From the NCBI GenBank assembly GCA_023379265.1, contig JAMCUI010000007.1, forward strand, positions 82,330-146,329: a DNA stretch of 64,000 bases, given 5' to 3'. Shown one piece after another: positions 1-64,000 of the stretch. The DNA is from Patescibacteria group bacterium (GTDB taxonomy: Bacteria > Patescibacteriota > Microgenomatia > 2-02-FULL-39-11). Made by a program: the position numbers and the translations under genes. Within the stretch, counting starts at the first letter, position 1; every line of letters begins with the position of its first letter. A model generated the notes under the pieces. The model was not told the DNA's origin, ran no database searches, and was given only the letters and a program-made list of their open reading frames with translations.

Positions 1-345
1 GGGGGAAATCACCAGTTGGCATAGTAGAAAAAACCGCTTTTGTTTTATCTGTTTTTACATGTAAATTGTTACCCTCAAGATTAAACTCAACTTTGTCAGC
101 TATAAGATTTGAAACAAACTCTGTGAGAAGTTTTCCAGGCACTGTAACTTCTCCTTCTTTTTCTATTTTTGCTGGGATAGAGAAGATTAAACCAATTTCT
201 AAATTAGTTACTGCAAATTTTATTTGTCCTTTATCAGTTTTTATTAATACATTTGATAAAATCGGAATTTGAGGTCTTGAGGAAATATTTCTGCTTAATA
301 TAGATAAAATTTTATTGAGGTTTTCTTTTAGAACGAAAAAATGCA
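1..345 (-). CDS. dnaN: DNA polymerase III beta subunit (sliding clamp), N-terminal part; gene runs off the window start
   Basis: Minus-strand translation from ATG at 345 gives MHFFVLKENLNKILSILSRNISSRPQIPILSNVLIKTDKGQIKFAVTNLEIGL..., matching the DnaN N-terminus (LPILSNVLI, TDLEIG motifs). It lies immediately downstream of dnaA on the same strand. The + ORF 66..272 is its antisense. Confidence 0.8.
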
Positions 346-524
346 TATTATATTAAAAGTAATAGTAGTATTAGAGAGTGTTGATAAGTGTAGATAATTT
401 TACAATGGCAGTCAAGGACAAGAAATTTTAATAAAAAACTTATGTTTATAAAGTCCTTGAAATGAAGTGGATAATTATGTGGATAAAAATTATAAAAATG
501 TGGATAAGTTGATAAATGGTTAAA
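346..524. promoter_or_regulatory. DnaA-box cluster between dnaA and dnaN (candidate oriC / DnaA-regulated region)
   Basis: TGTGGATAA (perfect reverse complement of TTATCCACA) occurs twice at about 476-512. Near matches: AGTGGATAA, TGTAGATAA, GTTGATAAG/GTTGATAAA, TTATCCAAA. The surrounding sequence is AT-rich. Confidence 0.65.
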
Positions 525-1898
525 TTATCCAAAAAGTTTATTTTTTATCCCCATAATATCACCACGAATTTGTTCGTTTGTTGATAATAAATCTGTTATT
601 TTTTTTACCCCGTGAATTATAGTTGTGTGATCTCTACCACCAACTAAATTTCCAATATCTGCAAGGGGAACGTTTAATTCTGACCGCATAATATAGTAAA
701 GTATTTGTCGAGGTCTTGCCAAATTTCTATCCCTTCTTATTCCTTTTATCTGGGATGGTTTCAGGTTGAAATATGTAGCAACAGCATTCAGCGCGTCTTC
801 AAGTCTTACTCCATTTTTTTTAGGCATTTCTTTAATACTTTTTCCAAGAATATTTTTTACCAGATCAATATCGATTGGAACATCTCTTGTTTGAGATTCT
901 GTCAGGATACGGATGAGAACTCCTTCTAGTTTCCTCGGGTTTTCAATATTTGCTGCAAGAAGTTTTGCTAAATCTATTTTTAATTCAACTCCACGCTGTT
1001 TTGCTTTAATAAGAAGTATTGCGGTGCGTAATTCAAAGTCTGGTGGGCCAATATCTATAGATAGTCCTCCTTCAAATCGTGAACGCAATCTTGCTTCCAA
1101 CTTATTTATTTCTTCAGGCGGTTTGTCTGAAGTAAGCACTATTTGTCCACCCGCTTGTTGTATCGCGTTAAAAGTGTGGAAAAATTCCTCCTGTACTGCG
1201 TTTTTACCCGCAATAAACTGGATATCGTCAATGAAAAGCGCATTTGTTCTGCGGTATTTTTTCTTAAATGCGACAGTGGTTTTGTTTCCTATCGCTTCGA
1301 TAATATCGTTGGTAAATTCTTCTCCCGTACAGTAAATAATTTTCAGTTTAGGATTATTTTTTATAACAGAGTGACCGATTGCCTGCATTAAGTGTGTTTT
1401 TCCCACTCCGACCCCGCCGTATAAAAACAACGGATTGTAGGAAGCACCTGGAGATTTAGCAACAGCAGTGGCAGCAGCATATGCCATATGATTTGATGAA
1501 GAGACGGCAAAATTCTCGAAGGTATAATAATGATTGAGGTATGGGGGGGGAGTAATAATATTAAGGGATTGTTTTACCTTAAATAAAGGTTCATCAAAAA
1601 CTTTTTTATCAGAAATTACAGGGAGAGCCTTAAAAACAAGTTTGGCAGCAGTTTTTGTATAAGAGGTTAATGTTTTTTGTATTAAATCATAATATCTTTT
1701 TTCAATAAGGTTTATCAAAAGTGGTTGGTTACAGCCAATGATTGCTGTATCTTGGGTCAATTCTAGTAATTTGGTTTGCGACAGAAAGGTTTGAAAAGAA
1801 GCTTTGGTAATTTGTAGCTCTAAGTCGGCCAAAACAATCTGCCACAGTGTTTCCGTGTTCATAAAAAGATATCCACATCCTAAAAAAGTTATCCACAA
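525..1898 (-). CDS. dnaA: Chromosomal replication initiator protein DnaA
   Basis: 457 aa. AAA+ Walker A GGVGVGKTHL, Walker B LFIDDIQF, C-terminal DnaA box-binding domain (NVPLADIGNLVGGRDHTTIIHGVKKI). Confidence 0.95.
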   Translation of the reverse strand: MWITFLGCGYLFMNTETLWQIVLADLELQITKASFQTFLSQTKLLELTQDTAIIGCNQPLLINLIEKRYYDLIQKTLTSYTKTAAKLVFKALPVISDKKVFDEPLFKVKQSLNIITPPPYLNHYYTFENFAVSSSNHMAYAAATAVAKSPGASYNPLFLYGGVGVGKTHLMQAIGHSVIKNNPKLKIIYCTGEEFTNDIIEAIGNKTTVAFKKKYRRTNALFIDDIQFIAGKNAVQEEFFHTFNAIQQAGGQIVLTSDKPPEEINKLEARLRSRFEGGLSIDIGPPDFELRTAILLIKAKQRGVELKIDLAKLLAANIENPRKLEGVLIRILTESQTRDVPIDIDLVKNILGKSIKEMPKKNGVRLEDALNAVATYFNLKPSQIKGIRRDRNLARPRQILYYIMRSELNVPLADIGNLVGGRDHTTIIHGVKKITDLLSTNEQIRGDIMGIKNKLFG

Positions 1899-2027
1899 TT
1901 GTCAAGGTGCTTTAACTATTACTTTCTATAAACAATTATGCAAATTCCGTTTTAATCCTAACAATATGAATAGATTTGGATTAAAGATTTTATATTTAGT
2001 ATAAAATATGATATTATATAGAGCATT
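1860..2027. promoter_or_regulatory. DnaA boxes plus AT-rich unwinding-element-like stretch upstream of dnaA / rpmH
   Basis: TTATCCACA (perfect) and ATATCCACA at about 1868-1896. AT-rich run TTTATATTTAGTATAAAATATGATATTATATAG at about 1985-2020. Confidence 0.55.
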
Positions 2028-2165
2028 ATGACCAAAAGAACATTTCAACCAAAAAAGAAAAGAAGGGTTAGAGTACATGGCTTTCGCGGTAAAATGAAGT
2101 CTAAAAATGGCCGTCACGTCTTGGCTCGAAGAAGAGCCAAAAATAGGAAGAAACTCAGCGTTTAA
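2028..2165 (+). CDS. rpmH: 50S ribosomal protein L34
   Basis: Not in the ORF track (45 aa). Hand translation: [45 protein letters not shown], classic L34. Conserved position dnaA-rpmH-rnpA. Confidence 0.9.
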
Positions 2166-2169
2166 CCTC

Positions 2170-2511
2170 ATGTTGCCCAAAATACACCGTTTAACCATCG
2201 GTGACTTCAATAAAAACAATCAGAAACCCCAAAGATTTCACTCTATCAACTTGACTTTTTTTATAAAAACAAAAAAAAACAGTGAACCTTCCGGGTTTTC
2301 CATTTCCGTACCAAAATATTTGGACAAAAGAAGCGTTTATAGACATCAAACAAAAAGAATGATTTCTCAATTTTTAATTCCAGAACTAAGGGAAATTATT
2401 AACGGTTATGATATTCTTATTAAGCCCAAAAGGATTTTTTCGAAAAAAGAAGGCAAATTAATTAGTGAAGAGATATATAATCTTTTACATTCAGCAAAAC
2501 TGATTACTTAA
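2170..2511 (+). CDS. rnpA: Ribonuclease P protein component
   Basis: Internal Met of ORF 2107..2511: MLPKIHRLTIGDFNKNNQ... with basic RnpA-type segment SISVPKYLDKRSVYRHQTKRMISQFL. Synteny rpmH-rnpA-yidD-yidC. Confidence 0.8.
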   Translation: MLPKIHRLTIGDFNKNNQKPQRFHSINLTFFIKTKKNSEPSGFSISVPKYLDKRSVYRHQTKRMISQFLIPELREIINGYDILIKPKRIFSKKEGKLISEEIYNLLHSAKLIT

Positions 2512-2512
2512 A

Positions 2513-2737
2513 ATGAAAAAAAACACTCTTAAACTATTATCACTGTATAAAAAATATATTTCAAAAGGTATTTTGAGCGTTGTTTATCTAGGAGATTGCC
2601 GATTTCAACCAACTTGTTCTGAGTACACTTATCAAGCTGTAGGGAAGTATGGTACAATCAAAGGATTAATTTTAGGCGTTAAAAGAATTTTACACTGTAA
2701 TCCCTTGTTTAAGGGAGGATATGATCCTTTAGAGTAA
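2513..2737 (+). CDS. yidD: Membrane protein insertion efficiency factor YidD
   Basis: 74 aa; CRFQPTCSEYTYQAVGKYG...RILHCNPLFKGGYDPLE matches the YidD/haemolytic-domain signature. Confidence 0.85.
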   Translation: MKKNTLKLLSLYKKYISKGILSVVYLGDCRFQPTCSEYTYQAVGKYGTIKGLILGVKRILHCNPLFKGGYDPLE

Positions 2738-2740
2738 TTT

Positions 2741-3565
2741 ATGTTTAATCCGGGCAATCCTTTTGATTCATTTCTTGTAATACCAATCCTGAACGCTCTC
2801 GTGGCGGTTTATAAATTGATTTTGTTTTTCAAGCTTCCCGGTGCTTTCGGATTGGCGCTTATTGTGCTTACCGCCCTTATTAGAGTGGCGCTTAATCCTC
2901 TTATGGTGACGCAACTGAAAAGTGCCCATAAGCTGAGTAAGCTTAAGCCTGAACTTGATAGACTTTCTGAAAAACATAAGGATGATAAAAACAGGTTGCA
3001 TCAAGAACAGTTAAAGCTTTATCAGGAGGCGGGTATTAACCCTGCAGCGGGTTGTCTTCCCCTTCTTATACAAATGCCCATACTTCTAGGTTTATATAAC
3101 TTATTTTTTAAACTACTGAGTAATACCAATCTTGTACAAGTGACAAAGGAGATTAATAGCGTTCTTTATACCCCGTTTTTGAAAATAAGTACGATTAATT
3201 TATCGTTTTTCGGTATGGATTTAGCCCACAAACCATCAGACTGGTCAAAATATGGCATATGGTTGCTTTTGGTTCCCGTTGTGACGGCACTTCTTCAGTA
3301 TCTTCAAACAAGAATGATGACCCCCAAGACGCCGCAAACAGCACTTAAAAAAGTCGAGGATGAAAAGAATAAAGAAAAAAAAGAAGATATGGGGACAGCG
3401 ATGCAAAAACAAATGGCAATAATGATGCCTCTTATGATTGGATTTTTTTCCTACTCTTTTCCCCTTGGTTTGTCAATTTATTGGAACACTTTTACTATAT
3501 TTGGTATAATCCAACAGCGTCAGCTTAATAAAATCATGGAGAAAGAAAATGAAGAAAAAAGATAA
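2741..3565 (+). CDS. yidC: Membrane protein insertase YidC (short form)
   Basis: 274 aa, multiple TM segments, YidC/Oxa1 core (LTALIRVALNPL...QEAGINPAAGCLPLLIQMPILLGLY), lysine-rich tail. Synteny. Confidence 0.85.
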   Translation: MFNPGNPFDSFLVIPILNALVAVYKLILFFKLPGAFGLALIVLTALIRVALNPLMVTQLKSAHKLSKLKPELDRLSEKHKDDKNRLHQEQLKLYQEAGINPAAGCLPLLIQMPILLGLYNLFFKLLSNTNLVQVTKEINSVLYTPFLKISTINLSFFGMDLAHKPSDWSKYGIWLLLVPVVTALLQYLQTRMMTPKTPQTALKKVEDEKNKEKKEDMGTAMQKQMAIMMPLMIGFFSYSFPLGLSIYWNTFTIFGIIQQRQLNKIMEKENEEKR

Positions 3566-4046
3566 AGAAGTAAAACTTACAAGCGATATAAAAACAACTG
3601 TTTTAGAACTTATGGACAGGTTACATGTCGAAGGAAGTGTAGACGTGGAAGAAGAGAAGTCCGACCCTTCAGAAGAAGCCAATCATTTCAAAGTGGTAAT
3701 ACAAACAAATGAGACAGGACTTCTTATAGGTCGACATGGTGAGACTCTGAACAGTCTTCAGTTGATCTTGGGAGTGGTGCTTTATAAAAAGATGGGTAAA
3801 TGGATAAGGGTGATTTTAGATGTAGGAGATTATAGAAAAGTAAGGGAAGAGAGTATAAAAGAAATGGTGGGAAGAATTGTTGCTGAGGTTGAATCAATTG
3901 GACAGCCAGTTACACTACCTTATCTTACGCCACTTGAACGAAGGATTGTACATATAATGCTTGCTGATAATCCTAAGATTATGTCTGAGTCAACAGGCGA
4001 GGGAAAAGAAAGAAGGGTAACAATCAAACCTCGTCAGCAAGGTTAA
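3549..4046 (+). CDS. jag: Jag/KhpB-like RNA-binding protein (KH + R3H domains)
   Basis: VIQTNETGLLIGRHGETLNSLQ (KH-like) and TLPYLTPLERRIVHIMLAD (R3H). Downstream of yidC as in many bacteria. Confidence 0.75.
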   Translation: MKKKDKEVKLTSDIKTTVLELMDRLHVEGSVDVEEEKSDPSEEANHFKVVIQTNETGLLIGRHGETLNSLQLILGVVLYKKMGKWIRVILDVGDYRKVREESIKEMVGRIVAEVESIGQPVTLPYLTPLERRIVHIMLADNPKIMSESTGEGKERRVTIKPRQQG

Positions 4047-4084
4047 TTTAGCTAACAGTAGAACTTCATTAGTGTTGGATAGAT

Positions 4085-5362
4085 GTGAACTTGGCGTTGG
4101 TTTCTTTTTATATACTTCTACTTTTTTTACCGTCTCAACTCGGCAGACACTTTTTCCCAAATTTTTCCCTTGTTTCAGGTGTTATAAGCGATTATCTTAT
4201 ACCAGTCTTTTATTTCACAGATTTTTTAATTATTTTAACCATATTTCTATACATTCTTGAAAATTGGCATAATTGGCTAAGACCTAAGTATTCCTCTTGG
4301 GCGATTTTAATCCTAACAGTTCTAATTTATTTATTTTTCAATAGTACGGTCATTGCTTCAAATAAATGGGTTGCGGTTTATAAGATGGTAAAAATCGCAG
4401 AATTTATTCTTTTAGGACATGTTGTTTATAGGTTGAAACCGAAACTTTTATCAGTTTTATCCGTTCTTTCAATTTGCACGGTTTACTCATCGGTTTTATC
4501 GGTTTGGCAGTTTGTGTCCCAGAAATCGGTAGGTGGATTGTTTTACTGGTTGGGTGAAAGGACATTTAGCTCCAACACTCCAGGAATAGCGGTGTTTTCC
4601 CTAAATGGACAACTTATACTTCGGTCATATGCCACTTTTCCTCATCCAAATGTCCTAGGAGGTTTTCTTGCTATTTTGCTGCCGGCGTTTTTATTTCTAC
4701 TTATTAACAGAAAAAAGATGAAAATAGAGATGAGAGGTTATTATTGGTTTTTATTTGCTTTGACTCTTGGTATTGTTTCTTTAGTTTTAACTTTTAGCAG
4801 AGCAGCGTGGATAATTACTCTTTTGGGATTTTTTCTAGTTGTTATGCAGAAAAAAAAGGTTGACCTGTTAAATATCCTAAAAAATAAAAATCTGGTATTA
4901 TTTTTATTTTATACTCTAATGTTCCTGTCTGTTTTTACGCTTCTTGTTTTTCCCCAGGGAGAAAAAATTATTGGTGGCAAGAGTTGGTCTCAAAGGGCAG
5001 TCCTTGATAAAACAGCGTTGGTCTTAACCTTGCAACATCCGCTTCTTGGTATAGGATTGAACAATTTTGTAGTGCAGGCGCACAGTGTTATAAATAACTA
5101 TTCTGATATATATCTTTTACAACCAGTCCACAATTTTTACCTATTAATTTTGGTAGAAACTGGTTTAATAGGATTTGCCATTTTCTTACTATTTATTGAT
5201 TTAGTATTAGATTGGAGTATTAAATCAGGTTTAATTGTATTAATTATCGAGTTACTCCTTTTTTCATTGGGATTTTTTGACCATTATCTTTTTACTTTGC
5301 AGCAAGGTCAACTATTTTTTACCATTTTTACTTCTCTTGCTTTGATTCCTCGTAAAATCTAA
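4085..5362 (+). CDS. O-antigen ligase / Wzy_C family polytopic membrane protein
   Basis: 425 aa, >=10 TM helices. Wzy_C-like block SVINNYSDIYLLQPVHNFYLLILVETGLIGFAIFLLF (H...HN..L....E.G..G). Confidence 0.55.
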   Translation: MNLALVSFYILLLFLPSQLGRHFFPNFSLVSGVISDYLIPVFYFTDFLIILTIFLYILENWHNWLRPKYSSWAILILTVLIYLFFNSTVIASNKWVAVYKMVKIAEFILLGHVVYRLKPKLLSVLSVLSICTVYSSVLSVWQFVSQKSVGGLFYWLGERTFSSNTPGIAVFSLNGQLILRSYATFPHPNVLGGFLAILLPAFLFLLINRKKMKIEMRGYYWFLFALTLGIVSLVLTFSRAAWIITLLGFFLVVMQKKKVDLLNILKNKNLVLFLFYTLMFLSVFTLLVFPQGEKIIGGKSWSQRAVLDKTALVLTLQHPLLGIGLNNFVVQAHSVINNYSDIYLLQPVHNFYLLILVETGLIGFAIFLLFIDLVLDWSIKSGLIVLIIELLLFSLGFFDHYLFTLQQGQLFFTIFTSLALIPRKI

Positions 5363-5440
5363 TCTTTTTCTATCGTAGAAATATTTTATGGGTTGTCTTT
5401 TTAGCCCAAAATGCTAAACTGGCATATATTGGATTAATCA

Positions 5441-5656
5441 ATGAAATTACATAAAGTATTGTTGTTTATTTTTATACTACCAGTGACTCTTTTTCTAGAT
5501 CTTGTTTTTTATGCCTTGACGAACAACTGTCCGTCCTGCGGCAATGGTTTTGCCCAATGGGTGACTAGTGAAGGCGCCCTGTCTTTTCCCATAGTGGTTG
5601 GATTGACTGAATGGTTTAGTCAGATGTTCACGAATCTTAAAACTTCAAAGAAATAA
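5441..5656 (+). CDS. Small hypothetical membrane protein with CPSC motif
   Basis: 71-aa ORF with N-terminal hydrophobic segment and CPSCGNG. No recognisable family. Confidence 0.25.
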   Translation: MKLHKVLLFIFILPVTLFLDLVFYALTNNCPSCGNGFAQWVTSEGALSFPIVVGLTEWFSQMFTNLKTSKK

Positions 5657-5664
5657 TTTCCTTT

Positions 5665-6225
5665 ATGAATATAGCAGTTTTGGGAGGTAGATTTGACCCG
5701 CCTCACATTTGGCATTTTTGGACAGCTCAACAGGTATTGGAAAATACAGGTTTTGTGGATCAAGTTTGGCTCATGCCGGACTATTCAAACGCCTTTAAGC
5801 CCATTATTGCTTCTACCTCGGATCGAATAGAAATGCTTCATTTTCTGGAAACCGGGAGAATAAAGTTATCAACGGTTGCAATAGCCAAGGAAGAGACTAC
5901 GTATACAGTGAACATTGTGAAGGATCTTATTAGAGACCCTTATAATAAATATTTCTGGATTGTCGGTTCAGATATTACCATAGAGTTTACCAGATGGCGG
6001 GATTATCAGAGGTTGTCTCAATTGATAAAGTTTCTGGTTTTCCCCCGAAAGGATTTCCCCATCAAAAACCTACATTCAGGTTTTCAGAAGGTAGAGGGGA
6101 ATATTATGCTTAGTAACGTTTCCTCGACAATCATAAGGGAAAGGGTAAAACAGGGCAGGACAATCTCCGGACTTGTGTTTCCGGAGGTAGAGGACTATAT
6201 AAAAAGGAAGAATCTTTATAAATAA
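5665..6225 (+). CDS. nadD: Nicotinate-nucleotide adenylyltransferase
   Basis: GGRFDPPHIWH (HxGH-type nucleotidyltransferase motif), SSTIIRERV near the C-terminus. 186 aa. Confidence 0.85.
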   Translation: MNIAVLGGRFDPPHIWHFWTAQQVLENTGFVDQVWLMPDYSNAFKPIIASTSDRIEMLHFLETGRIKLSTVAIAKEETTYTVNIVKDLIRDPYNKYFWIVGSDITIEFTRWRDYQRLSQLIKFLVFPRKDFPIKNLHSGFQKVEGNIMLSNVSSTIIRERVKQGRTISGLVFPEVEDYIKRKNLYK

Positions 6226-6235
6226 ACCAAACTTC

Positions 6236-7027
6236 ATGGTTTCAATGCCAAATCAGGTTGATTTATCTATTAATCTAGTAAAAACCTCTGAAGAGATTGT
6301 TTCCTTCATAAAAACCACTTTCAAAAAAGCAGGTTTTTCAAAGGCAGTGATTGGTTTATCTGGAGGTGTGGACTCTACCACATCTCTTTATCTTGGAGTA
6401 GAAGCTCTTGGGTCAGAAAATATTTACGTTGGACTCTTCCCTTATGGAGGGTGGAATAGGGAAGACTTGGGGGACGCAAAACTTATTTTAAGAGAACTTA
6501 AAATTCCAACAGAAAATATAATTTTACTAGATATTAAGCCCTTAGCGGATAAAATAATAGCGGTTGATCCTGTTATGAATAAACTTCGTAGAGGAAATAT
6601 TATGGTAAGAGTAAGAATGATTTTGCTTTATGATTTAGCAAAAAAATATAATTCTCTAGTTTTGGGTACTGAGAATAAGACAGAGTATTTACTGGGCTAT
6701 TTTACCCGTTTTGGTGATGAAGCATCGGATATTGAACCTCTCATGAGGCTATATAAAACACAGGTACGGCAGTTGGCAGGATACCTGAAAGTGCCGGAAA
6801 AAATTATCCAAAAAGCGCCAACTGCTAGTATGTGGCAGGGCCAGACTGATGAGGAGGAATTCGGTTTTACGTATGAGGAAGCAGATAAGATATTACATTT
6901 ATATATTGATAGGAAGAAGTCTATAGAAGAGGTGGTTCAATTAGATATTCAATTAGAGATAATAAATAAAGTAATAGATAGATTAAAAAGAAACGAATTC
7001 AAACATAATCTACCCCATAAATTTTAG
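6236..7027 (+). CDS. nadE: NH3-dependent NAD+ synthetase
   Basis: PP-loop GLSGGVDSTT, NAD synthetase length and layout. Adjacent to nadD. Confidence 0.85.
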   Translation: MVSMPNQVDLSINLVKTSEEIVSFIKTTFKKAGFSKAVIGLSGGVDSTTSLYLGVEALGSENIYVGLFPYGGWNREDLGDAKLILRELKIPTENIILLDIKPLADKIIAVDPVMNKLRRGNIMVRVRMILLYDLAKKYNSLVLGTENKTEYLLGYFTRFGDEASDIEPLMRLYKTQVRQLAGYLKVPEKIIQKAPTASMWQGQTDEEEFGFTYEEADKILHLYIDRKKSIEEVVQLDIQLEIINKVIDRLKRNEFKHNLPHKF

Positions 7028-7121
7028 TTTTTTATTCTTCTTAATCTTTTAGGTTAATACTGTACGGTTGGTGTTAAATGTTGGATAATGGGGAAATTAT
7101 AAATGTTAATAATCTAACAGG

Positions 7122-8108
7122 ATGAATATTTTAGTTACAGGAGGAGCGGGTTATATAGGAAGTGTTACCGTATCGCAATTACTTGAGGCGGGATACAAAG
7201 TTGTGGTTTATGACAGCTTCATTAAAGGGCATAAAAAAGCAGTACATAAAGACGCAGTGTTTGTAAAAGGTGATATCTCTGATTATATGCTTGTCCTGAA
7301 AACGTTACGCAAATACAAAATTGACGCAGTCTTACATTTTGCTGCTTTTATTGAAGCAGGAGAAAGCATGAAAGTGCCGGAAAAATATTTTCATAACAAT
7401 ACTATCAATACACTGCTTTTTCTGGAAGCGATGTTAGCAGTTGGAGTGAGAAAGTTTATTTTTTCTTCGACAGCCGCTGTATATGGAGACCCGAAAAGGA
7501 CTCCTATTGCTGAAGATACTGATTTGCGGCCAACCAATGCATATGGAGCATCAAAACTGTTAGTGGAAAATACTCTTTCTTGGTATCATAAAATTTATGG
7601 TTTAAGCTATGTGTCTCTGCGCTATTTTAATGCTTGCGGCGCGACCAAAGATTTAGGAGAAGATCATTCTCCGGAAACTCATCTTATTCCAAGAGCTTTG
7701 CAATCAGTGATGGGAAAAGGTGCAAAATTGCAACTTTTTGGTTTTGACTATCCCACAAAAGATGGAACATGCATAAGAGATTATATACATGTATCGGATC
7801 TGGCTAGAGCGCATCTACTTGCCCTTAAGTTAATCACTAAAAATGGTCAATGGCAGAAGATTTATAATTTGGGTAGTCAGAATGGTTTTAGTAATAAAGA
7901 AGTTATTGAAGCAGTAGGGCGTGTAGTTGGTAAATCGGTTCCTTATGTTCCTACTAGTAGAAGAATAGGTGACCCGGCGGTGCTTGTTGCCAGTTCAGAA
8001 AAGATTCGAAAGGAACTTGGATGGAAAGCAAAATATACCAATTTGGATGAAATTATTGAAAGCGCTTATAGATGGAAGCTAAGTCATCAACTTGGATACC
8101 AATCCTAG
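7122..8108 (+). CDS. galE: UDP-glucose 4-epimerase
   Basis: VTGGAGYIGS Rossmann motif, YGASK (YxxxK) catalytic motif. 328 aa. Confidence 0.85.
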   Translation: MNILVTGGAGYIGSVTVSQLLEAGYKVVVYDSFIKGHKKAVHKDAVFVKGDISDYMLVLKTLRKYKIDAVLHFAAFIEAGESMKVPEKYFHNNTINTLLFLEAMLAVGVRKFIFSSTAAVYGDPKRTPIAEDTDLRPTNAYGASKLLVENTLSWYHKIYGLSYVSLRYFNACGATKDLGEDHSPETHLIPRALQSVMGKGAKLQLFGFDYPTKDGTCIRDYIHVSDLARAHLLALKLITKNGQWQKIYNLGSQNGFSNKEVIEAVGRVVGKSVPYVPTSRRIGDPAVLVASSEKIRKELGWKAKYTNLDEIIESAYRWKLSHQLGYQS

Positions 8109-8150
8109 ATAAACATTTCTTCGTAGGTGATTTCTAATACACCTTTTATA

Positions 8151-9221
8151 TTAGTGTAACCGTCGGTTGACCAGTTTTTTCAATTTCTTTGTAGCCTCCT
8201 CAGGAGTGATGTCTCTTTGTGCTTCAGAAAGCATCTCATATCCAACCATAAATTTTTTTACGACTGCTGATCGAAGTAAAGGTGGGTAATAATGTGCATG
8301 TAGTTGCCAATGGTTATTATTTTTACCGTAAGATGGTGCAAAGTGCCATCCCATGGAATATGGCATGGATGTATCAAATAATTTATCGTAAGCAACTAGA
8401 ATTTTTTTCATTATTTTGGCTAAATCTGTTGTTTCACTAGAAGAAAGTTGTATGAGGTTTGGGTGATGATTTTGAGGGATAATCATTATCTCATACGGCC
8501 AAGTTGCCCAGAATGGTACCAAGACAATCCAGTTATTATTTTCTATGACAATCCGTTCCTGTTTTAACTGTTCTACTTGTAGATAATCAACGAGTAAAGG
8601 AGACTGTTTCTTTTGAAAGTAATTTTTCTGCTGTGTGTCTTCTTTACTAATTTCAGTCGGTATAAAGTTGCCGGCCCAAATTTGTCCATGCGGATGGAGA
8701 TTGGAACAACCCATCATTTCCCCTTTGTTTTCAAATATCTGTACCCATTTATATATTTTACTAAGCGTTTTTGTCTCTTTTATCCAAGTATTGATAACAT
8801 TTTCTATTTTCTTTTCGGGCATTTCAGCGAGAGTTAGATCGTGTTTTGGTGAGAAGCAGACTACGCGACACGCCCCATTTACATTTTCAGAAAAAAATAT
8901 TCCTGACTCCTGCTGAATTTTTGGTTGATTACTCTTAGAGATGGCCGGAAAATCATTATCAAAAACAAAAGTGTTTTCATATTGAGGGTTTATTTGACCA
9001 GAAGCTCTTTTATTGCCTGGACAAAGGTAGCATTGATTATCATATGCTGACTTTTTATCCTTTATGATTTTTTCCTGTTTGCCTTTCCATGGTCGGGAAG
9101 TTCTCTGTGGTGAAACTAAAACCCACTCATCCTTCAAGGGATTATATCTACGATGTGATTGGAATAGTGTCATATTCTTGGATATTATAGTAGATTTTAG
9201 AATATTCCTGAAGTCGGACAT
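8151..9221 (-). CDS. galT: Galactose-1-phosphate uridylyltransferase
   Basis: CYLCPGN zinc motif and FENKGEMMGCSNLHPHGQIWAGNFIP (HPHGQ active-site histidine motif). Confidence 0.85.
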   Translation of the reverse strand: MSDFRNILKSTIISKNMTLFQSHRRYNPLKDEWVLVSPQRTSRPWKGKQEKIIKDKKSAYDNQCYLCPGNKRASGQINPQYENTFVFDNDFPAISKSNQPKIQQESGIFFSENVNGACRVVCFSPKHDLTLAEMPEKKIENVINTWIKETKTLSKIYKWVQIFENKGEMMGCSNLHPHGQIWAGNFIPTEISKEDTQQKNYFQKKQSPLLVDYLQVEQLKQERIVIENNNWIVLVPFWATWPYEIMIIPQNHHPNLIQLSSSETTDLAKIMKKILVAYDKLFDTSMPYSMGWHFAPSYGKNNNHWQLHAHYYPPLLRSAVVKKFMVGYEMLSEAQRDITPEEATKKLKKLVNRRLH

Positions 9222-9336
9222 TTTATATAAATATAATTAATCATCTTTTTATTTTTAATGACACTTTGACAAGTTTTTTGATGTATGATATTGTGTGAAA
9301 ATTAATAATCATTTTGTCTAAACAAAAGGAGAAAAG

Positions 9337-10557
9337 ATGGTAAAAAAACCCACGGTTCTTTTAGCCACAGGTTTTGTTGATGGTAGGGGAGGATCAAAGA
9401 TGAGTTCATGGTTTTATGATGAGATGATAGATCGAGGATATAAGGTAATTGTTGCAACCAACTCAATGTATAAATATAAACTTAATGAATTAAAGTTGAA
9501 GTGTGATGTCACAATTGATCTTAATCCTGAAGATGGTAGGCAGATTATCTATGAAAAATGTGAGGAGGGTCTCAAAAATGTAAATTTTGATTATATGGTA
9601 TCGATGGGGTGGAGGACGTATTGGCCTTATGCTGCTTATAAGAGAAAAATCCCATACATCATGGTAGATGGCGGGATTCCTATCCATTATGATAAATACC
9701 CATCCCCTTTTATCAAAGAAGTTTATGCTAATACTAAATTGTTTTTAATGACTACTTGGTTTAATTGGAAGATGCCTGATAATGATTATATTATTCCCAA
9801 AATAAAGGTTGTAACCCAACCCTATCCTTATAAAAGAGTTGAAGGGATGCGAAAGATACGTAATAAGCCTAGAGAGTATTTTCGTGATATTATTGCCCAA
9901 AAATTCCCCGAGATAAAAGATTATGAATATGATTTAATGGTGTATCTGAATTTATCAGATGCTTATATTGACCCTTTCAATTTCGGGCCCAACAATAGAA
10001 ATTTTGTTGATCCTTGGGGGCATCAAATGGCTGATTATATGGCACAAAACGAAATCGAACCCTCACTTTTTTTCCTGTTTAAGCTGATTGCTGGTTTTGA
10101 GACTAATTACCCTGGAAAAGTATTATTATACTTGATGCAGCAAAAAACGAAGTTTATTTCAGAGCCTATTGTTCAAATGTGTAAGAAAGTTAAAACAATT
10201 GCTACAAGCGGTTTAGACGTAAGTTTGGATCCGTTTATCAAAAAGGCTGCAGACGTCAATATATGCCGTGCCACAAATTGCGATAATCAGGCGGATTTGT
10301 CGTTAATAGGAGAGCCGTGTATAACATCTGTGGTCCCAAAAAACTATATGGATGAGGATACTGCAGCTATTCAAGCAGAGAAACTTGGTGTTTGTTATCA
10401 GATTCAATATGACGATCCGGAATATATGAGGAAATTAAAAGAGTACGTATCTAATAAAGCATTTTATACCAAAATGAGCAATAACACTGCAAACGTATTT
10501 GAAAAGTTCTGGAAAACTAATAATTTTTGGGATGAGCTTTTTAAAGTGTTGAAGTAA
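9337..10557 (+). CDS. Hypothetical protein, possibly GT-B-fold glycosyltransferase-like
   Basis: 406 aa, soluble. N-terminal LLATGFVDGRGG resembles MurG/GT1 glycine-rich loops. No firm family assignment. Confidence 0.35.
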   Translation: MVKKPTVLLATGFVDGRGGSKMSSWFYDEMIDRGYKVIVATNSMYKYKLNELKLKCDVTIDLNPEDGRQIIYEKCEEGLKNVNFDYMVSMGWRTYWPYAAYKRKIPYIMVDGGIPIHYDKYPSPFIKEVYANTKLFLMTTWFNWKMPDNDYIIPKIKVVTQPYPYKRVEGMRKIRNKPREYFRDIIAQKFPEIKDYEYDLMVYLNLSDAYIDPFNFGPNNRNFVDPWGHQMADYMAQNEIEPSLFFLFKLIAGFETNYPGKVLLYLMQQKTKFISEPIVQMCKKVKTIATSGLDVSLDPFIKKAADVNICRATNCDNQADLSLIGEPCITSVVPKNYMDEDTAAIQAEKLGVCYQIQYDDPEYMRKLKEYVSNKAFYTKMSNNTANVFEKFWKTNNFWDELFKVLK

Positions 10558-10591
10558 TTTAGGTTTAGTGACGACTTAAAACAAAGTGAGT

Positions 10592-12223
10592 CTATTGATT
10601 AGTGACATAGACAGTATCAGCATTCGGAAAAGGAGGTATAGGTATTCCAGCAAGGTGTGCTACCATCGTAAAGAAATTTGTCCCCGGGTTTTTATGATTT
10701 TGTAAAAAATAAGTATCTGCCGCATCGACTAAAGATGCTGCTTCTCCAGGATCAGTTGCAATATCAGTTAATCTACTTGCTAATTTAAGCATATCTACTT
10801 CCGAAGTGTATTGGCGTAAACCTCGTAAATAAGCACCTTGATCCATTTTGGGAGCGTCCATATATCCTTCACCAGGGATAGTAAAAATTAACTGAGGAAC
10901 CCCTGCAATAACGCTTTCAGCTGAGGAATTGGCTTGTACCGTGCGGTGTATGACTACATCAGCCGCTCTGTGGTACATTCCGTATTTTGATTGGGGGAAA
11001 CGAGGAGCTCTTACAAGTAAAACTTTTGCTTTTTTTGCCTCTGAAGCAGTGATTTCAGCCATATCCGGTAGGTTTAATGAATTGGCGATTTCAATAAATT
11101 TAGGAACCCCAGATAGTAAAACTTTTTTTCCTGTAAGTCTTGCGATTTCTCTTGCTGCGTGTACAAGTTTCTTACTGCCGATCATCATATCGTCAAATTG
11201 TGCCCTTGTTAGCCATTTACCGATATTACTCGCGTCAAAATATCCGGAACTTGCAAAAAATGGAATAAATATGTTGTCTTTTTTAACTAATTCTTCAGCA
11301 AATGCAGGATCGCTACTTCTAACATATTCTGCGAGCATTTCTCTGGCTGATTCTTTCTTCACTTCTCTCCACTCAGTCCATCTGTGGATATATTCAGGTG
11401 TAAAAGGAATTGATGAAGAGGCTCCAACTATACCATTGGGCGCTCTGTGCCTTGCCCATTTTATATTAAAGTCGATCCATGAATTATTTAGCATCCAAAC
11501 TTCAACGTCTGCGTTACTAGCATATCCCGGTGGATAAAATCTGTCGTAAGGATATCCATCAACTGTAGTGTCAAAACTAGGATTGTCTTCATCAGGAAAC
11601 GAACTGTCTTGCATTATCAGTTTAGCGCGAATATTTTTTCTTGTCTCTTGTTTCACTGTCTCAATGGCTCTTTTTAATCCAAATGGGACAAATCCGGTAT
11701 ATCCCGTACTGACAATAAATATATTTTCATGGCCCTTATTAGCCAGGTCGTAGATGGTATCAGTTAGCGTCTTTTCAACAGTCTTGTATTTTGCAGGAGT
11801 ATCACCGTTTGATTCGGAAAATGAAGTTATTTGTTCAGGAAGGCTCCCAGTAAATTTTTCTTCTGATATATCTGAAACTCCACCAGAGGCACCAGCGTAA
11901 TAGAATGGTATATTAAGAATATTTGCAATTTTTCTCATGCCCTCAGCTACTTGTAAAGCCTGTGTTGACGGTCCGTCACCGGCAAGTCCCGCTGGGTTTA
12001 CATATAAAAGTACATCAGGAGGGTGTCCGTCAAATCCAGATTCTACTCTGCCTATTCTAAAATCAGATGCTCTGGCTACTGCAGGATGCGACGGGTTAGG
12101 TTGTATTTTGAAAAAATCAGGAGCAGCGATAGGCTTTGGGATAAGCCTGCCATCTCCTGGTTCTGTTCCTATTAACGAGTGGATTGCCGAGCTTCTTTCA
12201 GCTTCACTTAGTGCTCTTGCCAT
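10592..12223 (-). CDS. Hypothetical protein with GT-B C-terminal-domain-like motif (putative glycosyltransferase)
   Basis: 543 aa. VVIHRTVQANSSAESVIAGVPQLIFTIPGEGYMDAPKMDQGAY resembles the GT1/MurG-type C-terminal nucleotide-sugar-binding block (hhGG.nS..E....GvP.v..P...DQ). Confidence 0.35.
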   Translation of the reverse strand: MARALSEAERSSAIHSLIGTEPGDGRLIPKPIAAPDFFKIQPNPSHPAVARASDFRIGRVESGFDGHPPDVLLYVNPAGLAGDGPSTQALQVAEGMRKIANILNIPFYYAGASGGVSDISEEKFTGSLPEQITSFSESNGDTPAKYKTVEKTLTDTIYDLANKGHENIFIVSTGYTGFVPFGLKRAIETVKQETRKNIRAKLIMQDSSFPDEDNPSFDTTVDGYPYDRFYPPGYASNADVEVWMLNNSWIDFNIKWARHRAPNGIVGASSSIPFTPEYIHRWTEWREVKKESAREMLAEYVRSSDPAFAEELVKKDNIFIPFFASSGYFDASNIGKWLTRAQFDDMMIGSKKLVHAAREIARLTGKKVLLSGVPKFIEIANSLNLPDMAEITASEAKKAKVLLVRAPRFPQSKYGMYHRAADVVIHRTVQANSSAESVIAGVPQLIFTIPGEGYMDAPKMDQGAYLRGLRQYTSEVDMLKLASRLTDIATDPGEAASLVDAADTYFLQNHKNPGTNFFTMVAHLAGIPIPPFPNADTVYVTNQ

Positions 12224-12577
12224 ATTTATTTATATATTGGCAGGAAATCCGTATTATAAAGAATAAATTTCGTTAATAATTTTCATACTTTATCATACAT
12301 GAAGTTTTTTTGTCAATGTAACACATATTACATTTCTTAAACGATGTTTATAAGTTAGAACAATTTTATTGTTAGTTTTAGTCAAGTTTTAATATACCCA
12401 TTTTACTCTGGTCTGCAACTTTTAGCATAAGCGAAGGGTGAAAAAAGCTGATGAGATGGGTATATACTGTTCTTCGATAAGCTTAGGATCAGTTCTGAGA
12501 CTAAGTCGAAAGACTGAAATAATCAGTTGCAAACTTGAGTTATTGAAGTATAGTAGAAAAATATTTGATGATTTATT

Positions 12578-13819
12578 ATGGTGATTATGGAAACTGAATC
12601 TGAACTTTGGAAGGGAAATTTGGACAAAATTTATCCGTTGATAGATCAAAATGAGTTAAAAATATATAGTAGACTTTTCTGTAGAGAATTAAGCGCAGTA
12701 TTATCCAATCAGATTTCTTCTTTGCCTGCAATCTTAAATCCAATTTGTAAAGTTTCTCCTAGCCCCGGTTACGGTATTGCGATTTCAGTCGGTGGAACAA
12801 ATGGTTATGTTTCATCCTTTTATATTTCAAGGAAAGGAGTATTGAAATTTCATAATAGGTTTTTATTTCCCTTGCCACAGAATACAACGAGGGATAAACT
12901 CTTTCATTTAGTAACAAAAAACGCCTTAAAAGTCTTAAATCATCCTAAGAATTTTCCTCCGATTGGTATTGGTCTTGCTTACCCGTTAAAACCCGTATTG
13001 ACACATAAATATGTTGATGGAGAACTTATGTATATGACAAAAGGGAGAAATATTGAAGGATTGGTAGGGAAAAGGGTTGGACAGGAATATCATAAGTTTC
13101 TAAAAAAAGAATATGGTGTTGATACTACAGTATCAGTAGCAAATGATGCGATATGTCTGCTTTTAGGAGGTGATGGCGCTGAAGCGGCTGGAGTGGTAGG
13201 AACTGGTCTTAATTTTGCCTATTGGGAGAAGACGTATAATATCGCCCCTTTGAAATTGAAAGAACTTGCTGGTTTTTCACAGGCCGAAGTAGCAGTGAAT
13301 ATTGAGTCCAAAAACTTTAATAAGATTGAAGGTACAAAACTTCGTTCTATAGTGGATAAAGAAAGTGTAGATCCCGGATATTCCCTTGCAGAAAAGGAGG
13401 CGGCCGGAGCATATCTTTTTAAGATTTTTAATGCCGGGAAGAAGGAAATTTTAGGAAATAAGTTTCCTGATCTGAGTTCTACAGACCAAATAGATGAAAT
13501 AGTGACGGGATCTTATACGTATCCTATAGAAACTAATGAAGAGTTGCAGATGAAAGCCCGATTATTTGCTCAAAGAATTTTGGAGAGATCGGCGCAGATT
13601 ACGGCTATAGAGTTGTGTGGCGTGCTTATGAAAATAGGAAGGACGAGTGGAGTGGTGTCGATAGTTATGGAAGGCGGAATTTTTTGGAAAGCAAAAAATT
13701 ATCTTTCGTTAGTCAATTTATATATAAATACTATATTGCCTGAAGTGATTCCTTCATTTGCCAGGTTGTTTGGTAGCAGTAGGAGAGGAATTGCTGTTTT
13801 AGCCAGAAGCGTCTATTAA
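12578..13819 (+). CDS. ASKHA-superfamily sugar kinase, hexokinase-like
   Basis: GIAISVGGTNGYV resembles the hexokinase phosphate-1 motif (LDLGGTNFRV). Further glycine-rich ATPase-like segments. 413 aa. Confidence 0.4.
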   Translation: MVIMETESELWKGNLDKIYPLIDQNELKIYSRLFCRELSAVLSNQISSLPAILNPICKVSPSPGYGIAISVGGTNGYVSSFYISRKGVLKFHNRFLFPLPQNTTRDKLFHLVTKNALKVLNHPKNFPPIGIGLAYPLKPVLTHKYVDGELMYMTKGRNIEGLVGKRVGQEYHKFLKKEYGVDTTVSVANDAICLLLGGDGAEAAGVVGTGLNFAYWEKTYNIAPLKLKELAGFSQAEVAVNIESKNFNKIEGTKLRSIVDKESVDPGYSLAEKEAAGAYLFKIFNAGKKEILGNKFPDLSSTDQIDEIVTGSYTYPIETNEELQMKARLFAQRILERSAQITAIELCGVLMKIGRTSGVVSIVMEGGIFWKAKNYLSLVNLYINTILPEVIPSFARLFGSSRRGIAVLARSVY

Positions 13820-13958
13820 TTGTTCCAACTGTAACATATTTGTAAGTTTCTTAGTATGGCGATGGTTTGATGTTTGAATTAAAATGTGCTAGCGTTTTAT
13901 TACTTCTGTTTTTTATCTTTTCCTTGACTGGATATCATATCCCTCTTATCATGGAAAT

Positions 13959-16900
13959 ATGACATCTCCTGAAGCAGGTGGTTTATTTGGTCAATTGAAA
14001 AATTTACTCACCCAATTATTTATAGATAAAAAGAGAATAGAAGAGGAGAAGCGTTTAAGGGAAGAGGCGCAAAGAAGCAAAATTGAGGCTGAAACTCCAG
14101 AAAATATTAGAAGAGATAGAGAACGGCATAGAGAAGAAGATGAAGAAAGAGCTTATAGAGAAAGAGCCTCAGCTGACGAAATGGCTGAAGAGGAGCAAGG
14201 GGAAATCCAAAACAGAAGAATAGGTTTAAGAAAACAAGCTATTAAAGAGGAGTTGCGCAAGGCTATTGCACAACAGGAGATGATTGCGGGAGAGCGGCAG
14301 GTCTATAAAGAATATGCTTATGTGGATTATTTAGTCAGTGATTTTAGGGCGGATACAAATCTCCGGGATGGTCTATACGCATTAATTGATGCAAATTATA
14401 GTGCAGCGCTTATCATTGAGAAGATTATAAAAGGTGGTAAGGCTCTTCATTCTGATCCGCAACAGCTTCTGGATATTGGTGCAGCTTTGTATTTCCAGGC
14501 CAGTCAATCAGGGATGGTTCCTGCTATCCAGCCAATCTTAAATGAGGTGGAAGAACGTGTCCTTCAGCTTTTCATTGATGTAAGAAAGAAAGGAATAGAA
14601 ACCAGATCTGGAGGTGTACGCGAAATTAATAACCCGGCTCAGTTTTTGGCTGATGCTGACAAAAGATATCCCCCAAATGATTTTAGGGATTTATCATCAA
14701 ATAATCCGGCGGAATGGCGTCGCGGAATACACAATATATTAAACTCTGCTCGTCCCGGGGCAGATGCTGAGTATACAAGGGAAGCTTTAGAGTCAGCAGT
14801 ATCGATAGACAGAAATGCCCCTCCTCCCCAAAAACTGGTAAATGAGGTATCCGATTTATTGCAAAAAGTTCAGGATAGAGAAAATGCCGGTGAACCTTTG
14901 TCCAGCAGCGAATTAAATGATTTAAGCGACGAGATTGACCAGGTTGGATTTAACTCTTTCCCACAGGATGTGGTTGCTGGTACAAACAGATATTTGCAGA
15001 CTGCTGCCAATATAAGAAGTTATACCGAGTCAGTCAAGAACAAATTGGCAGAAAAAGCAGTCGAACGTTTAAGATCAGAAGTGCCTAGTGTGGAACGGAA
15101 TCTGACGTCTGAGCAGTTTTTGGAGCGAATTGGACATCCTGGCGATATGGGCCGATTATTGGTCAGCAGTCCAGATGTGGCAAAGCTTTTGGTGGGCAAT
15201 ACCAAAGAAAGTTCAAGCTTTCGGTTCAAAGTTTTCCTCAGAATACACGCGGCTGTACTTACTCAGCGACGTGAGTCATTTCATGATAATTTTGGATTAT
15301 ACGAAAGGGCTGATTTTACCGCATTTATTAATCATATTAGGAATAATATGAAAGGCGTGCGGCCTGAGACGGGCCAGCCTTTTGGTGAAGCCTGGGTTGA
15401 TTGGTATGTTGGTTTGAGCAATTCCATCCGTTTATCCCGCGATATAGATTTCTGGGCTTCACAGCCTGGAGCCGATCCCGAACAATTCAACCGTTCGCTG
15501 TCTCTTTTTTTGAATGAATACAATGTTCAATTGATGAGCGTTCCGGGAGTGGAGCAGGCCTATAGGGCATATCTTAGTACGATAAAATCCATCAAAAACC
15601 ATAATGATGGCTATGTACCTCCCGCATTAGTAGAGTATTCTCCAGGTAAGATGGTTTCAGGATGGGATAATATGGCCCGAGAATGGGTAAAGAAGATGAT
15701 TTCCATGGGGCAGATACAGGACGTGGACCGTGATCCTTATGGGTTCCATAAGTTGGAAGAGAATGGGTTTACTCTGAAGCTAAAAGAGGGCCCCGAAGGA
15801 AAATTAAAAATGGAAAATATGAGCAATGAGGAGATGGCAATGTATATGACTCTTGCGAAAGGATATGGAATATCAACATGGATGTTACTGGATGAATTTG
15901 CCAACTCCAAAGTTCCAGGTTCAGATCATCCTAGATGGGGAATGACAGGTTTTCATAGTCTTGCGGCGTACGAGGGAGTCGCCCGTGCAGGAAATTATTT
16001 TGCATCAGTGGTAACGAAGTGGAAGTATACATTCAAATATTTTCATATGATGAATATGCTAGTTCCTGAACATAAAAGGAAAGTGTGGGGCGCCAGTGAT
16101 TTTAATGAAGCTAAAAAGGCATATATTGCTTATAGAAACGGTACTTTTGAGAAGGAGTTTGGAAAGGACGCAAAGCGCATGATTGATTTGGATAACTTCA
16201 GTCACTTTTCTGCTAATTTACCATTTTCAGGATGGAGACATGTGGATATGACAATAGGTTGGTCCGATAAACTTCGTGAATCTATGGGATCTGCCCATCA
16301 AATAGGTATGGCTAATGCTTTTGCTGGCGCTAAGGTAAAAGATTATTTTGTGGTTGATAAATATAAAAAGGAATTTAGGGATAAGATGAGAGAAGCAGGA
16401 CAACCTTATGCCGGTCCGCGTTTTGACGCTTTGTGGCAGGAAAGAGGATATCCAATATATAAAGCAAGGATTGAGAATGAGTGGGATAGTATAAAACATA
16501 AGGAGGAGGTTGAGGAGTTGGTTTCTAAATACGCAAAAGCTTATAAGGCTAGAGTTTGGATAGAAACCGCGATGCGTAATCCTTTGGCAATAGCCCAAAA
16601 TGTAAAAGTAAAAGTGCCAATTCCTGGATTTACTGCAGAGGAAGGTAAAAGAGATGTAAGTATCCATTTGCTTTTGGTGCAAAAAATTTTGGGAATTCCT
16701 TATGAAGATATAAAGTACGGAGACGATCCCAAAAGCCGGGAAGCAAAAGTATACGCCTCACCAACGGTTTCACAAGAAAGGTGGATGAAAGAAGCTGCTG
16801 ACTTAGAGTCTGATATAGCAGTAGTGCGTGAGATTGCGATACGTGAGAATAGGGAACTGCGTGAGTCAGATTTCAATGCCATAAGTGACGCGCATCGTAA

Positions 16901-17795
16901 GAGAGATGCTTTGGAGTATTGGAAAGCTGTGCGAAAGATGATGTTGGGAGATTTATCTCCTGATTTACATGAGCGTTTATACGAAAAGCTCGGTCTTAAA
17001 ATGTCAGAGAATGGTTATGACTACGATATTGATTGGGAAAAGATCGAGCATGTAGATCATATTGTAAATGAAATAAGTCACGGTGAAGGGATTGATTTGG
17101 GTAATTTGGAAGGAGTACGTATTCAAATTCCACATCAATTAAATAAGGAGTTGATAGATAAAGAGTGGGATGAAATGTTCAGCCCCGATGACATTTCCAT
17201 AAGAGAATTGGATATGATGAATCTCGGCTCAAGACATCTTATCAGGCGCGGAGGGGATGCACTTGCTCATTATCAGGGAGGACAACGGTTGGAAAAGTAT
17301 CTAATGTATGACCTCAAAGGCAATCCGAATCCTGAAGATTTGGCAAAAGCCTTATCGGAAGTGGCTCAGGCATATACTGGTGATGATACATTAAAAGGTT
17401 GGAGAGCGGCTGGAATGTGGGCATATGCAACGTCGAAATTTTATTCGTTTGATTATGGGCATTTGGGTTCTCCTGCACAATTGCAAGTGTATGGAACGAG
17501 AAGAGGAATTGCCGCCTGGATGGCAAACGGCAGAAGAAAATTCTGGGATACAATTGAGCATCTTGATGTTTTACCGCCTACTCATGAGGGTTTTTTGGAT
17601 TATTATGCACAACCAGAGCTCATGAATATACATGAATTACGAAGATTGTCAAAAGCTGATAATGTTGATGTTTGGATGGAAATAGTGACTTTGGGTGCGG
17701 CATTGGCTATAGCCTTGACTATTTACCGGGCATTTACCGCACCTTCAGAAGAAGAGGAAGGCGGTGGGGGAGGCGGTGGCGGGGGACATCACTGA
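13959..17795 (+). CDS. Giant hypothetical protein (1278 aa): acidic/basic coiled-coil N-terminus, single C-terminal TM helix, poly-Gly-HH tail
   Basis: Uninterrupted 3.8-kb ORF. N-terminus is highly charged (EEEKRLREEAQRSKIEAE...). C-terminus is VTLGAALAIALTIYRAF followed by EEEEGGGGGGGGGHH. No recognisable catalytic motif. Converges on and overlaps the VirB6-like gene by 7 nt. Confidence 0.6.
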   Translation: MTSPEAGGLFGQLKNLLTQLFIDKKRIEEEKRLREEAQRSKIEAETPENIRRDRERHREEDEERAYRERASADEMAEEEQGEIQNRRIGLRKQAIKEELRKAIAQQEMIAGERQVYKEYAYVDYLVSDFRADTNLRDGLYALIDANYSAALIIEKIIKGGKALHSDPQQLLDIGAALYFQASQSGMVPAIQPILNEVEERVLQLFIDVRKKGIETRSGGVREINNPAQFLADADKRYPPNDFRDLSSNNPAEWRRGIHNILNSARPGADAEYTREALESAVSIDRNAPPPQKLVNEVSDLLQKVQDRENAGEPLSSSELNDLSDEIDQVGFNSFPQDVVAGTNRYLQTAANIRSYTESVKNKLAEKAVERLRSEVPSVERNLTSEQFLERIGHPGDMGRLLVSSPDVAKLLVGNTKESSSFRFKVFLRIHAAVLTQRRESFHDNFGLYERADFTAFINHIRNNMKGVRPETGQPFGEAWVDWYVGLSNSIRLSRDIDFWASQPGADPEQFNRSLSLFLNEYNVQLMSVPGVEQAYRAYLSTIKSIKNHNDGYVPPALVEYSPGKMVSGWDNMAREWVKKMISMGQIQDVDRDPYGFHKLEENGFTLKLKEGPEGKLKMENMSNEEMAMYMTLAKGYGISTWMLLDEFANSKVPGSDHPRWGMTGFHSLAAYEGVARAGNYFASVVTKWKYTFKYFHMMNMLVPEHKRKVWGASDFNEAKKAYIAYRNGTFEKEFGKDAKRMIDLDNFSHFSANLPFSGWRHVDMTIGWSDKLRESMGSAHQIGMANAFAGAKVKDYFVVDKYKKEFRDKMREAGQPYAGPRFDALWQERGYPIYKARIENEWDSIKHKEEVEELVSKYAKAYKARVWIETAMRNPLAIAQNVKVKVPIPGFTAEEGKRDVSIHLLLVQKILGIPYEDIKYGDDPKSREAKVYASPTVSQERWMKEAADLESDIAVVREIAIRENRELRESDFNAISDAHRKRDALEYWKAVRKMMLGDLSPDLHERLYEKLGLKMSENGYDYDIDWEKIEHVDHIVNEISHGEGIDLGNLEGVRIQIPHQLNKELIDKEWDEMFSPDDISIRELDMMNLGSRHLIRRGGDALAHYQGGQRLEKYLMYDLKGNPNPEDLAKALSEVAQAYTGDDTLKGWRAAGMWAYATSKFYSFDYGHLGSPAQLQVYGTRRGIAAWMANGRRKFWDTIEHLDVLPPTHEGFLDYYAQPELMNIHELRRLSKADNVDVWMEIVTLGAALAIALTIYRAFTAPSEEEEGGGGGGGGGHH

Positions 17796-19345
17796 TGATG
17801 TCCATCTCCCTTTTTGGAGAACATACTCATTATAGATTGCAAATAGTAGAATTGGCTCATAGCTCCCATACCGGTTCCTACCGCTCCAGTAACTGGTGCA
17901 AAAGCACTACCAGCAGTGACGGGTATAGCAGCTTTCGGATGGAAAAGTTTTTTGACGGAAGCAATCATGTTTGGAGCCATAAATATAATTCCCAGCCCGA
18001 TTACTATAGCCAACGGATTACCTTTTATATGCAGTATGCTTTGATTTGTGCCCGGAATAGTGAGATTGAGCTCTCCACCTCCAGCAGGAATTAATGGTGG
18101 ACTCCAGAGGTTACCGCTCCAGGCAATAGACGTAAATATCCAACTGAAATAAATAACCGCAACAGTAGTCGGAAAAACTATTAAATTAGCAATTATGTTT
18201 TGTATCCATTGGCCGAACGCTGATCTTCCGGGAATAGCTTCCTGAAGAAGGAGAATAGGAGCAATAATGACAGTCAATAATAGTTGGATATACGAGTTTA
18301 AGAGAAGGAAAAATATCCTTATAAACGTAAATAAAAGACCAAGACCGATAATAAAAAGTATTATAGCAAGTGGAGCTCCTGCTAAAAAAAGTCCCCATCC
18401 ACCTGTAAAAGTACCCAATATTGCAAGCATTGCTTCAATAATAATTGTGATTGCGCCATAACCCAATAAGTTTGTTCCGGAACTGAAAAATGCCTGTTGG
18501 AAAAAAGATGGTACCAGTCCTAATGAGAAAACGGCTGAAGCCAGTTTCCCGATACCTGCCCACCCGCCTCCCATAAATTCCTGTTGCTGTTGGGCAACGT
18601 TTTTAAGAAAATCTGCCCCAATAATAAGATTGTTTGGAACAGCGCTCGCCATAAGTTGAATTACAATTGCTATTGCCAGATACATTAAATCGATGAAAAA
18701 ACCGGCAATCGGGTATGAGAAGGTAATTAGAAGCAAGGTAACAATAATTTTAGGTAATGCTGCCTGAATAGAAATTACTGTTTTGGGGTCAATTTTCATA
18801 CGGAATATTATCATGAAACCAATGGCGATCATAATAATAATCAGTATGGTATATGCTATATTCCTTGCAGTTTGCCAAAGTGGCAAAAGAGGGACAAGGC
18901 CTGAGAATCCAATTCCCTGAGCGTTAGCGGGTGTAGCCAAAAAGCCAGAATTTGCCAACAGGTTTTGTGTATATGCTATAGCTGAAGCCGGCGGATGGTC
19001 GTATAATGTTCCTATGGCTTGAGCCATCAGTCCTAGAGCGCTTGTGTTTTCCAGACTGCTTTGCCCATTATTTGCGCTTGATGACTGACATGGCATGAGG
19101 GCACAAGTCAATTTCCCAATCATTGTAAAAGTGTTATAGCCTATTACTCTGTCAGAAAAAATTACAGTTTGACCTGTGTTTTTTTCGACATTTTCTGCAC
19201 TTTGTTCGTTAGTGAGCATTTTTTCAAAAGAGAAATTGAAAGGATTATCAGCCGCTGAAATTTTTTTGGGTAAGATGAGAAGAAATAGAACAAAGGATAT
19301 AGATAAAATAACTAAAAGAAGCATCTTATCAGGCAGTTTAAGCAT
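17789..19345 (-). CDS. Polytopic membrane protein, VirB6/TrbL-like (type IV secretion-type)
   Basis: 518 aa. Signal/TM N-terminus, ~130-aa extracytoplasmic domain, multiple TM helices, Gly-rich C-terminal tail. Directly adjacent to six VirB2-like pilin genes. Confidence 0.45.
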   Translation of the reverse strand: MLKLPDKMLLLVILSISFVLFLLILPKKISAADNPFNFSFEKMLTNEQSAENVEKNTGQTVIFSDRVIGYNTFTMIGKLTCALMPCQSSSANNGQSSLENTSALGLMAQAIGTLYDHPPASAIAYTQNLLANSGFLATPANAQGIGFSGLVPLLPLWQTARNIAYTILIIIMIAIGFMIIFRMKIDPKTVISIQAALPKIIVTLLLITFSYPIAGFFIDLMYLAIAIVIQLMASAVPNNLIIGADFLKNVAQQQQEFMGGGWAGIGKLASAVFSLGLVPSFFQQAFFSSGTNLLGYGAITIIIEAMLAILGTFTGGWGLFLAGAPLAIILFIIGLGLLFTFIRIFFLLLNSYIQLLLTVIIAPILLLQEAIPGRSAFGQWIQNIIANLIVFPTTVAVIYFSWIFTSIAWSGNLWSPPLIPAGGGELNLTIPGTNQSILHIKGNPLAIVIGLGIIFMAPNMIASVKKLFHPKAAIPVTAGSAFAPVTGAVGTGMGAMSQFYYLQSIMSMFSKKGDGHHQ

Positions 19346-19447
19346 AACTTTATTATTCTTCTTTTTGTCAGTTATGTCAAGGAATCATCAGCTTGATTTT
19401 AATAAATTGAAATAGATTTATTTTCTACAAATATAATCTATTAAAAC

Positions 19448-19762
19448 TTATTGGGGGATTGTAAAAGTGGTAATGTTGACTCCGGTAAAACTTTCAATAA
19501 GTTTGAATATTATAAAGGCAACAGCAAAAAGGACAATTCCAATGATGGCATAGGTCATAGTTTGTTGTGCGGAAGCTGCGGCTTTTTGATCACCTCCAGA
19601 GGTAAGAAACTTAAAACCTCCAATGGTTAACATAACAAATAACGCCAAAACAGCCAGACTAATTGAAATTGTTAGAATTCTAGTAAAAACTACTTCTAAG
19701 CATTTGAAAGTTGGGATGTCTACTCCACCTATATTAAGAGTACATGTTGACCAATCAGTCAT
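19448..19762 (-). CDS. VirB2/TrbC-type (T4SS pilin-like) small membrane protein, paralog 1
   Basis: 104 aa; GGFKFLTSGGDQKAAASAQQTMTYAIIGIVLFAVAF, the GG-aromatic-x-TSGGD-x-A motif flanked by two hydrophobic helices. Confidence 0.6.
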   Translation of the reverse strand: MTDWSTCTLNIGGVDIPTFKCLEVVFTRILTISISLAVLALFVMLTIGGFKFLTSGGDQKAAASAQQTMTYAIIGIVLFAVAFIIFKLIESFTGVNITTFTIPQ

Positions 19763-19782
19763 GAAGATAAATTGGTATTAAA

Positions 19783-20172
19783 TTAAAATGGTGTCGGGAT
19801 GCTAAGATTCTGAAGGTTAAACCCAAGGAATTGTCCGGCTACCAACATGATTGCCCATGCAGCAAATACAATAAAAAGCCCCAAGAGAGCTGCTTGGATA
19901 CGGTGTTGAGCAGCTTCAACTCCAGCTTTGTCGCCTCCTGAGGTGATCCAGCCAAACCCACCCCAGATAAGGAAAATAAAGGCAGCCAGAGCGGAAACAA
20001 CCAGTATAAGACCAATAATACCGCCTATCAGTTTACCAGGATCAACTATTTTCAAATTTGGAGGTGTGGAAACACTGATGTTTACCTGGGCAAGCGCGAT
20101 TGATGGGAAAAATATAAGAGTGCTGATACTTCCTATTCCGATTGCTGATGCTAATTTTATTGCCTTTTTCAT
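19783..20172 (-). CDS. VirB2/TrbC-type pilin-like protein, paralog 2
   Basis: Signal peptide, then WGGFGWITSGGDKAGVEAAQHRIQAALLGLFIVFAAWAI. Confidence 0.6.
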   Translation of the reverse strand: MKKAIKLASAIGIGSISTLIFFPSIALAQVNISVSTPPNLKIVDPGKLIGGIIGLILVVSALAAFIFLIWGGFGWITSGGDKAGVEAAQHRIQAALLGLFIVFAAWAIMLVAGQFLGFNLQNLSIPTPF

Positions 20173-20288
20173 GATTTTACCCTTTCTTTCAGTATTATGA
20201 ATAGTTTTTTAATGCTTGTCAAGCTCTTTAGTAACAAATTTATAGCAAACAAAGAAAATTTAGTTTTTCATTATTAACAAAATAAGTG

Positions 20289-20639
20289 TTACAAAAGTTT
20301 AGGTAGACTGAGTTGGAAACCACCTCCAGCGATTGAGCCTATACCTAAGAACCTCAGGATAAGTAAATAAATTGTCCAGGCGGCAAAAACAATAAACAAA
20401 CCTAAGAGAGCGTTAGTAATTCTGTTTCGTGCGTTTTCCACACCAGTTTTATCTCCACCTGAGGAAATCCACTCCAGGCCTCCTTGTAGCAGCTGAAATA
20501 ATGTCCAGATTGAAGCAAATACGAGGATTAGTCCAACCAGACCGGAGATGAAGGTGCCTAAGATACCTCCTGCATTATCAGGGTTTGCGTTTGCAATTCC
20601 AGATACTACTGGGTTGACAATAGGATCGATATAAATCAT
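20289..20639 (-). CDS. VirB2/TrbC-type pilin-like protein, paralog 3
   Basis: Internal Met start (ATGA overlap with the upstream gene). LQGGLEWISSGGDKTGVENARNRITNALLGLFIVFAAWTI. Confidence 0.55.
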   Translation of the reverse strand: MIYIDPIVNPVVSGIANANPDNAGGILGTFISGLVGLILVFASIWTLFQLLQGGLEWISSGGDKTGVENARNRITNALLGLFIVFAAWTIYLLILRFLGIGSIAGGGFQLSLPKLL

Positions 20640-21079
20640 ATGCCAAGGTTTTGTAAAACACTTCCTGGATTTAAGATACTTAGTCCCAGCATTGATCCTA
20701 TCACTCCGATTATTGCCCAAGCAATAACAACAATTACAAGTCCGATAAGAGAATTGGTGATTTTATCTCGTGCGGCCGTCGTATCGTTTTTATCTCCACC
20801 TGCTGAAATCCACTGAAATCCTGCCGTAATAAACTGGAATATAAACCAAAGAGCAGCAATCATGGTTAAAAAACCAATGACACCGCTGATGACTTTATTT
20901 AATGTATTCCCTACATCCTCTTTAGTATTGTTCTGGCAAAGAAAATCGGCTATAACCCCAAATCCTCCTCCACACCCAAGTCCTTGACTACTGTTTGTGG
21001 TTTGTGCTTGAGCTATTTTCCCTGAGTAAACAAAAAGTAACGAAAAAGTAAAAAGTGTGATAAATAATTTGATTTTCAT
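20636..21079 (-). CDS. VirB2/TrbC-type pilin-like protein, paralog 4
   Basis: Signal peptide, Cys pair, ITAGFQWISAGGDKNDTTAARDKITNSLIGLVIVVIAWAI. Confidence 0.6.
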   Translation of the reverse strand: MKIKLFITLFTFSLLFVYSGKIAQAQTTNSSQGLGCGGGFGVIADFLCQNNTKEDVGNTLNKVISGVIGFLTMIAALWFIFQFITAGFQWISAGGDKNDTTAARDKITNSLIGLVIVVIAWAIIGVIGSMLGLSILNPGSVLQNLGI

Positions 21080-21097
21080 AATCTTACTTATATTATC

Positions 21098-21478
21098 TTA
21101 CTGCTGTAGTTGTGGTTGCAATATTGCAGTTGGGTTCTTGAAGAGCAACATGCCAATGATTGCAGCCAGAAGAAATGAAGAAACGATAATGAGTAGACCT
21201 AAAAAGGTTTGCCAGATACGTTCCCATGATTTTCCTATCGCTTTTGAGTCCCCACCCGCTGTCATAAATCCAAATCCACCAATTATCAGATTTATAAAAC
21301 CCCAGAGTCCAGCGATGATAAACACTAACTTTAATAGCGAATTTAGAAATATAAGCATACCTGTTAATTTACCGGTAGAGTCGATTCCAGATTGTATAAA
21401 GCTTGGTGGGGTGATGCAACCTATTGCAGGATCACAAGCAGCCAATATGTAATTTATGATGATCATGTTAAAAACCAA
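21098..21478 (-). CDS. VirB2/TrbC-type pilin-like protein, paralog 5
   Basis: IGGFGFMTAGGDSKAIGKSWERIWQTFLGLLIIVSSF. Confidence 0.55.
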   Translation of the reverse strand: MVFNMIIINYILAACDPAIGCITPPSFIQSGIDSTGKLTGMLIFLNSLLKLVFIIAGLWGFINLIIGGFGFMTAGGDSKAIGKSWERIWQTFLGLLIIVSSFLLAAIIGMLLFKNPTAILQPQLQQ

Positions 21479-21794
21479 GACCGCTTAACGAGCCATGTGT
21501 AACGAAGTTTATTATTTGCAATATCCAGTATGCACCAAACATGGTGACAAGTCCAATTATGGCATAGGTTAGTGCCTGTTTTTTACTTTCAGCCTCATGA
21601 GAATCTCCTCCTCCGGCACCGGAAATCATACCTATGCCAGCTACGATTATAATTACGAAGGAGATGATTCCACCCAATAGTAATATGTTGGGTAAGAGAT
21701 GGGAAACAATATCAGAAAGTGAACTAAACCCTCCATTTCCGTTTTCACCGGACAACTGCCAAACTTTTGATATGTCTACCTGTGCCAATCGCAT
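21468..21794 (-). CDS. VirB2/TrbC-type pilin-like protein, paralog 6
   Basis: IVAGIGMISGAGGGDSHEAESKKQALTYAIIGLVTMFGAYWI. First gene of the minus-strand array, divergent from the sigma factor. Confidence 0.5.
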   Translation of the reverse strand: MRLAQVDISKVWQLSGENGNGGFSSLSDIVSHLLPNILLLGGIISFVIIIVAGIGMISGAGGGDSHEAESKKQALTYAIIGLVTMFGAYWILQIINFVTHGSLSGLGF

Positions 21795-21936
21795 AATTTT
21801 AGTCTAGTATTTTGTATATATGTTTTCAACCTTCTAAGTAGCCTTTATACCTTCCTATATTAGGTTTGACAGAATATTCCTAGTTTGTCAACTTCTTATA
21901 TAAAGATCTATAATATATACCTTATATATTATATCT

Positions 21937-22506
21937 TTGAGTGAAATTATATTATTTTCCGACAAATATATGATGAGCGAAAAGGAAATCATAAATGGTA
22001 TTCTTCATGGTAACGAAAAAACGCTGCGTTTTTTTTACCTCTATTATCAGCCAAGACTCGGAGCTTATCTTAAAAATAAAGTATCAAATGAGGAGGATGC
22101 TGAGGAGATTTTGCAGGATACTCTTTTGGCTACCATTGAAGGACTGCGTGATTTTGCCTTCCGGTCGTCACTTTTTACATTTATTTGCAGCATAGCAAAT
22201 CATAAGGTGATTGATTATTACAGAAAGAAAAAGATCAAAAATGTTGTCTTTTCTCATATCCCAGATATTGAGCCTCTTATAGCTACATTGTCCGGTCCTG
22301 AGGATGACTTTAATGATCAACTCCTGAAACAGAAGATAATAGCTACATTCAGAAAAATTGCCCCGCGGTACAGTCTCATATTAAAACTGAAATATGTCTA
22401 CGGTTATTCAGTTGAAGAAATTGCCAGAAAGCTATCAATTTCCTTCAAAAGCGCCGAAAGCCAGCTTTTTCGCGCACGAAGAGCTTTCGAGTTAGCTTAT
22501 TCATAA
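21937..22506 (+). CDS. ECF-type RNA polymerase sigma-70 family factor
   Basis: Region 2 (ILQDTLLATIEGLRDFAFRSSLFTFICSIANHKVIDYYRKKK) and region 4 HTH (YVYGYSVEEIARKLSISFKSAESQLFRARRAFE). Confidence 0.8.
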   Translation: MSEIILFSDKYMMSEKEIINGILHGNEKTLRFFYLYYQPRLGAYLKNKVSNEEDAEEILQDTLLATIEGLRDFAFRSSLFTFICSIANHKVIDYYRKKKIKNVVFSHIPDIEPLIATLSGPEDDFNDQLLKQKIIATFRKIAPRYSLILKLKYVYGYSVEEIARKLSISFKSAESQLFRARRAFELAYS

Positions 22507-22518
22507 TATAAATAGTTT

Positions 22519-22752
22519 ATGGATAATGATAAAACATACCAGCTTTTAGTTGATAAAATGCATGAAGTTGCAGCTATCCCTACTCAGGAGGTGGGGAATT
22601 TTACTATTGCTTATAAGAAACTTGTGCCTTTCTTAAAGTATTATCCCTGGAAAAGCGCTATTATACTTTCTTTTATATCTGTTTCTTTACTTTACTTGAT
22701 TTTCGGAACATTTCTAGTTAAAGTTGCTTCCATGCTTCAATTCGGGTTTTAA
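22519..22752 (+). CDS. Putative anti-sigma factor (small, C-terminal TM helix)
   Basis: 77 aa with a single C-terminal TM helix, immediately downstream of the ECF sigma gene. Position-based call. Confidence 0.35.
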   Translation: MDNDKTYQLLVDKMHEVAAIPTQEVGNFTIAYKKLVPFLKYYPWKSAIILSFISVSLLYLIFGTFLVKVASMLQFGF

Positions 22753-22760
22753 CTTCTGTT

Positions 22761-23390
22761 ATGGATGTGTTTGTTATTACCTTTGTCCGTCTTCTTTTCT
22801 TTTTCACAAAGAATCTAATTGGATGTTTTAACACTCCATACCTAACCTACAGAAAGCTTTTGGGAGAAAAATCTGGAATATACCAGACCGGTTTTATTTT
22901 TATTCTTGTGATTTCCTATTTTATTTTCGCTTCAGCTTTAAGGGTTGGCGTACATAGTCCTCTTCTTTTAACTTTAAGGTTGAATCTTCTTTTGTTCTCA
23001 GCCGCGATTGGATTTATAGCTATGTTATTTGTCATATTTATGTTAGGGAAAACGATCGGAAGTAGCGGTAGATTCATTGATGTATATAAACTTTGGTCCT
23101 TCACTCTTATCCCGACAATAGTTTGGTTTTTTACAACTTCACTACTTTATATAATTATTCCACCTCCAAGAACATTAAGTTTTTTGGGTAAGCTATTTAG
23201 CGTTGTCTTTATCGCTTTTTCAGTCTCCGTCTTTCTTTGGAAGGCAATATTATATTATTTAACTTTGAGGTTTGCCCTCAGACTTGATCTTGCAAAGATC
23301 GGTTTTATGACTGTAGTCATATTGCCTTTACTTGTAGTTTATTCTGTGTTGATGTATAAGCTGGGGATTTTTAGAGTCCCATTTATTTAG
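22761..23390 (+). CDS. Hypothetical polytopic membrane protein
   Basis: 209 aa, ~5 TM helices, third gene of the sigma/anti-sigma operon. Confidence 0.4.
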   Translation: MDVFVITFVRLLFFFTKNLIGCFNTPYLTYRKLLGEKSGIYQTGFIFILVISYFIFASALRVGVHSPLLLTLRLNLLLFSAAIGFIAMLFVIFMLGKTIGSSGRFIDVYKLWSFTLIPTIVWFFTTSLLYIIIPPPRTLSFLGKLFSVVFIAFSVSVFLWKAILYYLTLRFALRLDLAKIGFMTVVILPLLVVYSVLMYKLGIFRVPFI

Positions 23391-24578
23391 TTGGTGATAA
23401 AGGAGTGGTTTATGAGATTGCGAGACTTAAAAACGATTCAGGAAAGAAGAAAATTTTTAGAAAAGAAAACAGGAATTTCCTTTTTCCCAAACGAAAACTT
23501 TCCTGATGGTTTTGAGATTGCTCAGGAAAAAAACTGTGAAAACATGATTGGGGTAGTTCATGTACCGGTAGGTGTAGCTGGACCGATTCTATTGAATAGT
23601 AAATCAGCTTCAGAAGAAATCTATATTCCGCTTGCGACTACTGAAGGAGCTTTGGTTGCATCAGTTAACCGTGGTTGTAAAGCGATAAACCAAGACGGAG
23701 GTGTTTCAGTCTATTCTGAAAATATTGGTATAACGCGAGGTCCAGTCTTCAAAACAAGTGGTTTGGCACAGGGTCTACATCTGAAGCAATGGGTCAAAGA
23801 CGAGTTTTCTCAGTTACAGAGGATGGTTGTTTCAACATCGTCTCATATTACCCTTATCAAGGTTGATTTCCAGATATCAGGCAAGAATATATATATGAGA
23901 TTTTATTACGATACACAGGATGCCATGGGGATGAATATGGTAACAATAGCCACACAAGAGTTAGTTTCATTTATAGAAGATAGAATGAAGGTTAAATGTA
24001 CATCACTAGCGGGAAATTATGATATAGATAAAAAACCGGCTTGGTTAAATTTTATCTCCGGCCGTGGTAGACAGGTTTGGTCAGAGGCTGTTTTGGAAGA
24101 AAGTACTATTAAGGAAGTGTTAAAGACTACTCCGTCTGCCATACATGATGTATCAGTAAGTAAGAATTTGGTAGGTTCTGCCCTTTCAGGAGCTTTAGGG
24201 TTTAATGCCCATTTTGCCAATGTTATTGCTGCAATTTTTATTGCCACAGGTCAGGATGCGGCACATGTGGTTGAAGGAAGTCTGGGAATTTGTACGACAG
24301 AAATAGTTGATAATAACAGTCTTTATATATCGGCATTTCTGCCGGATTTGCCTGTTGGAACAATAGGCGGTGGTACTAATTTACCATCGCAGAAGAAAAT
24401 GTTAGAACTTATGGGAATAACAGGTGGAGATAAAGGTAGTAACGGAGAGAAAATCGCAGAAATAATTGGAGCAACTGTTCTAGCTGGGGAATTATCCCTT
24501 TTGGCATCTTTGGCTGAGGGAAGCTTGGCAAAAACACATGAAAGGTTAGCCAGAGGAAAAGTTAAAAAAAAGATATAA
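23391..24578 (+). CDS. hmgA: Hydroxymethylglutaryl-CoA reductase (class I-like catalytic domain)
   Basis: ENMIGVVHVPVGVAGP, DAMGMNMV, GTIGGGT motifs of HMGR. Possible true start at MRLRDL (23412). Confidence 0.85.
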   Translation: MVIKEWFMRLRDLKTIQERRKFLEKKTGISFFPNENFPDGFEIAQEKNCENMIGVVHVPVGVAGPILLNSKSASEEIYIPLATTEGALVASVNRGCKAINQDGGVSVYSENIGITRGPVFKTSGLAQGLHLKQWVKDEFSQLQRMVVSTSSHITLIKVDFQISGKNIYMRFYYDTQDAMGMNMVTIATQELVSFIEDRMKVKCTSLAGNYDIDKKPAWLNFISGRGRQVWSEAVLEESTIKEVLKTTPSAIHDVSVSKNLVGSALSGALGFNAHFANVIAAIFIATGQDAAHVVEGSLGICTTEIVDNNSLYISAFLPDLPVGTIGGGTNLPSQKKMLELMGITGGDKGSNGEKIAEIIGATVLAGELSLLASLAEGSLAKTHERLARGKVKKKI

Positions 24579-24595
24579 TTTACCTCTTAATAATT

Positions 24596-25636
24596 ATGGA
24601 TGTTGGCATATTAGGATACGGTATATACGTTCCTCAATACAGGATAAAAGTATCTGAAATCGCTTCAGTCTGGGGGAAAAACTCAGATGATGTTGAGAAA
24701 TCTTTAGGCAATAGTGAAAAATCTGTTGCTGGTTTTGATGAAGATGCAGTGACCCTTGCTTACGAGTCTGCCGTTGCAGCACTAAAGCATGCCGGTGTTA
24801 AGCCAGAAAAAATTGATATATGTTTTGTCGGTTCAGAAAGCCATCCTTATGCGGTTAATCCCACTTCTACAATAGTTGGTGAATTTCTTGGTTTTAAAAA
24901 AAACTATCTGGCGGCAGATCTAGAGTTTGCCTGTAAAGCGGCGACGGCAGGCATGATATCGATTGCGGGGTTGATAGAGTCAGGTGCTGTATCTTACGGT
25001 TTGACAATTGGAAGTGATACGGCTCAATCAAAACCGCATGATGTACTGGAGTATACTGCTGCTGCCGCATCAGCCGCTTTTGTACTAGGCAGAAACAATA
25101 ATCAATCTATAGCCAAACTGGTAGCTTTTACCTCTTTTTCTTCCGATACGCCAGATTTCTGGCGGCGAGATGGAGTGCGTTTTCCCAGTCACGGTGGCAG
25201 ATTTACTGGTGAACCTGCTTATTTTTATCATGTTGAGGGAGCGGCAAGAGAGCTTTTGTCAAAACTAAAAATGAGCCCAGAAGATTTTGATTACTGTATT
25301 TTCCATATGCCAAACGGTAAATTTCCCAGACAGGTAGCCAAGAGGTTAGGATTTACTCCAGAGAAAATAGCTCCTTCTCTTATTGTGGATAAAATAGGTA
25401 ATCCTTACACTGCCTCCTCTCTTTTGGGTTTGAGCGCAGTTCTTGATATTGCCAAGCCAAATGAGAGGATTTTTATGGTTTCTTATGGATCAGGTGCAGG
25501 ATCTGACGCTTTTGTTTTTGAGGTGACTGAAAACATTATTAAAAAGGAAGCTGTAAAGAACGCGGTTATGCAGTCCCTGTCGAATAAGAAATATATTTCT
25601 TATCCCGAATATCTCCGGTTTACAAAGAAAATATAA
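24596..25636 (+). CDS. Hydroxymethylglutaryl-CoA synthase (archaeal-type)
   Basis: MDVGILGYGIYVPQYRIKVSEIA... thiolase-fold condensing enzyme. 346 aa, matches archaeal HMGCS layout. Confidence 0.8.
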   Translation: MDVGILGYGIYVPQYRIKVSEIASVWGKNSDDVEKSLGNSEKSVAGFDEDAVTLAYESAVAALKHAGVKPEKIDICFVGSESHPYAVNPTSTIVGEFLGFKKNYLAADLEFACKAATAGMISIAGLIESGAVSYGLTIGSDTAQSKPHDVLEYTAAAASAAFVLGRNNNQSIAKLVAFTSFSSDTPDFWRRDGVRFPSHGGRFTGEPAYFYHVEGAARELLSKLKMSPEDFDYCIFHMPNGKFPRQVAKRLGFTPEKIAPSLIVDKIGNPYTASSLLGLSAVLDIAKPNERIFMVSYGSGAGSDAFVFEVTENIIKKEAVKNAVMQSLSNKKYISYPEYLRFTKKI

Positions 25637-25640
25637 ACTT

Positions 25641-26783
25641 ATGAAAATATCTGTTTTGGGAGCCGCCACTACTAAGTTTGGAGAATTATGGAGTCGTTCT
25701 CCTAGGGATTTAGTAATGGAGGCTGTTAATGAGGCGCTTGACGACTCTAAGGAAATTTCTCTGCAGGATATAGAAGCAGTATATGTAGGCAATATGCTTT
25801 CAGGGACGTTGGGCGGACAGGATCACCTTGGGGCATTTTTTGCGGAAGAATTAGGATTGCATGTACCAGCTATGAAAGTTGAAGGAGCATGTGCTTCAGG
25901 AGGTTTGGCGATACATGCAGGAGTGACAGCTGTATCTTCCGGTATTTATGAAAATGTCTTAGTTGTGGGAATAGAGAAAATGACTGACTTCAAACCTGAG
26001 GAGGTGGCTGAAGCTCTTATGGGTGCTGGTTCTGATCCTGAAAGAGATGCTGGAGCCAGTTTTCCTTCATTATATGCGCTTATGGCCAGAGTGCACATGG
26101 AAAAGTATGGCACAACAGAGGAAGATATGGCTGCAGTCGCTGTAAAGAATCATTATCACGCGTCCTTAAATTCTCACGCACAGTTCACTTTTCCAGTTAC
26201 AATGGAAAAAGTGATGGAAAGCCCAGTAGTTTCCTCTCCATTGAAATTGCTTGATTGTTCTCCTATCTCAGATGGTGCAGCCGCAGTCATACTTTCCTCA
26301 AAAATTAAAAAGACAGGTAGAAACATATTTATTGTCGGGTCTGCTGTGGCGACTGACTCACTGGGTTTGGCCGAAAGAGATGATTTGACTACAATTTATG
26401 CCGCAAAGGAAGCGGCTAGAAAAGCTTATAAAATGTCCGGTGTTGGACCTAATGAAATAGACGTGGCAGAAGTTCATGACTGTTTTACTATTGCAGAAAT
26501 TATAGCGATGGAGGATCTTGGGTTTTTTGGAAAAGGAGAAGCAGCAAGAGCCGTTAGATTAGGACAAACTCGATTAGGCGGACGGCCAGTTATAAATACT
26601 TCGGGAGGGTTAAAGGCTTGTGGACATCCTGTTGGTGCAACAGGAGTAAAGCAGGTGGTAGAAATCTATAGACAACTTAAAGGAATTGCTGGTAAGAAAC
26701 AGGTAAAAGGGGCCAAATTGGGTTTGACCCATAACGTTGGTGGTAGTGGAGCCACAGCGGTAGTGAATATATTGAAGGGTTAG
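25641..26783 (+). CDS. Acetyl-CoA C-acetyltransferase (thiolase, archaeal/SCP-x-like)
   Basis: 380 aa; MKISVLGAATTKFGE..., catalytic Cys region EGACASGG, C-terminal GHPVGATG. Confidence 0.8.
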   Translation: MKISVLGAATTKFGELWSRSPRDLVMEAVNEALDDSKEISLQDIEAVYVGNMLSGTLGGQDHLGAFFAEELGLHVPAMKVEGACASGGLAIHAGVTAVSSGIYENVLVVGIEKMTDFKPEEVAEALMGAGSDPERDAGASFPSLYALMARVHMEKYGTTEEDMAAVAVKNHYHASLNSHAQFTFPVTMEKVMESPVVSSPLKLLDCSPISDGAAAVILSSKIKKTGRNIFIVGSAVATDSLGLAERDDLTTIYAAKEAARKAYKMSGVGPNEIDVAEVHDCFTIAEIIAMEDLGFFGKGEAARAVRLGQTRLGGRPVINTSGGLKACGHPVGATGVKQVVEIYRQLKGIAGKKQVKGAKLGLTHNVGGSGATAVVNILKG

Positions 26784-26888
26784 AGTAGAACTGGTACCAA
26801 AACCTATATTTTCGGCTTAGTATAATTGCATTTTTACACTCAAATAAACAGTTTTAATAGAGGTTTTAGTAACCTAAAGGAATAAATT

Positions 26889-27188
26889 ATGATCAGTCCG
26901 GTCAAAGTTTGGCGCAATCAAAAAAAAATTCAAAAAATATTAGGGCTTTATGGAATAATAGTTTCCTGGACTAAAGTACATGTTCCTCCAGTGGGATTTT
27001 CCTCTCAAGCCCCATATGTGATTGTTGTGGTTAAGCTGGAATCAGGTAAAAGTTATATAGCACAACTTGTTGATTGGAGTGAAAATAGCTTGAAAACAGG
27101 ACAGAAGGTGAAAGCTGTTTTAAGAAGAACAAAGAATCCAGGTGAAGAAGGAGTGATACCATACGGTGTTAAGTTCAAACCCGTGTGA
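26889..27188 (+). CDS. DUF35-type OB-fold protein (thiolase/HMGCS complex partner)
   Basis: 99 aa; OB-fold segment YVIVVVKLESGKSYIAQLVDW...GQKVKAVLRR. Position after thiolase + HMGCS as in archaea. Confidence 0.6.
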   Translation: MISPVKVWRNQKKIQKILGLYGIIVSWTKVHVPPVGFSSQAPYVIVVVKLESGKSYIAQLVDWSENSLKTGQKVKAVLRRTKNPGEEGVIPYGVKFKPV

Positions 27189-27201
27189 AACTTCATAAAC
27201 A

Positions 27202-28164
27202 ATGTCTGTAATCGTATCGTCACCCGGGAAAATTCATCTTCTTGGAGAGCACGCTGTTGTCTATGGTAAACCGGCTCTTCTAGCTGCAATAGATAAAAGG
27301 TTGTATGTTAAAGTCAGAAGATTAGATTCATATCAGGGGATAGCAGATACTGGTGTGAGAATAAAAACCTCCGAAGGTGAGAAATTAATTTTTGAATGTG
27401 TTTCTGTTTTTAAAAAAGCTTTTGTTATAAAGAAGTTTCCACCGCTAGAGATCAATGTTTCCTCCAATATTTCCACCGGTTCAGGCCTTGGGTCATCAGC
27501 CGCTCTTTCCGCATCAGTTATTGGTGCTCTTATGAAGAGTGTCAAAAATATTTGGAATCCAGTCAGGATAAATGAATTGGCGTTTGAGGTGGAGAAGACG
27601 GCTCACGGAAACCCATCGGGAGCGGATAATACTACAGTCGTTTTTGGCGGGTTGGTTTGGTATAGAAGGGAGTTTGACTTTCTCAAATCGATTTGGAGCT
27701 TACCTTTGTCTCCATATAAAATTCCGCCATTTTTTCTTATTGATTCGGGCCGGCCAAAAGAGTCCACAAAAGAGATGGTCGAGTCCGTAGGTTTACTATA
27801 TAAAAGAAGAGAAGGGGTGATGGAGTCGGTTTTTTCCGATCAGGAGTTACAGACAAAAAAACTTCTCCTTTCTTTCCGAAAAGATAATAGGAGCGAGATG
27901 ATTGAGGCATTAAAACGGGGAGAGAGAAATCTGGAAAAAATGGGCGTGGTTGGGGTGAAAGCGTATAAGATAATTAGAGAAATAGAGGGTTATGGTGGTG
28001 CAGCCAAAATATGCGGTGCCGGTGGGAAAAAAGAAGGAAGCGGCATGATTCTTTGTTGTCTACATAACAAGTCAATGTTACAAAAAATTGCACAAAAATA
28101 CTCAGCGTCTCTTTTACCCATAAGATTAGGAGAAGAAGGTATAAGGGTAGAACAAAATAATTAG
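27202..28164 (+). CDS. mvk: Mevalonate kinase (GHMP kinase)
   Basis: PGKIHLLGEHAVVYGKPALLAAID N-terminus and GHMP motif GSGLGSSAALSAS. Confidence 0.8.
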   Translation: MSVIVSSPGKIHLLGEHAVVYGKPALLAAIDKRLYVKVRRLDSYQGIADTGVRIKTSEGEKLIFECVSVFKKAFVIKKFPPLEINVSSNISTGSGLGSSAALSASVIGALMKSVKNIWNPVRINELAFEVEKTAHGNPSGADNTTVVFGGLVWYRREFDFLKSIWSLPLSPYKIPPFFLIDSGRPKESTKEMVESVGLLYKRREGVMESVFSDQELQTKKLLLSFRKDNRSEMIEALKRGERNLEKMGVVGVKAYKIIREIEGYGGAAKICGAGGKKEGSGMILCCLHNKSMLQKIAQKYSASLLPIRLGEEGIRVEQNN

Positions 28165-28168
28165 CTTT

Positions 28169-29092
28169 ATGAACTCTAAAGTATTGACTGTTGTTGCCCC
28201 TGGTAAACTAATGCTTTTTGGCGAGCATGCTGTAATTTATGGTTATCCCTGCATTGTCTCAGCCTTGGATAAATATATAGAGATTAAAGGGAAAATTATT
28301 GATGAAAAAGATGATAAATTTGATATAGCTGATTACAGTGATGGTTTTATAAGACGTATGGTAAGTGTTTTTAGGATAAAATATGGAAAGAAGGAAAAAA
28401 TTTTTATTTCCTCAAAAAGCACATTAGGCCGGTATGGACTTGGTTCATCAGCAGCTATTTCTGTGGCGACTGTAAAAATGTTAGGCAAACTTTTCAATAT
28501 ACCATTAAGTGCTGAGGAACTTTTTAATATCTCATACGAGGGTGTATTAAAAGTACAAAAGGGAAAAGCCTCTGGATTTGATTTGGCCAGCAGCATTTAT
28601 GGGGGTACCATACTTTTTGACGGGAAAACCAAAAAGACGTCTTATTTAAATAAGGGAAAGCTGCCCTTTTTAACAGTTTTTACCGGTAGAAAAGCAAAAA
28701 CAGTAGATATTGTAAAAAAAGTTGCCCAAGAAAAGTTAAGGAATCCTAAAGAAACAGAAAAAATACTTTCAGAAATCGGAAAAATAGTATTAAGAGCGGA
28801 AAGAGCATTGAAAGAAAAAAATTGGAAAGTTGTGGGAAAATTGATGAACGATAATCAAAAATTATTGGTCGAGCTTGGCGTAAGTAATGGAATGATTGAT
28901 AAACTAGTAAAAATATCTCTTGAGTCCGGAGCACTAGGAGCAAAAATATCAGGAGCAGGAGGAGGAGATTGTATACTGGTATTGGTTGAGAGGTGTTTAA
29001 CTGGTAAAGTTGTAGAAAATATAGAAAAATCGGGCGGAACAGTATTGGATATAAATGTAGGTATTGGAGGTGGAGTAAAAGTTTCATTATAG
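28169..29092 (+). CDS. Second GHMP kinase, probable phosphomevalonate kinase
   Basis: APGKLMLFGEHAVIYGYPCIVSALD and GLGSSAAISVATV; GHMP fold, 307 aa. Assignment by operon position between MVK and the decarboxylase. Confidence 0.55.
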   Translation: MNSKVLTVVAPGKLMLFGEHAVIYGYPCIVSALDKYIEIKGKIIDEKDDKFDIADYSDGFIRRMVSVFRIKYGKKEKIFISSKSTLGRYGLGSSAAISVATVKMLGKLFNIPLSAEELFNISYEGVLKVQKGKASGFDLASSIYGGTILFDGKTKKTSYLNKGKLPFLTVFTGRKAKTVDIVKKVAQEKLRNPKETEKILSEIGKIVLRAERALKEKNWKVVGKLMNDNQKLLVELGVSNGMIDKLVKISLESGALGAKISGAGGGDCILVLVERCLTGKVVENIEKSGGTVLDINVGIGGGVKVSL

Positions 29093-29113
29093 TAAAGTCT
29101 TTATAAGTAAAAT

Positions 29114-30091
29114 ATGAAAGCAACTGCGCTTGCACCATCAAATATCGCTTTTATCAAATATTGGGGGAGAATTGATGAGATTTTACGGTTGCCTACAAAC
29201 AGTAGTATTTCCATGAATTTAAGCGGGATGCATACTGTGACTACTGTGGAATTTTCAGTAAAATATGAAAGGGATGATGTTGAGATTGATTGGCAAAAGA
29301 ATGATAGAGAAACGGAACGCATTGTTGATCATTTGGATAGGATAAGAAATTTAGCCAAAATTAACGACAGGGCAAGAGTCGTCAGTAGGAATAATTTTCC
29401 GTCTTCTACTGGTCTTTCCTCGTCAGCTTCAGGATTTGCCGCTTTGACTGTATCTGCTTCTAAAGCTGCAGGTTTGGAATTGCCGGAAAAAAAGTTGTCG
29501 GTATTAGCTCGGTTGGCATCAGGGTCTGCCTGCCGATCAATACCTGACGGTTTTGTAGAGTGGGAGAAAGGAATAGACGGTGAAAGTTCGTATGCTTTTT
29601 CTTTGTACGCCTCAAAATGGTGGCAGATTGCAGATATTGTTGTCATTGTTTCCCAAAATAAAAAAGATATGCCTACTACACAGGGTCAAAAACTTGCAGG
29701 TACTAGTCCTTTTTTCAAGACCAGGCTGAATCTGATAAATGAGAAAATTAAAGAATGTAAAAGCGCTATCGCCGAAAGAAGTTTTTTGGCTTTTGGTAAT
29801 CTTATCGAAAAGGAAGCGTTGGAAATGCACGCTATTATGCTGACTTCAGATCCTCCTTTAATATACTGGCAGCCGGCAACTTTACAAATGATGAAATTAG
29901 TGGAAAAATGGCGCAAAGAGGGATTACAGGTCTATTTTACGGTAAATACCGGGCAGGATATTCATCTAATTTGCAAGAAGGATGATGTAGAAAGAGTTAT
30001 GGTTAAACTGAGAAGTTTAGATATCGTAAGAAATATAATTATTAATTATCCGGCAAAAGGAACACGGTTGGTAAAAAAACATCTTTTTTAA
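29114..30091 (+). CDS. Mevalonate (di)phosphate decarboxylase family protein
   Basis: APSNIAFIKYWGR and SSTGLSSSASGFAALT (MVD/GHMP signature). Diphospho- versus phospho-mevalonate specificity not decidable by eye. Confidence 0.75.
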   Translation: MKATALAPSNIAFIKYWGRIDEILRLPTNSSISMNLSGMHTVTTVEFSVKYERDDVEIDWQKNDRETERIVDHLDRIRNLAKINDRARVVSRNNFPSSTGLSSSASGFAALTVSASKAAGLELPEKKLSVLARLASGSACRSIPDGFVEWEKGIDGESSYAFSLYASKWWQIADIVVIVSQNKKDMPTTQGQKLAGTSPFFKTRLNLINEKIKECKSAIAERSFLAFGNLIEKEALEMHAIMLTSDPPLIYWQPATLQMMKLVEKWRKEGLQVYFTVNTGQDIHLICKKDDVERVMVKLRSLDIVRNIIINYPAKGTRLVKKHLF

Positions 30092-30092
30092 T

Positions 30093-30797
30093 ATGGAAGA
30101 TTCTGCGAAATTACACATACCAAAGCATGTAGCTATCATTATGGATGGCAACCGCCGTTGGGCAAAGGAAAAAGGCTTACCTTCATTTGAAGGTCATCGA
30201 ATCGGTGAAGAAAAAATTGAGCCTATTGTAGATAAGGCAATAGAACTCGGCATAAAGAATCTTACTTTTTGGGCGTTTTCTACTGAAAATTGGAATCGTA
30301 CAAAAAAAGAAGTTTCATTCCTGATGAATTTATATAGACGTCAGTTAAATAAAAAGGTGGATAATTTCCATAAGAAAAATGTCAAGGTCAACGTCATAGG
30401 TAATATAACAATGTTCCCAGAGGATATACAAAGGAAGACTGCAAAATGGATGGAAAAAACAAAAGATAATACTAGGATTACTGTAAATATTGCGCTCAGT
30501 TATGGCGGAAGAGACGAGATAATCCGCGCTATTGAAAAATGGCAGATTAAATTTGGGAAATCAAAGTCAAAACTGACAAAGGAAGAGTTTGAGAAATATT
30601 TAGATACTGCCGGTCAGCCGGATCCTGATTTGCTAATAAGAACCGGTGGAGAAAAAAGATTATCAGGTTTTCTTTTATGGCAAATGGAATATGCTGAGTT
30701 TTATTTTACAGATGCTTATTGGCCAGTTTTTACACCTGAAGAGTTTATGAAAGCAATCATTGATTATTCGGGAAGAATGAGGCGTTTTGGGAAGTAG
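30093..30797 (+). CDS. uppS: Undecaprenyl diphosphate synthase (cis-prenyltransferase)
   Basis: HVAIIMDGNRRWAKEKGLP, LTFWAFSTENWNR, ELLIRTGGEKRLSGFLLWQ. Confidence 0.9.
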   Translation: MEDSAKLHIPKHVAIIMDGNRRWAKEKGLPSFEGHRIGEEKIEPIVDKAIELGIKNLTFWAFSTENWNRTKKEVSFLMNLYRRQLNKKVDNFHKKNVKVNVIGNITMFPEDIQRKTAKWMEKTKDNTRITVNIALSYGGRDEIIRAIEKWQIKFGKSKSKLTKEEFEKYLDTAGQPDPDLLIRTGGEKRLSGFLLWQMEYAEFYFTDAYWPVFTPEEFMKAIIDYSGRMRRFGK

Positions 30798-30909
30798 TTT
30801 TATCATCAAGAGCGTAAGAACTGGGAATTCTGCGCGAGAGTTATGATGTTTTTACCTTTGTAATGTATAATGAATAGAAATAGAAGGTTTTACGATAAAA
30901 GGATGATTT

Positions 30910-31749
30910 ATGGATAGAGAACGTCTGACAATTACATTGAAAAAAACCGTTTTGTCACAAGTAGATAAATTTATTGACGGGACCAGAATACGTAATCGTT
31001 CCCACGCAATAGAATATCTTATCACCCAAAGCCTGACGCCAAAAATCAACCAAGCAGTGATATTGGCTGGAGGTAATGGACTTAATATGCGGCCATTTAC
31101 TTTCGAGATGCCTAAAGGCCTTTTTCCTGTGGGGGGAAAGCCTATTTTGGAATATGTCGTTGAGCTTTTGCGTCAGTACGAGATAAGAAACCTGATTTTT
31201 TCCATTGGACATCTTGGAGGTAAAATAAAAGAACATTTCGGAGACGGTAAAAAATATGGTGTTAATATAAAGTACGTGGAGGAAGAAAAGGAAGCGGGTA
31301 CGGGTGGAGCTCTTAATTTAGCTAAAAAATATATTACTGGCGATACATTTCTAGTGGTACACGGAGACATACTTATTGATATACAGTTATCCGATTTCAT
31401 ACTCTTTCATAAAGAGCAGGATACAATAGCCACAATTGCACTTACATCGGTAGCTGACCCTTCCAGTTTCGGCGAAGTTGTGATGCAAGGAACAAAAATC
31501 ACTAAATTTGTGGAGAAACCGCAAAAAGGTATGCATACTTCCCAACTGATAAGCTGCGGCGTCTATCTTTTTAATAAAGATATTTTTAAGTATATACCCC
31601 AAAAAGAATTTTCACTTTTGGAAAATATTTTTCCTGAGTTGGCAACAAAGGAACAGTTGTCGGGTTTTCTTTTTGGAGGAAAATGGGTAGACATAAGCAG
31701 TCCATCATCATACGAAAAAGCAATTAAAGAGTGGGGCCAGAGAAAATAA
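30910..31749 (+). CDS. Sugar-phosphate nucleotidyltransferase with N-terminal ~40-aa ribbon-helix-helix-like extension
   Basis: Core AVILAGGNGLNMRPFTFEMPKGLFPVGGKPILEY. Preceding MDRERLTITLKKTVLSQVDKFIDGTRIRNRSHAIEYLI resembles a CopG/RHH domain. Confidence 0.65.
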   Translation: MDRERLTITLKKTVLSQVDKFIDGTRIRNRSHAIEYLITQSLTPKINQAVILAGGNGLNMRPFTFEMPKGLFPVGGKPILEYVVELLRQYEIRNLIFSIGHLGGKIKEHFGDGKKYGVNIKYVEEEKEAGTGGALNLAKKYITGDTFLVVHGDILIDIQLSDFILFHKEQDTIATIALTSVADPSSFGEVVMQGTKITKFVEKPQKGMHTSQLISCGVYLFNKDIFKYIPQKEFSLLENIFPELATKEQLSGFLFGGKWVDISSPSSYEKAIKEWGQRK

Positions 31750-31787
31750 GCGCGTATACTTCTTAAAAGAGATGATATAATTGATGT

Positions 31788-33110
31788 TTGATGGATCCAA
31801 ATACTGCATTTCCACCCGGCTCTCCGCCAATTGCACCATCCAGTCCTCCATTGGTACCTCCCGGTTATTCACAACAGATGCCTGATAATTCACCCTTCAA
31901 GAAACTTCTTCCGCTTGTTCTGGTAGTTGTAGTCTTAATGATTTTATTCTCAGGTATATTGGTATTATCTGTGGGAAAATCAGGTAAACAGCAAACAGTG
32001 CCAACGCCTACTTTGCGTCCGACAGCTACTCCGTTTGTCGCTCCTACAATGCCTATGGTCTCACCGTCCACCTCATCCTTGTCAGCAAATTTAGTGACGC
32101 CGATAAAAATCGGTAGGTTGTCTTTTATACGAGACGGTGATATTTACAATAGCGATCTTGCCACTTATTCACTTTTAGTCAAAAATGATATTCACGCAGC
32201 AGATATGCTTTCCTGGTCACCAGACGGAAATTTCCTGGCTTGGAGGGAAAAAACAACGTCTGCCACTCCTTCTGCGATTATGATATATAAGAGAAATAAT
32301 AAACGTACATTTGAAATAAAACCATTTGAAGAAGGAAAAATTAATGAAGTGATTGATTATGCCTGGTCTCCTGATGAGTCACAGATGTCTGTATTATCCC
32401 ATGGTACTTTTTATAATCTGAATTTGTACAGTTTGATATCTTCTTCCTCAGGAGAAAATATTGTCGGGCGTAGTGAAAAGATAAAACAAATAGTATGGCC
32501 TAATCCTAAAACCATACTTTTTTCTGGTAGTGACGGGATAACAGCTTATGATTTGGCTTCAAATTCTGCAAGTCTGATTGTTGATAATCCGAAAGTTATG
32601 CATATGAATTTAAGTCCGGATCATAAAAAACTCCTTTATAGTATTGGGGATAATAGTAAAAGCGATTTATATACAATTAATATTGATGGAACTGATAATA
32701 AGCAGCTTCCCTTGCAACCGGTAAAAATAGATATGGGAACAACCAATTTGCCTCAGTCAATTCTGGAAAAAGGTTTTATCCCTTATGCGGTCTGGATGCC
32801 GGATAGCAATAATTTACTTGTCGGTTATCACTATATTACAAATCTACCCTTAGTAGGCAAGTATAATTTGCAGAATAATTCATTTACTGCTATAGCGCCT
32901 TTTATGCTCTACCAAACGGATATTATGGTGGATAGCCTGCGTTTGTTGGGAAACAGAGTAAATACTTTTTCTAGCGCCATTCCTACCTGGCAAATTTCTC
33001 TTTTTACTCTTGAGGATAATGCAAATCTTGGTTTGGTTAGAGTGATACCAGACGCTTCTTCCCCTGCATTTTTCGGAAACGATATATTACCTGGAGGAAA
33101 TACTTTCTAG
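31788..33110 (+). CDS. Membrane-anchored beta-propeller (TolB-like) protein with Pro-rich N-terminus
   Basis: Pro-rich start, TM helix, Pro/Thr linker, then repeated DG/SPD blocks (WSPDGNFLAW, WSPDESQMS, LSPDHKKLLY) typical of TolB-type propellers. Confidence 0.5.
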   Translation: MMDPNTAFPPGSPPIAPSSPPLVPPGYSQQMPDNSPFKKLLPLVLVVVVLMILFSGILVLSVGKSGKQQTVPTPTLRPTATPFVAPTMPMVSPSTSSLSANLVTPIKIGRLSFIRDGDIYNSDLATYSLLVKNDIHAADMLSWSPDGNFLAWREKTTSATPSAIMIYKRNNKRTFEIKPFEEGKINEVIDYAWSPDESQMSVLSHGTFYNLNLYSLISSSSGENIVGRSEKIKQIVWPNPKTILFSGSDGITAYDLASNSASLIVDNPKVMHMNLSPDHKKLLYSIGDNSKSDLYTINIDGTDNKQLPLQPVKIDMGTTNLPQSILEKGFIPYAVWMPDSNNLLVGYHYITNLPLVGKYNLQNNSFTAIAPFMLYQTDIMVDSLRLLGNRVNTFSSAIPTWQISLFTLEDNANLGLVRVIPDASSPAFFGNDILPGGNTF

Positions 33111-33132
33111 TTCTTGTCTTTCCTATATTTTC

Positions 33133-33441
33133 CTACTGTATTTTTAAGATAAACTGCACTATTTGGACTATCCAGTACGCCACGAATATGAGAATAAAAC
33201 CCAGTAATGCATTTGTAATTTTATTTTTTCCCGACTCTGCCTTTTTAGGATCGCCCATTGAAGTGAGAAAATCAAAACCGCCCCAAACTAAGTATAACAA
33301 AAGAAAGACTCCCGCAACCGGAAAAACAATCCTATTTGTGGCCTGTGTGACAATAGATGCTAAATTTGGAAATCTATCAGCTGGTAAAGGCCCTACTATT
33401 TGTTGTCCACCAGGGAGATTTAATATTTGAGCAATTTTCAT
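33133..33441 (-). CDS. VirB2/TrbC-type pilin-like small protein
   Basis: 102 aa; VWGGFDFLTSMGDPKKAESGKNKITNALLGFILIFVAYWIV. Confidence 0.55.
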   Translation of the reverse strand: MKIAQILNLPGGQQIVGPLPADRFPNLASIVTQATNRIVFPVAGVFLLLYLVWGGFDFLTSMGDPKKAESGKNKITNALLGFILIFVAYWIVQIVQFILKIQ

Positions 33442-33476
33442 AATTCAATATTATATTAAAATTAGTACTATCTCAA

Positions 33477-34808
33477 TTATCCAAATCCCGGAATTTTGAA
33501 AATATCGACACCGATAAACTTTAATAAAAATACTGAGAATATGATGAGAAATAATCCTGATAATGATGAAATAATTATCTGACGGGCCTCCTCAATCTGT
33601 TCTGTATTTCCGGCAGACGTCAATATCATAAAGGCACCATATATAAAATATAGGAAAGATATACCACCAGCCATTCCTACGCCAGTAGTGAATATATAAT
33701 CTTTTATCAGGGCAGTGAAATCCAACGGTATACACCCGATAGCTGTCCACATTTTTCTACCACTGGCCAAACAAGCAGAACACTTACTTTGATATTGTGG
33801 GTCCAATTGATCGCAAAGAGGCTTAATATCAGGAACAAAAGCAACCGTAGGATGTACTGCTCCCGGGCAACCTGGACATGTATTACAACCATTGGAGCAT
33901 GTTCCTGTGTTGCAAGGAGAAAGTGAACAGAATGACGGAATAGTGGGAGTGAGTATAGGGGTAGAGGTGGGATTTGGAGTTGCGCCTTTTGGTGCTATTT
34001 CAAAAGTAGTGGAGCACATCTGCTGAGCGTTTTTATAAATAAGTAAATCGTGATCAATTAAAAATCGTAAAGTGGCATTCATAACACCAAAAGATGCAAT
34101 TGATACTGCTGTTGCGGTAGGATCAATTTCCAGTTGATAGACTGATGTATTATGTTGTCCGGCAGTTCTCAGATTTATGGGAATTGGCTCCTCAATTGTT
34201 GAGGTGGGACTTTCTACAGCTACTTGATTACCATCAATGGTAATTCTAAGGGGATTTGGTATTGATATGGAAAATCCAGGTATGCTGACTGGTACAAAGA
34301 AAGTAGCATTTTTTATATCAGACGCAACCACTTTCCATGAAGCATCGTCGACATCCCCCAAACCTGTGTAATTTGCCTCGATTTTACATGTAGGATTTAA
34401 AGCATTTATTGTAATTGTGCTGATATTGCATACTTGTATATTCTGATTGGCTAATTTATATATTAATTCAACAGAGTGGGTGCCTGGACTTGTGAGAAAT
34501 GGTCCACAAATTCCATTGTTGTTTGTTGAAAATACGGGATTATTCGGATCAGACACTACAGGGTTTCCACATGCTTCATTTTCTGGAAAAGAAAAAACCA
34601 ATTGTCCTCCTGAGGGGTATTTTGACAGCTCCTGTTGGACAATAGCTCCATCAAATTTTAGTGAAATACTGTTTACGGGAGCAGTCAATGGTGGTCTAGG
34701 ATTTACTATCAAATTGCAGTCTGCAGCAGCACTTGTTTTTGTGACTGAAGAAAAGAAAAAAAATGTTAAGAAAATGAGGCAGACGGCTGCTTTAACTGTA
34801 TTTCGCAT
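33477..34808 (-). CDS. Secreted cysteine-rich protein fused to a C-terminal VirB2/TrbC-type pilin-like module
   Basis: 443 aa. Signal peptide, ~350-aa Cys-rich extracellular region (CNTGTCSNGCNTCPGCPG...), then C-terminus LTSAGNTEQIEEARQIIISSLSGLFLIIFSVFLLKFIGVDIFKIPGFG. Confidence 0.55.
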   Translation of the reverse strand: MRNTVKAAVCLIFLTFFFFSSVTKTSAAADCNLIVNPRPPLTAPVNSISLKFDGAIVQQELSKYPSGGQLVFSFPENEACGNPVVSDPNNPVFSTNNNGICGPFLTSPGTHSVELIYKLANQNIQVCNISTITINALNPTCKIEANYTGLGDVDDASWKVVASDIKNATFFVPVSIPGFSISIPNPLRITIDGNQVAVESPTSTIEEPIPINLRTAGQHNTSVYQLEIDPTATAVSIASFGVMNATLRFLIDHDLLIYKNAQQMCSTTFEIAPKGATPNPTSTPILTPTIPSFCSLSPCNTGTCSNGCNTCPGCPGAVHPTVAFVPDIKPLCDQLDPQYQSKCSACLASGRKMWTAIGCIPLDFTALIKDYIFTTGVGMAGGISFLYFIYGAFMILTSAGNTEQIEEARQIIISSLSGLFLIIFSVFLLKFIGVDIFKIPGFG

Positions 34809-34847
34809 GTTATTGCTAAATCAAAAGGCGCAATTCAATTTGTAAGT

Positions 34848-35333
34848 CTAACTGAACCCTGGAATTCTAAAGATGTCAAAACCAACAAAATGCAAGAGAA
34901 ATACGGAGAATAATATGAGGAGGATTCCTACAATTGAAGAAAAAATCATATCCTTCCCGTTTCTAAGACGTTCAGGGTCACCTGAGGATGTAAGAACAGT
35001 TGCGCTGCCTGCAAGAACTGCCAGAAAAGCAATCCCTCCTGAGACTCCAAAAACAATAGAGAGTATTGATTTGACAAAAAATTCAGGTTTAGTGGAAAGA
35101 CATCCTAAGACTGTATAGTAAGTACCCTTTTGCTCATTTCCGTTCAGGTCATAAAGACATGTATGACACTGGTCCCAGTTGGGAGGTTTTGGATTGAATG
35201 CCGGGTTACACCAACCGCAAAGATCACACGTAGGCTGATCAGTTGGCGTTGCGTCTTGAGCTTTTACCAGGTTTACACTAAATAAAAGAGCGATGAAAAA
35301 AATAAATAAAAATATAAGTGTTTTGTTGGGCAT
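34848..35333 (-). CDS. Smaller Cys-rich protein with the same C-terminal pilin-like module
   Basis: 161 aa. Signal peptide, Cys-rich 60 aa (CDLCGWCNP...CHTC), C-terminus LTSSGDPERLRNGKDMIFSSIVGILLILFSVFLLHFVGFDIFRIPGFS, near-identical to the tail of 33477..34808. Confidence 0.55.
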   Translation of the reverse strand: MPNKTLIFLFIFFIALLFSVNLVKAQDATPTDQPTCDLCGWCNPAFNPKPPNWDQCHTCLYDLNGNEQKGTYYTVLGCLSTKPEFFVKSILSIVFGVSGGIAFLAVLAGSATVLTSSGDPERLRNGKDMIFSSIVGILLILFSVFLLHFVGFDIFRIPGFS

Positions 35334-35414
35334 TGAGTTTAGTGTAGCAAATGGAGAGTGGAATTCAAGAGATGGTCAAATATTACATCCATATGCACCA
35401 TTTTGGTTGTATAA

Positions 35415-37274
35415 TTGTCTTATACCTCTTTAACTATTCATGATATGTTTCTTAGACCTTCAAATAATAAACAAAAGAAGTTATTCTTACTGTTCAAATC
35501 AGACAAGAGGATCAGAAAGTTAGTCTTAATTGCAGGGAGCCTCTTTTTGATGATTGTGTTTCTTTTTCCTTCTTTATTTACCGCATTACATCCTGTAATT
35601 GCCGATGATTGCAATCAGACATGTTTTGATCAATTAACAAAGCAGATTGGCGATTTGAACCGTGCTTTACAGTTGTCTATTGCTGCAACAACCCCTTTGG
35701 AAAAAAATCTTGACCAATTGCAGAACAATCTGGCTGATATTAAACAAAAAATAGCTGCAATTGAGGCTGATGTTGAACAGAAACAAAAAGAGGTGGATGA
35801 GGGAGACAAGTTGTTAGTTTTAGCTCAAGACCTTCTAGGCAAAAAGGTGCGTGCACTTTATAAAACATCCTCATATTTTGGAGGAAGCGGACTTTTTATT
35901 CTCTTAAATAACAATCTGTCACAATCCGTCAGAGAATTTGGTTATCAGAGGAAATTGATGGAGGACGACAGGGATGCAATTATACAGGTAGTACTTTATG
36001 TACAGGATCTTGAAGTAAAGAAAAAGAATCTCGAGGAAGAGAAGACGCGTTTGGCACAAGTTAAGGATGAAACTGACAAGCAAGCAGTAACACTTCAGAC
36101 AGTTATTGAAGGTGCAAAAAAATACCAGGCAGATTTGACTTCGCAAATAGCCCAGTTGACAGCCCGTCAACAGCAAATATTGGCACAAAGGCTAGCAAGC
36201 TTAAATATTCCACTTTCAGCAGCTTCGATGGGTCGGTGTGACAGTGATCTCACTAATGGGCGTGACCCTGGATTTTCCCCAAAATTTGCTGTCTTTACCT
36301 ATGGTGTGCCAAATAGGGTTGGACTCAATCAGTGGGGAGCCTATGGGAGGGCAAGAGCGGGTCAGGGATACGATCAGATACTTCATTCTTACTATAATTT
36401 TGACGGCTATAAAGATTGGGATACTAATACAAAGATTAATGTTGATGGTTACGGCAGCTATAACCTTGAAGATTATGTGAAAAGGGTTTACGAAGTACCA
36501 AATTCGTGGGGAGACGGTGGCGGTATGGAAGCGTTGAAAGCCCAGGCGATTGCCGCAAGATCCTATGCTCTGGCTTATACCAATAACGGATCGGGTTCCA
36601 TTTGCACATCGGAAAGTTGTCAAGTATTTCAGTCTCAAGACAAAGGAGGAAACTGGGATGCGGCAGTCGATGCCACTCGTGGAAAAGTGATGGTTCAGGG
36701 AGGCAACCCTATTAAAGCCTGGTTTTCGTCAACGCATGGCGGATATGTCTTTAGCTCTGGGGATGTCGGATGGAGTAATACTTCATGGACAAAGAATGCA
36801 CGCGATACCACAGGAAATGTAGGTAGTTTTTCAGATTTGCAAAATACTTCTTATGATAAAGATTCTCCTTGGTTTTATTGTGATTGGGGATCGCGTTCGG
36901 AGTATAATAAGACTGCTTGGTTAAAACCCGATGAGTTAGCTGATATTGTAAATGTTTTAATGTTGGTAAAAAGGGACTCAGGGATAGCAGAGCATCTTTA
37001 CCAAACTGATCAACCCAATCCCGCTGGTACCGACACTTGGGATAAAAGTCGCGTAAAACAGGAATTGCAAAGTCGTGGAGGATCACCTTATAACACTATT
37101 TCAGATGTATCAGTTAGCGCAGATTTTGGATCGGGTAGGGTAACAGGAGTGACTGTTTCCGGAGATGCAGGATCCAATACTTTTGACGGAAGTGATTTCA
37201 AGAACTATTTTAATCTTCGTGCCCCTGCCAATATTCAGATTGTCGGTCCGTTATATAATATTGAAAAGAGGTAG
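35415..37274 (+). CDS. SpoIID/LytB-domain peptidoglycan hydrolase-like protein with N-terminal coiled coil
   Basis: NRVGLNQWGAYGRARAGQGYDQILHSYY and AIAARSYAL are SpoIID/LytB hallmarks. N-terminal 250 aa is coiled-coil (EnvC-like). Confidence 0.7.
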   Translation: MSYTSLTIHDMFLRPSNNKQKKLFLLFKSDKRIRKLVLIAGSLFLMIVFLFPSLFTALHPVIADDCNQTCFDQLTKQIGDLNRALQLSIAATTPLEKNLDQLQNNLADIKQKIAAIEADVEQKQKEVDEGDKLLVLAQDLLGKKVRALYKTSSYFGGSGLFILLNNNLSQSVREFGYQRKLMEDDRDAIIQVVLYVQDLEVKKKNLEEEKTRLAQVKDETDKQAVTLQTVIEGAKKYQADLTSQIAQLTARQQQILAQRLASLNIPLSAASMGRCDSDLTNGRDPGFSPKFAVFTYGVPNRVGLNQWGAYGRARAGQGYDQILHSYYNFDGYKDWDTNTKINVDGYGSYNLEDYVKRVYEVPNSWGDGGGMEALKAQAIAARSYALAYTNNGSGSICTSESCQVFQSQDKGGNWDAAVDATRGKVMVQGGNPIKAWFSSTHGGYVFSSGDVGWSNTSWTKNARDTTGNVGSFSDLQNTSYDKDSPWFYCDWGSRSEYNKTAWLKPDELADIVNVLMLVKRDSGIAEHLYQTDQPNPAGTDTWDKSRVKQELQSRGGSPYNTISDVSVSADFGSGRVTGVTVSGDAGSNTFDGSDFKNYFNLRAPANIQIVGPLYNIEKR

Positions 37275-37302
37275 GAATAGATTTAATCATAATTTTTAAA
37301 TT

Positions 37303-37974
37303 GTGCCAGACATTTTTGTTTCTCAACCTCCTCCCACAAGCCCCGTTTCATCACCGGCTGATATTCCGATTAATACTGTAGAAAACCCTAAGAGCAAATT
37401 TTCGTATTTGGGGAAACTTTTTTCCTCATATATGTTTATGCCTGATGGGGTGAGATTTGAGACCCAAGAGCCTGGAGAAACGATCATGCTTTTGTTGCGT
37501 AAGCATTGGCTTACCAATATTGGCTGGGTATTAATAAGCGTTGTTTTACTTTTTTTGCCGTTTATATTACTTCCAATGTTAAAATTGAGCGGTACTTTAC
37601 CCGAGACGACTCCCGCTTCTTGGATAAGTCTTTTTATTCTAGCATGGTATCTATTGACGTTTAGTTATTTTCTTGTGAATTTTCTTCTTTGGTATTTTAC
37701 CGTATCAATAGTCACTAATGAAAGAATCGTGGATATAGATTTTATAAATCTACTCAATAAAAAATTTGCAGAGACAAGAGTTGCAAGAGTGGAAGATGTC
37801 ACAATGCGCACCGGTGGTTTTATCAGGTCTTTTTTTGACTACGGGGACGTTTTTGTGCAAACCGCTGCTAAAGAAGCTGTTTTTCAGTTTTTGGCTGTAC
37901 CTCATCCTGAAAAAGTGGTAATGGTAATAAATAAGATTATGGGGGTTGAAGAAGAGGAGGGAGAAGTACACTAA
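37303..37974 (+). CDS. Membrane protein with bacterial PH (YdbS/YdbT-like) domain
   Basis: Two TM helices followed by VTNERIVDIDFINLLNKKFAETRVARVEDV (bPH_2-like). Confidence 0.5.
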   Translation: MPDIFVSQPPPTSPVSSPADIPINTVENPKSKFSYLGKLFSSYMFMPDGVRFETQEPGETIMLLLRKHWLTNIGWVLISVVLLFLPFILLPMLKLSGTLPETTPASWISLFILAWYLLTFSYFLVNFLLWYFTVSIVTNERIVDIDFINLLNKKFAETRVARVEDVTMRTGGFIRSFFDYGDVFVQTAAKEAVFQFLAVPHPEKVVMVINKIMGVEEEEGEVH

Positions 37975-38210
37975 TGACTATAGAACAGATACTGGTAACA
38001 TTTATCACTTCAGCTCCGGCAGTCTTTATCAAAGCTGTAGCTGTCATTATCCTTTTTCTACACTTGGCGTTTTCAGTTGTTGTTGTAAGGCAGACAAAAT
38101 TGATGACTGGTGTTGTTGAAGCAAATATTTCACCTGCAATTTATGGAATAGCTATAATCCATTTCCTTTTTTCTCTTTTTGTATTCATGTGGGCTATTCT
38201 TTTTACTTAA
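37974..38210 (+). CDS. Small two-TM membrane protein
   Basis: 78-aa hydrophobic ORF, start overlapping the previous stop. Confidence 0.35.
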   Translation: MTIEQILVTFITSAPAVFIKAVAVIILFLHLAFSVVVVRQTKLMTGVVEANISPAIYGIAIIHFLFSLFVFMWAILFT

Positions 38211-38236
38211 AAATTGATTAAATAAAAGTAGACTGT

Positions 38237-40078
38237 ATGACCTTTGTTGCTAAGTCTGCCAAGTTTACTTCTCCTTCCGACGCAACTCATTGGGGCGGGT
38301 GTTTTCATGAAAACGGCTTGTTTATTATTCTTCATGTTACGGGAAACGAACCTGATCAGGCCGAAAATATTGACCTTTCCGCTACGTCATCAGAGTTAGC
38401 TGCCAACAGAGGAAAAGCAATATTAGATGATATTCTGAGCCGTTCAGTTGACATAAAAAGCTGGGATTTGAAATCTGTAGAAAGCATGCTTGAACCATAT
38501 AAGGAAAATAGTAAAGTGACTGCTGCGGCATTGGGCGTGTTGACGCCTGAGGGAATATTGTACCTATGTAGTACAGGACATGGCATTGTTTGGATGGAGA
38601 GAGAGTCTAAGGCGGGTAAAATTTTGGATAGCGGAATAAGTTCGTCAGGAATCATAAAAGATGGAGACAGATTGCTATTTATTTCAGACACGTTCAGTCA
38701 TATTTTTGATCACGATCTAAGAGAACAGATTTTTGACTCAACTGATCCGGATGAAGCAATAGAAATTGTGGCGGAAGCAATTCTTGATAAGCCTGAGATA
38801 TCGGGAATGTCGGCACTTTTTATAACAATTTCAGAGAATGCTGAGAAAAAGAGCGTACTAGATACGTTTTCAGTGATAAAAAGCAGCGGAAAAGAGAAAT
38901 TTGTCCATTATCTGAGTAATGTAAAAAATATATTCAGAGGAACGGAGGTTTCCGAGACTCATGAAGAGATAAAGTCAAAGAGAACCCTTTTAACTATAGC
39001 TGCAGTTTTAGTGATACTTCTTTTATCGAGTATTTTTTTGAATATTAACCACGCAGTCAATACTAAAAGGGAGGAAAATTATACACAGGTCATGGGTTTG
39101 GTTTCCCATCAGTATGATGAGGCTGTGAGCCTAATCGACTTGAACCCGACAAGATCAAGAGAACTTTTATCAAGCAGCAAATTAAGTCTCTCAGGCTTGC
39201 TTTCTCAATTTCCCAAAAACAGTAAGGAGTATAAAGACATAAACTCCTGGTTGGGGAAAGTATCAGAAGAGGAGATGGCAGCTTATAAAATATACAAACT
39301 TACTGATGTGTCTCCTTTTTATGACTTGACTCTTCTGAAGACCGGAGGGGATGGAAGTTACATTGCGGAATATAAGGATACGAAGGCAATTTTGGATATA
39401 TCAAATAAAGTGGTTTATACTCTTGTTACCTCAACAAAAAAAGGACAGATTGTTGCTGGGCCGGATACGGTAAAAGATGCAAAAACAATTGATGTACACG
39501 GAAATGACATATATATCTTAAACAGCGATGGGATTATTCAGGTGGACAGTCAAAGTGGTAACGCCCGTGTGATAATAAAACATGACGACAAATGGGGTAA
39601 TATCGTGTCGTTGGCTGCTTTCGGCGGAAATATTTATCTTCTTGATGTTACTCACAACACTATATGGAAATATATTGCCACAGACACAGGTTTTTCCCAG
39701 ATAGTTTCGTATTTGAATTCTGATACTAAAATAGATTTGTCAGGATCGACTAAAATGGTAATAGACGGTTCAGTCTGGGTTTTGGCTCCAGATAATTTAT
39801 TAAAATTTACAGGCGGACAGATAGCCCCATTTGCTTTTTCAGGCATTTCTGACAAGATTGAGAGTATAGCATCTGTATCGACTGGAGACGACCAGCAAAA
39901 TATTTATCTTCTGGATAAATCCCTTTCCCGGATAATGGTTTTTGACAAAACCGGTGTTTATCAGTCACAGTATCAGTGGGATGGTTTTAAGAATGCTTCA
40001 GATCTGGTTGTTTCCGAACAAGAAAAAAAGATTTTTGCCCTCGTCAGCAGCAAAATATACGCAATTGATATAAAATAA
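38237..40078 (+). CDS. Hypothetical membrane protein: cytoplasmic N-domain, TM, C-terminal beta-propeller-like repeats
   Basis: 613 aa; TM at about residue 245-265. C-terminal repeats (GNDIYILNSDGIIQVD, GNIYLLDVTHNTIWKY, QNIYLLDKSLSRIMVFD) look like NHL/propeller blades. Confidence 0.45.
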   Translation: MTFVAKSAKFTSPSDATHWGGCFHENGLFIILHVTGNEPDQAENIDLSATSSELAANRGKAILDDILSRSVDIKSWDLKSVESMLEPYKENSKVTAAALGVLTPEGILYLCSTGHGIVWMERESKAGKILDSGISSSGIIKDGDRLLFISDTFSHIFDHDLREQIFDSTDPDEAIEIVAEAILDKPEISGMSALFITISENAEKKSVLDTFSVIKSSGKEKFVHYLSNVKNIFRGTEVSETHEEIKSKRTLLTIAAVLVILLLSSIFLNINHAVNTKREENYTQVMGLVSHQYDEAVSLIDLNPTRSRELLSSSKLSLSGLLSQFPKNSKEYKDINSWLGKVSEEEMAAYKIYKLTDVSPFYDLTLLKTGGDGSYIAEYKDTKAILDISNKVVYTLVTSTKKGQIVAGPDTVKDAKTIDVHGNDIYILNSDGIIQVDSQSGNARVIIKHDDKWGNIVSLAAFGGNIYLLDVTHNTIWKYIATDTGFSQIVSYLNSDTKIDLSGSTKMVIDGSVWVLAPDNLLKFTGGQIAPFAFSGISDKIESIASVSTGDDQQNIYLLDKSLSRIMVFDKTGVYQSQYQWDGFKNASDLVVSEQEKKIFALVSSKIYAIDIK

Positions 40079-40115
40079 TCTCTGCAGTAATTCCCTTTAC
40101 GTTTCAATTTGAATT

Positions 40116-40559
40116 ATGAAAATTATAAACAGGCGTGCTTATCATGATTATCAGATTTTGGAGACCTTTGAAGCAGGTATACATCTTTTGGGAGCTGAAG
40201 TGAAATCAGTTAAAGGAGGCAAGATGTCTCTTGAAGGATCATTTGTCAGAGTGGTGGGAAGCGAAATATACCTGGTAAATGCTGAGATATACCCTTATCC
40301 TTATGCACGTCCTGAGGGTTATGAGTCTAGAAGGACAAGAAAACTTCTTTTACATAAAAAAGAAATCATTTCTCTCAAGACAAAACTAGCTGGGGCTAAA
40401 TTGACCCTTGTGCCTTTGGAGTGCTATAATACACATGGTTTAGTGAAGCTGAAAATTGGTCTTGCCAGGGGTAGAAGGGAGTATGAGAAGAGGGAAAAGA
40501 TAAAGAAAAGGGATACGGAAAGAGATATTTCAAGAATGATGAGGGGAAAGATAAGATAA
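40116..40559 (+). CDS. smpB: SsrA-binding protein
   Basis: MKIINRRAYHDYQILETFEAGIHLLGAEVKS...KLTLVPLECYNTHGLVKLKIGLARGRREYEKRE, canonical SmpB. Confidence 0.9.
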   Translation: MKIINRRAYHDYQILETFEAGIHLLGAEVKSVKGGKMSLEGSFVRVVGSEIYLVNAEIYPYPYARPEGYESRRTRKLLLHKKEIISLKTKLAGAKLTLVPLECYNTHGLVKLKIGLARGRREYEKREKIKKRDTERDISRMMRGKIR

Positions 40560-40560
40560 T

Positions 40561-40994
40561 GGGGATGATTGGTTCGACGGGAAAGCACCTTAAAAACTGC
40601 AAGCCTGAGAGATTGTCTCAGTTAAAACAATCAAAAAACAACTGTCAATAAAAGCGACAGAATTGAAGCACTTAAGAGAGAGCGGGATGCAATTCTTGCT
40701 CAGCTCGGCGAGCTGTTTCAACCGAAGTTCGCGCGATTATACGCGTAATTTCGGCATCTGCAGAGCTCTTTTTCCGGTGGGAGTCTGCAGGTGTAAATAC
40801 AGCCGGGATGCATTTTCTATCCTGACAACGTAGGAAATAAAGACTTTGTCTTACTTTTTCTGATTATTGTCTGCTGAGATATCGGGGAAAGGAAATTTTT
40901 CCGGGGCGAAAGCCACGGAAAAAAACAACAGACTAAGCTTGTAGAAGTTTTTATGATGTTTTTTCGGACTCCGCGTCACCCGCGGACATCTCCA
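40561..40994 (+). ncRNA. ssrA: Transfer-messenger RNA (tmRNA / SsrA)
   Basis: Begins GGGGATGATTGGTTCGACGGG (canonical tmRNA 5' end) one base after the smpB stop. 3' end ...GGACTCCGCGTCACCCGCGGACATCTCC-A can pair with the 5' GGGGATG as an acceptor stem (one G-U) behind a T-arm-like hairpin; CCA not encoded. Followed by an intrinsic terminator. Tag reading frame not confidently identified. Confidence 0.7.
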
Positions 40995-41001
40995 CATATA
41001 A

Positions 41002-41040
41002 AATCTCCACTTTTTTATGGTGGAGATTTTTGTGTTTTTG
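41002..41040 (+). terminator. Rho-independent terminator after tmRNA
   Basis: AATCTCCAC-TTTTTTATG-GTGGAGATT hairpin followed by TTTGTGTTTTT. Confidence 0.7.
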
Positions 41041-41075
41041 CGTACATACTTTACCGAGAGAAAAAATTAGAATAA

Positions 41076-41750
41076 TTGGCAGTGAATATTTTTGATCTAA
41101 TATTTCCCAAAAGGTGTGTTTCTTGCGGAATATTGGGAAAATATTTCTGCACGAGATGTATTTCTAAGATTGAGTTTATTGACAGACAGATTTGTCCGGT
41201 GTGTACTAAACCTGCAATTGACGGAGCTACGCATCCCGTTTGTAAAACCAAATACGGGATTGACGGCATGTATGCAGCAGCTCATTTCCGCGGACCTGTA
41301 AAACGCGCCATTCACCTTTTGAAATATCAACTAGTTAGTGATATGGCACAACCATTGGTCCATTTATTATTTGGTAAGTATCCCTCTTTTTTGACAAATT
41401 TTGATTATCTTATTCCCGTTCCGTTGCATAATAAAAGAGAGAAAGAACGGGGATTTAATCAAAGTTATATCATCTCACGGTTGCTTTCCACTAAATTAAA
41501 CTTAAAGATATTGAATAATGCATTGAGAAGGGTGATTTATACGCTGCCTCAAGCGGAATTAAAAGAAAAGGAAAGATTTCAGAATATCAAAGGGGCATTT
41601 TATTGCGATGAATATAAAAAATTAAAAGGGAAAGCTGTTATAGTAGTCGATGACGTGTCGACTACCAGATCTACTCTTTTAGAATGTGCAAAAGTACTAA
41701 AACATGCTGGAGTAAAAATTGTTTGGGGAATAGTTCTGGCACATGGATAA
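41076..41750 (+). CDS. comFC: ComF family phosphoribosyltransferase-domain protein
   Basis: N-terminal CxxC...CxxC zinc-finger pattern (CVSCG...CTRC...CPVC) and C-terminal PRTase motif VIVVDDVSTTRSTL. Confidence 0.75.
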   Translation: MAVNIFDLIFPKRCVSCGILGKYFCTRCISKIEFIDRQICPVCTKPAIDGATHPVCKTKYGIDGMYAAAHFRGPVKRAIHLLKYQLVSDMAQPLVHLLFGKYPSFLTNFDYLIPVPLHNKREKERGFNQSYIISRLLSTKLNLKILNNALRRVIYTLPQAELKEKERFQNIKGAFYCDEYKKLKGKAVIVVDDVSTTRSTLLECAKVLKHAGVKIVWGIVLAHG

Positions 41751-41793
41751 GTGAATAAAACGATCATATTTGTTATAATCTGGTGAACCAACA

Positions 41794-41883
41794 GGAGGGA
41801 TCGCATAGTTGGTCCATTGCGAGGGTTTGCTAAACCCTTGAGTCGAAAGACTCGCGTGGGTTCGAATCCCACTCCCTCCGCCA
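41794..41883 (+). tRNA. tRNA-Ser (anticodon GCT), class II long variable arm, CCA encoded
   Basis: GGAGGGA acceptor paired with TCCCTCC, anticodon loop TTGCTAA, variable arm GAGTCGAAAGACTCGCG, T-arm GTGGGTTCGAATCCCAC, discriminator G + CCA. Confidence 0.8.
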
Positions 41884-41901
41884 CGTAAAAATTGCTTCGC
41901 A

Positions 41902-41932
41902 ATTTCAACGTTCCTGGGACGTTGAAATTTTC
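41902..41932 (+). terminator. Hairpin terminator after tRNA-Ser
   Basis: ATTTCAACGT-tcctggg-ACGTTGAAAT followed by TTT. A smaller hairpin AAATTGC-ttc-GCAATTT lies just upstream. Confidence 0.55.
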
Positions 41933-41936
41933 CTAA

Positions 41937-42011
41937 GAAAACTTTTTACGTTCCGGTTCAGGAAGAGCATTTTTGAAAAGACACATTTTTACTCATTCCT
42001 TCAGAATTTAG
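41937..42011 (+). pseudogene. C-terminal remnant of a GIY-YIG (UPF0213-like) gene
   Basis: Frame reads ENFLRSGSGRAFLKRHIFTHSFRI*. Both protein (KSGSGRAFVKQHKFV*) and DNA (TCCGGTTCAGGAAGAGC) match the C-terminus of the intact GIY-YIG gene at 62467..62709. No start codon and no N-terminal part. Confidence 0.4.
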
Positions 42012-42168
42012 CCAGAAATTTCAGAGTTTTTTAGTGGGTTTATTCAAAACGTCATAGGTGAGATTGAATTAAGAATTGTAATGCTCTTTATATCAATAAT
42101 TTTGGTTAGTGAGAAGAGCTGTATTAAATCAGAAAATAATAATAGGAATTAAAGAATTAATGGTGGAT

Positions 42169-42678
42169 TTACGAGATTTTTCCCGGAGTTGTTGGAATAC
42201 TTTGAGGCGGAGTCATCGCTAATTGTTTAACAATTAAATCCATTGATCTTTGCGCGCCAATCAAAGATGGGAATAAATCTTTTCTTTTCACCATTCTCTC
42301 CATTGATCTTGTGGTTGCTGCATCTCTCGAGTTAGGAGTTTGATCAACAAAATGTATTGCTGTATCTTGTATATCATCAAGAATAACATTATGATCCTGC
42401 GACATGGTGATAGTTGCTACTTGTTTGGCTAAAGAACCATCTTTACGTGCGCTTAATACTCTGGATGCAATTACATAAATTGCACGATCTCGTATTATTT
42501 CCTGACTTGAAGTTAAATCAACTTTAAATTCATTATTTAATGCTAAATCAGATATGAGATGAGCGATCTGTTCCGATTCAGTAAGTTGACTAATATCCTG
42601 AACTTGGTCTTTCCTTTTTAAGTGAATAAAAGTTTCTAAAACTTTTAGTTGTTCAGCAGACAGTTCGTTATTTGCCAT
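42169..42678 (-). CDS. Hypothetical protein
   Basis: 169-aa ORF, no recognisable motifs. Confidence 0.4.
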   Translation of the reverse strand: MANNELSAEQLKVLETFIHLKRKDQVQDISQLTESEQIAHLISDLALNNEFKVDLTSSQEIIRDRAIYVIASRVLSARKDGSLAKQVATITMSQDHNVILDDIQDTAIHFVDQTPNSRDAATTRSMERMVKRKDLFPSLIGAQRSMDLIVKQLAMTPPQSIPTTPGKIS

Positions 42679-42889
42679 ATATAGCTATCTAATTATACAT
42701 TGGTTTTAATTTAAAAGATAATTAATGATATTAAGTCAATACTATATTTTTTACACTAGGAACTTAAAACTTGTGTAATCGATAAATTCTGTTATAGAGG
42801 TTGTTCGAAATCTGTTCCATTCTACCCGCCCAAGTTATTGGATTCATGTAAAATCTCCCTTTTAACTCCTGGTATAATTTAAGAGCTAT

Positions 42890-43387
42890 ATGGTAATAAA
42901 GAAATTCAGTATTAGACGAGCGACGATAGATGATTTAGATGATGTTTTAGTTGTGGAAAAGAGTGCTTTTCCTCCACATAGGCAGGGAACTAGAGAAACA
43001 TTTGAAACTAGATTGTCATTATATCCAAAAGGGTTTTTTGTTGTTGAGGTCGACGGAATAATTAGAGGATTTTCAACGGCATTGATTATCAATAATATTA
43101 TCTCTGTAGATAAATTAGATATTCCTGATAATAAATTACATAATTTACAAGGTGACGTTTATGAATTAAGAAGTTTAGCTATAGTTAAAGAATTTCAACT
43201 TAGGGGATTAGGAAAACAATTAGTCAACAAACAGCTTCAAAATGCAATCTATTTTAAAAAGAAATATTGTAGATTTACCGCTTCACAGGACGTTTCACGA
43301 TTTTATGAGAAATTAGGATTTAAACAAATAACTCCATATATTAACTTCCATCACGCTAAACAGGCTTTATGGGAGAGAATACTTTAA
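42890..43387 (+). CDS. GNAT family N-acetyltransferase
   Basis: VIKKFSIRRATIDDLDDVLVVEKSAF... and acetyl-CoA-binding-like LRGLGKQLVNKQLQNA. Confidence 0.7.
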   Translation: MVIKKFSIRRATIDDLDDVLVVEKSAFPPHRQGTRETFETRLSLYPKGFFVVEVDGIIRGFSTALIINNIISVDKLDIPDNKLHNLQGDVYELRSLAIVKEFQLRGLGKQLVNKQLQNAIYFKKKYCRFTASQDVSRFYEKLGFKQITPYINFHHAKQALWERIL

Positions 43388-43538
43388 TAATGTTTTGCGC
43401 TAAGAGTCTCTTGTGGTAAGTTCCGACATGGTCAACCAGCCGCCAGATTTAATATAGAACTCTACGAGTTTATAAATACCTACTTGTAATATATCTCACA
43501 AACAGATAATCTACATACTTGTAAGGAGCAATAAAAGT

Positions 43539-44507
43539 ATGCCCAAAAAGCGAGGTAAAAAAATTATTGACGTTACCGTCCGGCCGACAAACGCCGCCGA
43601 TTTGGACACTGCTGACAAAGTTATCCGTCTGGCTTTTGGGACTCTCTTTGGGATGCCAGACCCCATGCAGTTTTTAGGCGATGGAGATCTCGCTCACACC
43701 CGTTTTAAGACTGACCCAGCGGGCATACTCTCTGCAGAAATTGACGGTCAACTAGTCGGAACCAGTTTTGCGACCCGTTGGGGCAGCGTCGCTTTCATTG
43801 GTCCCCTCACAATCCATCCGGACTACTGGAACAGGGGTATCGGTCAGAAGCTGATGGATCAAACAATGGAGATTTTAAGGAAATGGAATGTTTCTCTGGC
43901 GGGATTGTTTACTCTTCCTGACAGCCCCATGCACATACATCTTTATGAGAAGTACGGTTTCCGAAAACAAGAGTTGTCACCCCTTGTTTCAAAAGCAGTC
44001 ACTTCCCACGAAAATAAATCGGAATATAAGTCCTACTCCCGACTATCTCCTGGTGAACAAAAAAAGATACTCACTCAATGTAAAGAATTGACTGACAGAA
44101 TATATCCCGGACTGGATCTGACAAAAGAGATCATTTCTGTAAACTCACAAAAAATTGGAGACATGGTACTTGTTTCAGAAAATGAGAAGCTTATGGGTAT
44201 GGCTGTTTGCCATTTCGGGGCTGGTAGTGAGGGCGGAAGCGGTGTGAATTATATTAAGTTCGCAGCTATAAGACCGGATCCTAAAGCTGCTGAGTATTTT
44301 GAGAAGCTGCTTGATGCGATTGAATCTTTTGCGTCAGGGAAAAATCTCGTGAGCATCATGTTTGGAATTAACACGATTAATAAAGATGCCTTTGAAAGAG
44401 TGCAGAAACGCGGCTATACCCACGACTTTGCCGGAGTCATTATGCAATTGCATAATGTTCGTGGTTACAGGAGTTCGGATCTTTTTGTTTTGGATGACTG
44501 GAGGTAA
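43539..44507 (+). CDS. GNAT family acetyltransferase (two-domain / extended)
   Basis: VRPTNAADLDTADKVIRLAFG..., WNRGIGQKLMDQTMEILRKW (Q/R-x-x-G-x-G/A motif). 322 aa. Confidence 0.65.
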   Translation: MPKKRGKKIIDVTVRPTNAADLDTADKVIRLAFGTLFGMPDPMQFLGDGDLAHTRFKTDPAGILSAEIDGQLVGTSFATRWGSVAFIGPLTIHPDYWNRGIGQKLMDQTMEILRKWNVSLAGLFTLPDSPMHIHLYEKYGFRKQELSPLVSKAVTSHENKSEYKSYSRLSPGEQKKILTQCKELTDRIYPGLDLTKEIISVNSQKIGDMVLVSENEKLMGMAVCHFGAGSEGGSGVNYIKFAAIRPDPKAAEYFEKLLDAIESFASGKNLVSIMFGINTINKDAFERVQKRGYTHDFAGVIMQLHNVRGYRSSDLFVLDDWR

Positions 44508-44548
44508 GGGAAGATGTTTCTAAAGGTAAGAGTGATGTTAGTTTAAGG

Positions 44549-44586
44549 AAGCAAAACAGGTTTTAACACTGTAAACGGTGCCCCGC
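44549..44586 (+). repeat. Dispersed ~40-bp repeat, copy 1 (AGCAAAACAGGTTTTAACACTGTAAACGGTGCCCCGC)
   Basis: Shares the consensus AGCAAArrAGGTTnTAACACTGTAnAyGGTkCyCCGC with five other copies; 42 bp after the GNAT stop. Confidence 0.7.
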
Positions 44587-44629
44587 AATCGAAAATTATC
44601 CTCGGAATTAAATAGAGAAGATACCATCT

Positions 44630-45000
44630 TTGGATTTTAGTATAATAAGCCTAATGAATGTCCGGTTTGCCATGCCAAAAGACAAAGCTAAAATCCTTAA
44701 TCTATTTGATGAGTTTAGTATTTTTATGGACGCTACAGATATACCCTCAAAAGTTGGCGGGGAAATATTTGATGAAATTATTAATAGAGGGGACATATTG
44801 AGGACCTTTTCATCACAAGTAACTCACGTGGTCGTGGTGTAGGAACATTTCTCTTAAATTCGATTAAGGACTGCTGTCGAAAAAATGATATAAAGGTTAT
44901 AAAATTAGATAGCGGAAATAACCTTGTAAGTGCCCATCATTTTTATGAGAAGAATGGTGGAAAGACTACGGAAAGGTTTTTCAGATTTGATATTGATTAA
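44630..45000 (+). pseudogene. GNAT acetyltransferase interrupted by a -1/+1 frameshift at a GGGG run
   Basis: Frame A 44630..44842 gives the GNAT N-terminus ...EIINRGDILRTFSSQVTHVVVV*. Frame +2 from about 44785 continues ...HIEDLFITSNSRGRGVGTFLLNSIKDCCRKNDIKVIKLD...AHHFYEKNGGKTTERFFRFDID* (GNAT motif A and C-terminus). Junction at AGAGGGGACA. Confidence 0.6.
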
Positions 45001-45070
45001 AGGTTAATATACTTTTTGCAGATATAGACTAATCGGCATGATTTACATATAATGATGGCAGTAGATATAA

Positions 45071-45625
45071 TTGATATTAATATTACTTATGACTACTCCT
45101 GCCGACCAGAAAAAAATTTCTCTTGACCAGCCTGACCTGAATGAAATCCTCCTTTCCTGGAAAAGTCCCTCACACCCGTTTAAGAAGCGAAACAGGATAT
45201 TTTACCAAACTGTTGCGGCAATTACTTTCCTTTTAGTGGTAATAGTATTTTTCCTTCACGAATTTATGCTCATGGGAGTTATACTTTCCATTGCTTTTCT
45301 GGTTTATGTACTGTCGACAGTGCCACCAATAGAAGTAGAACACAAAGTGACACCGATAGGTTTTGAAAATGCCGGCAGGCTCTTCCGCTGGATTGAGCTT
45401 GCGGCCTTTTGGTTTGAGGAAAAATGGGGATACAGGACTCTAGTAGTACAAACTAGAATTCCATTTCCTGTTCAGGTGCGCGCAGTAATGGGAAAAGATT
45501 TGTCAAAAGATAAAATTAAGGAAGTTATAGGGAAATACCTTTTGTATATGGAAAAACCGCAAAAGACCTGGACTGATAATTTTTCCGACTGGCTCAACCA
45601 AAAAATCCCTCTGGAAAACTCTTGA
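45071..45625 (+). CDS. Hypothetical membrane protein
   Basis: 184 aa, two central TM helices. No family recognised. Confidence 0.4.
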   Translation: MILILLMTTPADQKKISLDQPDLNEILLSWKSPSHPFKKRNRIFYQTVAAITFLLVVIVFFLHEFMLMGVILSIAFLVYVLSTVPPIEVEHKVTPIGFENAGRLFRWIELAAFWFEEKWGYRTLVVQTRIPFPVQVRAVMGKDLSKDKIKEVIGKYLLYMEKPQKTWTDNFSDWLNQKIPLENS

Positions 45626-45758
45626 TCTGCCTTAAAATTTCTCAATTCACAATTTTTATATAAAGAGTAATTAATGATATAATTTATCGCTCGGAGAAAA
45701 GATATATTGATGATTTTGGGATATTTCTAAAGAGAGAATATAATAGTTTTAGACCTTT

Positions 45759-45830
45759 GTCCCCGTAGCTTAACGGATAGAGCGCGGCCCTGCGGAGGCT
45801 GATATATGAGTTCAATTCTCATCGGGGACG
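45759..45830 (+). tRNA. tRNA-Arg with apparent anticodon GCG (unusual); CCA not encoded
   Basis: GTCCCCG/CGGGGAC acceptor, D-arm GCTTAACGGATAGAGC, anticodon stem CGGCC/GGCTG, loop CTGCGGA, T-arm ATGAGTTCAATTCTCAT. 72 nt. Confidence 0.65.
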
Positions 45831-45962
45831 CAGAACAAAATTTGATGATTTTTTCTGCATAATCGTACTATTATTTTGATTTATCCGGAAAATTTCATGA
45901 GAAATTATTAGGGAGTTATGGAGGAAGCGGTTAACTAGTGGGTCTCGAACCAAGTAATTGGC

Positions 45963-46052
45963 GGTGGGGTGTCAGAGAGGTCTATTGGCCAGGTCTCGAA
46001 AACCTTGGGGGTCGTAAGGCCCACGCGAGTTCGAATCTCGCCCCCACCGCCA
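45963..46052 (+). tRNA. tRNA-Ser (anticodon CGA), class II, CCA encoded
   Basis: GGTGGGG/CCCCACC acceptor, D-loop AGAGAGGTCTAT (Ser-like), anticodon loop CTCGAAA, long variable arm, T-arm GCGAGTTCGAATCTCGC, discriminator G + CCA. ORFs 45935..46162(-), 45938..46165(+) and the 5' part of 45969..46550 are translations of this RNA gene. Confidence 0.6.
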
Positions 46053-46061
46053 ATTATTGGA

Positions 46062-46081
46062 CGAATCTCGCCCCCACCGCC
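46062..46081 (+). repeat. Direct repeat of the last 20 nt of tRNA-Ser(CGA) (GAATCTCGCCCCCACCGCCA), 9 bp downstream of the tRNA
   Basis: Exact 20-nt match between 46033..46052 and 46062..46081. Confidence 0.85.
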
Positions 46082-46103
46082 AAAAATAATTTTCAAAACA
46101 ATT

Positions 46104-46550
46104 ATGACCAGAGAATTTTCAGCCGGGGGAATAGTCTTCAAAAAACAAAGAATAATAAACAATAAACAAAAGCTTGTTTGGCTGGTTGCACAGCATAGTC
46201 AGCATAAGGGTTGGGTTTTTCCAAAAGGACTAATTGGTGATCATATAAAAGGTGAGTCCAGCAGCGATACTGCTTTGAGGGAAGTAGAGGAGGAAACAGG
46301 AGTAAAGGGTAGGATTTTGGAAAAGCTGAAAAAACCCGCTACTTATTTTTATATCTGGCAGGGGGATAAAAGATTCAAGACTGTATATTATTTCCTGATG
46401 GAATATGAGAGTGGAGATATAGAGAAACACGATTTTGAGATGTCGGCTGTCGAGTGGTTGCTGACTGAGGAAGTGGAAAAACGCCTGAGTTACAAATCTG
46501 ATAAACTGGCTTTTCAGGAAGCATTGAAGATAATGAAGAATTATGAATAA
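46104..46550 (+). CDS. Nudix hydrolase
   Basis: Nudix box GESSSDTALREVEEETGVKG. Start taken at MTREFSAGGIVFKK (46104); the upstream in-frame extension is the tRNA. Confidence 0.8.
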   Translation: MTREFSAGGIVFKKQRIINNKQKLVWLVAQHSQHKGWVFPKGLIGDHIKGESSSDTALREVEEETGVKGRILEKLKKPATYFYIWQGDKRFKTVYYFLMEYESGDIEKHDFEMSAVEWLLTEEVEKRLSYKSDKLAFQEALKIMKNYE

Positions 46551-46585
46551 TGAATTAATGAGGAAGACTTCCTGATTCAAGTTTT

Positions 46586-46657
46586 GCTCTTGTAGCTTAA
46601 CGGATAGAGCGCGGCCCTCCGGAGGCTGATATGCGAGTTCAATTCTCGCCAAGAGCG
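46586..46657 (+). tRNA. tRNA-Arg (anticodon CCG); CCA not encoded
   Basis: GCTCTTG/CAAGAGC acceptor. Body identical to the 45759 tRNA apart from the anticodon loop (CTCCGGA) and T-stem/acceptor positions. Confidence 0.75.
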
Positions 46658-46701
46658 CAGTAAAATTGCTCACGATTTTACTGCGTAAACACCGACAATG
46701 T

Positions 46702-47268
46702 ATGAAAAATAAAATTTCTGATTTTATTTTTGAAGCTTCTACCTTAAAAAGTCTTAAGAGAACCGGCTGGCAGATATTGGGAGGAAATAAGGAATCTATT
46801 GCTGAGCATTCATTTATGGCTGCTGTGATAGCTTATACTCTTGCAGCACAAATCGGAGCAAATAAAGAGAAAACGGTTCTAATGGCTCTTTTCCATGATT
46901 TAGGTGAAGCGCGGACAGGAGATGTGTACAAGCTGGCCGATTTATATGTCTCAGCAGACAATGTAAAAGCCACGAAAGACGCTTTGGCAAAATTGCCTGA
47001 TTCTGGTACAATTGAAAAACTTTTTTCCGAATACGAAGAAGAGAAAACCCTGGAATCAAAAATCGTCCATGATGCGGATACTCTGGCCCTTGTTGTCGAG
47101 CTGAAAAAGATGATGGAGAATGGTAACGAAAATGCAAAGGAGTGGTTTGAGGCAAACTATAAATGTTTACGCTTGGATATTTCAAAAGAAGTGTTTAAGG
47201 AAATAAAAGAAGGCAATAGCCAGGATTGGTGGAAAAAGGAAAGAAAAAAGATTCACGACAGTTTTTGA
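46702..47268 (+). CDS. HD-domain phosphohydrolase (YfbR-like 5'-deoxynucleotidase family)
   Basis: HSFMAAVIAYTLA...LFHDLGEARTGDV (H...HD...D metal-binding motif). Start chosen at MKNKISDF, after the tRNA and hairpin. Confidence 0.7.
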   Translation: MKNKISDFIFEASTLKSLKRTGWQILGGNKESIAEHSFMAAVIAYTLAAQIGANKEKTVLMALFHDLGEARTGDVYKLADLYVSADNVKATKDALAKLPDSGTIEKLFSEYEEEKTLESKIVHDADTLALVVELKKMMENGNENAKEWFEANYKCLRLDISKEVFKEIKEGNSQDWWKKERKKIHDSF

Positions 47269-47283
47269 TTCTTGATGTTTTTA

Positions 47284-47371
47284 GGAAGGGTCGCATAGTT
47301 GGTCTAGTGCGAACGCTTGGAGAGCGTTTATATCCGCAAGGATATCGTGGGTTCGAATCCCACCCCTTCCG
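47284..47371 (+). tRNA. tRNA-Ser (anticodon GGA), class II; CCA not encoded
   Basis: GGAAGGG/CCCTTCC acceptor, anticodon arm AACGC-TTGGAGA-GCGTT, variable arm TATATCCGCAAGGATATCG, T-arm GTGGGTTCGAATCCCAC. ORF 47226..47561 overlapping it is spurious. Confidence 0.8.
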
Positions 47372-47535
47372 CAAGTATCCTATAGTTCTAAGAGACTCGC
47401 ATAATATCTCGGATAGTTTTCATTGTGTTTCTATATGTCTTCAAAATCAGTATTTCCCTTTCTTTAAAAACCTGAAGATTTATTTTTCACCAAATGTTCA
47501 TCTTTTATTAATAATATGCTATTGTTGGGAAAACT

Positions 47536-48198
47536 ATGAGAATACTTATTGCCGAAGATAATCGGAAATTAGCCGGATATATTAAACAGGCTTTGGGACA
47601 ACAAGGTTATACCGTAGATTCTGTCTACGATGGAGAAACTGCCGAAAATCGTATGTCTGATGAATATGATTTGGTAATTTTGGACATTATGTTACCTCAG
47701 AAAGATGGAATAACAGTCTGTAATAATGTTAGAGGCTACGGTTCTACAACACCGATTCTTATGCTTACTGCTAAGGGAGAACTGGATGATAAAGTTGATG
47801 GTTTGGATGCAGGAGCAGATGATTATCTTATAAAACCCTTTGAGATGAAGGAGTTACTGGCAAGAATACGTGCTTTACTCAGAAGACCAAAAGAGAAAAA
47901 GCCGGAAAAACTTATTGCCCAGAATATTACTCTTGATGGCGCCCGCCATATAGTATTAAAAGGAGAAGACGAACTTTCACTTACACTGAAGGAATACTCC
48001 GTTTTAGATTATATAATCAGGAATAAAAATAAAACGGTAACTCGGGAGCAGATACTTGATCACTGTTGGGATTTTTCCTACGATTCATTTTCCAATATTG
48101 TTGATGTATACATTAAACGTCTGCGTAAAAAGTTACAAGACAAAAATGAGCAATATATCAAAACAATTCGCGGCATTGGTTACCAATTTAAAGAATAA
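47536..48198 (+). CDS. OmpR-family two-component response regulator
   Basis: Receiver domain (ILIAEDN...LVILDIMLP, phospho-Asp context) and winged-helix C-terminus (IRGIGYQFKE). Confidence 0.85.
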   Translation: MRILIAEDNRKLAGYIKQALGQQGYTVDSVYDGETAENRMSDEYDLVILDIMLPQKDGITVCNNVRGYGSTTPILMLTAKGELDDKVDGLDAGADDYLIKPFEMKELLARIRALLRRPKEKKPEKLIAQNITLDGARHIVLKGEDELSLTLKEYSVLDYIIRNKNKTVTREQILDHCWDFSYDSFSNIVDVYIKRLRKKLQDKNEQYIKTIRGIGYQFKE

Positions 48199-49138
48199 GC
48201 CTTTTTTTCAGGCAAAACTAAAACTTACCGCCTATTATACTTTAGGGATTATTCTTATCCTCATTGTTGTAAATATACTTATCTATAGTCTTTTTGTCAG
48301 TGATCTGCAGGGGTCATATGAAGGAGAACAGTCTGACTTAGCTGCAGTGCATATTCAAGGGGCATTGAAGACAATAATTTTTACCGTAAATGGTCTGGGA
48401 CTAATATTGATATTTGGAGTTAGTTTTTATGTTGCTGGTAGAACACTTCTACCAATTGAAGAATCGTATAGACGTCAGAAAAAGTTTATTGCCGATGCCG
48501 CACACGAATTACGGACGCCCATAGCGGTGATGAAAGCCGGAGCAGAAACAATTCTGAGTAGTAACAGCAGCAAAAGTGACTATAAACAATTAACTCGGGA
48601 TTCACTGGAAGAACTAAATCTTTTGTCTTCTGAAGTAAACGATCTACTTTTTTTGGCACGCAATGATGACATCAGAAATTATCAATTCACAAAAATTGAT
48701 TTGGGTAAACTTGTTTTTCAGCAGATTAAACTTATGAAATCTTATGCCCAACGCCGAAAAGTCAATCTCAATTATCACTTCCAAGATAATATTTATATTC
48801 AGGGTAACCAAGGATATGTCAGCCGAATGGTTGTTAACTTACTTAAAAATGGTGTTGTATATAACAAGCCAAATGGAAAAGTCACAGTTTCTTTATATAA
48901 AAAAGAAAAACAAATTATTCTGTCTGTAAAAGATACGGGAATTGGTATTTCTTCAAAAGACTTGCCGTATATATTTGATAGATTTTATAAAGCCGACAGT
49001 GCCCGTCATAGCGAGGGAGCAGGTCTTGGTCTTTCTATTGTTTACGACATTGTTAAAATCCATAATGGAAATATCCATATTCAGAGCCAATTGAATAAAG
49101 GGACATTTGTTGAAGTAATTTTTCCTCAAAGCGCCTGA
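48146..49138 (+). CDS. Sensor histidine kinase
   Basis: Two TM helices, H-box AAHELRTPIAV, ATPase boxes (NLLKNGVVYNKP; DTGIGISSKDLPYIFDRFYKAD; GAGLGLSIV). Start at MSNISKQF, overlapping the regulator end. Confidence 0.8.
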   Translation: MSNISKQFAALVTNLKNKPFFQAKLKLTAYYTLGIILILIVVNILIYSLFVSDLQGSYEGEQSDLAAVHIQGALKTIIFTVNGLGLILIFGVSFYVAGRTLLPIEESYRRQKKFIADAAHELRTPIAVMKAGAETILSSNSSKSDYKQLTRDSLEELNLLSSEVNDLLFLARNDDIRNYQFTKIDLGKLVFQQIKLMKSYAQRRKVNLNYHFQDNIYIQGNQGYVSRMVVNLLKNGVVYNKPNGKVTVSLYKKEKQIILSVKDTGIGISSKDLPYIFDRFYKADSARHSEGAGLGLSIVYDIVKIHNGNIHIQSQLNKGTFVEVIFPQSA

Positions 49139-49201
49139 TACTGTTCACGGAATGTTCATCCTCATTTGATAGTATACTTCCAAGAAAGGAGGTGACGATA
49201 A

Positions 49202-49705
49202 ATGAAAAGCAATACAAATAGATTTCTAGTTCCACTTGCGGTTTTAGCAATTGTCGGACTGGGCGGAAGTCTATATACCCTGCAAAAAGCTGGACCAACT
49301 GCTGTTGAAGCCCAAACGGTTTCATCGGCAGTTAATGTGACTTCCTCAAATCAGGCAGAAAATACTTCTGAGAAGCCGGATGTAACCGAAATGGACAACA
49401 AGACACCGAGTTATACCTCAAATGTAACAGTGTCGGAAAGTCTGGAGACAAATACTTCTGAGGAAGTAAAAAAACTGTCCTCACTTGCCAAAATAAGCGC
49501 TGATCAGGCAAAAGTTGCAGCCGAAAAGGCAACAGGTGGAACAGCTTCAAGTGTGAAGTTAGAGGATGAGAACGGAAATGTCGTTTATGCGGTAACTGTT
49601 GGTTCAAAAGAAGTCAAAGTAGATGCGGGTAATGGAAAAATACTCCATACCGAGTTGGCAGATTCCGGTAATGAAGCAAAAGTATCAGAGACGGAGGCAA
49701 AGTAG
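49202..49705 (+). CDS. Secreted PepSY-domain protein
   Basis: Signal peptide, then KISADQAKVAAEKATGGTASSVKLEDENGNVVYAVTVGSKEVKVDAGNGKILHTE (PepSY-like fold signature). Confidence 0.55.
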   Translation: MKSNTNRFLVPLAVLAIVGLGGSLYTLQKAGPTAVEAQTVSSAVNVTSSNQAENTSEKPDVTEMDNKTPSYTSNVTVSESLETNTSEEVKKLSSLAKISADQAKVAAEKATGGTASSVKLEDENGNVVYAVTVGSKEVKVDAGNGKILHTELADSGNEAKVSETEAK

Positions 49706-49817
49706 ATCTGTCTGATCCAACATAAGCAGAAACGGGGATAATAAGTCCCTGTTTCTGCACAGATTCAAAATATATGAGGTTAATTTATAGTTAACAGTTA
49801 AAAGTAAGAGAGGAAAT

Positions 49818-50561
49818 ATGTTTAAAGATGAACCAATTATTGAAACAATAGATTTAAGTCATAGATATAACACACATAATGCGCTTGATAATCTGAATTT
49901 AACAATATATTCGGGTGAGATTTTCGGTTTTCTGGGACATAATGGTGCGGGTAAAACTACTACAGTTAATATACTGACTACACTTCTTAAACAAACATCA
50001 GGTACAGCAAAAATCGCCGGTCTTGATACGGTAAAGGAAAGTATTGAAGTTCGTCGTCATATCGGTTATTTACCTGAGAATGTGACATTTTATAACAATC
50101 TTACGGCTTTTGAGAATTTGGCCTATTTTGCAAAATTATCAGGAGTCAAAAACGTCGAGGCAAAAGTAATTGAAGTCTTAACTTATCTAAATTTTAGCGA
50201 AGTTAAGGATAAGAAACTGGGGGGATTTTCAAAGGGGATGCGCCAGCGCATCGGTATTGCTCAGGCAATTATTCATGAACCGGAGATACTTTTTCTTGAT
50301 GAACCGACATCAGGATTGGATCCACTTGGAATTAAAAACCTGAGGGAAATTATTATTCGTCTGAATCATGAAAAACAAATTACTATTTTTATGAATACAC
50401 ACCTTCTGTCGGAAGTTGCAAAAACATGTACAACAATTGGAGTGTTAAACCATGGAAGACTTATTTACAAAGATAGTCTTAAAAATACTCTTAAAAGATT
50501 TCCGACTGAGGTTTCGCTTGAAGAAATTTATGTCCAGATGGAAACAAATGGAAATAACTAA
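49818..50561 (+). CDS. ABC transporter ATP-binding protein
   Basis: Walker A GHNGAGKTTT, signature FSKGMRQRIGIAQA, Walker B ILFLDEPTSGLD. Confidence 0.9.
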   Translation: MFKDEPIIETIDLSHRYNTHNALDNLNLTIYSGEIFGFLGHNGAGKTTTVNILTTLLKQTSGTAKIAGLDTVKESIEVRRHIGYLPENVTFYNNLTAFENLAYFAKLSGVKNVEAKVIEVLTYLNFSEVKDKKLGGFSKGMRQRIGIAQAIIHEPEILFLDEPTSGLDPLGIKNLREIIIRLNHEKQITIFMNTHLLSEVAKTCTTIGVLNHGRLIYKDSLKNTLKRFPTEVSLEEIYVQMETNGNN

Positions 50562-50564
50562 CAA

Positions 50565-51533
50565 TTGAGACTAAGTATGTTTGAGCAATTATCAACAGTA
50601 GCAATAAATGAAATAAGAGTTTTGGTCAGAGAAAAAACTTTTTTGCTTTTACTCCTTATTTTTTTTCTTCTGACTCTTTTCTCTGCCTATATTGGTTGGT
50701 CGACTAAAACAACAATTCTTGCAGTATATCGCCAATCAGTTATCACGTTAAAACAGGCGGGAACAGCCAACATACCGTCCAATCCATTTACCGGAATAGC
50801 CCACCTCTCAATTTTTAGGAATATGATTATTTATATTTTTTTGGTTGGTTCACTTATGGCTATAGTTGTAGGGCATAGGGCATTTATTAGGGAGAGAAAG
50901 TCAGGTGTAACGCAACTGATATTTTCCAAGCCTTTAAGCAGAAGTAGTTTTATATTGGGTAAGATATTGGGGATTACAATTGTACTTTTAATGTTAATAA
51001 TAGCTACTTTTCTTGTAAGCATCATTTCAAGTGCATTAATCCCGAACCAGCAATTGACAATGCTTGAGGCAGCCAAACTTTTTTCTTTTTATATCGTTTC
51101 TTTTCTTTATATGTTTATCTTTTCAATGTTAGGCCTTATTTTTTCCATTATTCTTCCTACAGAGTCTCTTACACTTTTAGTACCGATGATTTTTTGGGTT
51201 GCAGTTACTTTTATTATTCCGGAACTTACTACCGGTCAAAATCCTGTAGCACTGCTTAATCCTACAAATATCATTCAAACCACTTCACAAGGTCCATTTT
51301 TTAATTTTATGCATACTGTTCTTTCTCCTTTCTCAGTAGAACAACATTATACTACCATATCCCAACCACTTCTTGAGACACAGAAACAATTTCGTTCACT
51401 TGGAATTTTGGAGATTATTAAACAAAACGGTGGTTCATTCTTATCTCTCATGCTATATTTTTTCATATCCGTGTTTCTGACTTTTTATTCATTTGGCAGA
51501 TACAAAGTTACAAACGACAAAATTTATGAATAA
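50565..51533 (+). CDS. ABC-2 type transporter permease
   Basis: 322 aa, six TM helices, follows the ATPase. Confidence 0.65.
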   Translation: MRLSMFEQLSTVAINEIRVLVREKTFLLLLLIFFLLTLFSAYIGWSTKTTILAVYRQSVITLKQAGTANIPSNPFTGIAHLSIFRNMIIYIFLVGSLMAIVVGHRAFIRERKSGVTQLIFSKPLSRSSFILGKILGITIVLLMLIIATFLVSIISSALIPNQQLTMLEAAKLFSFYIVSFLYMFIFSMLGLIFSIILPTESLTLLVPMIFWVAVTFIIPELTTGQNPVALLNPTNIIQTTSQGPFFNFMHTVLSPFSVEQHYTTISQPLLETQKQFRSLGILEIIKQNGGSFLSLMLYFFISVFLTFYSFGRYKVTNDKIYE

Positions 51534-52506
51534 TAATCCGATCTTCATAATTGCCAAGAAAGAATATACTGATGCAATAAAAAATGTTTTATTTCTGACA
51601 TTGCTCCTGTTTTTATTTATTCTTGTTAGTATTTCACTTTTGGTTACTGCATTTAACTTCCAGTCTCAAGTAGCGCAATATAATACTGCCATAGCACAAC
51701 TGAAGAGTATGGGACAGATAGGTGCAATTCTTGAGAAACCGCAATATTTCCCGCTCCAGATGCTAAGAGGAACGATTGAGTATCTTGAGATTATTGGTGC
51801 AATTATAGGGATTATATTGGGCTACATATGTATTGCCAAAGAAAAAGGGAATAATACAATGCTGCTGCTTCTTAGCAGACCTGTCACGAAAACATCATTT
51901 ATTGGAGGAAAGATATTAGGGAATAGCTTACTTATTTTATCTCTGCTTGGACTTATTTTGATATTTATTATTAGTTCCATATCAGGGATAGGTCATGTTT
52001 TTTTTTCTTCGATAGAACTTTTAAAGCTCTTTCTTGCCTTTCTGTTTTCTTATATTTATCTGATGTTTTTCTTCTGCTTATCTGCTCTTTTGTCGATTTT
52101 TTTCAAAAATATACCAAACGCACTTATTGTAAGTTTTGCCATTTGGTTACTGATTGTTCTTATTATTCCCCAAATTGGTGACACAATGGATCCGGACAAT
52201 CAGATTCCCGGAGGTTTTTTTAACAGCATGCACATGACAAAGATACAACAGAATGAAGTGATATCAAAGTTTAGGACTTATGAAACTTTTAGAAATGCTC
52301 TTGAAGAAAGTTCTGTTGAGAAACACTATGAAAGGTTGGTCTTTGCAACACTGGGAATTAAAGATATTTATAACGGTAAAAGTTTAAATGTGATATTTAA
52401 GGATAAATGGGGGGATTTCATTTGGATTAGTAGCTATTATGTCGGCAGTATACTTCTTGCATTTGCGCTTTTTAAAAATAAAAGGGTTTTGGAGAAAATG
52501 TCTTAA
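51526..52506 (+). CDS. Second ABC-2 type permease
   Basis: About 327 aa, six TM helices. Start at MNNNPIF overlapping the previous stop. Confidence 0.6.
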   Translation: MNNNPIFIIAKKEYTDAIKNVLFLTLLLFLFILVSISLLVTAFNFQSQVAQYNTAIAQLKSMGQIGAILEKPQYFPLQMLRGTIEYLEIIGAIIGIILGYICIAKEKGNNTMLLLLSRPVTKTSFIGGKILGNSLLILSLLGLILIFIISSISGIGHVFFSSIELLKLFLAFLFSYIYLMFFFCLSALLSIFFKNIPNALIVSFAIWLLIVLIIPQIGDTMDPDNQIPGGFFNSMHMTKIQQNEVISKFRTYETFRNALEESSVEKHYERLVFATLGIKDIYNGKSLNVIFKDKWGDFIWISSYYVGSILLAFALFKNKRVLEKMS

Positions 52507-52539
52507 TTTTTAATAATATTTTAGAAAGGTAGGCTAAAT

Positions 52540-53148
52540 ATGAGTAAAAGCATAATCCTATCAGTTATCGTTATAATTTTGGTTACAGTAGGAATCTTTT
52601 TTTTCCTGACTAATGGGCAAAATAATCAGACCACTGTTAATTCCAATAATATTGTACAAATATCTCAAACCAGTGTTAATACAAATAATAATACTCAGGA
52701 TCCCCAGGATGTGGTACCGGGTCTCTATCCGGATCCGATAAAAAATAACTCAGCCGTTCAAGGATTTAAAATAGCTTCTCTTATGGTTGAAAACAACACT
52801 GATGCTGCTGGAAATCCCGTTAGTGACCATTTACAGCTGACTTTAAAGAATTTGACAAACAAAGACCTATCAAATTTTGAGGTCTATTACACCATTATGG
52901 ATACTGTTTCCAACAAAAAAGAGGGATATTATAAAAAACTTGGCAGTTATGTACTAAAAGCCGGAGCAACACAGATAATTAATTTTGATAATAAGCAAGG
53001 TATAGGACATTTTACGGTTAACACACGCAGTCTGTACTTCACATCAAGCAATAAACTTTCATTTAATGTTTTTGTGAGTACTCTAGGCTATAAAGTGGAA
53101 ACCGCAAGTGTAGAAAAAGCTGCCGGAGGAGCGGAAACAAAAGACTAA
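52540..53148 (+). CDS. Hypothetical membrane-anchored, Asn/Thr-rich extracytoplasmic protein
   Basis: N-terminal TM/signal, low-complexity N/T/Q-rich region, beta-rich C-terminus. Confidence 0.4.
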   Translation: MSKSIILSVIVIILVTVGIFFFLTNGQNNQTTVNSNNIVQISQTSVNTNNNTQDPQDVVPGLYPDPIKNNSAVQGFKIASLMVENNTDAAGNPVSDHLQLTLKNLTNKDLSNFEVYYTIMDTVSNKKEGYYKKLGSYVLKAGATQIINFDNKQGIGHFTVNTRSLYFTSSNKLSFNVFVSTLGYKVETASVEKAAGGAETKD

Positions 53149-53398
53149 TTATGTCTTTGTTAATTAAGTATCAAAAAAGGTATATTATTGCAATATAAAT
53201 CTGTTTGAAATTTCTATTCTTGACTCAATTGAAGATTTTTTTGTTTCTCTTTTAGGAAAACAAATTTATCTTGCACCAATACTGACTCTTATATTTGAAG
53301 AAGCCGGCATTCCAATTCCGGTACCTGGTGATATTGTTATTGCCTATATTGGTTATGAAATCTCAAGAGGAATCATTTCATATTGGATTGCTTTCTTT

Positions 53399-53839
53399 AT
53401 GATATTATTTTCCGTTCTGATCGGTGCAACAATCTTATATTTTCTATCGCTAAGATTCGGTCAAAGTATTCTTCTCAGATTTGGAATGTTTATTCATCTT
53501 AATAAAGAGAGACTTATTACTGTTGAAAAGCAGTTTAAGAAATACGGCCCGCTTGTTATTATTTTTGGTAGGCATATTCCGGGATTTAGAGTTCCAATAA
53601 CCATATTTTCTGGTATATCAAAAGTTCCTTATAGAACATTTATTATTAGTACTTTTATTTCTGTTGTATTTTGGATTGCATTTTATCTTGAGATTGGAAG
53701 ACAGCTTGGTTCTCAAACCATAAAATTACTCAAGGCTCACAATATTTATTATTTGTTTTTAGTTATTATAATAGTATCCTTTATCGTATACATTCTGTTG
53801 AAAAGAATGAAAAATAAACACGGTAAGAAAAGTCATTAA
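53399..53839 (+). CDS. DedA/VTT-family membrane protein; conserved N-terminal part lies upstream in frame without a canonical start codon
   Basis: GRHIPGFRVPITIFSGISKVPYRTF is the DedA motif. The same frame is open back to 53168 and encodes ...LTLIFEEAGIPIPVPGD (DedA N-terminal motif), but contains no ATG/GTG/TTG. Confidence 0.55.
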   Translation: MILFSVLIGATILYFLSLRFGQSILLRFGMFIHLNKERLITVEKQFKKYGPLVIIFGRHIPGFRVPITIFSGISKVPYRTFIISTFISVVFWIAFYLEIGRQLGSQTIKLLKAHNIYYLFLVIIIVSFIVYILLKRMKNKHGKKSH

Positions 53840-53982
53840 TGTATGTTTTATTAGCCTATCTTTCAATAAAATTCTATTACTGCAATTTTATATCCCGTTA
53901 ATAAGTCTTTTCCATATTTTGCTATCAGATGTTACCCCTTAAACAATGAATGGTATGGTGGATAAATGGTACAATTTGAGAG

Positions 53983-54660
53983 ATGAAATTGCTTTTTCTT
54001 CTTTTTGTTGCGGCTGGTATAGCATTTATAGTATATATCTCTACGTATTTATTATCCTTAAAAACAACGGGTAAAAAGAAAAAATTCTACAAGAACCTAT
54101 TAATAATTTCATTTTCAGTTTTTGTTGTCCTTTTAGGAATCATCGTTTTTGGAGTTTATAGTTCTTCCGTTCAATCGGATCTACAATGTTCATCAACTCA
54201 TAAAACCACCACTAGGCCTCCACTAAGTCTTAAGACAGCACAAGATTATTTTCTTTTGGGAAACTATGATTATGATAGAGGAAATTGCAGACAGGCAGTC
54301 TTAGATTATTCAAAATCAATCGAGATAGATTCAAGTTTTACCCAGTCATACAATAACAGAGCTTATACCAGTATGAGACTCAGAAATTTTAAAGATGCCT
54401 TACCCGATCTTGATAAAGCAATTCAATTAAATCCCAATTATATTAATGCCCTTATGAACAGAGGGGATATCCATAATTACTATTACCAAATAGACAGACA
54501 ATCGGCAATTGCAGATTATAGAAGAGTGATTGCATTAACTGATTCAGACACTAGACAACAAACAAGCGTTTGTGGACATCTCTTTTTGGCAGAACATAAC
54601 GGTTGGAATCTAGGCGCATTCATTGGTTTTTTCCAAGGTGAATTTATTACCTGTAAATAA
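53983..54660 (+). CDS. TPR-repeat protein with N-terminal TM anchor
   Basis: TPR-like repeats (AVLDYSKSIEIDSSFTQSYNNRAYTSMRLRNFKDALPDLDKAIQLNPNYINALMNRGDIH). Confidence 0.6.
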   Translation: MKLLFLLFVAAGIAFIVYISTYLLSLKTTGKKKKFYKNLLIISFSVFVVLLGIIVFGVYSSSVQSDLQCSSTHKTTTRPPLSLKTAQDYFLLGNYDYDRGNCRQAVLDYSKSIEIDSSFTQSYNNRAYTSMRLRNFKDALPDLDKAIQLNPNYINALMNRGDIHNYYYQIDRQSAIADYRRVIALTDSDTRQQTSVCGHLFLAEHNGWNLGAFIGFFQGEFITCK

Positions 54661-54757
54661 ATTGAGTAAAAAGTGAATCAAGGACGGTTTAAAGATAAAA
54701 TTAGGCAACGTATTCAAAGAATCTCCTTTAGAAAGTGAATAAAGGAATTTGAGATGA

Positions 54758-55576
54758 TTAAGAATGCTGTCTTTGGTTTTTTATATCTTTATGGGTTTTT
54801 GCCAGGTAACCGACAAAAATAATTATCAGAGTTGTTAAAACTATACTCGTCTTTCCGGTGCCAAATCCGATTCCTCCCAGATCAGGAGTTTTCCCGAACC
54901 AGTCAGCAAATGAGGCTCCAAGAGGTCTCGTGACGATGTATGCAGCCCAAAAGGTCAGAACTTCATCAGCACCAAACAGTTTGTAAACCACAAGCGGAAT
55001 GGCAAAAAGGGCAGCAAACAGGATACCTGAAGCAAGATAGCCCCAGCCTAGAGTTATGGCAGTCATATCGCCTGCTGCAGTGCCCAGAGCAAACGTGGTA
55101 ACAACGGTAGCCCAATAAAATAATTCCCTTCGAGAAGTAATAATGCTATGTATTGAAAGCGTATTCTCAATTTTATACCAAAGTATAAAAATGATTGTTA
55201 AAGCAACGGCAAAAAAGATTGTTGATGTAAGATAGGGCACACCCAGAACAATATGTACAACATCAGCAGCCATTGTTCCAAATATAGCTACCATGACAAC
55301 TGCTAGCCAATAAATCCAGGTTTTGTATTTTCTGGTAAACAGCTGAAGCAGAATCGTTACTGTAAATGCAATTGCCCCGCCAATCACCGCAATCACCGGA
55401 TCATAGTGGTGAACCAGATAATCTGAAACAGACTCTCCTAAAGCAGTAGAGAGTAATTTAATAATCCAGAAAATAACCGTTACTTCAGGGACTTTTCTGG
55501 CGATCTGTTTGATGAGCGTACTGGTAAAAAAATTATTTACAGCCGAAGGGAGAGAAAAACGTGCTTTTCGTGTCAT
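54758..55576 (-). CDS. Hypothetical polytopic membrane protein
   Basis: 272 aa, ~8 TM helices. Confidence 0.4.
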   Translation of the reverse strand: MTRKARFSLPSAVNNFFTSTLIKQIARKVPEVTVIFWIIKLLSTALGESVSDYLVHHYDPVIAVIGGAIAFTVTILLQLFTRKYKTWIYWLAVVMVAIFGTMAADVVHIVLGVPYLTSTIFFAVALTIIFILWYKIENTLSIHSIITSRRELFYWATVVTTFALGTAAGDMTAITLGWGYLASGILFAALFAIPLVVYKLFGADEVLTFWAAYIVTRPLGASFADWFGKTPDLGGIGFGTGKTSIVLTTLIIIFVGYLAKTHKDIKNQRQHS

Positions 55577-55675
55577 TTTTATAATAATACTCTTTCAAGA
55601 TGAGTTTCTCTAGAGAAATATATGCCAAAATGATACTTATTGCAGATTTCTCTAGATCTCAGGTGGTAAATGGGT

Positions 55676-56137
55676 TTATTTTAATAGTTTAAATTTATTG
55701 AGGAAATACCAAATAATAAATGTTGATGTGATAGAGATTACAATGCTACCAATAATATCTATTGGATGGTGAACATTTGAAAGAACCCGGGCAATTCCTA
55801 TACAAACAGAAAGTACTCCTAATAATATTCCTATCTTCTTGTGATAAATGAAAATAACTGAAGCTATTGCCATAGTCAGTAGTGTATGGTCTGATGGGAA
55901 ACCGTTATCTGTTGAGGCATGAATTAACGGTTGAATGTGCTGGACAATATATGGCCGAGGGTCAATTATCATGACCGCTAGTATTTTACTTATCAGATAT
56001 GCGAGGGGGAAAGTACCTAAAATAAGTTTGACGTAATTTCTCTGTATGCGTTTTGTCGAAGTAAATACTGTTATAGTTCCAAGTGTAATAACAACCAGAT
56101 ATAGATACTGAGCGCTAAAAATAATTAGAGGAATCAT
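55676..56137 (-). CDS. PAP2-family phosphatase (undecaprenyl-diphosphatase-like)
   Basis: PAP2 motifs GFPSDHT and ARVLSNVHHPIDI. Confidence 0.7.
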   Translation of the reverse strand: MIPLIIFSAQYLYLVVITLGTITVFTSTKRIQRNYVKLILGTFPLAYLISKILAVMIIDPRPYIVQHIQPLIHASTDNGFPSDHTLLTMAIASVIFIYHKKIGILLGVLSVCIGIARVLSNVHHPIDIIGSIVISITSTFIIWYFLNKFKLLK

Positions 56138-56398
56138 AATCTATTTTATCATGTGATGAGAGAGATGTTCGTTTTAAGAGTAATATAAAGTAATGATTTT
56201 ATAAATTATTCATTAACTGATCTTGAATTATCTGTCTACAAGATGATGAATATATCAAACTACATCATTAACACCTTGAAACACCCTTTTTATACTGTCT
56301 CATTTGTCTAATTTAGTCTCAGACTGGTACTAGTAGGAGTTATAAGGATGTCTGGCTTCCAGACGCAGTTGCTCCGCATCGAAAATTTCATTCCGCGT

Positions 56399-57844
56399 TT
56401 ATTTATATTGGGTATACCACCCCGGATCCACTTTTTCCTTCTTTGAAAAATAAACTTGTGTATCGGTAATTTCCGTTTCGGTATAATTTGGATCCATCTT
56501 CAATCTCTCAAAAAGAGTCTTGTATTCTCCCTCCGGTAGCGGCCAGAAGTTGTTGGGATTTTGTCCCGGGCGAAGATCAAGCGCGATAGTCTGGGGCAGA
56601 TACTGCCAGTATTTATCCCGTAAAAGCATTACGTTATGAGTATGTGTCAGTTGCGGTGCCAGATTATTTAGTGTCATGACCAGTCCTTTGTCCGGTATTT
56701 TTGTCAAGAAAGTCCTCAGGAAGTTCAAATCTTTGGTATGCGCATAAAATGCAGGGTTATATGCTAGCCCCAAGGGCCCATGCAGTTTCAAATGGAGAAA
56801 AATCGCCAAAAATATAATTCCTATAGCATGAAAAGTAGCAATTTTTCTGTAGACTTTCATTTCCATCAGTTTTTTTATACCCAAAATGCTTCCGTAAACC
56901 AGAAGAAAGGCAGCGATAGCGTTGTAATGGAGGCCCAGGTCAAGCCGGGCACTGGTGCCGGAGATGACAAACCTGATAAAGTAATCCTGGAGAATAACCG
57001 GCAGGAACAATGGGCTAAATAAGGGTAGGAAGGAGAAGGAAAGAAATGAAAGAGCAAGAGTGCCTGTTTTCACTAAAGGATAGAAAAACTGGGTTACCAT
57101 AGTGGAAATCGAATACTGGTTGGGAATATAGGCAAAAGGCCTACTGGCCAGATACGGCATTATTATTTTTACCGATATGAAGTAATAGGCAAGAGAATAG
57201 GTAAAAGTAAGAATTCCCTGTTTATAGTTTTTCCTCAAAATAAGATATATACCAAGGACAGTTCCAAAAATGACAAATGTTTCCTTTGTACCCAAAGTCA
57301 ATATAAAAAATAGCCAATACCAATGCCATTTTTTTCTCTCGAGTGCAAGAAAAGTTAATCCCAGAGTCAGAAGTGCGATAAATTCACTATGGAAATTGGA
57401 GATGACTGCATTTTGCAGTCCGACAAAAAGAGTGTACGTAATAATGGTGGAGAATAACAGCAGTTTGTTTTTTATCTCTCGGCCGAGAAAAATTAACATA
57501 CCTGCGCTTGCCGTTATGATTGCATTTTGTACGACAAGAATTGCGGTATAGGAAGAGGTAAGCCAATAAAGGGGTATAAGAAGTAGAATGGTTGGATCAA
57601 AGTGGTCACCGAATTGGTTGAGAAGATGATTTTCCACGTGATCAATAAGAGGGGCCCTGAAATGCGCCAGGTTCCATAGTGCCTGGTCATATATTCCGTG
57701 ATCAAAATAATAAGCTTCAAACTGCCAGAAGCGGTTCAGGACTACAAGGTTTAAGACTATGAAATAAACAGTGAGATAAATGATGATAAACCACCAGTCT
57801 TTGAAAAAAACGGATAACGTCCTGGAAAATGATTTTGCAGACAT
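56399..57844 (-). CDS. Large polytopic membrane protein, possible GT-C-type glycosyltransferase / DUF2079-like
   Basis: 481 aa, >=10 TM helices with a soluble C-terminal domain. Confidence 0.35.
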   Translation of the reverse strand: MSAKSFSRTLSVFFKDWWFIIIYLTVYFIVLNLVVLNRFWQFEAYYFDHGIYDQALWNLAHFRAPLIDHVENHLLNQFGDHFDPTILLLIPLYWLTSSYTAILVVQNAIITASAGMLIFLGREIKNKLLLFSTIITYTLFVGLQNAVISNFHSEFIALLTLGLTFLALERKKWHWYWLFFILTLGTKETFVIFGTVLGIYLILRKNYKQGILTFTYSLAYYFISVKIIMPYLASRPFAYIPNQYSISTMVTQFFYPLVKTGTLALSFLSFSFLPLFSPLFLPVILQDYFIRFVISGTSARLDLGLHYNAIAAFLLVYGSILGIKKLMEMKVYRKIATFHAIGIIFLAIFLHLKLHGPLGLAYNPAFYAHTKDLNFLRTFLTKIPDKGLVMTLNNLAPQLTHTHNVMLLRDKYWQYLPQTIALDLRPGQNPNNFWPLPEGEYKTLFERLKMDPNYTETEITDTQVYFSKKEKVDPGWYTQYK

Positions 57845-58023
57845 AATTATTGGAAATATAGATTAATTGTAGCCTAAGATGCAGTCTGTTGCATGTGTAG
57901 ATATTATTTGTGTTACCGGGTAAAATTGGTATAATTCCCTTTACCAACTGGAGATGTGTTGAAGTTTATGAATAATAGGAGTCAGTCTTGAAGCGCTAAT
58001 TGGAATAAGCAGTAATAACTGCA

Positions 58024-58110
58024 GGAGAGGTGCTGGAGTGGTTGAACAGGCTAGTCTTGAAAACTAGTATATCCGCAAGGATATCGTGGGTTCGAATCCC
58101 ACCCTCTCCG
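58024..58110 (+). tRNA. tRNA-Ser (anticodon TGA), class II; CCA not encoded
   Basis: GGAGAGG/CCTCTCC acceptor, anticodon arm CTAGT-CTTGAAA-ACTAG. Variable arm + T-arm identical over 37 nt to tRNA-Ser(GGA) at 47284. Confidence 0.8.
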
Positions 58111-58238
58111 CAGGATCAAAACATCAATTGAAGCAGGATTGACAGGGGCTGAGATTATAACCTAAGTGTTGTCTTTTTTAAATTCCATGATGATGAACTA
58201 GAAGAGAAATATTTTAAGTAGACAATTGATACTTTTCT

Positions 58239-58880
58239 TCATTTGTTTACAATCTTTCTTAATCCTTCCTGTAGAGTTTTACTGATCAGATCTTCCAGTA
58301 ATGACAAGTTTCCTTTATCTGCCTGTTGCATCGCAGTGATATATTGTTTTCTGTCAGATTTTTCATCTGTTTTTATCTCAATTCCAGGTAAATCTAACTT
58401 TAGTAATATTAAAATTGTCAGCATTCTTGCAATTCTACCGTTATAATCCTGAAAAGGATGAATAAATACAAATCTATGCTGGAACCAGGTTAATAATTTG
58501 ACTGCCTCAATAATAAACTCGCTAGATTTTGGGTTGGGTAAATATTTTAATCTTTCTTCCAAATCATTGCAAAGGTTTATCATTAGTTCCGGTATTAGGA
58601 AAAATTGCGGTGTTTCTTTTCCTGAAATAGTTACTTGTATCTTTCTGTACTTCCCAGCCCAATCAGGAAATATCCACTGGAAAGAAATTTCATGCAGTTT
58701 GCAGATTAACAGAGGTGTAATTTTTACGTCCTTATCACTACTTATCAGATCATAAATATAATCAAGCCCTCTTTTTGTTCCTTCAATTTCAAGTTTAAGA
58801 AGTTTTGATCGGGGAATAATACCAAAAGCTGTTTCTTTATATGAAGTTGCACCTTTTGGTTTTGTTGAAGCTTTTTTCAT
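58239..58880 (-). CDS. Fic-family protein (toxin-like) with variant active-site motif HPFQDYNGR
   Basis: FIHPFQDYNGRIARML matches the Fic core HPFx[DE]GNGRxxR except G to Y at position 6. 213 aa. Confidence 0.75.
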   Translation of the reverse strand: MKKASTKPKGATSYKETAFGIIPRSKLLKLEIEGTKRGLDYIYDLISSDKDVKITPLLICKLHEISFQWIFPDWAGKYRKIQVTISGKETPQFFLIPELMINLCNDLEERLKYLPNPKSSEFIIEAVKLLTWFQHRFVFIHPFQDYNGRIARMLTILILLKLDLPGIEIKTDEKSDRKQYITAMQQADKGNLSLLEDLISKTLQEGLRKIVNK

Positions 58881-58883
58881 TTA

Positions 58884-59060
58884 TCATTTGAGTACTGATG
58901 AAACCATCTTACGTGTAACAGGTTCTCCTTCAAGCTTGGTTGTCCGAAATATAATTTCAGGAATCAAAGCACGGAAAAATCCCAACACTGGTTTACCCTT
59001 TTTTGCAGTACGGTATTTAGAATATGCTTGTAATAGTTTGTTTTCATTCTTTTTGCTCAT
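58884..59060 (-). CDS. Small protein carrying the Fic inhibitory-helix motif (class I Fic antitoxin-like, VbhA-type)
   Basis: ...IIFRTTKLEGEPVTRKMV contains TTKLEG = [ST]xxxE[GN]. Ends TGA-TAA immediately before the Fic ATG. Start at MSKKN (59060) or further upstream (59138). Confidence 0.55.
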   Translation of the reverse strand: MSKKNENKLLQAYSKYRTAKKGKPVLGFFRALIPEIIFRTTKLEGEPVTRKMVSSVLK

Positions 59061-59184
59061 ATTTAAAGTATATAACTTTCCAGAAGCTAAATAAAGGTCT
59101 ATATACAGCCGTAAGACTATTACATCAATAAAAAACACTAGAATATAGGTTGTTCAATTAATAATTTGTTGGTATAGTTGAGTT

Positions 59185-59535
59185 ATGGATAAATTCAGAA
59201 AGAACAATTTATCGGATATTCCAATTGAAGAAGCTCATGGAGGTTCTGGTTCTCGTCAGGTATTAGTAAAGCCCGAACAAGTTACAAGTAAATACTTTGA
59301 AGCCATGACAAAGGGATTTCTTAAATCTGGAGGGGTATTTGACTGGCATACGCATAATGATACAGATGAAGTGTTTATTGTATTAAAAGGACATGGCAAA
59401 TTTTATTGTGAAGAAAAAATAACAGAATATGATGAGGGAGACATTGTAATTATTCCTGCAAATCTTAAGCATAAAATTGAAGCTAGTGGAGATATAACCA
59501 ATGAATACTATTTTGTCAGAGTAAGAGCAAAGTAG
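59185..59535 (+). CDS. Cupin-domain protein
   Basis: DWHTHNDTDEVFIVLKGHG...GDIVIIPANLKHKIEA (cupin_2 two-motif pattern). Confidence 0.65.
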   Translation: MDKFRKNNLSDIPIEEAHGGSGSRQVLVKPEQVTSKYFEAMTKGFLKSGGVFDWHTHNDTDEVFIVLKGHGKFYCEEKITEYDEGDIVIIPANLKHKIEASGDITNEYYFVRVRAK

Positions 59536-59562
59536 GTTCTAACACTGTATATGGTGCCCCGC
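59526..59562 (+). repeat. Dispersed repeat, copy 2 (AGCAAAGTAGGTTCTAACACTGTATATGGTGCCCCGC)
   Basis: Overlaps the last codons and stop of the cupin gene. Followed by GC-rich hairpins (CTTCGGTCGCCGAAG; GGTCGCC...GGCGACC). Confidence 0.7.
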
Positions 59563-59711
59563 CTTCGGTCGCCGAAGCTTCACGCGGAGGCGACCTTTAT
59601 CCTGGTAAAGACACTAATTCTAAGGGAGAAACTGCTACTCTTGGGCGACCTACATAGACAAAGTCCCCTTGAGAGAATAAATTGATGTGTTTTTCTTGAG
59701 TACATCTTGTA

Positions 59712-60044
59712 ATGGTTTGTTATAATAATCACCCTATGACTGTTTCAGACGGTGTGGTGCATAAAGTTCCAGTGGATTTACGGGAAGCTTTAACTTCTGA
59801 TCTAAAAGCGCTCGCCTTATGGGAAAACCTTACGCCGCTTGCACGCAATGAATGGATATGCTGGGCAACCTTCCCTAAAAAGTTGGAAACCAGAAAACAA
59901 CATGTTGAAAGAGTCATCACGGAACTTAAAGAAGGAATGCGCAGACCTTGTTGTTGGATTGGTTGTATACACCGTAAGGATAAATCAATAAGCCCTTCGG
60001 TGCAGTATATACTTAATAAACGATTTAAAAGTAGATCTAAGTAG
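59712..60044 (+). CDS. YdeI/OmpD-associated (bacteriocin-protection-like) family small protein
   Basis: LALWENLTPLARNEWICWATFPKKLETRKQHVERVITEL resembles the YdeI/DUF1905-type family signature. Confidence 0.45.
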   Translation: MVCYNNHPMTVSDGVVHKVPVDLREALTSDLKALALWENLTPLARNEWICWATFPKKLETRKQHVERVITELKEGMRRPCCWIGCIHRKDKSISPSVQYILNKRFKSRSK

Positions 60045-60098
60045 TCACGATCAAGAAAAGGTGAGTTGTTGATAGGTAAATTGATTTATCGAAGAAGA

Positions 60099-60134
60099 AG
60101 CAAAGTAGGTTATAACACTGAAATGGTTCTCCGC
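60099..60134 (+). repeat. Dispersed repeat, copy 3 (AGCAAAGTAGGTTATAACACTGAAATGGTTCTCCGC)
   Basis: In the intergenic region after the YdeI-like gene. A partial copy ATAGGTTGTTCTACGGCC follows at about 60158. Confidence 0.7.
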
Positions 60135-60188
60135 AATTTCTGGCAAGGACAAATAATATAGGTTGTTCTACGGCCTTAAAACTCATTT

Positions 60189-60210
60189 TAGGTTCTAACA
60201 CTGTAACGGG
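60189..60210 (+). repeat. Dispersed repeat, copy 4, truncated (TAGGTTCTAACACTGTAACGGG)
   Basis: Shares the TAGGTTCTAACACTGTA core. Confidence 0.6.
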
Positions 60211-60402
60211 TTGTGTCTTCGAAACCTTTTTAATTACTTTTTAAATAAAATGTATGGAAATGAGTAATCATTGTGAAGACAAGATTATTTATATAAAATA
60301 TCAATATATGGAAGAAAAATCTGACGAAAGTCAACCGTCGCACTTACCTTCCCCGTAATCCTTCGGGCTCTTTTACCCGTAAGGAACGGGTAGAAAGAAG
60401 CC

Positions 60403-61683
60403 ATGATTAAAATTCTAAGCATCATCATATTTCTTGTTGGTTATATCGTTATCTCGCAGGAACATTTACTGAAGGTAAGTAAAACTTCTATCAGTCTGAT
60501 TATCGATGTAGTCTTATGGTTCTTAGTGATTGCCAGCGGTAACAATAATATCGGATTAGCATTATCAGAAGCTGGTAGTGAGATTTTCGGATTGGTTATA
60601 TTTCTTCTCTCAGCAATGACACTGGTTGAAATTCTGACCCATTATGGACTGTTTGATTATATCTATAACTGTTTGATTATATCTATATAAGATTAGTGAA
60701 ACTGCATCTTGGAGATAAAACCCAGTTTTTTATCATTGCTCTCCTTACTTTTCTTTTCTCAGCTTTCCTTGACAACTTAACCACTACTATAGTTTTTTTA
60801 CAGATATAAAGTAGATTCTTCAGTGGTAAAAACCTGATGAAATCAGCGGCAGTAATAGTGATTGCCGCCAATGCGGGTGGCGCCTTTTCTCCCATCGGGG
60901 ATGTTACAACAACCATGTTGTGGCTTGCCAATAAGTTTACAACACAAACACTTTTTACTCAGGCTTTTCTTCCATCTCTAACTGTATTTTTGGTGAGTAC
61001 TCTTTTAATAGGTAGATCAATCACAACCGACACGAAGGATAAAATCGAAAAAGCAGTAAGATTGGGGAAAACAGAGTGGTTGATTATTAGCCTTTGTCTT
61101 CTTTCTTTCCTTTTGCCGTTATTTATGACTGTTCTTCACTTACCGCCGTATATAGGTTTACTGTTTGGATTGGGGATCATCTGGTTGGTGGTTGATTTGG
61201 CAAAACACCGTACACCTCATAGTTCCATTCTTTCCATGTCAATTGAAAAGTTTTTCCAAAAGACTGATATAGCCAGTCTCTACTTTTTTATTGGTATTCT
61301 GATGGCGATTGCTGCACTTAGATACATAGGAATATTAGACGAGATATCACAAAAAGTTTTTACCGAAACACCATCAACAGTCAGGATTATTACTGGAAAT
61401 ATCGCTATCGGGGGGTTATCCGCAATCTTTGACAATATACCTCTTACAGCAGCTGCAATTGATATAGTCAAGACCACTGATGCAAACCTGGGCTCTTTTG
61501 GCTTTAACGGTTGGAATAGGCGGCTCACTGCTTCTTATCGGTTCTGCACCCGATATTGTAGCGATGGCAATAATTAAGGAACTTAGCTTTACCGCATATT
61601 TAAGGATCGCTACGATTCCTGCATTGATAGCCTATTGTCTTGGTATTACCGTGTGGATTTTACAGTATAATCTATTTAAATAA
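60403..61683 (+). pseudogene. NhaD/ArsB-type ion transporter gene broken into >=4 frame pieces
   Basis: Pieces 60403..60690, about 60690..60800 (...LGDKTQFFIIALLTFLFSAFLDNLTTTIVFL), 60837..61577 and 61480..61683 are consecutive segments of one ArsB/NhaD-like permease in different frames. A 20-bp tandem duplication at 60648..60687 causes the first shift. Confidence 0.65.
60648..60687 (+). repeat. Perfect 20-bp tandem duplication (ACTGTTTGATTATATCTATA x2) inside the transporter pseudogene
   Basis: Read directly from the sequence. Length not a multiple of 3, so it is frameshifting. Confidence 0.85.
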
Positions 61684-61684
61684 T

Positions 61685-62320
61685 ATGAGTTATTGGAAGC
61701 ATTGGAAATATAAACATCTTACCTTCTTTATCATAAGCATCATTTTTGTTGCTCTGCTTACCAAACTAGAAATATTCCATCAAACCCTTATTCACCTTGG
61801 AAATTTCGGATATATTGGAGCATTTTTTGCCGGTATATTGTTTGTTTCTACCTATACTGTCAGTATCGGAGCATTACTTCTACTGATTCTGGCGGAATAC
61901 TTAAATCCTATCGAAATTGCCTTAATAGCCGGATTGGGTGCGGTATTTGGCGATTATGTAATATTCAGACTGGTTAAGGACAATTTAGTTTATGAACTGG
62001 CAGATATCTATAATCACTTTGGCGGTAAACATCTGTCACATCTTCTGCATACCCGTTATTTCAGCTGGTCTCTGCCTGTAATCGGAGCTTTAATAATTGC
62101 TTCACCTCTACCTGATGAGATGGGGGTAGGACTGTTGGGTATAAGCAAGATGAGTACCTATTCCTTATTCTGTCTTTTATACTTAACTCAATTGGAATAT
62201 TTATTGTCGTATCAGCTTCCGTATTGGTTAAGCCTTAACAAAAGCGGGATTCTGAATATACGAAGGAAACCCGAAATAGGTTATAATACTGTAAATGGTT
62301 CTCCGCCTTCGCCTCGCTGA
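61685..62320 (+). CDS. Hypothetical polytopic membrane protein; 3' end runs into a copy of the dispersed repeat
   Basis: About 211 aa, ~6 TM helices. The last ~14 codons (IGYNTVNGSPPSPR) are encoded by the repeat element. Confidence 0.45.
   Translation: MSYWKHWKYKHLTFFIISIIFVALLTKLEIFHQTLIHLGNFGYIGAFFAGILFVSTYTVSIGALLLLILAEYLNPIEIALIAGLGAVFGDYVIFRLVKDNLVYELADIYNHFGGKHLSHLLHTRYFSWSLPVIGALIIASPLPDEMGVGLLGISKMSTYSLFCLLYLTQLEYLLSYQLPYWLSLNKSGILNIRRKPEIGYNTVNGSPPSPR
62273..62306 (+). repeat. Dispersed repeat, copy 5 (GAAATAGGTTATAATACTGTAAATGGTTCTCCGC)
   Basis: Forms the 3' end of ORF 61685..62320. Followed by a 150-bp GC-rich multi-hairpin stretch. Confidence 0.65.
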
Positions 62321-62466
62321 AGTCCCGATTACATCGGGACGAAAGCGGGCTTCGCCCGTTCAGCTCGGCTTCGGCGAGATAAAATCCGCTTTCAGATCGA
62401 CGTAGCTTCATGCGAAGTCGTCTTTTACCTCGACGTAACTTTAGTGAAGTTGGGTATAATTAACTC

Positions 62467-62709
62467 ATGTTTTGGTATGTTTATATCCTTAGGTGTAAGG
62501 ATGAAAGATTTTACATCGGTTGTGCAGATAATCTGAAAGATCGAATAGAAAGACACCAAAAATGCCAAGTCCCAGCCACAAAAGATCGCCTTCCCATAAA
62601 ACTTATTTCTTACTTCGCATTCTCCAATAAATACACCACATTCAATTTCGAGAAATATCTCAAATCCGGTTCAGGAAGAGCGTTTGTAAAGCAACACAAA
62701 TTCGTATAA
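62467..62709 (+). CDS. GIY-YIG nuclease-domain small protein (UPF0213-like)
   Basis: MFWYVYILRCKDERFYIGCADNLKDRIERHQ is the GIY-YIG motif with conserved Arg and His. 80 aa. Confidence 0.7.
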   Translation: MFWYVYILRCKDERFYIGCADNLKDRIERHQKCQVPATKDRLPIKLISYFAFSNKYTTFNFEKYLKSGSGRAFVKQHKFV

Positions 62710-62733
62710 TATAGTAAGTAATAGTATCAATTT

Positions 62734-63237
62734 ATGAACATCCGGAATTGCAATGTAAATGATATTGATGGAATTAGACAATTTTTGTCCAGAAATAAGC
62801 CCTTAGGTGCACATTCACCTGCCACTTATTGGGTTTTATTTACATACTTTAATAATTCATATTTCGTAGCTGAAGAAAATAATAAAATAATTGGTTTTAC
62901 TGGAGGATTGGAAAGCACCTCTCAACCTGGAGTATTTCATCTTTGGCAAATTGGAGTAGATAAAGAGTATAGGAGAAAAGGATATGCAGAAAAACTTCTT
63001 TATACTGTTCTTAAGGAAATAATAACAATGAAATGTACAAAATTACAGATTTCTATGGTCCCTGAAAATATAGCCAGTTTCAGATTGTTTACCAAATTTG
63101 CAAAAAAGTATAGAAAAGAAATGGTACGATTATCGTTGATTGATTATTATGACAGTCTAAGTAATTTCAAGGAAAATGAAATTCTTTATGAGATAGATAT
63201 TTCGGATATTAAGATTGAAACACTGGCACAAAATTAA
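62734..63237 (+). CDS. GNAT family acetyltransferase
   Basis: WQIGVDKEYRRKGYAEKLLYTVLKEI (acetyl-CoA-binding motif A). Confidence 0.7.
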   Translation: MNIRNCNVNDIDGIRQFLSRNKPLGAHSPATYWVLFTYFNNSYFVAEENNKIIGFTGGLESTSQPGVFHLWQIGVDKEYRRKGYAEKLLYTVLKEIITMKCTKLQISMVPENIASFRLFTKFAKKYRKEMVRLSLIDYYDSLSNFKENEILYEIDISDIKIETLAQN

Positions 63238-63275
63238 AAGCAAAATAGGTTATAACACTGTACACGGTGCCCCGC
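63236..63275 (+). repeat. Dispersed repeat, copy 6 (AAAAGCAAAATAGGTTATAACACTGTACACGGTGCCCCGC)
   Basis: Starts at the stop codon of the GNAT gene 62734..63237. Confidence 0.7.
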
Positions 63276-63497
63276 AGGATCCAAACATCATGTTTTCGCC
63301 TAGTAACAAGTTTCGTAACAATCCAGAGTAAGATAGGTATATCACTATCAATTGAGCTTCGTTATTTACCTCTATGGACTTTTTTTGATCCGTATTTTCG
63401 AAAAGTACCTCAATTTCCTCCTTGACTAACCAATTGTAAAAATATATCTTTGTTTATATAATTAAAATGTAGTGGGTTATTAAAGAAGGAGACAGCT

Positions 63498-64000
63498 ATG
63501 GATAATGAAGAAGAAAAAAAAGAAGAGAAGAAACACGAAGGCGACAGCCAGAGTCAGGGCCAAAATAAATACTTTTGGATAGTCGGAGCTGTAATACTTC
63601 TTCTAGTTGGTTGGTTTGCCTGGAAAGTCATTTTCGGAGCTGCAGATTATAAAGTCACATTGGTAAACGTGCCAAAAGAAGTAACTGAGGGGGGGAATAT
63701 TACATTCACATGGCGCGTGGATGGTCCACCTACCACCATAAACCATACATCAGTCTATTTTGGCCAGACATCAAATCCCGGAGTGTTGGGGGCAGATGTA
63801 AAGCCGGCCGATACCAAATATACAGACTGGGTCAAAGATTTTGATAATGGCAACTATGGTATACCTCTGCAGTTTGTCGGGAACAGTCCGATAGGTGCTC
63901 CGGGTACATATTTTTTCAGAGTGAATGCACTTATAAACGGGAAAAATTATTGGAGTGATGAGAATACTTTTACAGTCAAGCCCGCTGGTGATTATAAAGT
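63498..64000 (+). CDS. Secreted/membrane-anchored hypothetical protein, 5' part (continues past window end)
   Basis: Lys/Glu-rich N-terminus, TM helix WIVGAVILLLVGWFAW, then beta-rich extracellular domain. Confidence 0.5.
   Translation, partial: MDNEEEKKEEKKHEGDSQSQGQNKYFWIVGAVILLLVGWFAWKVIFGAADYKVTLVNVPKEVTEGGNITFTWRVDGPPTTINHTSVYFGQTSNPGVLGADVKPADTKYTDWVKDFDNGNYGIPLQFVGNSPIGAPGTYFFRVNALINGKNYWSDENTFTVKPAGDYK

Follow-up and report, generated by a model that had tools for sequence, protein, structure and literature searches.

Apart from the VirB2-like pilin arrays of Patescibacteria, no pilin sets of this kind are known, to our knowledge, from monoderm bacteria, and these arrays and the T4SS genes are reportedly essential in the one Patescibacterium that has been genetically manipulated. 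The T4SS-like system of these bacteria has been described in two studies (Wang et al. 2023, PMC10633639; Quinonero-Coronel et al. 2025, PMC12102498). According to the latter, VirB2 arrays are abundant in Microgenomatia, VirB6 homologues are scarce there and show 'extreme sequence divergence', and in most cases neither T4CP nor VirB8 is detected close to virB4. Here we have analysed a stretch of 64,000 nucleotides (hereafter the window) from an uncultured, ultra-small Patescibacteria group bacterium belonging to the Gottesmanbacteria, in which a gene for a giant protein and a convergent partner gene lie beside a pilin array. The loci of this giant share with the described system the PF18895 arrays, made up of 2-7 divergent genes, and the lineage (Microgenomatia/Gottesmanbacteria); they likewise have no relaxase or coupling protein nearby, and one of them contains, as in that system, PrgI/VirB3-like, TraC-like, VirB4-like and M23 peptidase genes. 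Unlike in the described system, the module of pilins, partner and giant in the window is not located beside virB4. Neither the giant nor the partner is among the components catalogued in the accessible portions of PMC10633639 and PMC12102498.

Partner and giant together recall VirB6/TrbL and in particular the 'extended VirB6' proteins, which combine a polytopic part with a large hydrophilic domain (FEMS review PMC12857230), in that a polytopic protein goes together with a large hydrophilic mass. Unlike in extended VirB6, however, this mass is not part of the polytopic protein but a second polypeptide, which is encoded convergently and carries a C-terminal anchor, and neither protein shows sequence similarity to VirB6/TrbL. 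The giant also resembles VirD4-type coupling proteins and DotL-DotM of Dot/Icm, being membrane-anchored and T4SS-encoded with a large predicted cytoplasmic domain, and it would be a plausible docking platform where no coupling protein lies near virB4. It differs from these proteins in having no Walker A/B or NTPase signature, in having a C-terminal instead of an N-terminal anchor, and in showing neither sequence nor Foldseek similarity to them. Identification of the giant as a VirD4-type coupling protein or a VirB4 ATPase was rejected, as it has no P-loop and no Pfam or NCBIfam match.

The giant protein and its family

The giant is encoded on the plus strand (13959..17795) by an uninterrupted ORF with an ATG start, comprising 1278 aa plus the stop, a feature of the initial annotation that is borne out by the ORF list and the translation. 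Since stops are expected at ~6-7% of random codons at ~37% GC, as estimated from composition, the probability that 1278 open codons arose by chance is negligible (~e^-87 on the same basis). The ORF is a real gene, and its product is 100% identical to the NCBI hypothetical protein M1271_01810 of Patescibacteria group bacterium. Nine full-length homologues have 36-48% identity to it, and a profile search returned 139 cluster representatives, 64 of them at E < 1e-30; those that can be placed by taxon are Candidatus Gottesmanbacteria or Microgenomates. The family is single-copy and conserved in length (900-1350 aa in nearly all members), and it reaches as far as a distant clade, clade B, which aligns with the giant at 17% identity with an hhalign probability of 100% (E 5.8e-51).

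The remote-homology and structure checks proposed initially were run on the giant and led to no known family. The giant matched nothing in Pfam, NCBIfam, PHROGs, PADLOC or the PDB sequences, 43 diverse family members had no match to an enzyme or NTPase family, not even a weak recurrent one, and for an AlphaFold model of residues 330-1278 Foldseek found no counterpart in PDB or BFVD. A Walker A motif ([AG]xxxxGK[ST]) is absent from the giant, and even a loose form of this pattern is matched by only 7 of 108 family members. The statement that the protein contains no recognisable enzymatic motif therefore holds, given the missing Walker A and the missing Pfam and NCBIfam matches. The proposed role as a motor finds no support: there is no P-loop, the loose pattern is rare and no NTPase family is matched. 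Judged from these searches, the giant appears to found an undescribed protein family.

Near the N-terminus, residues 8-21 (GLFGQLKNLLTQLF; 13980..14021, plus strand) form a short amphipathic-looking segment, similar segments of which are present in close relatives. We regard it as a weak, subfamily-level feature, because the family-wide hydrophobic moment of segments of this type is not above that of internal controls (0.491 vs 0.490). Residues 1-130 contain 24% D/E and 21% K/R, and residues 23-125 (14025..14333, plus strand) constitute an E/R/K-rich charged region, predicted to be helical, with 48% E+R+K. In this region, opposite-charge pairs at i/i+3 and i/i+4 number 36 vs 27.5 +/- 4.0 in shuffles, the hydrophobic fraction is 0.20, and the best-register heptad a/d positions have a hydrophobic occupancy of 0.27. 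Based on the charge pairing and the low heptad occupancy, it resembles a charged helix of the ER/K type, or a polyampholyte, more than a classic coiled coil. Thus, of the 'charged coiled-coil N-terminus' annotated initially, the charge is retained, but the a/d occupancy of only 27% speaks against a classic heptad coiled coil. ER/K single alpha-helix (SAH) spacers occur in myosin VI/X, and residues 23-125 are similar to them in their richness in E/R/K, their charge pairs and their few heptad hydrophobics; unlike these spacers, they contain a Pro and several Gly and are missing in many family members. The region is poorly conserved, being absent from P0004 and from shorter distant members.

The charged region is followed by a variable, putatively helical region with low conservation in alignment A1 (residues 126-329; 14334..14945, plus strand) and by a conserved, non-repetitive core (residues 330-1238; 14946..17672, plus strand), which is predicted to be alpha-helical by the AlphaFold model and is matched by the clade B profile. 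No internal repeats were found in the core. The model of residues 330-1278 (pLDDT 88.7, pTM 0.88) is almost all alpha-helical, in agreement with the 'long alpha-helical body' described before. Core residues conserved throughout the superfamily include W759, P875, G1090, D1078, R1096 and D1100. The conserved residues of the giant are mostly aromatic, Gly or Pro, as expected for a structural core, and do not hint at a binding or catalytic site.

Base composition and ancestry

The initial annotation described the codon usage of the giant gene as more GC-rich than that of its neighbours and took this as a hint of separate ancestry. Its GC content is indeed slightly higher (0.419 vs an average of 0.374 for the genes of the window; z 1.3), but its codon usage is ordinary: the excess is found at codon position 1 (z 1.7) and not at position 3 (z 0.7), GC3 given the amino-acid sequence is 0.353 vs an expected 0.334 +/- 0.012 (z 1.5), which falls within the range shown by the other genes, and its likelihood per codon is unremarkable. 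The slight GC richness thus reflects amino-acid composition and not codon usage. That the giant is a recently acquired foreign gene, as the raw GC content might suggest, has next to no probability in view of these values, and two further observations speak against it. The position of the gene between a hexokinase gene and the partner is kept in many Gottesmanbacteria genomes, and no plasmid or phage matches of the giant were found. We consider the foreign-gene reading effectively refuted and see no support for a separate ancestry, given the ordinary GC and codon usage and the synteny across Gottesmanbacteria; vertical inheritance, with normal GC and codon usage and no plasmid or phage matches, forms part of the explanation that we prefer.

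A single C-terminal anchor

The only hydropathy peak of the giant is located at residues 1236-1258. Its sole hydrophobic segment, a predicted transmembrane helix (residues 1239-1259, WMEIVTLGAALAIALTIYRAF; 17673..17735, plus strand), is followed by an acidic/poly-Gly/His tail (TAPSEEEEGGGGGGGGGHH; 17736..17792, plus strand), so that the single C-terminal helix and the poly-Gly-His tail annotated initially are both confirmed in the translation. A C-terminal hydrophobic helix is present in ~81% of 109 family members at a hydropathy of at least 1.5, and a second hydrophobic segment in none of the 109. The EEEE-Gly9-HH tail is conserved in, and confined to, the close subfamily, distant members keeping only a short polar tail. 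No signal peptide was detected in 108 members, among which the maximum 12-residue hydropathy within the first 56 residues never reached 2.0 (mean 0.45). With one C-terminal helix in its last ~40 residues and no signal peptide, the giant would be classified as a tail-anchored protein.

Across the family, the residues preceding the helix include more K/R than D/E (2.6 vs 1.7), and those following it more D/E than K/R (3.0 vs 2.1). The core contains 27.9% charged residues and 23.8% S/T/N/Q/G, a composition nearer to that of the window's cytoplasmic enzymes than to that of its exported proteins. The charge bias and the composition favour an N-in topology, in which the body would be cytoplasmic and the tail outside.

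Cysteine is ~six-fold depleted in the giant family (0.13% vs 0.77%), and the giant itself has none in 1278 residues (P ~5e-5). This depletion is unusual for a cytoplasmic protein and would also fit an extracytoplasmic location.

A convergent partner in all 22 loci with downstream DNA

The 3' end of the giant ORF has a convergent 7-nt overlap with a minus-strand ORF (17789..19345), as its coordinates confirm. The latter encodes a 518-aa polytopic membrane protein, the partner, whose translation shows an N-terminal signal or anchor sequence and multiple hydrophobic segments, and whose homologues form >557 clusters, many of them named Candidatus Gottesmanbacteria. A partner homologue is convergent with the giant in all 22 independent giant loci with downstream DNA. 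The distance between the two stop codons is -7 to +19 nt in 19 of these loci, ~1 kb in two and 7 kb in one (L011). As close relatives share the synteny of the entire neighbourhood (hexokinase, mevalonate genes), only distant loci carry weight for this linkage. The pairing persists with differing other neighbours in seven loci (L009, L010, L023, L025, L027, L028 and L029), and clades with only about 17% identity, in which the rest of the neighbourhood has changed, still keep it. The giant therefore belongs, as had been proposed, with the adjacent pilin and polytopic-protein locus. Being on opposite strands, giant and partner are not co-transcribed.

The label 'VirB6-like', which had been attached to the partner, is unsupported by its sequence: 36 members of the partner family had no Pfam match at E <= 1, VirB6/TrbL included, and the partner profile had no match in PDB sequences. 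The partner adjoins pilin genes in the window and PrgI-like, TraC-like and VirB4-like genes in L027, and its identity as a VirB6 is positional only.

Pilin arrays and T4SS genes

Behind the partner, six VirB2-like pilin genes form an array on the minus strand (19448..21794), at 19448-19762, 19783-20172, 20289-20720, 20636-21079, 21098-21478 and 21468-21794. Five of these ORFs match PF18895 (T4SS_pilin; E 1.8e-8 to 2.9e-4, four above the gathering score), and the sixth (21098-21478) matches L027 pilins by phmmer. The array is thus of the VirB2/TrbC type of T4SS pilins, a type defined by PF18895/PF04956 and a small two-helix hairpin. Arrays of this kind, with 2-7 genes in related loci, accompany the giant/partner pair in most loci, where they are found behind the partner. 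The linkage of homologues, proposed initially as a check, is therefore seen for the partner (22/22 loci) and, in most loci, for pilin arrays.

In the distant locus L027, the pilin operon itself ends with the giant gene, and directly beside the partner there are genes for PrgI/VirB3-like, TraC-like, VirB4-like ATPase and Peptidase_M23 proteins. Homologues of VirB4, VirB3, TraC and M23 were not found in the window, and the tie of the giant/partner pair to a complete T4SS comes from this one distant locus.

Discussion

We consider the chances about even that the giant is a lineage-specific structural component of the VirB2-pilin T4SS-like apparatus found in Patescibacteria of the Microgenomatia type, and the obligate partner of the polytopic protein at the place of VirB6. 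Because it is always encoded tail-to-tail with the partner beside pilin arrays, it is probably an unrecognised part of this machine. More tentatively, and with somewhat less than even confidence, we propose that giant and partner are an unrecognised core pair, in which a novel-fold platform and a diverged VirB6 analogue replace coupling-protein and VirB8-type parts. Having no signal peptide, the giant would be made in the cytoplasm; its C-terminal helix would insert in the membrane, with the short acidic, Gly-rich, His-containing tail outside, and would probably pack against the transmembrane bundle of the partner. The rigid, non-repetitive ~900-residue alpha-helical body at the cytoplasmic face could then form a platform or an adaptor on which pilins are handled or substrates docked, and the variable N-terminal third, which includes the ER/K-rich charged region, would serve as a spacer. 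The giant might also replace inner-membrane parts that cannot be recognised in these systems, for instance VirB8 or a receptor of the VirD4 type. The 'cytoplasmic scaffold' suggested initially is, of the roles named, the one most consistent with the missing signal peptide, the single C-terminal anchor and the cytoplasm-like composition; the topology, a contact with the partner and the scaffold role are inferred.

The strong cysteine depletion of the family would also suit an exported or surface protein (adhesin, pilus-associated protein or effector), moved across the membrane by the T4SS-like machine independently of a signal peptide and held at the surface by its helix, since in many monoderm bacteria exported proteins are typically poor in Cys. 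The hydrophobic C-terminus and Glu-rich tail loosely recall charged C-terminal T4SS signals, and the giant is similar in size to PrgB-type adhesins, none of which was found in Patescibacteria T4SS loci according to PMC12102498. We nevertheless consider export unlikely: none of 108 members has a signal peptide and only one has LPxTG, the charge distribution round the helix favours N-in, and a highly charged, all-alpha protein of cytoplasm-like composition does not fit such a location. In addition, the Glu/Gly/His tail occurs only in the close subfamily, and the other exported proteins of the window are not Cys-depleted, a 443-aa pilin-domain protein having 17 Cys. A length that is conserved and a strictly one-to-one pairing are seen more typically in the parts of a machine than in its cargo, and the effector named in the initial annotation is disfavoured by the single copy, the conserved length and the fixed tail-to-tail position beside a membrane protein. 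The PrgB-type adhesins of Gram-positive conjugation resemble the giant in their ~1300 aa, their C-terminal membrane-proximal anchor and the association of their gene with a monoderm-type T4SS; unlike the giant, they have a signal peptide and LPxTG and are beta-rich. A sortase-anchored PrgB-like adhesin was rejected on the missing signal peptide and on the presence of LPxTG in the last 80 residues of only 1/108 members.

The adjacency of giant and partner could also be a mere conservation of gene order, the giant being a membrane-associated housekeeping scaffold for shape, division or envelope. The convergent orientation without co-transcription, the broad synteny with unrelated metabolic genes in close relatives and the absence of a T4SS ATPase from the window are compatible with this. 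However, the -7 to +19 nt juxtaposition of the stops is kept even at ~17% identity, with all other neighbours being different, and in L027 the giant lies inside the pilin operon, which makes a housekeeping role rather improbable. A still fainter prospect is a membrane-tethered all-alpha enzyme at the cytoplasmic face that modifies or processes pilins, lipids or envelope precursors. Deeply conserved polar residues (D1078, R1096, D1100, S1171, and E at 539 in most members), an RDIDF motif in the close subfamily and the large, rigid, non-repetitive core might be taken in its favour; against it stand the missing enzyme-family matches in Pfam, NCBIfam and PDB sequences across 43 diverse members, the missing Foldseek match, and the mainly aromatic, Gly and Pro nature of the conserved residues, as in a structural core.

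As a deeply conserved two-gene module attached to pilin arrays, and in one lineage placed among VirB3-like/VirB4-like genes, giant and partner are a specific candidate for those inner-membrane parts that reportedly are absent or cannot be recognised (VirB6 in Microgenomatia, VirB8, a coupling protein), one that comes with a structural model predicted with high confidence. If the proposal of a core pair is true, this pair would define the way in which VirB2 pili are assembled by ultra-small epibionts with a monoderm envelope. It would offer experimenters a defined target, and would allow annotators to enlarge the T4SS profile sets of the Candidate Phyla Radiation by two new families.

Neighbouring features of the window

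Divergently from the pilin array, the plus strand encodes an ECF sigma factor (NCBIfam sigma-70 ECF), a 77-aa ORF and a Yip1-family membrane protein, recognised via homologues (21937..23390). The same arrangement is present in L001, L011, L012 and L017-L019, and the distant locus L028 has an ECF sigma factor at that place, without the 77-aa ORF or Yip1. A second pilin-type locus on both strands (33133..40078) was recognised by pilin HMM, Pfam SpoIID and phmmer. It encodes a pilin and 443-aa and 161-aa pilin-domain proteins on the minus strand, and SpoIID (Pfam), bPH-like and 613-aa NHL-like proteins on the plus strand, and phmmer matches it with the left arm of L027's complete T4SS cluster.

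The giant gene and its product

The gene of the giant, a tail-anchored protein of 1278 aa, lies at positions 13959-17795 on the forward strand and runs from an ATG through 1278 codons plus stop without interruption, as was claimed in the initial annotation; because of this length, a chance origin of the frame in DNA of about 37% GC is ruled out. The protein contains one hydrophobic segment (residues ~1239-1259, WMEIVTLGAALAIALTIYRAF) followed by the C-terminal tail TAPSEEEEGGGGGGGGGHH, which agrees with the single C-terminal transmembrane helix and tail reported earlier. Its N-terminus had been described as a charged coiled coil, and the charged part of this description stands. Acidic residues make up 24% and basic ones 21% of positions 1-130, and within residues 23-125 the E+R+K content reaches 48%, opposite-charge pairs at i/i+3 and i/i+4 number 36 (vs 27.5 +/- 4.0 in shuffles), and the hydrophobic occupancy of the heptad a/d positions is only 27%. 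Based on these three properties, this region appears closer to an ER/K-type charged single helix, or a polyampholyte, than to a classic coiled coil.

A sigma-70-like promoter match (TTGACT-17-TATCAT, 10/12) is located at 13924-13952 of the window, ending 6 nt before the ATG, and no Shine-Dalgarno sequence is evident before this start codon. This arrangement would imply a leaderless or near-leaderless mRNA if the match is real, with the proviso that promoter-like matches in this region are not above chance.

A divergent family with no match to known families or folds

The giant is a 100% match to a hypothetical protein of a MAG named 'Patescibacteria group bacterium'. The related loci in species-representative genomes carry the names Candidatus Gottesmanbacteria or Microgenomates, apart from three labelled 'uncultured Gammaproteobacteria', evidently in error. 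A word-indexed search with the giant yielded just nine full-length homologues (identity 36-48%), and a second one with a 55-sequence alignment returned 7 close relatives and nothing further. A profile search run exhaustively over 1.84 billion cluster representatives gave 139 matches at E <= 1e-3, 64 of them at E <= 1e-30, mostly 900-1350 aa in length. A distant clade aligned with the main clade in a profile-profile comparison with a probability of 100% (E 5.8e-51, 777 columns, 17% identity).

In nearly all full-length members the C-terminus is formed by a hydrophobic helix with a short polar tail after it; only the closer subfamily has the EEEE-polyGly-His extension, and a second hydrophobic segment or a signal-peptide-like N-terminus was found in no member. 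The N-terminal ~330 residues are variable or missing across the family, and the family-defining unit is the core (residues ~330-1238 in the giant) plus the C-terminal helix. An N-terminal amphipathic helix was considered as a further family feature and rejected, its family-wide signal not being above the internal control.

The initial annotation had found no recognisable enzymatic motif, and we reach the same result: the giant has no match in Pfam, NCBIfam, PHROGs or PADLOC, and a Walker A motif is absent. Scanning 43 diverse members at E <= 1 gave chance singletons only, and nine distant members had nothing relevant in Pfam, one of them showing two unrelated sub-threshold matches. Searches of PDB sequences, with the giant alone and with the 55-sequence profile, retrieved only designed helical bundles (E > 0.006). 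AlphaFold gave a pLDDT of 66.7 with nine sequences, and a pLDDT of 88.7 and pTM of 0.88 for residues 330-1278 with 55 sequences. The latter model is one well-packed body, almost entirely helical with a few beta-hairpins, and Foldseek found no counterpart for it under E 1e-3 in PDB and BFVD (TM about 0.1). The structure prediction and remote-homology search that had been proposed as a check have thus produced a model and no match to a known family or fold. No internal repeats were detected either, as hhalign comparisons of six blocks against each other all gave probabilities <= 4%.

Convergent pairing with a polytopic membrane protein

The 3' end of the giant gene overlaps by 7 nt that of a convergent ORF (17789-19345, reverse strand) encoding a 518-aa polytopic membrane protein, the partner; this overlap had been noticed earlier and is found in the ORF coordinates. 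We annotated all retrieved loci with purpose-built HMMs of giant, partner and pilin sequences. A partner homologue was present on the opposite strand, in convergent orientation, in all 22 independent loci whose DNA continues beyond the giant gene's 3' end. The stop-to-stop distance is -7 to +19 nt in 19 loci, about 0.9-1.0 kb in two and 7 kb in one, a Gottesmanbacteria genome. It should be noted that loci of close relatives are weak proof of linkage, since their whole neighbourhood is syntenic. The pair is, however, kept in distant clades despite differing other neighbours. At L009 (family member P0024) a cytosine/purine-type transporter gene replaces the hexokinase gene upstream; the remaining neighbours are not conserved at L010, L023 and L025 (clade B, the distant clade), L028 (P0106) and L029 (P0047); and at L027 (P0108) a full T4SS cluster surrounds the pair.

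With the stops -7 to +19 nt apart in 19/22 loci, there is no space for separate terminators, and neither a terminator nor an inverted repeat was found at the convergent junction. A mutual 3' antisense overlap of the two genes is possible. The junction in the window (17787-17800) is a near-palindrome, CATCACTGATGATG, so that His-His(-Gln)-stop terminates both reading frames; Gly-rich or His-containing tails are found on both proteins in most loci.

The partner consists of an N-terminal signal or anchor sequence, a ~130-residue domain and many hydrophobic helices, and its family comprises more than 557 clusters, many from Gottesmanbacteria. Near its C-terminus it has a conserved segment (KKxFxPKPxLPxxAGT...QFYY). 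It had been labelled 'VirB6-like', an identity that the sequence searches do not bear out: 36 family members had no Pfam match at E <= 1 and the partner had none among PDB sequences, so that VirB6 identity by sequence is rejected at this sensitivity and the label is one of positional analogy only. This is consistent with PMC12102498, which notes that Microgenomatia have abundant VirB2 arrays and few VirB6 homologues, 'suggesting extreme sequence divergence' of the latter.

Pilin arrays and T4SS context

Behind the partner, most loci have arrays of 2-7 PF18895 pilin genes. Whether giant homologues always neighbour VirB6/VirB2-like arrays had been proposed as a check: the partner is present in 22/22 loci and the pilin arrays in most. 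Within the array of the window, the listed coordinates of the pilin ORFs 20289-20720 and 20636-21079 share 85 nt; the former's TTG start is probably too far upstream, an internal Met (…PWHMIYIDP…) being likelier. Divergent from the array, at 21937-23390, are an ECF sigma factor gene, a 77-aa ORF and the gene of a membrane protein of the Yip1 family. L001, L011, L012 and L017-L019 show this divergent arrangement too, and in the distant L028 an ECF sigma factor gene has the same position; the sigma factor is a candidate regulator of the pilin operon.

The most informative locus is L027, where the pair is embedded in what is recognisable as a monoderm-type T4SS cluster. Its order is SpoIID (opposite strand); pilin-domain proteins and pilins; a 376-aa protein, a further pilin and a 226-aa protein; the giant as final gene of the pilin operon; the convergent partner; and then PrgI/VirB3-like, TraC-like and VirB4-like ATPase (P-loop_TraG/AAA_10) genes and a 918-aa Peptidase_M23 protein. 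It follows from this order that the pilin operon is ended by the partner in one clade and by the giant in another. The 376-aa and 226-aa proteins (L027, 7789-9946) are unannotated, as is an additional 769-aa protein between partner and pilins in L028 (5204-7513); none of the three has a homologue in the window.

Homologues of VirB4, VirB3, TraC and the M23 protein are absent from the window. A second pilin-type locus (33133-40078) is homologous to the SpoIID/pilin-fusion (left) arm of the L027 cluster, and this genome therefore appears to carry its apparatus genes in two or more separate loci. The reverse strand of the second locus encodes a pilin of 102 aa (33133-33441) and two pilin-domain proteins, one of 443 aa with 17 cysteines (33477-34808) and one of 161 aa (34848-35333); its forward strand encodes SpoIID (35415-37274), a bPH-like protein (37303-37974) and an NHL-like protein of 613 aa (38237-40078).

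Possible role of the giant and alternative explanations

The best supported reading of these genomic data makes the giant a lineage-specific component with a functional link to the partner and, thereby, to the VirB2-pilin/T4SS-like apparatus. The likeliest mechanism would be that of a tail-anchored cytoplasmic platform, because the protein lacks a signal peptide and carries one hydrophobic helix at its C-terminus, preceded by an enrichment of K/R and followed by one of D/E, and the core is highly charged and cytoplasm-like; the pTM of the model suggests that the core is a rigid body. 'Extended VirB6' proteins have large hydrophilic domains of their own, and the giant may supply such a part in trans; alternatively, it may be a docking platform where homologues of the coupling protein or VirB8 are not found. 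T4SS-like loci with pilin arrays are an already known type of system in Patescibacteria. Neither the giant family nor its invariant pairing with the partner has been described, as far as the databases and literature searched show, and the accessible portions of PMC12102498, a 2025 T4SS review and the Southlakia genetics paper make no mention of a giant tail-anchored component. The giant is a concrete, testable candidate for a missing inner-membrane component, with a high-confidence model available.

A surface-exposed or exported giant is kept alive as an alternative by a six-fold depletion of Cys in the family (0.13% vs 0.77% in other window proteins; 108 members, of which 42 are Cys-free; 0/1278 in the giant vs 9.9 expected), which is unusual for a presumed cytoplasmic protein. 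Two further alternatives are an enzyme of a new, membrane-tethered kind and a housekeeping scaffold with no relation to the pilins. As regards the former, the positions conserved superfamily-wide are predominantly aromatic, Gly or Pro, with D1078, R1096, D1100 and S1171 in addition; this points more to a structural core than to an active site. That the giant is a foreign gene, of separate ancestry as the initial annotation had hinted, is effectively refuted. The gene is indeed GC-richer than the mean of 62 window ORFs (0.419 vs 0.374, z 1.3), but the excess is located at codon position 1 (0.526 vs 0.450, z 1.7), GC at codon position 3 being 0.353 vs 0.317 (z 0.7). Simulations drawn from the pooled codon usage of the other window genes gave, for this amino-acid sequence, a GC3 of 0.334 +/- 0.012 (z 1.5), within the -2.6 to +2.7 spread of most window genes, and the giant's codons have a typical mean log-likelihood (-1.02 per codon). 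Codon-position GC and the codon-usage simulation thus speak against a foreign origin. In many related genomes the gene holds the same slot, between a hexokinase gene and the membrane-protein gene, and tblastn with the giant found no match in plasmid and phage collections, which speaks against a mobile-element origin.

Two other window genes have an anomalously high GC3 given their amino-acid sequence, those of a GNAT acetyltransferase (43539-44507, z 5.1) and a DUF2079 membrane protein (56399-57844, z 6.1), and by this measure they would be better candidates than the giant for foreign origin or unusual expression. The surrounding regions (8151-13819 and 23391-30091) encode GalT, a hexokinase-family protein of eukaryote type and all of an archaeal-type mevalonate pathway (HMG-CoA reductase and synthase, thiolase, GHMP kinases and decarboxylase), to which the relatives compared (L001, L005, L011 and L012) add the RuBisCO large subunit; these genes are typical of Gottesmanbacteria metabolism and have no bearing on the giant.

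Follow-up and report, generated by a model that had tools for sequence, protein, structure and literature searches.

The three-gene locus examined here extends the known CPR pilin arrays, and what is new in it is a distinct subfamily of pilin-like proteins, referred to below as IPGF-type, that carry ectodomains. The genes lie side by side in an ultra-small CPR (Patescibacteria) bacterium; two of them encode IPGF-type proteins of 161 and 443 amino acids and the third encodes a short partner of 102 amino acids. We put at about even the chance that the two larger proteins are constant pilin-like hairpins showing variable ectodomains, which would serve as minor or adhesin subunits of a CPR T4SS. 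Throughout, the window denotes the whole 64,000-nucleotide stretch of DNA that was analyzed. The features of the locus are:

34848..35333, minus strand: ORF of the 161-aa IPGF-type 'mini' pilin-like protein
35262-35333, minus strand: its signal peptide (residues 1-24)
35088-35261, minus strand: its six-Cys ectodomain, CDLCGWC..CHTC..GC (residues 25-82)
34851-35087, minus strand: its two-helix hairpin and IPGFS tail (residues 83-161)
33477..34808, minus strand: ORF of the 443-aa IPGF-type 'maxi' pilin-like protein
34728-34808, minus strand: its signal peptide (residues 1-27)
33987-34727, minus strand: its two predicted Ig/FN3-like beta-sandwiches (residues 28-274)
33825-33986, minus strand: its Pro/Thr linker and six-Cys cluster (residues 275-328)
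33480-33824, minus strand: its conserved C-terminal module, with a four-Cys cap, helices 364-397 and 402-436 and an IPGFG end (residues 329-443)
33133..33441, minus strand: ORF of the 102-aa short partner pilin, a PF18895 match
35341..35349, minus strand: extended -10-like element TGCTACACT, at 7 nt before the start codon (ATG) of the 161-aa gene

The three ORFs are real genes under strong purifying selection (dN/dS 0.03-0.10), separated by gaps of 39 bp (161/443 aa) and 35 bp (443/102 aa). Measured against the closest relative (L006; dS 0.24-0.38), dN/dS was 0.07, 0.07 and 0.03 for the 161-, 443- and 102-aa genes. The ectodomain value relative to the same genome was 0.10, with purifying selection everywhere and no positive or diversifying selection detected; tblastn found no silent or partial ectodomain copies in the window, indicating that cassette-type variation is absent here. 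A generic promoter and terminator scan of positions 32900-35600 returned sites no commoner than chance, and the -10-like element emerged only from comparison across loci. TAnACT lies 4-12 nt ahead of the start in 41 of 75 related loci, against a background of 2%, and 36 of these 41 carry the TG extension. The element suggests a leaderless operon transcript and is a candidate for that function.

Architecture of the three proteins

An earlier note on this DNA had described two proteins with a signal peptide and Cys-dense regions, and both features hold up. By hydropathy, each protein starts with a hydrophobic signal sequence bearing an AxA-type site (LVKA↓QD in the 161-aa protein, TSAA↓AD in the 443-aa protein) and two C-terminal hydrophobic helices. 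All six Cys of the 161-aa protein fall within 58 residues (25-82; binomial p ~5e-6), while 10 of the 17 Cys of the 443-aa protein fall among the 66 residues 294-359 (p ~8e-11), both calculated against a Cys background of 0.75% from window ORFs of at least 100 aa. The Cys columns of both proteins are kept in orthologues. NCBI annotates the 161-aa protein as 'pilin' (MCL4338427.1) and the 443-aa protein as 'hypothetical protein' (MCL4338426.1). The 102-aa protein, also named 'pilin' by NCBI, has two hydrophobic helices with no signal peptide and no Cys.

The two larger proteins share a module of 115-130 residues in which a Cys cap (C..CxxC..WTAIGC here, [WY]TAIGC in the IPGF-type as a whole) is followed by a membrane hairpin of two helices and, at the end, by IPGF, and they align at 36% identity over 124 aa (E=5e-22). 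The tails had been called almost identical; they are indeed shared, but at 26 of 48 identical positions over the last 48 residues and 17 of 24 over the last 24 they fall short of near-identity, and the common region is longer than had been proposed, as it includes four aligned Cys that precede the first helix. The hairpin helices are joined by a short loop (TSxGD/N...K) conserved across the window's paralogues. Mean pairwise identity is 63% in the hairpin, which has invariant Gly, Phe and Ser positions, versus 23% in the Ig domains, a level well above that of a generic anchor; such strong conservation of hairpin and loop points to a conserved partner protein in addition to anchoring in lipid. 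A profile of the shared module (A5) matches the 443-aa protein at E=1.8e-50 and the 102-aa protein at E=1.3e-13. The predicted topology is a hairpin with both ends extracellular. Given the signal peptide and two helices, the extra domains would be extracellular, in agreement with the placement originally proposed, and the C-terminus is also predicted to lie outside because some homologues bear Pro/Thr-linked, Cys-rich extensions after IPGF. This motif comes after the last helix, either as the very end of the protein or ahead of an extension of extracellular type.

The ectodomains themselves differ from what had been expected. A Cys-knot or toxin-like fold had been suggested, whereas the cargo of the 443-aa protein is mostly predicted to be paired Ig/FN3-like beta-sandwiches, and its dense Cys belong to a short linker cluster and to a cap that is part of the conserved pilin module itself. 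The AlphaFold2 model (pLDDT 80.5) matches tandem Ig/FN3 ectodomains in Foldseek (E ~1e-5), and the predicted fold is of the tandem Ig/FN3-like kind that characterizes surface receptors. The ectodomain has no match in Pfam. For the 161-aa protein, the model (pLDDT 78.9; helices 83-115 and 120-154) gave nothing below E=0.26 in Foldseek against the PDB, and only generic helical hairpins, a search that is uninformative on pilin identity because helical hairpins cannot be discriminated. Sequence searches of the PDB, run with the profile of the 161-aa family and with the 102-aa protein, gave weak matches to zinc ribbons or designed proteins and none to a pilin.

Family assignment and known systems

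On profile matches, all three proteins belong to PF18895 (T4SS_pilin, CPR bacteria) as a locus family, the 443-aa sequence being marginal when taken alone. The adjacent stand-alone gene, already read as pilin-like, scores 43.2 bits, well above the cut-off of 26.6; the 161-aa protein scores 26.4 bits, 0.2 below the cut-off, and the 443-aa protein scores 17.6 bits on its own sequence. Orthologues place the assignment on firmer ground, as 27 of 27 orthologues of the 161-aa protein (best E 7.8e-9) and 21 of 22 of the 443-aa protein (best E 7.6e-7) match PF18895 at E<=0.01, so that the tails behave as pilin tails and not as generic anchors. The small size typical of the family (~100-130 aa, with little beyond the hairpin) fits the 102-aa protein only; the 161-aa protein has 58 extra mature residues and the 443-aa protein ~300.

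The proposal of a VirB2/TrbC-like module found no support in these comparisons. PF04956 (TrbC/VirB2; cut-off 27.9) scored both the 102-aa and the 161-aa protein at 15.9 bits, did not match the 443-aa protein and reached E<=0.01 in 3 of 27 orthologues of the 161-aa protein. With hhalign, alignments A5 (shared module) and A1 (seven paralogues of the window) paired with VirB2 at a probability of 0.4-0.6%, in a comparison of low power owing to the narrow VirB2 alignment (20 Agrobacterium/Rhizobium-type sequences). Homology to classical VirB2/TrbC is thus not detectable by these profile methods. Other surface-protein signals were also considered. The three proteins contain neither the class III motif of type IV pilus pilins (G↓F/M-T-L-x-E) nor an LPXTG for sortase anchoring, and IPGF comes after the last helix and not at a helix start as a PGF-CTERM signal would. 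A type IV pilin reading is rejected given the Sec-type AxA signal peptides and the C-terminal hydrophobic module, and sortase or PGF-CTERM sorting is rejected as well. Type IV pilus minor pilins of the CofB/TcpB type follow the same logic as here, a conserved polymerization module joined to a large variable tip domain, but they combine a class III signal with a single N-terminal helix, whereas IPGF-type proteins lack G/FTLxE and carry their module at the C-terminus.

Among the closest known systems are the CPR VirB2-like arrays (PF18895; Wang et al. 2023 Cell, PMC10633639; Quinonero-Coronel et al. 2025, PMC12102498), which share the Pfam family and the hairpin and are likewise tandem paralogues, chromosomal, near the origin and T4SS genes, and abundant in Microgenomatia. 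Those arrays consist of small divergent pilins of ~100-130 aa, whereas the IPGF-type is a well-conserved subfamily with a Cys cap and IPGF end, ectodomains reaching more than 500 residues, and a short partner and SpoIID-like neighbor that are both fixed, and it stands apart from the array here. Classical VirB2/TrbC/TraA pilins (PF04956) resemble the IPGF-type in name and in having a signal peptide, two hydrophobic helices, a short loop and both ends out (predicted here); they differ in bearing no fused globular domains, their adhesin being a separate protein (VirB5/TraC-type). VirB5 tip proteins and PrgB adhesins correspond in proposed role, which is to present an adhesive domain at the end of a T4SS that makes contact. 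In Patescibacteria, for which PrgB-type adhesins were not detected (PMC12102498), nothing else is known to fill this role. VirB5 is soluble and helical and PrgB is an LPXTG wall-anchored protein, both unrelated to the IPGF-type in sequence and fold; in the latter the adhesin-like domain is covalently joined to a pilin-like hairpin and LPXTG is lacking. The Mbov_0395 family of mycoplasma ICEs (NF045849), from a monoderm T4SS, gives weak hairpin matches of 33.2, 20.1 and 15.2 bits, all below the 40-bit cut-off, and its members are small and without ectodomains.

Distribution and genomic context

The fusion is conserved in related genomes. A profile of the N-terminal domain of the 443-aa protein, searched against 1.84 billion representatives, matched only 45 proteins. 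The domain sits N-terminally in the ~40 strongest of these, among which none joins it to another anchor; the remaining ~6 weak matches (E of 3.5e-9 or greater) are long multi-repeat proteins outside this architecture tally. The 24 newly retrieved sequences have the same architecture, three of them truncated and without a complete C-terminal module. In a set of 80 Microgenomates species, IPGF-type pilins range from 115 to 665 aa with up to 50 Cys, and 51 of 91 exceed 200 aa. Extended forms are thus the majority of the subfamily within Microgenomates, so that the architecture, described earlier as non-standard, is so relative to classical VirB2 but not within this lineage.

The IPGF-type layout is likewise conserved across this whole CPR lineage. 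In 62 of 78 loci the IPGF-type gene is directly followed by a partner pilin of ~114 aa, at a median distance of 3 bp, and the best match of the 102-aa protein is the short downstream pilin in 10 of 12 array-holding loci. No description of this layout was found in the searchable CPR pilin-array literature. The surrounding genes in the window are:

35415..37274, plus strand: SpoIID/LytB-domain protein, 619 aa (TIGR02669, PF08486)
19448..21794, minus strand: six-ORF PF18895 pilin array (Pfam and local profile matches), with ORFs at 19448-19762, 19783-20172, 20289-20720, 20636-21079, 21098-21478 and 21468-21794
17789..19345, minus strand: 518-aa multi-pass membrane protein with ~8 helices by hydropathy, adjoining the array

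The 619-aa protein has a coiled coil and a single membrane helix, located at its N-terminus. It scores 120 bits against TIGR02669 (cut-off 83.3), matches PF08486 at 7e-16, and may be the enzyme that opens the cell wall for the module. In 54 of 80 loci a SpoIID-like gene is the immediate, divergently transcribed upstream neighbor, an arrangement that holds wherever the gene is present, and it is followed by bPH, 613-aa and DUF5657 genes in 46, 42 and 25 loci. The six-pilin array, ~12 kb from the three-gene locus, is probably part of the same apparatus. At least nine other species have the SpoIID/IPGF/partner module contiguous with an array of 6-8 pilin genes, and in 13 loci other than those with the SpoIID-like neighbor the IPGF-type pilin adjoins, convergently, a homologue of the window's 518-aa protein (E 1e-39 to 1e-58; 1.6e-17 for one truncated 292-aa ORF). 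This multi-pass protein has no Pfam match and was not recognized as VirB6; its likeness to VirB6 is confined to position and topology. No BLAST similarity links the 1278-aa protein of the window to a 1257-aa protein in the equivalent position elsewhere (L046), and the two are at most positional analogues.

PrgI-like, TraC-like and VirB4 genes lie beside dnaN in the same genome, with VirB4 and PrgI-like proteins encoded just left of the window, near the replication origin. A phmmer search of all ORFs within 6 kb of the 80 loci found no VirB4, PrgI-like or TraC-like protein and no homologue of a 500-aa neighbor (L004), and the T4SS link therefore rests on the pilin family and on the array and multi-pass neighborhood. 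VirB2-like pilin arrays are common in Microgenomatia, and PF18895-family arrays stand beside VirB4 in more than 1000 CPR assemblies (PMC12102498). No CPR T4SS pilus has been seen, and reviews mention only a 'potential' to elaborate one.

Competing readings and a proposed mechanism

Two further readings concern the Cys-rich regions. That the Cys modules bind metal in the manner of a zinc ribbon (CxxC...CxxC), making the 161-aa ectodomain a metal-stabilized knob instead of a disulfide-knotted one, strikes us as rather unlikely; this proposal covers Cys chemistry only, is compatible with a role as pilin or as anchor, and is weighed separately from them. It draws on the spacing C36-x2-C39-x2-C42 ... 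C56-x2-C59 ... C78 in the 161-aa protein, on the zinc ribbons that are the only PDB sequence matches of its family profile (RPB12/RPABC4 at E=0.087, and eL40), and on the fact that many CPR bacteria live anoxically, where disulfides are less secure. These matches are not significant, however (RPB12/eL40, E=0.087-1.9), and the location is predicted to be extracytoplasmic, where disulfides are the rule; distant family members retain only two Cys (TC...GC), which fit a single ancestral disulfide, and four of the Cys positions are kept in the 443-aa protein. Cys density combined with a signal peptide could also mark secreted toxin or bacteriocin-like precursors whose hydrophobic tail is an export or immunity element. 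We consider this highly improbable, as there is no match to toxin or bacteriocin families and no processing site between ectodomain and hairpin, the bulk of the 443-aa protein is predicted to be Ig-like, the tail matches a pilin HMM family-wide, and the genes keep their chromosomal position in 80 species, where no pattern of transporter or immunity genes accompanies them.

A more serious alternative, to which we give appreciable though clearly less than even weight, is that these surface proteins remain in the membrane, where the hairpin would be a specialized anchor, perhaps paired with the short partner. They would then act independently of a T4SS, either in envelope remodelling with the SpoIID-like, bPH, DUF5657 and 613-aa proteins or as fixed receptors. 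The SpoIID-like gene, always divergent and adjacent, is the most constant neighbor, its followers recur with it, and no T4SS ATPase was found within 6 kb of the 80 loci; large N-terminal domains, sometimes at both ends, would be awkward in a polymer, and no homology was detected to the proven filament-forming VirB2. A role in remodelling the envelope would account just as well for the close synteny with SpoIID. Against a membrane-bound role stand the arrays that the hairpin family forms beside VirB4 (PMC12102498), the array-associated multi-pass protein that the gene adjoins in 13 species, the 6-8-gene pilin arrays that it heads in at least nine, and the hairpin and loop conservation that suggests a protein partner.

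Incorporation into a T4SS, as minor or adhesin subunits, is the explanation that we favor, and it extends the tip or minor-subunit role suggested earlier on the basis of the domain fusion. The conserved module would consist of one or two IPGF-type PF18895 proteins, the short partner and the divergent SpoIID-like enzyme, and the variable part would be whatever is fused before the hairpin, occasionally behind it. Precursors would be exported by Sec and their signal peptides removed, after which the hairpin would enter the cytoplasmic membrane with the ectodomain outside. The hairpin may then contact the partner pilin and a T4SS-like machine encoded near the replication origin (VirB4, PrgI-like protein, multi-pass protein and the six-pilin array at 17.8-21.8 kb), and the proteins could be incorporated as minor, nucleating, tip or base-anchored subunits, with adhesive ectodomains facing the host. 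Local opening of the peptidoglycan would fall to the SpoIID-like enzyme. What the analysis establishes is that the genes are real, which family they belong to, how their domains and predicted topology are laid out, and how they are conserved and arranged on the chromosome; the T4SS interaction, filament incorporation, adhesion and SpoIID role we infer. Since a 340-residue domain on each subunit would misfit dense VirB2-type packing, only sparse or terminal incorporation is conceivable. Also weighing against this explanation are the lack of VirB4, PrgI-like or TraC-like genes within 6 kb, the lack of significant similarity to VirB2/TrbC, the multi-pass protein not being recognized as VirB6, the fact that no CPR T4SS pilus has been seen, and the absence of positive selection on the ectodomain.

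More tentatively, monoderm CPR bacteria might have a pilus derived from a T4SS whose missing adhesin or tip subunits are the IPGF-type proteins, assembled together with the dedicated partner through a hole cut by the SpoIID-like enzyme, although we give this clearly less than even odds. If so, these would be, to our knowledge, the first pilins of T4SS type to carry host-binding domains that are covalently fused and vary between lineages, and the ectodomain would set which host cells a Microgenomates species attaches to. The co-regulated SpoIID-like transglycosylase would replace VirB1, which most pilin-bearing genomes lack (PMC12102498). The signature C..CxxC..WTAIGC ... IPGF can be used to find such proteins in other genomes, and should they remain in the membrane, the locus would still mark a widespread CPR surface-display anchor. 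In S. epibionticum, the one genetically tractable CPR bacterium, the T4SS and its pilin array are essential (PMC10633639, PMC12857230). The IPGF-type proteins offer a candidate for how CPR bacteria contact their hosts, with the ectodomains as candidate adhesin, the short pilin as candidate assembly partner and the SpoIID-like protein as candidate wall-opening enzyme.

Cysteine-rich proteins with a pilin-family module

The locus comprises three closely spaced genes, separated by 39 bp (161- and 443-aa genes) and 35 bp (443- and 102-aa genes), in a CPR/Patescibacteria genome whose GC content in the window is low (about 37%).

34848-35333, minus strand: ORF of 161 aa (MCL4338427.1, "pilin" in NCBI)
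33477-34808, minus strand: ORF of 443 aa (MCL4338426.1, "hypothetical protein" in NCBI)
33133-33441, minus strand: ORF of 102 aa (MCL4338425.1, "pilin" in NCBI)

NCBI holds all three exact proteins under "Patescibacteria group bacterium", and the closest named relatives are Candidatus Gottesmanbacteria. The 443-aa gene is listed as hypothetical though both genes flanking it are annotated as pilins. Comparison with the closest relative, L006 (dS 0.24-0.38), gave dN/dS values of 0.07, 0.07 and 0.03, so all three genes are real and constrained.

The 161- and 443-aa proteins each begin with a Sec-type signal peptide and carry two hydrophobic helices in their C-terminal part, while the 102-aa protein has the hydrophobic helices only. 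The earlier note had flagged signal peptides and Cys-dense regions in the two long proteins, and both were confirmed: cysteines make up 10/66 (443-aa) and 6/58 (161-aa) of the flagged stretches versus 0.75% in window ORFs (p about 8e-11 and 5e-6), and orthologues keep the cysteine columns of both proteins. The tails, described there as almost identical, are clearly homologous (36% identity over 124 residues, E=5e-22) but diverge more than that wording implies, with 17/24 identities in the final 24 residues. The common unit is larger than was noted and starts at four aligned cysteines before the first helix (C332/C343/C346/C359 in the 443-aa protein, C39/C56/C59/C78 in the 161-aa protein).

Pfam PF18895 (T4SS_pilin, cut-off 26.6 bits) scores 43.2, 26.4 and 17.6 bits for the 102-, 161- and 443-aa proteins. 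The module of the 443-aa protein falls under the single-sequence threshold, yet 21/22 of its orthologues, scanned singly, match, as do 27/27 of the 161-aa family; the tails are thus pilin-like, as proposed. The same scans found no other Pfam family in the N-terminal parts. The proposed homology to VirB2/TrbC could not be shown, with PF04956 at 15.9 bits against a cut-off of 27.9 and an hhalign probability below 1% against 20 aligned bona fide VirB2 sequences. Similarity of these proteins to classical TrbC/VirB2 is not demonstrable, and "pilin" here denotes membership of the CPR family so named together with a VirB2-like topology.

Conserved neighborhood in Microgenomates

Scanning with the shared C-terminal module, taking one genome per species and calling and searching ORFs locally, yielded 80 loci; those with a name all belong to Microgenomates lineages (Gottesman-, Roizman-, Woese-, Shapiro- and Beckwithbacteria). 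This Microgenomates-specific neighborhood is also present in dozens of TPA_asm MAG records (L006, L009, L011-L013 and many others) under the titles "uncultured Gammaproteobacteria" or "Pseudomonadales", which are apparently placeholders or taxonomic errors. The proteins recovered, here called IPGF-type (a Cys cap, a two-helix membrane hairpin and a terminal IPGF motif), range from 115 to 665 aa, with 51/91 over 200 aa. N-terminally they are enormously varied; Ig-like regions occur, as do Cys-rich repeats containing as many as 50 cysteines. The variable ectodomain is seen in extreme form in two adjacent IPGF-type proteins of another Microgenomates species (L055, 3601-4971 and 4987-6267), where repeated Cys-rich modules with 46 and 50 cysteines precede the same hairpin.

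A short pilin (median 114 aa) directly follows the IPGF-type gene in 62/78 loci, at a median gap of 3 bp. The 102-aa protein has this downstream pilin as its best match in 10 of the 12 array-bearing loci, and the short pilin is therefore its positionally conserved orthologue. At 13 of the 16 loci lacking this partner, the IPGF-type gene is convergent with a homologue of a 518-aa multi-pass protein of the window. A SpoIID/LytB gene, wherever found (54/80 loci), lies immediately upstream on the opposite strand, and is followed at related loci by the same genes as in the window (35415-40078). The unit of SpoIID, IPGF-type and partner genes continues without a break into an array of 6-8 short pilin genes in at least nine species; the Gottesmanbacteria unit has two IPGF-type genes, equivalent to the 161- and 443-aa genes, and stands apart from the array. 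The corresponding features are:

35415-37274, plus strand: SpoIID/LytB-domain protein with one N-terminal membrane helix and a coiled coil, divergent from the pilin operon
37303-37974, plus strand: bPH_2 protein
37974-38210, plus strand: DUF5657 protein
38237-40078, plus strand: 613-aa protein of no family
19448-21794, minus strand: first pilin array, with six PF18895 ORFs; 20289-20720 and 21098-21478 raise the count from four
17789-19345, minus strand: 518-aa protein with about 8 membrane helices, flanking the array
13959-17795, plus strand: 1278-aa protein with a C-terminal membrane helix, ending GGGGGGGGHH
L004 851-6538, immediately left of window position 1: T4SS core beside dnaN-dnaA, encoding PrgI/VirB3-like (497 aa), TraC-like (226 aa), VirB4 (652 aa) and 500-aa proteins

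The plus-strand ORF at 21057-21452 is probably spurious antisense. The 518- and 1278-aa genes converge beside the array, and neither product matches a Pfam family. Homologues of the former adjoin IPGF-type pilins in 13 other species, and giants of 1200-1330 aa, unrelated in sequence, hold the position of the latter at three inspected loci (L046, L057, L078). L004 is the same genome as the window or a near-identical one, and the position of its T4SS core beside dnaN-dnaA puts core, array and second pilin locus all no more than about 45 kb from the replication origin. Between the two pilin loci lies a complete-looking mevalonate pathway cluster (23391-30797, plus strand), followed by undecaprenyl-diphosphate synthase. 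The genes for its thiolase, HMG-CoA-synthase-like protein and small OB-fold protein are direct neighbors, as is known from archaea.

The 81-bp divergent intergenic region contains TGCTACACT (35341-35349, minus strand), an extended -10-like element ending 7 nt before the 161-aa ATG. A TAnACT hexamer occurs 4-12 nt before the start at 41/75 related loci versus a 2% background, 36 of the 41 with the TG extension, and this motif points to leaderless transcription from a conserved extended -10 promoter; a generic scan alone gave no promoter signal above chance. The 102-aa gene has its own TTGAGA-17-TAATAT (33448-33476, minus strand) 6 nt upstream of the start codon and may thus be expressed from a separate promoter.

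Predicted structure and topology

AlphaFold2, run on orthologue alignments, gave usable models (pLDDT 78.9 for the 161-aa and 80.5 for the 443-aa protein).

161-aa protein: signal helix; small Cys module of a short helix (53-60) and beta-hairpin (71-80); long helices 83-115 and 120-154
443-aa protein, N-terminal part: signal helix; beta-sandwich domains at about 33-135 and 140-272
443-aa protein, middle: low-confidence Pro/Thr linker with a 6-Cys cluster (294-314)
443-aa protein, C-terminal part: conserved cysteines on a helix (337-348) and hairpin (352-361); then helices 364-397 and 402-436

In Foldseek the beta-sandwiches resemble tandem Ig/FN3 ectodomains (Fc-gamma receptor II at 1.6e-5, ICAM-5, the integrin beta4 FN3 pair) and therefore represent a generic surface-receptor fold; the membrane hairpin alone gave nonspecific matches only. 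The bulk of the 443-aa protein is thus Ig-like, which does not bear out the suggested disulfide-knotted or toxin-like fold. A toxin or bacteriocin is unlikely, given this Ig-like bulk, the lack of a processing site and of a family match, and the conserved chromosomal synteny. Against 1.84 billion representative proteins, the profile of the tandem Ig region had only 45 matches. In the approximately 40 strongest, the Ig domain lies at the N-terminus of a 380-810-aa protein, rather than in a known unrelated family with other anchors; about six weak matches are long multi-repeat proteins. All 24 newly retrieved sequences, bar three truncated ones, have the common architecture.

Some homologues continue past IPGF with Pro/Thr linkers and further Cys-rich domains (P0241, of 811 aa, and P0243, of 749 aa, among others), which argues that both hairpin ends face outward. 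Such long extensions, also found in P0244, P0249 and at L016 4525-6522 and L027 314-1156, mean that the hairpin can display domains at both ends.

Candidate roles in a T4SS-like apparatus

The observation in the earlier note is confirmed and its interpretation partly supported, in that pilin-family membership, predicted extracellular placement of the fused domains and conservation of the fusion in relatives are borne out; the tip role suggested there stays a proposal. The locus very probably represents a conserved CPR pilin-like subfamily whose members display variable ectodomains on a constant out-in-out hairpin with a Cys cap, accompanied by a short partner pilin. The cysteines may form disulfides or bind metal. 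Zinc ribbons are the only PDB matches of the family profile and are non-significant. In more remote members only two cysteines remain, a pattern that points to an ancestral disulfide.

Arrays of 2-11 VirB2-like pilin genes were reported in 383 CPR assemblies and abound in Microgenomatia; no PrgB-type adhesin was detected, CPR T4SS genes are often near dnaA, and VirB1 is absent from most pilin-bearing genomes (PMC12102498). In S. epibionticum the pilin array and T4SS are essential, and a pilus is hypothesized only (PMC10633639, PMC12857230). The papers searched describe neither large ectodomains fused to pilins nor a fixed partner pilin, and none of them brings SpoIID into this setting or links it to Patescibacteria. 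It is an evenly balanced proposition that IPGF-type proteins are minor, nucleating or adhesin subunits of a T4SS-like apparatus with the SpoIID-like enzyme as its wall-opening factor, and this enzyme could be a VirB1 substitute. The main rival, somewhat less probable, is that they stay in the membrane as anchored surface proteins and act together with the SpoIID cluster but not with the T4SS. Mean pairwise identity in the 443-aa family rises from the Ig domains (23%) through the linker and cluster (35%) and Cys cap (46%) to the hairpin (63%), a gradient that would not be expected of a mere lipid anchor. These proteins and their neighbors provide specific candidates for the adhesin, assembly partner and wall-opening enzyme of an essential, uncharacterized CPR apparatus.

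Follow-up and report, generated by a model that had tools for sequence, protein, structure and literature searches.

Integron cassette arrays consist of small, co-oriented and functionally unrelated accessory genes, each followed by a recombination-site repeat. They stack at one anchor, their segments carry no recombinase and their content varies between strains, in all of which the array described here resembles them. The attC repeat of integrons has the core consensus RYYYAAC and GTTRRRY and is a hairpin conserved in structure, whereas the repeat studied here is a 36-mer conserved in linear sequence. IS200/IS605 and IS91-type elements insert 3' of a fixed short target, and T4 SegB is encoded by a free-standing GIY-YIG homing endonuclease gene in a tRNA gene cluster. 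Genomic islands at tRNA 3' ends can grow by tandem accretion of integrase-less elements, giving CIME-type arrays (PMC5704250). In Patescibacteria the gain and loss of accessory genes are poorly understood because genomes are very small and few mobile elements have been recognised in them. In our best reading, the repeats described below mark the points at which blocks of accessory genes are inserted or lost beside tRNA-Ser genes in these ultra-small bacteria. The repeat, which is not described in the literature searched by full text and is absent from Rfam 15, provides a sequence-defined marker of such hot spots in several patescibacterial lineages, and a search with the 36-mer would allow their cassette content to be catalogued.

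The window, that is the whole 64-kb stretch of DNA analysed, was searched with GGTTNTAACACTGTA at up to two mismatches, which returned 7 matches against 0.52 expected, a number reached in none of 100 shuffles. A match at 23301, with flanks unlike those of the other copies, is due to chance. Repeat search and nhmmer profile agree on the six-copy, plus-strand family of the original prediction, with all copies intergenic and arranged in two clusters:

44547-44588, + strand: repeat copy 1 (E 1e-9 in the profile search)
59524-59564, + strand: repeat copy 2, with its CCGC end at 59562
60096-60136, + strand: repeat copy 3, with its CCGC end at 60134
60179-60213, + strand: repeat copy 4, a partial variant without the CCGC end
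62269-62308, + strand: repeat copy 5, whose terminal TCTCCGC (62300-62306) is the right end of a strain-variable block
63237-63276, + strand: repeat copy 6, the last in the array, kept in the short-allele strain too

The conserved block of about 36 nt, AAAATAGGTTATAACACTGTAAATGGTTCTCCGC, runs from 6 nt before AGGTT to ...CCGC; upstream of it lies a weakly conserved extension of about 50 nt, and past CCGC conservation ends sharply in an alignment of copies from all loci. Its core GTTNTAAC, previously described as a small palindrome, is perfectly so only if N = A, which is the commonest variant. Conservation among Patescibacteria is wide: about 45 loci of Gottesmanbacteria, Woesebacteria and further Patescibacteria contain the block, invariably in intergenic DNA and with its orientation kept, all copies of any given locus lying on one strand in profile searches, and the same 36 nt turn up about 60 times downstream of unrelated genes from different patescibacterial classes. 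Between the window and its relative MFJR01000015.1 the repeat is 85% identical, the genes common to both only 71-82%. Several copies end in GCCCCGC or ATTCCGC instead of TCTCCGC, so that only CCGC is universal. A co-oriented gene precedes 41 of 52 copies, all 52 being intergenic and about 11 lying in divergent intergenic regions. Four window copies had been placed at or near stop codons, which is partly right: the TAG of copy 2 (59533-59535) is the cupin stop codon, and copy 6 begins one base past the GNAT stop (63235-63237). Between the YdeI/OmdA stop (60044) and copy 3 there are 54 nt, and copy 5 lies about 31 nt past the native stop (TAA, 62236-62238) of a membrane-protein gene, the open reading frame that runs into this copy resulting from a frameshift near 62160. 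Copy 1 has a 322-aa GNAT gene before it and a broken GNAT gene after it. Over all loci, only 5 of 58 copies have their TAG at the end of a frame 60 codons long or longer.

Structure was assessed by attC criteria, comprising imperfect inverted repeats (R''/L'' ... L'/R') 57-141 nt apart and a bulged bottom-strand hairpin. An inverted partner is lacking at all six window copies, the best downstream match being no better than those in shuffles (p 0.3-0.99), and in single-strand folds of the bottom strand the window repeats stay unpaired (z -0.7 to +1.3); the attC-like bulged hairpins that the original prediction proposed to look for are not seen. The sole stable fold is that of the trailer after copy 5, made of local hairpins that exclude the repeat. 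The GC-rich stretches noted earlier behind copies 2 and 5 are real, and with a third trailer element read as follows:

59563-59660, + strand: GC-rich trailer after copy 2, homologous (47/60) to the L132 trailer behind tRNA-Ser(gga)
62307-62466, + strand: GC-rich hairpin trailer after copy 5, from junction to GIY-YIG gene (fold z -2.45)
58140-58167, - strand: inverted TAGGTTATAAT box in the tRNA-Ser(tga) trailer, a member of the GCGGGATTAGAACCTA family

A true integron array (attC sites, CALIN) with its integrase outside the window would fit the small, co-oriented, cassette-type genes (GNATs, cupin, a Fic gene of the 'mobile mystery protein B' kind, YdeI), and TTCTAAC and GTTAGAA resemble the attC core consensus; elsewhere, about 10 of 57 copies have an inverted GCGGGATTAGAACCTA box 40-140 nt downstream that is able to pair with the repeat. 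The same box, however, also stands behind plain tRNA-Ser genes, the family following about 10 repeat copies and 3 tRNA-Ser genes, and the junctions described below fall at CCGC, inside the would-be attC, and not at the R' box (between G and TTRRRY). Neither the window nor about 38 related loci yielded the IntI-like recombinase expected near the array, and what stands at the head of the window array is the 3' end of a tRNA-Ser(tga) gene, not attI by intI. Together with the missing inverted partners and hairpins, this leaves the integron reading with hardly any credence.

REP/BIME sequences are, like the repeat, short, conserved and intergenic, often past stop codons. A selfish REP- or MITE-like repeat bounded by TAGGTT... 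and ...AACCTA, adjacent to accessory genes by coincidence, would agree with its multiple intergenic copies and with a subset of 85-165 bp units closed by inverted TAGGTTNTAA and TTAGAACCTA ends. Such an inverted end is present in only about 10 of 57 copies and in none in the window, the units inspected showed no target-site duplication, and there is no palindromic stem. Copies keep a single orientation in every locus and cluster at tRNA-Ser genes, and their conservation reaches far beyond the species; a generic REP scattered in both orientations does not describe them, and we consider any selfish repeat of this type highly improbable.

The repeat might also act in the transcript, as a signal in the 3' UTR or leader, mimicking a tRNA-Ser precursor at its 3' end and serving processing, termination or protein binding; it would then mark gene boundaries because its signal is read at the transcript level. 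Its orientation along with the flanking genes, usually within 150 nt past a stop codon, accords with this, as do the hairpins frequent behind the CCGC end and the tendency, judged by eye and without statistics, of a long form with TATAAT to follow a divergent upstream gene. Yet no conserved structure emerges (RNAalifold -2.8 kcal/mol, no covariation), Rfam 15 has no match at any copy (whole window at gathering threshold, also at E up to 10), and 58-64 kb contains three terminator-like sites (3.6 expected), all away from the repeat copies. These results likewise lend no support to the mRNA-stabilising, terminator and sRNA-binding roles put forward before. A transcript signal also leaves unexplained the exact CCGC ends of the strain indel and the flank swaps described below, and on balance it is very unlikely.

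The repeat ends like a tRNA-Ser gene and its arrays are anchored on tRNA-Ser genes, the key feature overlooked when the repeat itself was correctly picked out. Two such genes concern the window copies:

41794-41883, + strand: tRNA-Ser(gct), the nearest tRNA upstream of copy 1
58024-58111, + strand: tRNA-Ser(tga), the array anchor, ending in the TCTCCGC (58105-58111) that forms the left end of the strain-variable block

The last bases of the repeat, TCTCCGC, match the 3' end of tRNA-Ser genes, and the DNA downstream of a copy is that found behind intact tRNA-Ser genes elsewhere, flanks swapping between both. When repeat copies are paired with tRNA-Ser genes, the 60 nt past CCGC are identical at 47-57 of 60 positions in 6 of 8 pairs (best of 300 shuffles, 40), and identity in the 30 nt before the junction is at chance level for the same pairs. 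The switch point is always right past CCGC: the junction is precise and the flanks are interchangeable. Copy 4 sits within a trailer that in locus L137 directly follows tRNA-Ser(gct), L137 142-219 matching window 60129-60206 at 87%. In each of the 13 arrays that have a tRNA gene upstream, the nearest one is a tRNA-Ser on the same strand, with tRNA-Arg genes interleaved; at several loci the upstream DNA is free of tRNA genes for several kb. Downstream of tRNA-Ser(gct) in the window come two hairpins and the remnant of a GIY-YIG gene. The interval from tRNA-Ser(tga) to a 274/276-aa gene holds different genes in the window and in MFJR01000015.1.

The shared flanks could also mean that the repeats are relic pseudo-tRNA-Ser ends with no dedicated mechanism, derived from a tRNA-Ser gene copy duplicated with its flank, in which case the strain indel would be an illegitimate deletion between short repeats and the conservation due to recent common descent or gene conversion. 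The long form is indeed laid out like a tRNA-Ser gene (TATAAT, about 10 nt, GGAG..., then ...TTCTCCGC(C)), and for the L131 copy an alignment with tRNA-Ser(tga) reaches z = 5.8, with GCGGTGGTCTTGAAA opposite GCGTTGGTCTTGAAA. A profile of 14 long copies nevertheless misses tRNA-Ser genes (E at least 9), and the Rfam tRNA model misses the element. Random decay would not be expected to leave the same 36 nt behind unrelated genes in different classes, nor a repeat better conserved than the genes shared with MFJR01000015.1, and we hold a relic origin to be quite unlikely.

Comparison of strains provides the decisive evidence. Contig JAMDBJ010000028.1 of GCA_023487465.1 is colinear with the window at 38088-58111 (99.75-99.8%) and 62300-64000 (98.8%), and lacks one block:

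58112-62306, strand not assigned: strain-variable block, 4,195 bp

This is the sole large difference over about 26 kb that are 99.7-99.8% identical. The two flanking alignments overlap by 7 nt, TCTCCGC, and the indel ends are the TCTCCGC that closes tRNA-Ser(tga) and the TCTCCGC that closes copy 5. The block contains genes for Fic and an 84-aa partner, cupin, YdeI, a broken NhaD/CitMHS transporter and a frameshifted membrane protein, along with repeat copies 2, 3, 4 and 5. The empty allele is carried by GCA_023487465.1 and by Logan SRR10252151 and SRR10244963, the filled allele by the window and by Logan SRR10278331; the empty junction, ...CCCACCCTCTCCGC joined to CTTCGCCTCGC..., is seen in two independent Logan assemblies too, and places the trailer 62307-62466 directly after tRNA-Ser(tga). 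A near-identical strain in which the block is cut exactly at the tRNA-Ser(tga) end and the copy 5 end bears out the prediction of gene presence and absence bounded by the repeat, and with it the view of the repeats as cassette boundaries or recombination sites.

These alleles have the layout of an att site: the tRNA gene on one side is intact, its 3' end recurs as a direct repeat on the other, and the empty and the occupied allele both have their end points within the repeat. tRNA islands share this layout, the precise excision and insertion alleles between strains and the tandem accumulation. The segments here differ from such islands in being about 0.5-2 kb long, with one to three genes and a core of only 4-7 bp; no integrase was found inside an element beside the tRNA in the window segments or the related loci, and the arm on the element side is conserved across distant Patescibacteria behind many cargos. 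We favour, with a probability of roughly 0.6, the reading that the repeat is the cassette-borne, conserved half of an att-type recombination junction that targets tRNA-Ser 3' ends. The junction comprises a conserved arm, AAAATAGGTTATAACACTGTAAATGGT with TAGGTTNTAAC boxes, probably a protein-binding site, and then the short core TCTCCGC, identical to the acceptor-stem end, the discriminator G and the first C of tRNA-Ser genes. Segments ending in a repeat would be joined exactly past the ...CCGC of a tRNA-Ser gene or of an earlier copy, each joining shifting the former downstream flank rightward; because every insertion would recreate the target, segments would stack downstream of the tRNA, head to tail and all in the same orientation. 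If two cores recombined, the intervening DNA would be lost. The reaction would be conservative site-specific recombination within the 7-bp core, by an enzyme presumed to act in trans, none being encoded in the segments. Against this stand the lack of a recombinase among the ORFs surveyed and of copies on viral contigs, the copies with ends other than TCTCCGC or in divergent intergenic regions, the loci with no tRNA nearby upstream, and the diversity of the sequences right of the core, which have no conserved inverted binding site, unlike typical tyrosine-recombinase core sites. One deletion of 4.2 kb between 7-bp repeats might, moreover, in principle have arisen by illegitimate recombination.

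In our best reading the array resembles integrons and tRNA-island accretion arrays in how it works and belongs to neither as defined. More tentatively, and with considerable doubt on our part, it may be an undescribed patescibacterial cassette platform parallel to the integron, in which the tRNA-Ser end may serve as attI and the 36-nt linear mimic of a tRNA-Ser end as attC; the inserting and excising enzyme would not be an integron integrase, and this part may fall to a recombinase encoded elsewhere or to the linked UPF0213 GIY-YIG nucleases of 80 aa. With an ordinary tRNA-specific integrase that acts in trans, the array would represent a new form of island accretion, and otherwise a cassette system of a new kind.

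No recombinase or integrase was detected by Pfam in about 50 ORFs scanned across 1-64 kb, in agreement with the original prediction for the window, and none was noticed among the large ORFs near about 38 related loci, which were judged by eye. IS200/IS605 and IS91-type elements resemble the segments in that insertion takes place precisely on the 3' side of a fixed short sequence and always in one orientation, with no target-site duplication and with hairpins near the left junction; the segments differ in their accessory-gene cargo, in the absence of an IS200/IS605 Y1 HUH transposase gene among the Pfam-scanned window ORFs, and in having no subterminal hairpin at the repeat end. Viral contigs gave no repeat copy. 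The only linked enzyme candidates, judging from gene neighbourhood, are UPF0213 GIY-YIG nucleases beside junctions, represented in the window next to a cargo gene:

62467-62709, + strand: 80-aa GIY-YIG nuclease gene, UPF0213 type, adjoining the junction
62734-63237, + strand: GNAT acetyltransferase gene, cargo between the GIY-YIG gene and copy 6

Fifteen GIY-YIG genes occur in 14 of the about 38 loci, all on the repeat strand, and 10 of the 15 have their start no more than 180 nt past a tRNA-Ser gene or repeat end; the polymorphic window junction is 160 nt upstream of one. The spacer between tRNA-Ser(gct) and tRNA-Ser(tga) measures 7 nt in L148; in L134 it consists of a 65-nt hairpin remnant, and in L154 it holds both hairpins and a GIY-YIG gene, a presence/absence series between conserved genes as known for free-standing GIY-YIG homing genes, which are inserted between conserved tRNA genes. 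The loci could on this basis be homing-endonuclease hot spots, where UPF0213 GIY-YIG nucleases cut at or near the ...CCGC of tRNA-Ser genes and of the repeat, break repair copies or deletes neighbouring DNA, and the repeat serves as second target or homology anchor rather than as a recombinase site; a LAGLIDADG-like ORF in the L154 tRNA cluster (judged by eye) and the lack of a recombinase among the ORFs surveyed agree with this. Homing genes of that kind nonetheless differ from those here, which encode UPF0213 catalytic domains of about 80 aa with no recognisable DNA-binding domain: in the window protein Pfam detects only the GIY-YIG domain, and its best solved relative is the uncharacterised UPF0213 protein BH0048 (PDB 1ZG2, E 7e-7). 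Many repeat-bounded segments are moreover free of a GIY-YIG gene, among them the Fic/cupin, YdeI and transporter segments of the window, and break repair normally gives neither base-precise junctions nor a direct repeat of the target. Homing is for these reasons an unlikely explanation. A role of the nucleases at the att-type junction would possibly give the widespread UPF0213 GIY-YIG proteins a first function. One further pair of sequences frames the locus:

63272-63290, + strand: 19-nt direct repeat CCGCAGGATCCAAACATCA, with its partner at 58108-58126 (18/19 identical)

These two direct repeats enclose the entire window array.

The repeat family claimed in the original prediction was borne out: with up to two mismatches, GGTTNTAACACTGTA gives seven matches in the window against 0.52 expected, a count reached in 0 of 100 shuffles. 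The match at 23301 is a chance one, its flanks not matching those of the other copies. The remaining six, numbered in coordinate order, are supported twice, by the repeat search and by nhmmer, whose profile drew on every copy found subsequently.

Repeat copies in the window, each supported by repeat search and nhmmer
44547-44588, + strand, repeat copy 1
59524-59564, + strand, repeat copy 2
60096-60136, + strand, repeat copy 3
60179-60213, + strand, repeat copy 4, a variant lacking the terminal CCGC
62269-62308, + strand, repeat copy 5
63237-63276, + strand, repeat copy 6

All six are intergenic and on the + strand, in a window that is AT-rich (~37% GC) and that, judged by gene content and closest relatives, is from Patescibacteria, near Gottesmanbacteria. 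Pfam and NCBIfam confirmed the genes named earlier (GNATs, cupin, OmdA/YdeI, GIY-YIG and a broken NhaD/CitMHS transporter). The proposed abutment of stop codons holds for copies 2 and 6 and fails for copy 3, lying 54 nt past the stop, and for copy 5, ~31 nt past the native stop, the ORF reading into copy 5 being the product of a frameshift. This frameshift, in the membrane-protein gene 61685-62320, lies near 62160 relative to the homologue in MFJR01000015.1, with the native TAA at 62236-62238; the same gene end followed by the repeat also occurs in L139 and L126 (L numbers denote related loci from genomes or metagenomes outside the window). The antiporter gene of NhaD/CitMHS type (60403-61577) is broken into an N-terminal 92-aa fragment (60403-60690) and a central fragment (60837-61577), and a GNAT pseudogene with in-frame stops occupies 44630-45000, its intact homologue in L135 (669-1133) ending in a repeat copy.

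Two pattern scans, of reference genomes and of metagenomes, sought copies outside the window. The 15-base pattern used on genomes returned mostly single chance matches, from which true copies were picked by matching flanks: these lie in two Gottesmanbacteria MAGs, one Woesebacteria MAG and two "Patescibacteria group" MAGs, with further copies in two MAGs that carry a Gammaproteobacteria label and in a 3.5-kb contig from a Bacteroidota bin, and a truncated copy on a Saccharibacteria contig. Locus L029, labelled Gammaproteobacteria, has the same tRNA cluster synteny as the window. The metagenome scan added 34 stretches. Over ~60 copies the conserved block comprises ~36 nt, from AAAAT before AGGTT to ...GGTTCTCCGC, and ends abruptly after CCGC; a weaker extension of ~50 nt lies upstream, which in a "long" subfamily contains TTTAGGCTATAAT, ~10 nt, then GGAG. 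Every multi-copy locus carries its copies on one strand only. Where the upstream neighbor is known, it is co-oriented with the copy in 41 of 52 cases, and 37 of these 41 copies lie at most 150 nt past its stop. The possibility that the repeat is coding (K-stop or MVLK mini-ORF) was rejected, as TAG is the stop of a real frame in just 5 of 58 copies and variation does not fall at synonymous positions. Assembly breaks as a sign of heterogeneity at the repeat were likewise discarded: 5 of 23 contigs have an end at most 150 nt from a copy, not significantly more than the 3.7 expected.

The abrupt terminus, (T)CTCCGC, is also the end of a tRNA-Ser gene, namely acceptor strand, discriminator G and first C, and the DNA directly 3' of it (the trailer) is shared as well. 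Copy 2 has a trailer matching the one past tRNA-Ser(gga) in L132, copy 3 has one, copy 4 included, matching the one past tRNA-Ser(gct) in L137, and the first 15 nt past copy 6 match those past tRNA-Ser(tga) of the window at 14 positions; equivalent matches are found in L029 and in the pairs L032/L098, L149/L133 and L147/L154. In six of eight copy-versus-tRNA-Ser pairs, 47-57 of the 60 nt following CCGC are identical, the best of 300 shuffles giving 40, and identity over the 30 nt to the left is at chance level. The junction after CCGC is common to tRNA-Ser genes and the repeat, and many older rearrangements switch at it. The nearest upstream tRNA is a same-strand tRNA-Ser gene in all 13 arrays that have an upstream tRNA, with tRNA-Arg interleaved in the same clusters, and a 19-nt direct repeat, CCGCAGGATC[A/C]AAACATCA, stands at both sides of the whole window array. 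As can be seen, copies keep a single orientation and segments stack downstream of tRNA-Ser genes. A gene-like layout and one strong pairwise alignment invite the speculation that the element may itself descend from a tRNA-Ser(tga) gene, but a search with the repeat profile fails to pick up tRNA-Ser genes.

Comparing strains for presence or absence of genes at the repeat, as had been proposed, revealed such a polymorphism. Exact-sequence lookup of the GNAT protein (62734-63237) led to contig JAMDBJ010000028.1 of GCA_023487465.1 and to three Logan assemblies. This contig is colinear with window 38088-52625 (99.8% identity, one gap), and matches 52526-58111 at 99.75% and 62300-64000 at 98.8%. It is without 58112-62306, and its two flanking alignments have 7 nt in common, TCTCCGC, which ends both tRNA-Ser(tga) (58024-58111, + strand) and copy 5.

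Junction sequences, the slash marking the position directly after CCGC
Short-allele (empty) junction, JAMDBJ010000028.1: ...GGGTTCGAATCCCACCCTCTCCGC/CTTCGCCTCGCTGAAG...
Empty junction: CCCACCCTCTCCGC/CTTCGCCTCGC
Window left (filled) junction: ...CCCACCCTCTCCGC/AGGATCAAAAC...
Window right (filled) junction: ...AAATGGTTCTCCGC/CTTCGCCTCGCTGAAG...

Two Logan contigs from other runs (SRR10252151 and SRR10244963) have the short junction preceded by 28 nt of tRNA, and one (SRR10278331) has the long allele, so that the polymorphism does not stem from faulty assembly of a single data set. The junction directly after CCGC is precise, and at least one insertion or excision at it is recent. Within the 4,195-bp block lie a Fic gene with an 84-aa partner, cupin, YdeI, four repeat copies, the broken transporter and the frameshifted membrane-protein gene; the block encodes no recombinase. 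In the more distant relative MFJR01000015.1, different genes and two repeat copies fill the corresponding interval, between tRNA-Ser(tga) and the 274/276-aa gene. Exact protein lookup of the Fic, cupin and YdeI cassettes returned the same sample only. The Fic-domain protein (58239-59138, - strand) has "mobile mystery protein B" (TIGR02613) as its best NCBIfam match, below cut-off, and its partner matches no family; within this strain-variable block the pair is likely a toxin-antitoxin-like module. The GC-rich trailer before the GIY-YIG gene (window 62307-62466, L156 5587-5735) differs between the two strains by a ~20-nt indel in a hairpin, this interval being less similar (98.8%) than the rest (99.75%).

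For the reaction itself we infer a conservative site-specific event in which crossover would fall within the shared heptamer, the 29-nt repeat arm with its TAGGTTNTAAC box being a putative protein-binding arm and the excised circle being predicted to carry the junction AAATGGTTCTCCGC/AGGATCAAAACATCA. Segments would accrete because each insertion recreates the target. The TAGGTTNTAAC box recurs in the long form and in the trailer of copy-4 type, and is found inverted in some trailers.

The integron-like array suggested originally did not stand up at the level of the site: an inverted partner within 260 nt is found for 0 of 6 window copies, and in bottom-strand DNA folds of these copies the repeat is unpaired (z -0.7 to +1.3) rather than forming an attC-type bulged hairpin. 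The sole stable bottom-strand fold is the GC-rich trailer past copy 5 (z -2.45), of which the repeat is no part. RNAalifold gave no common RNA fold for 14 long copies (-2.8 kcal/mol, no covariation), and Rfam, at curated gathering and permissive thresholds over the window and eight loci, no match at any copy. The alternative of a conserved terminator found no support either, no terminator-like site in the scan of 58-64 kb coinciding with a copy. Neither a TIR/MITE structure nor target-site duplications were found, and viral contigs gave 0 repeat matches as candidate phage attP. Because folds, partner boxes, Rfam, terminators, recombinases and viral contigs all tested negative, the repeat falls outside the definitions of attC, REP, MITE and terminator. 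It works like the sites of an integron array, yet differs from them in these properties; it also resembles integrase-less elements accreting in tandem at a tRNA gene, whereas a tRNA island is defined by an integrase, which the element here is without. We read the repeat as probably a tRNA-targeted recombination junction at which cassettes accrete; that it stands for a cassette platform of its own, served by a non-integron enzyme, we consider unlikely. Literature searches on integrons or attC in Patescibacteria and on GIY-YIG with tRNA-Ser returned nothing relevant.

As had been stated for integrases, no recombinase was found in the 64-kb window, nor among the large ORFs of related loci. The sole gene family linked to the junctions encodes an 80-aa UPF0213 GIY-YIG nuclease, and the main rival to a tRNA-targeted recombination junction is a model in which this nuclease would be the driver. 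All 15 such genes, in 14 loci, lie on the repeat strand, 10 of them starting at most 180 nt from a tRNA-Ser gene or repeat end, and a presence/absence series of the gene is seen between two tRNA-Ser genes. The only other DNA-mobility candidates met, both judged by eye from sequence, are an rve-type DDE transposase adjoining a repeat copy (L127 615-1487, oriented, - strand) and a LAGLIDADG-like ORF within a tRNA-Arg/Ser cluster (L154 3982-5010).

Several neighboring features were recorded. The 3'-terminal 22 nt of tRNA-Ser(cga), CGAATCTCGCCCCCACCGCCAA, have an exact second copy 8 nt past the gene (46032-46083), which looks like an integration/excision scar with a core from T-loop to 3' end, a junction type unlike the repeat studied here. 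The stretch 41884-41990, past tRNA-Ser(gct), has two long hairpins along with a C-terminal remnant of a GIY-YIG gene; positions 41952-41985 share 82% identity with 62665-62698. A conserved inverted box, (CTGACAGG)GGACGGGATTAGAACCTAA, occurs at window 58140-58167 (- strand), L131 813, L154 5137, L125 1791 and elsewhere, 40-140 nt past some tRNA-Ser genes or repeat copies and directly ahead of the start codon of the next ORF; the tRNA T-arm is complementary to this box, as is TAGGTTNTAA plus TCCGC in the repeat. The 3' halves (~45 nt) of tRNA-Ser(gga) (47329-47372) and tRNA-Ser(tga) (58068-58111) are 96% identical, which is probably why several public contigs break inside these genes. In L128, a fluoride-riboswitch-like match (2157-2225; 29.2 bits, short of the gathering score, 34) lies ~150 nt downstream of a repeat copy. 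The window begins at dnaA (525-1898), this being the replication origin region, and carries a complete mevalonate-pathway cluster at 23391-30091 (HMG-CoA reductase and synthase, thiolase, GHMP kinases, decarboxylase) and, directly past smpB, a 437-nt tmRNA gene (40561-40997; Rfam 110 bits) missed by ARAGORN.
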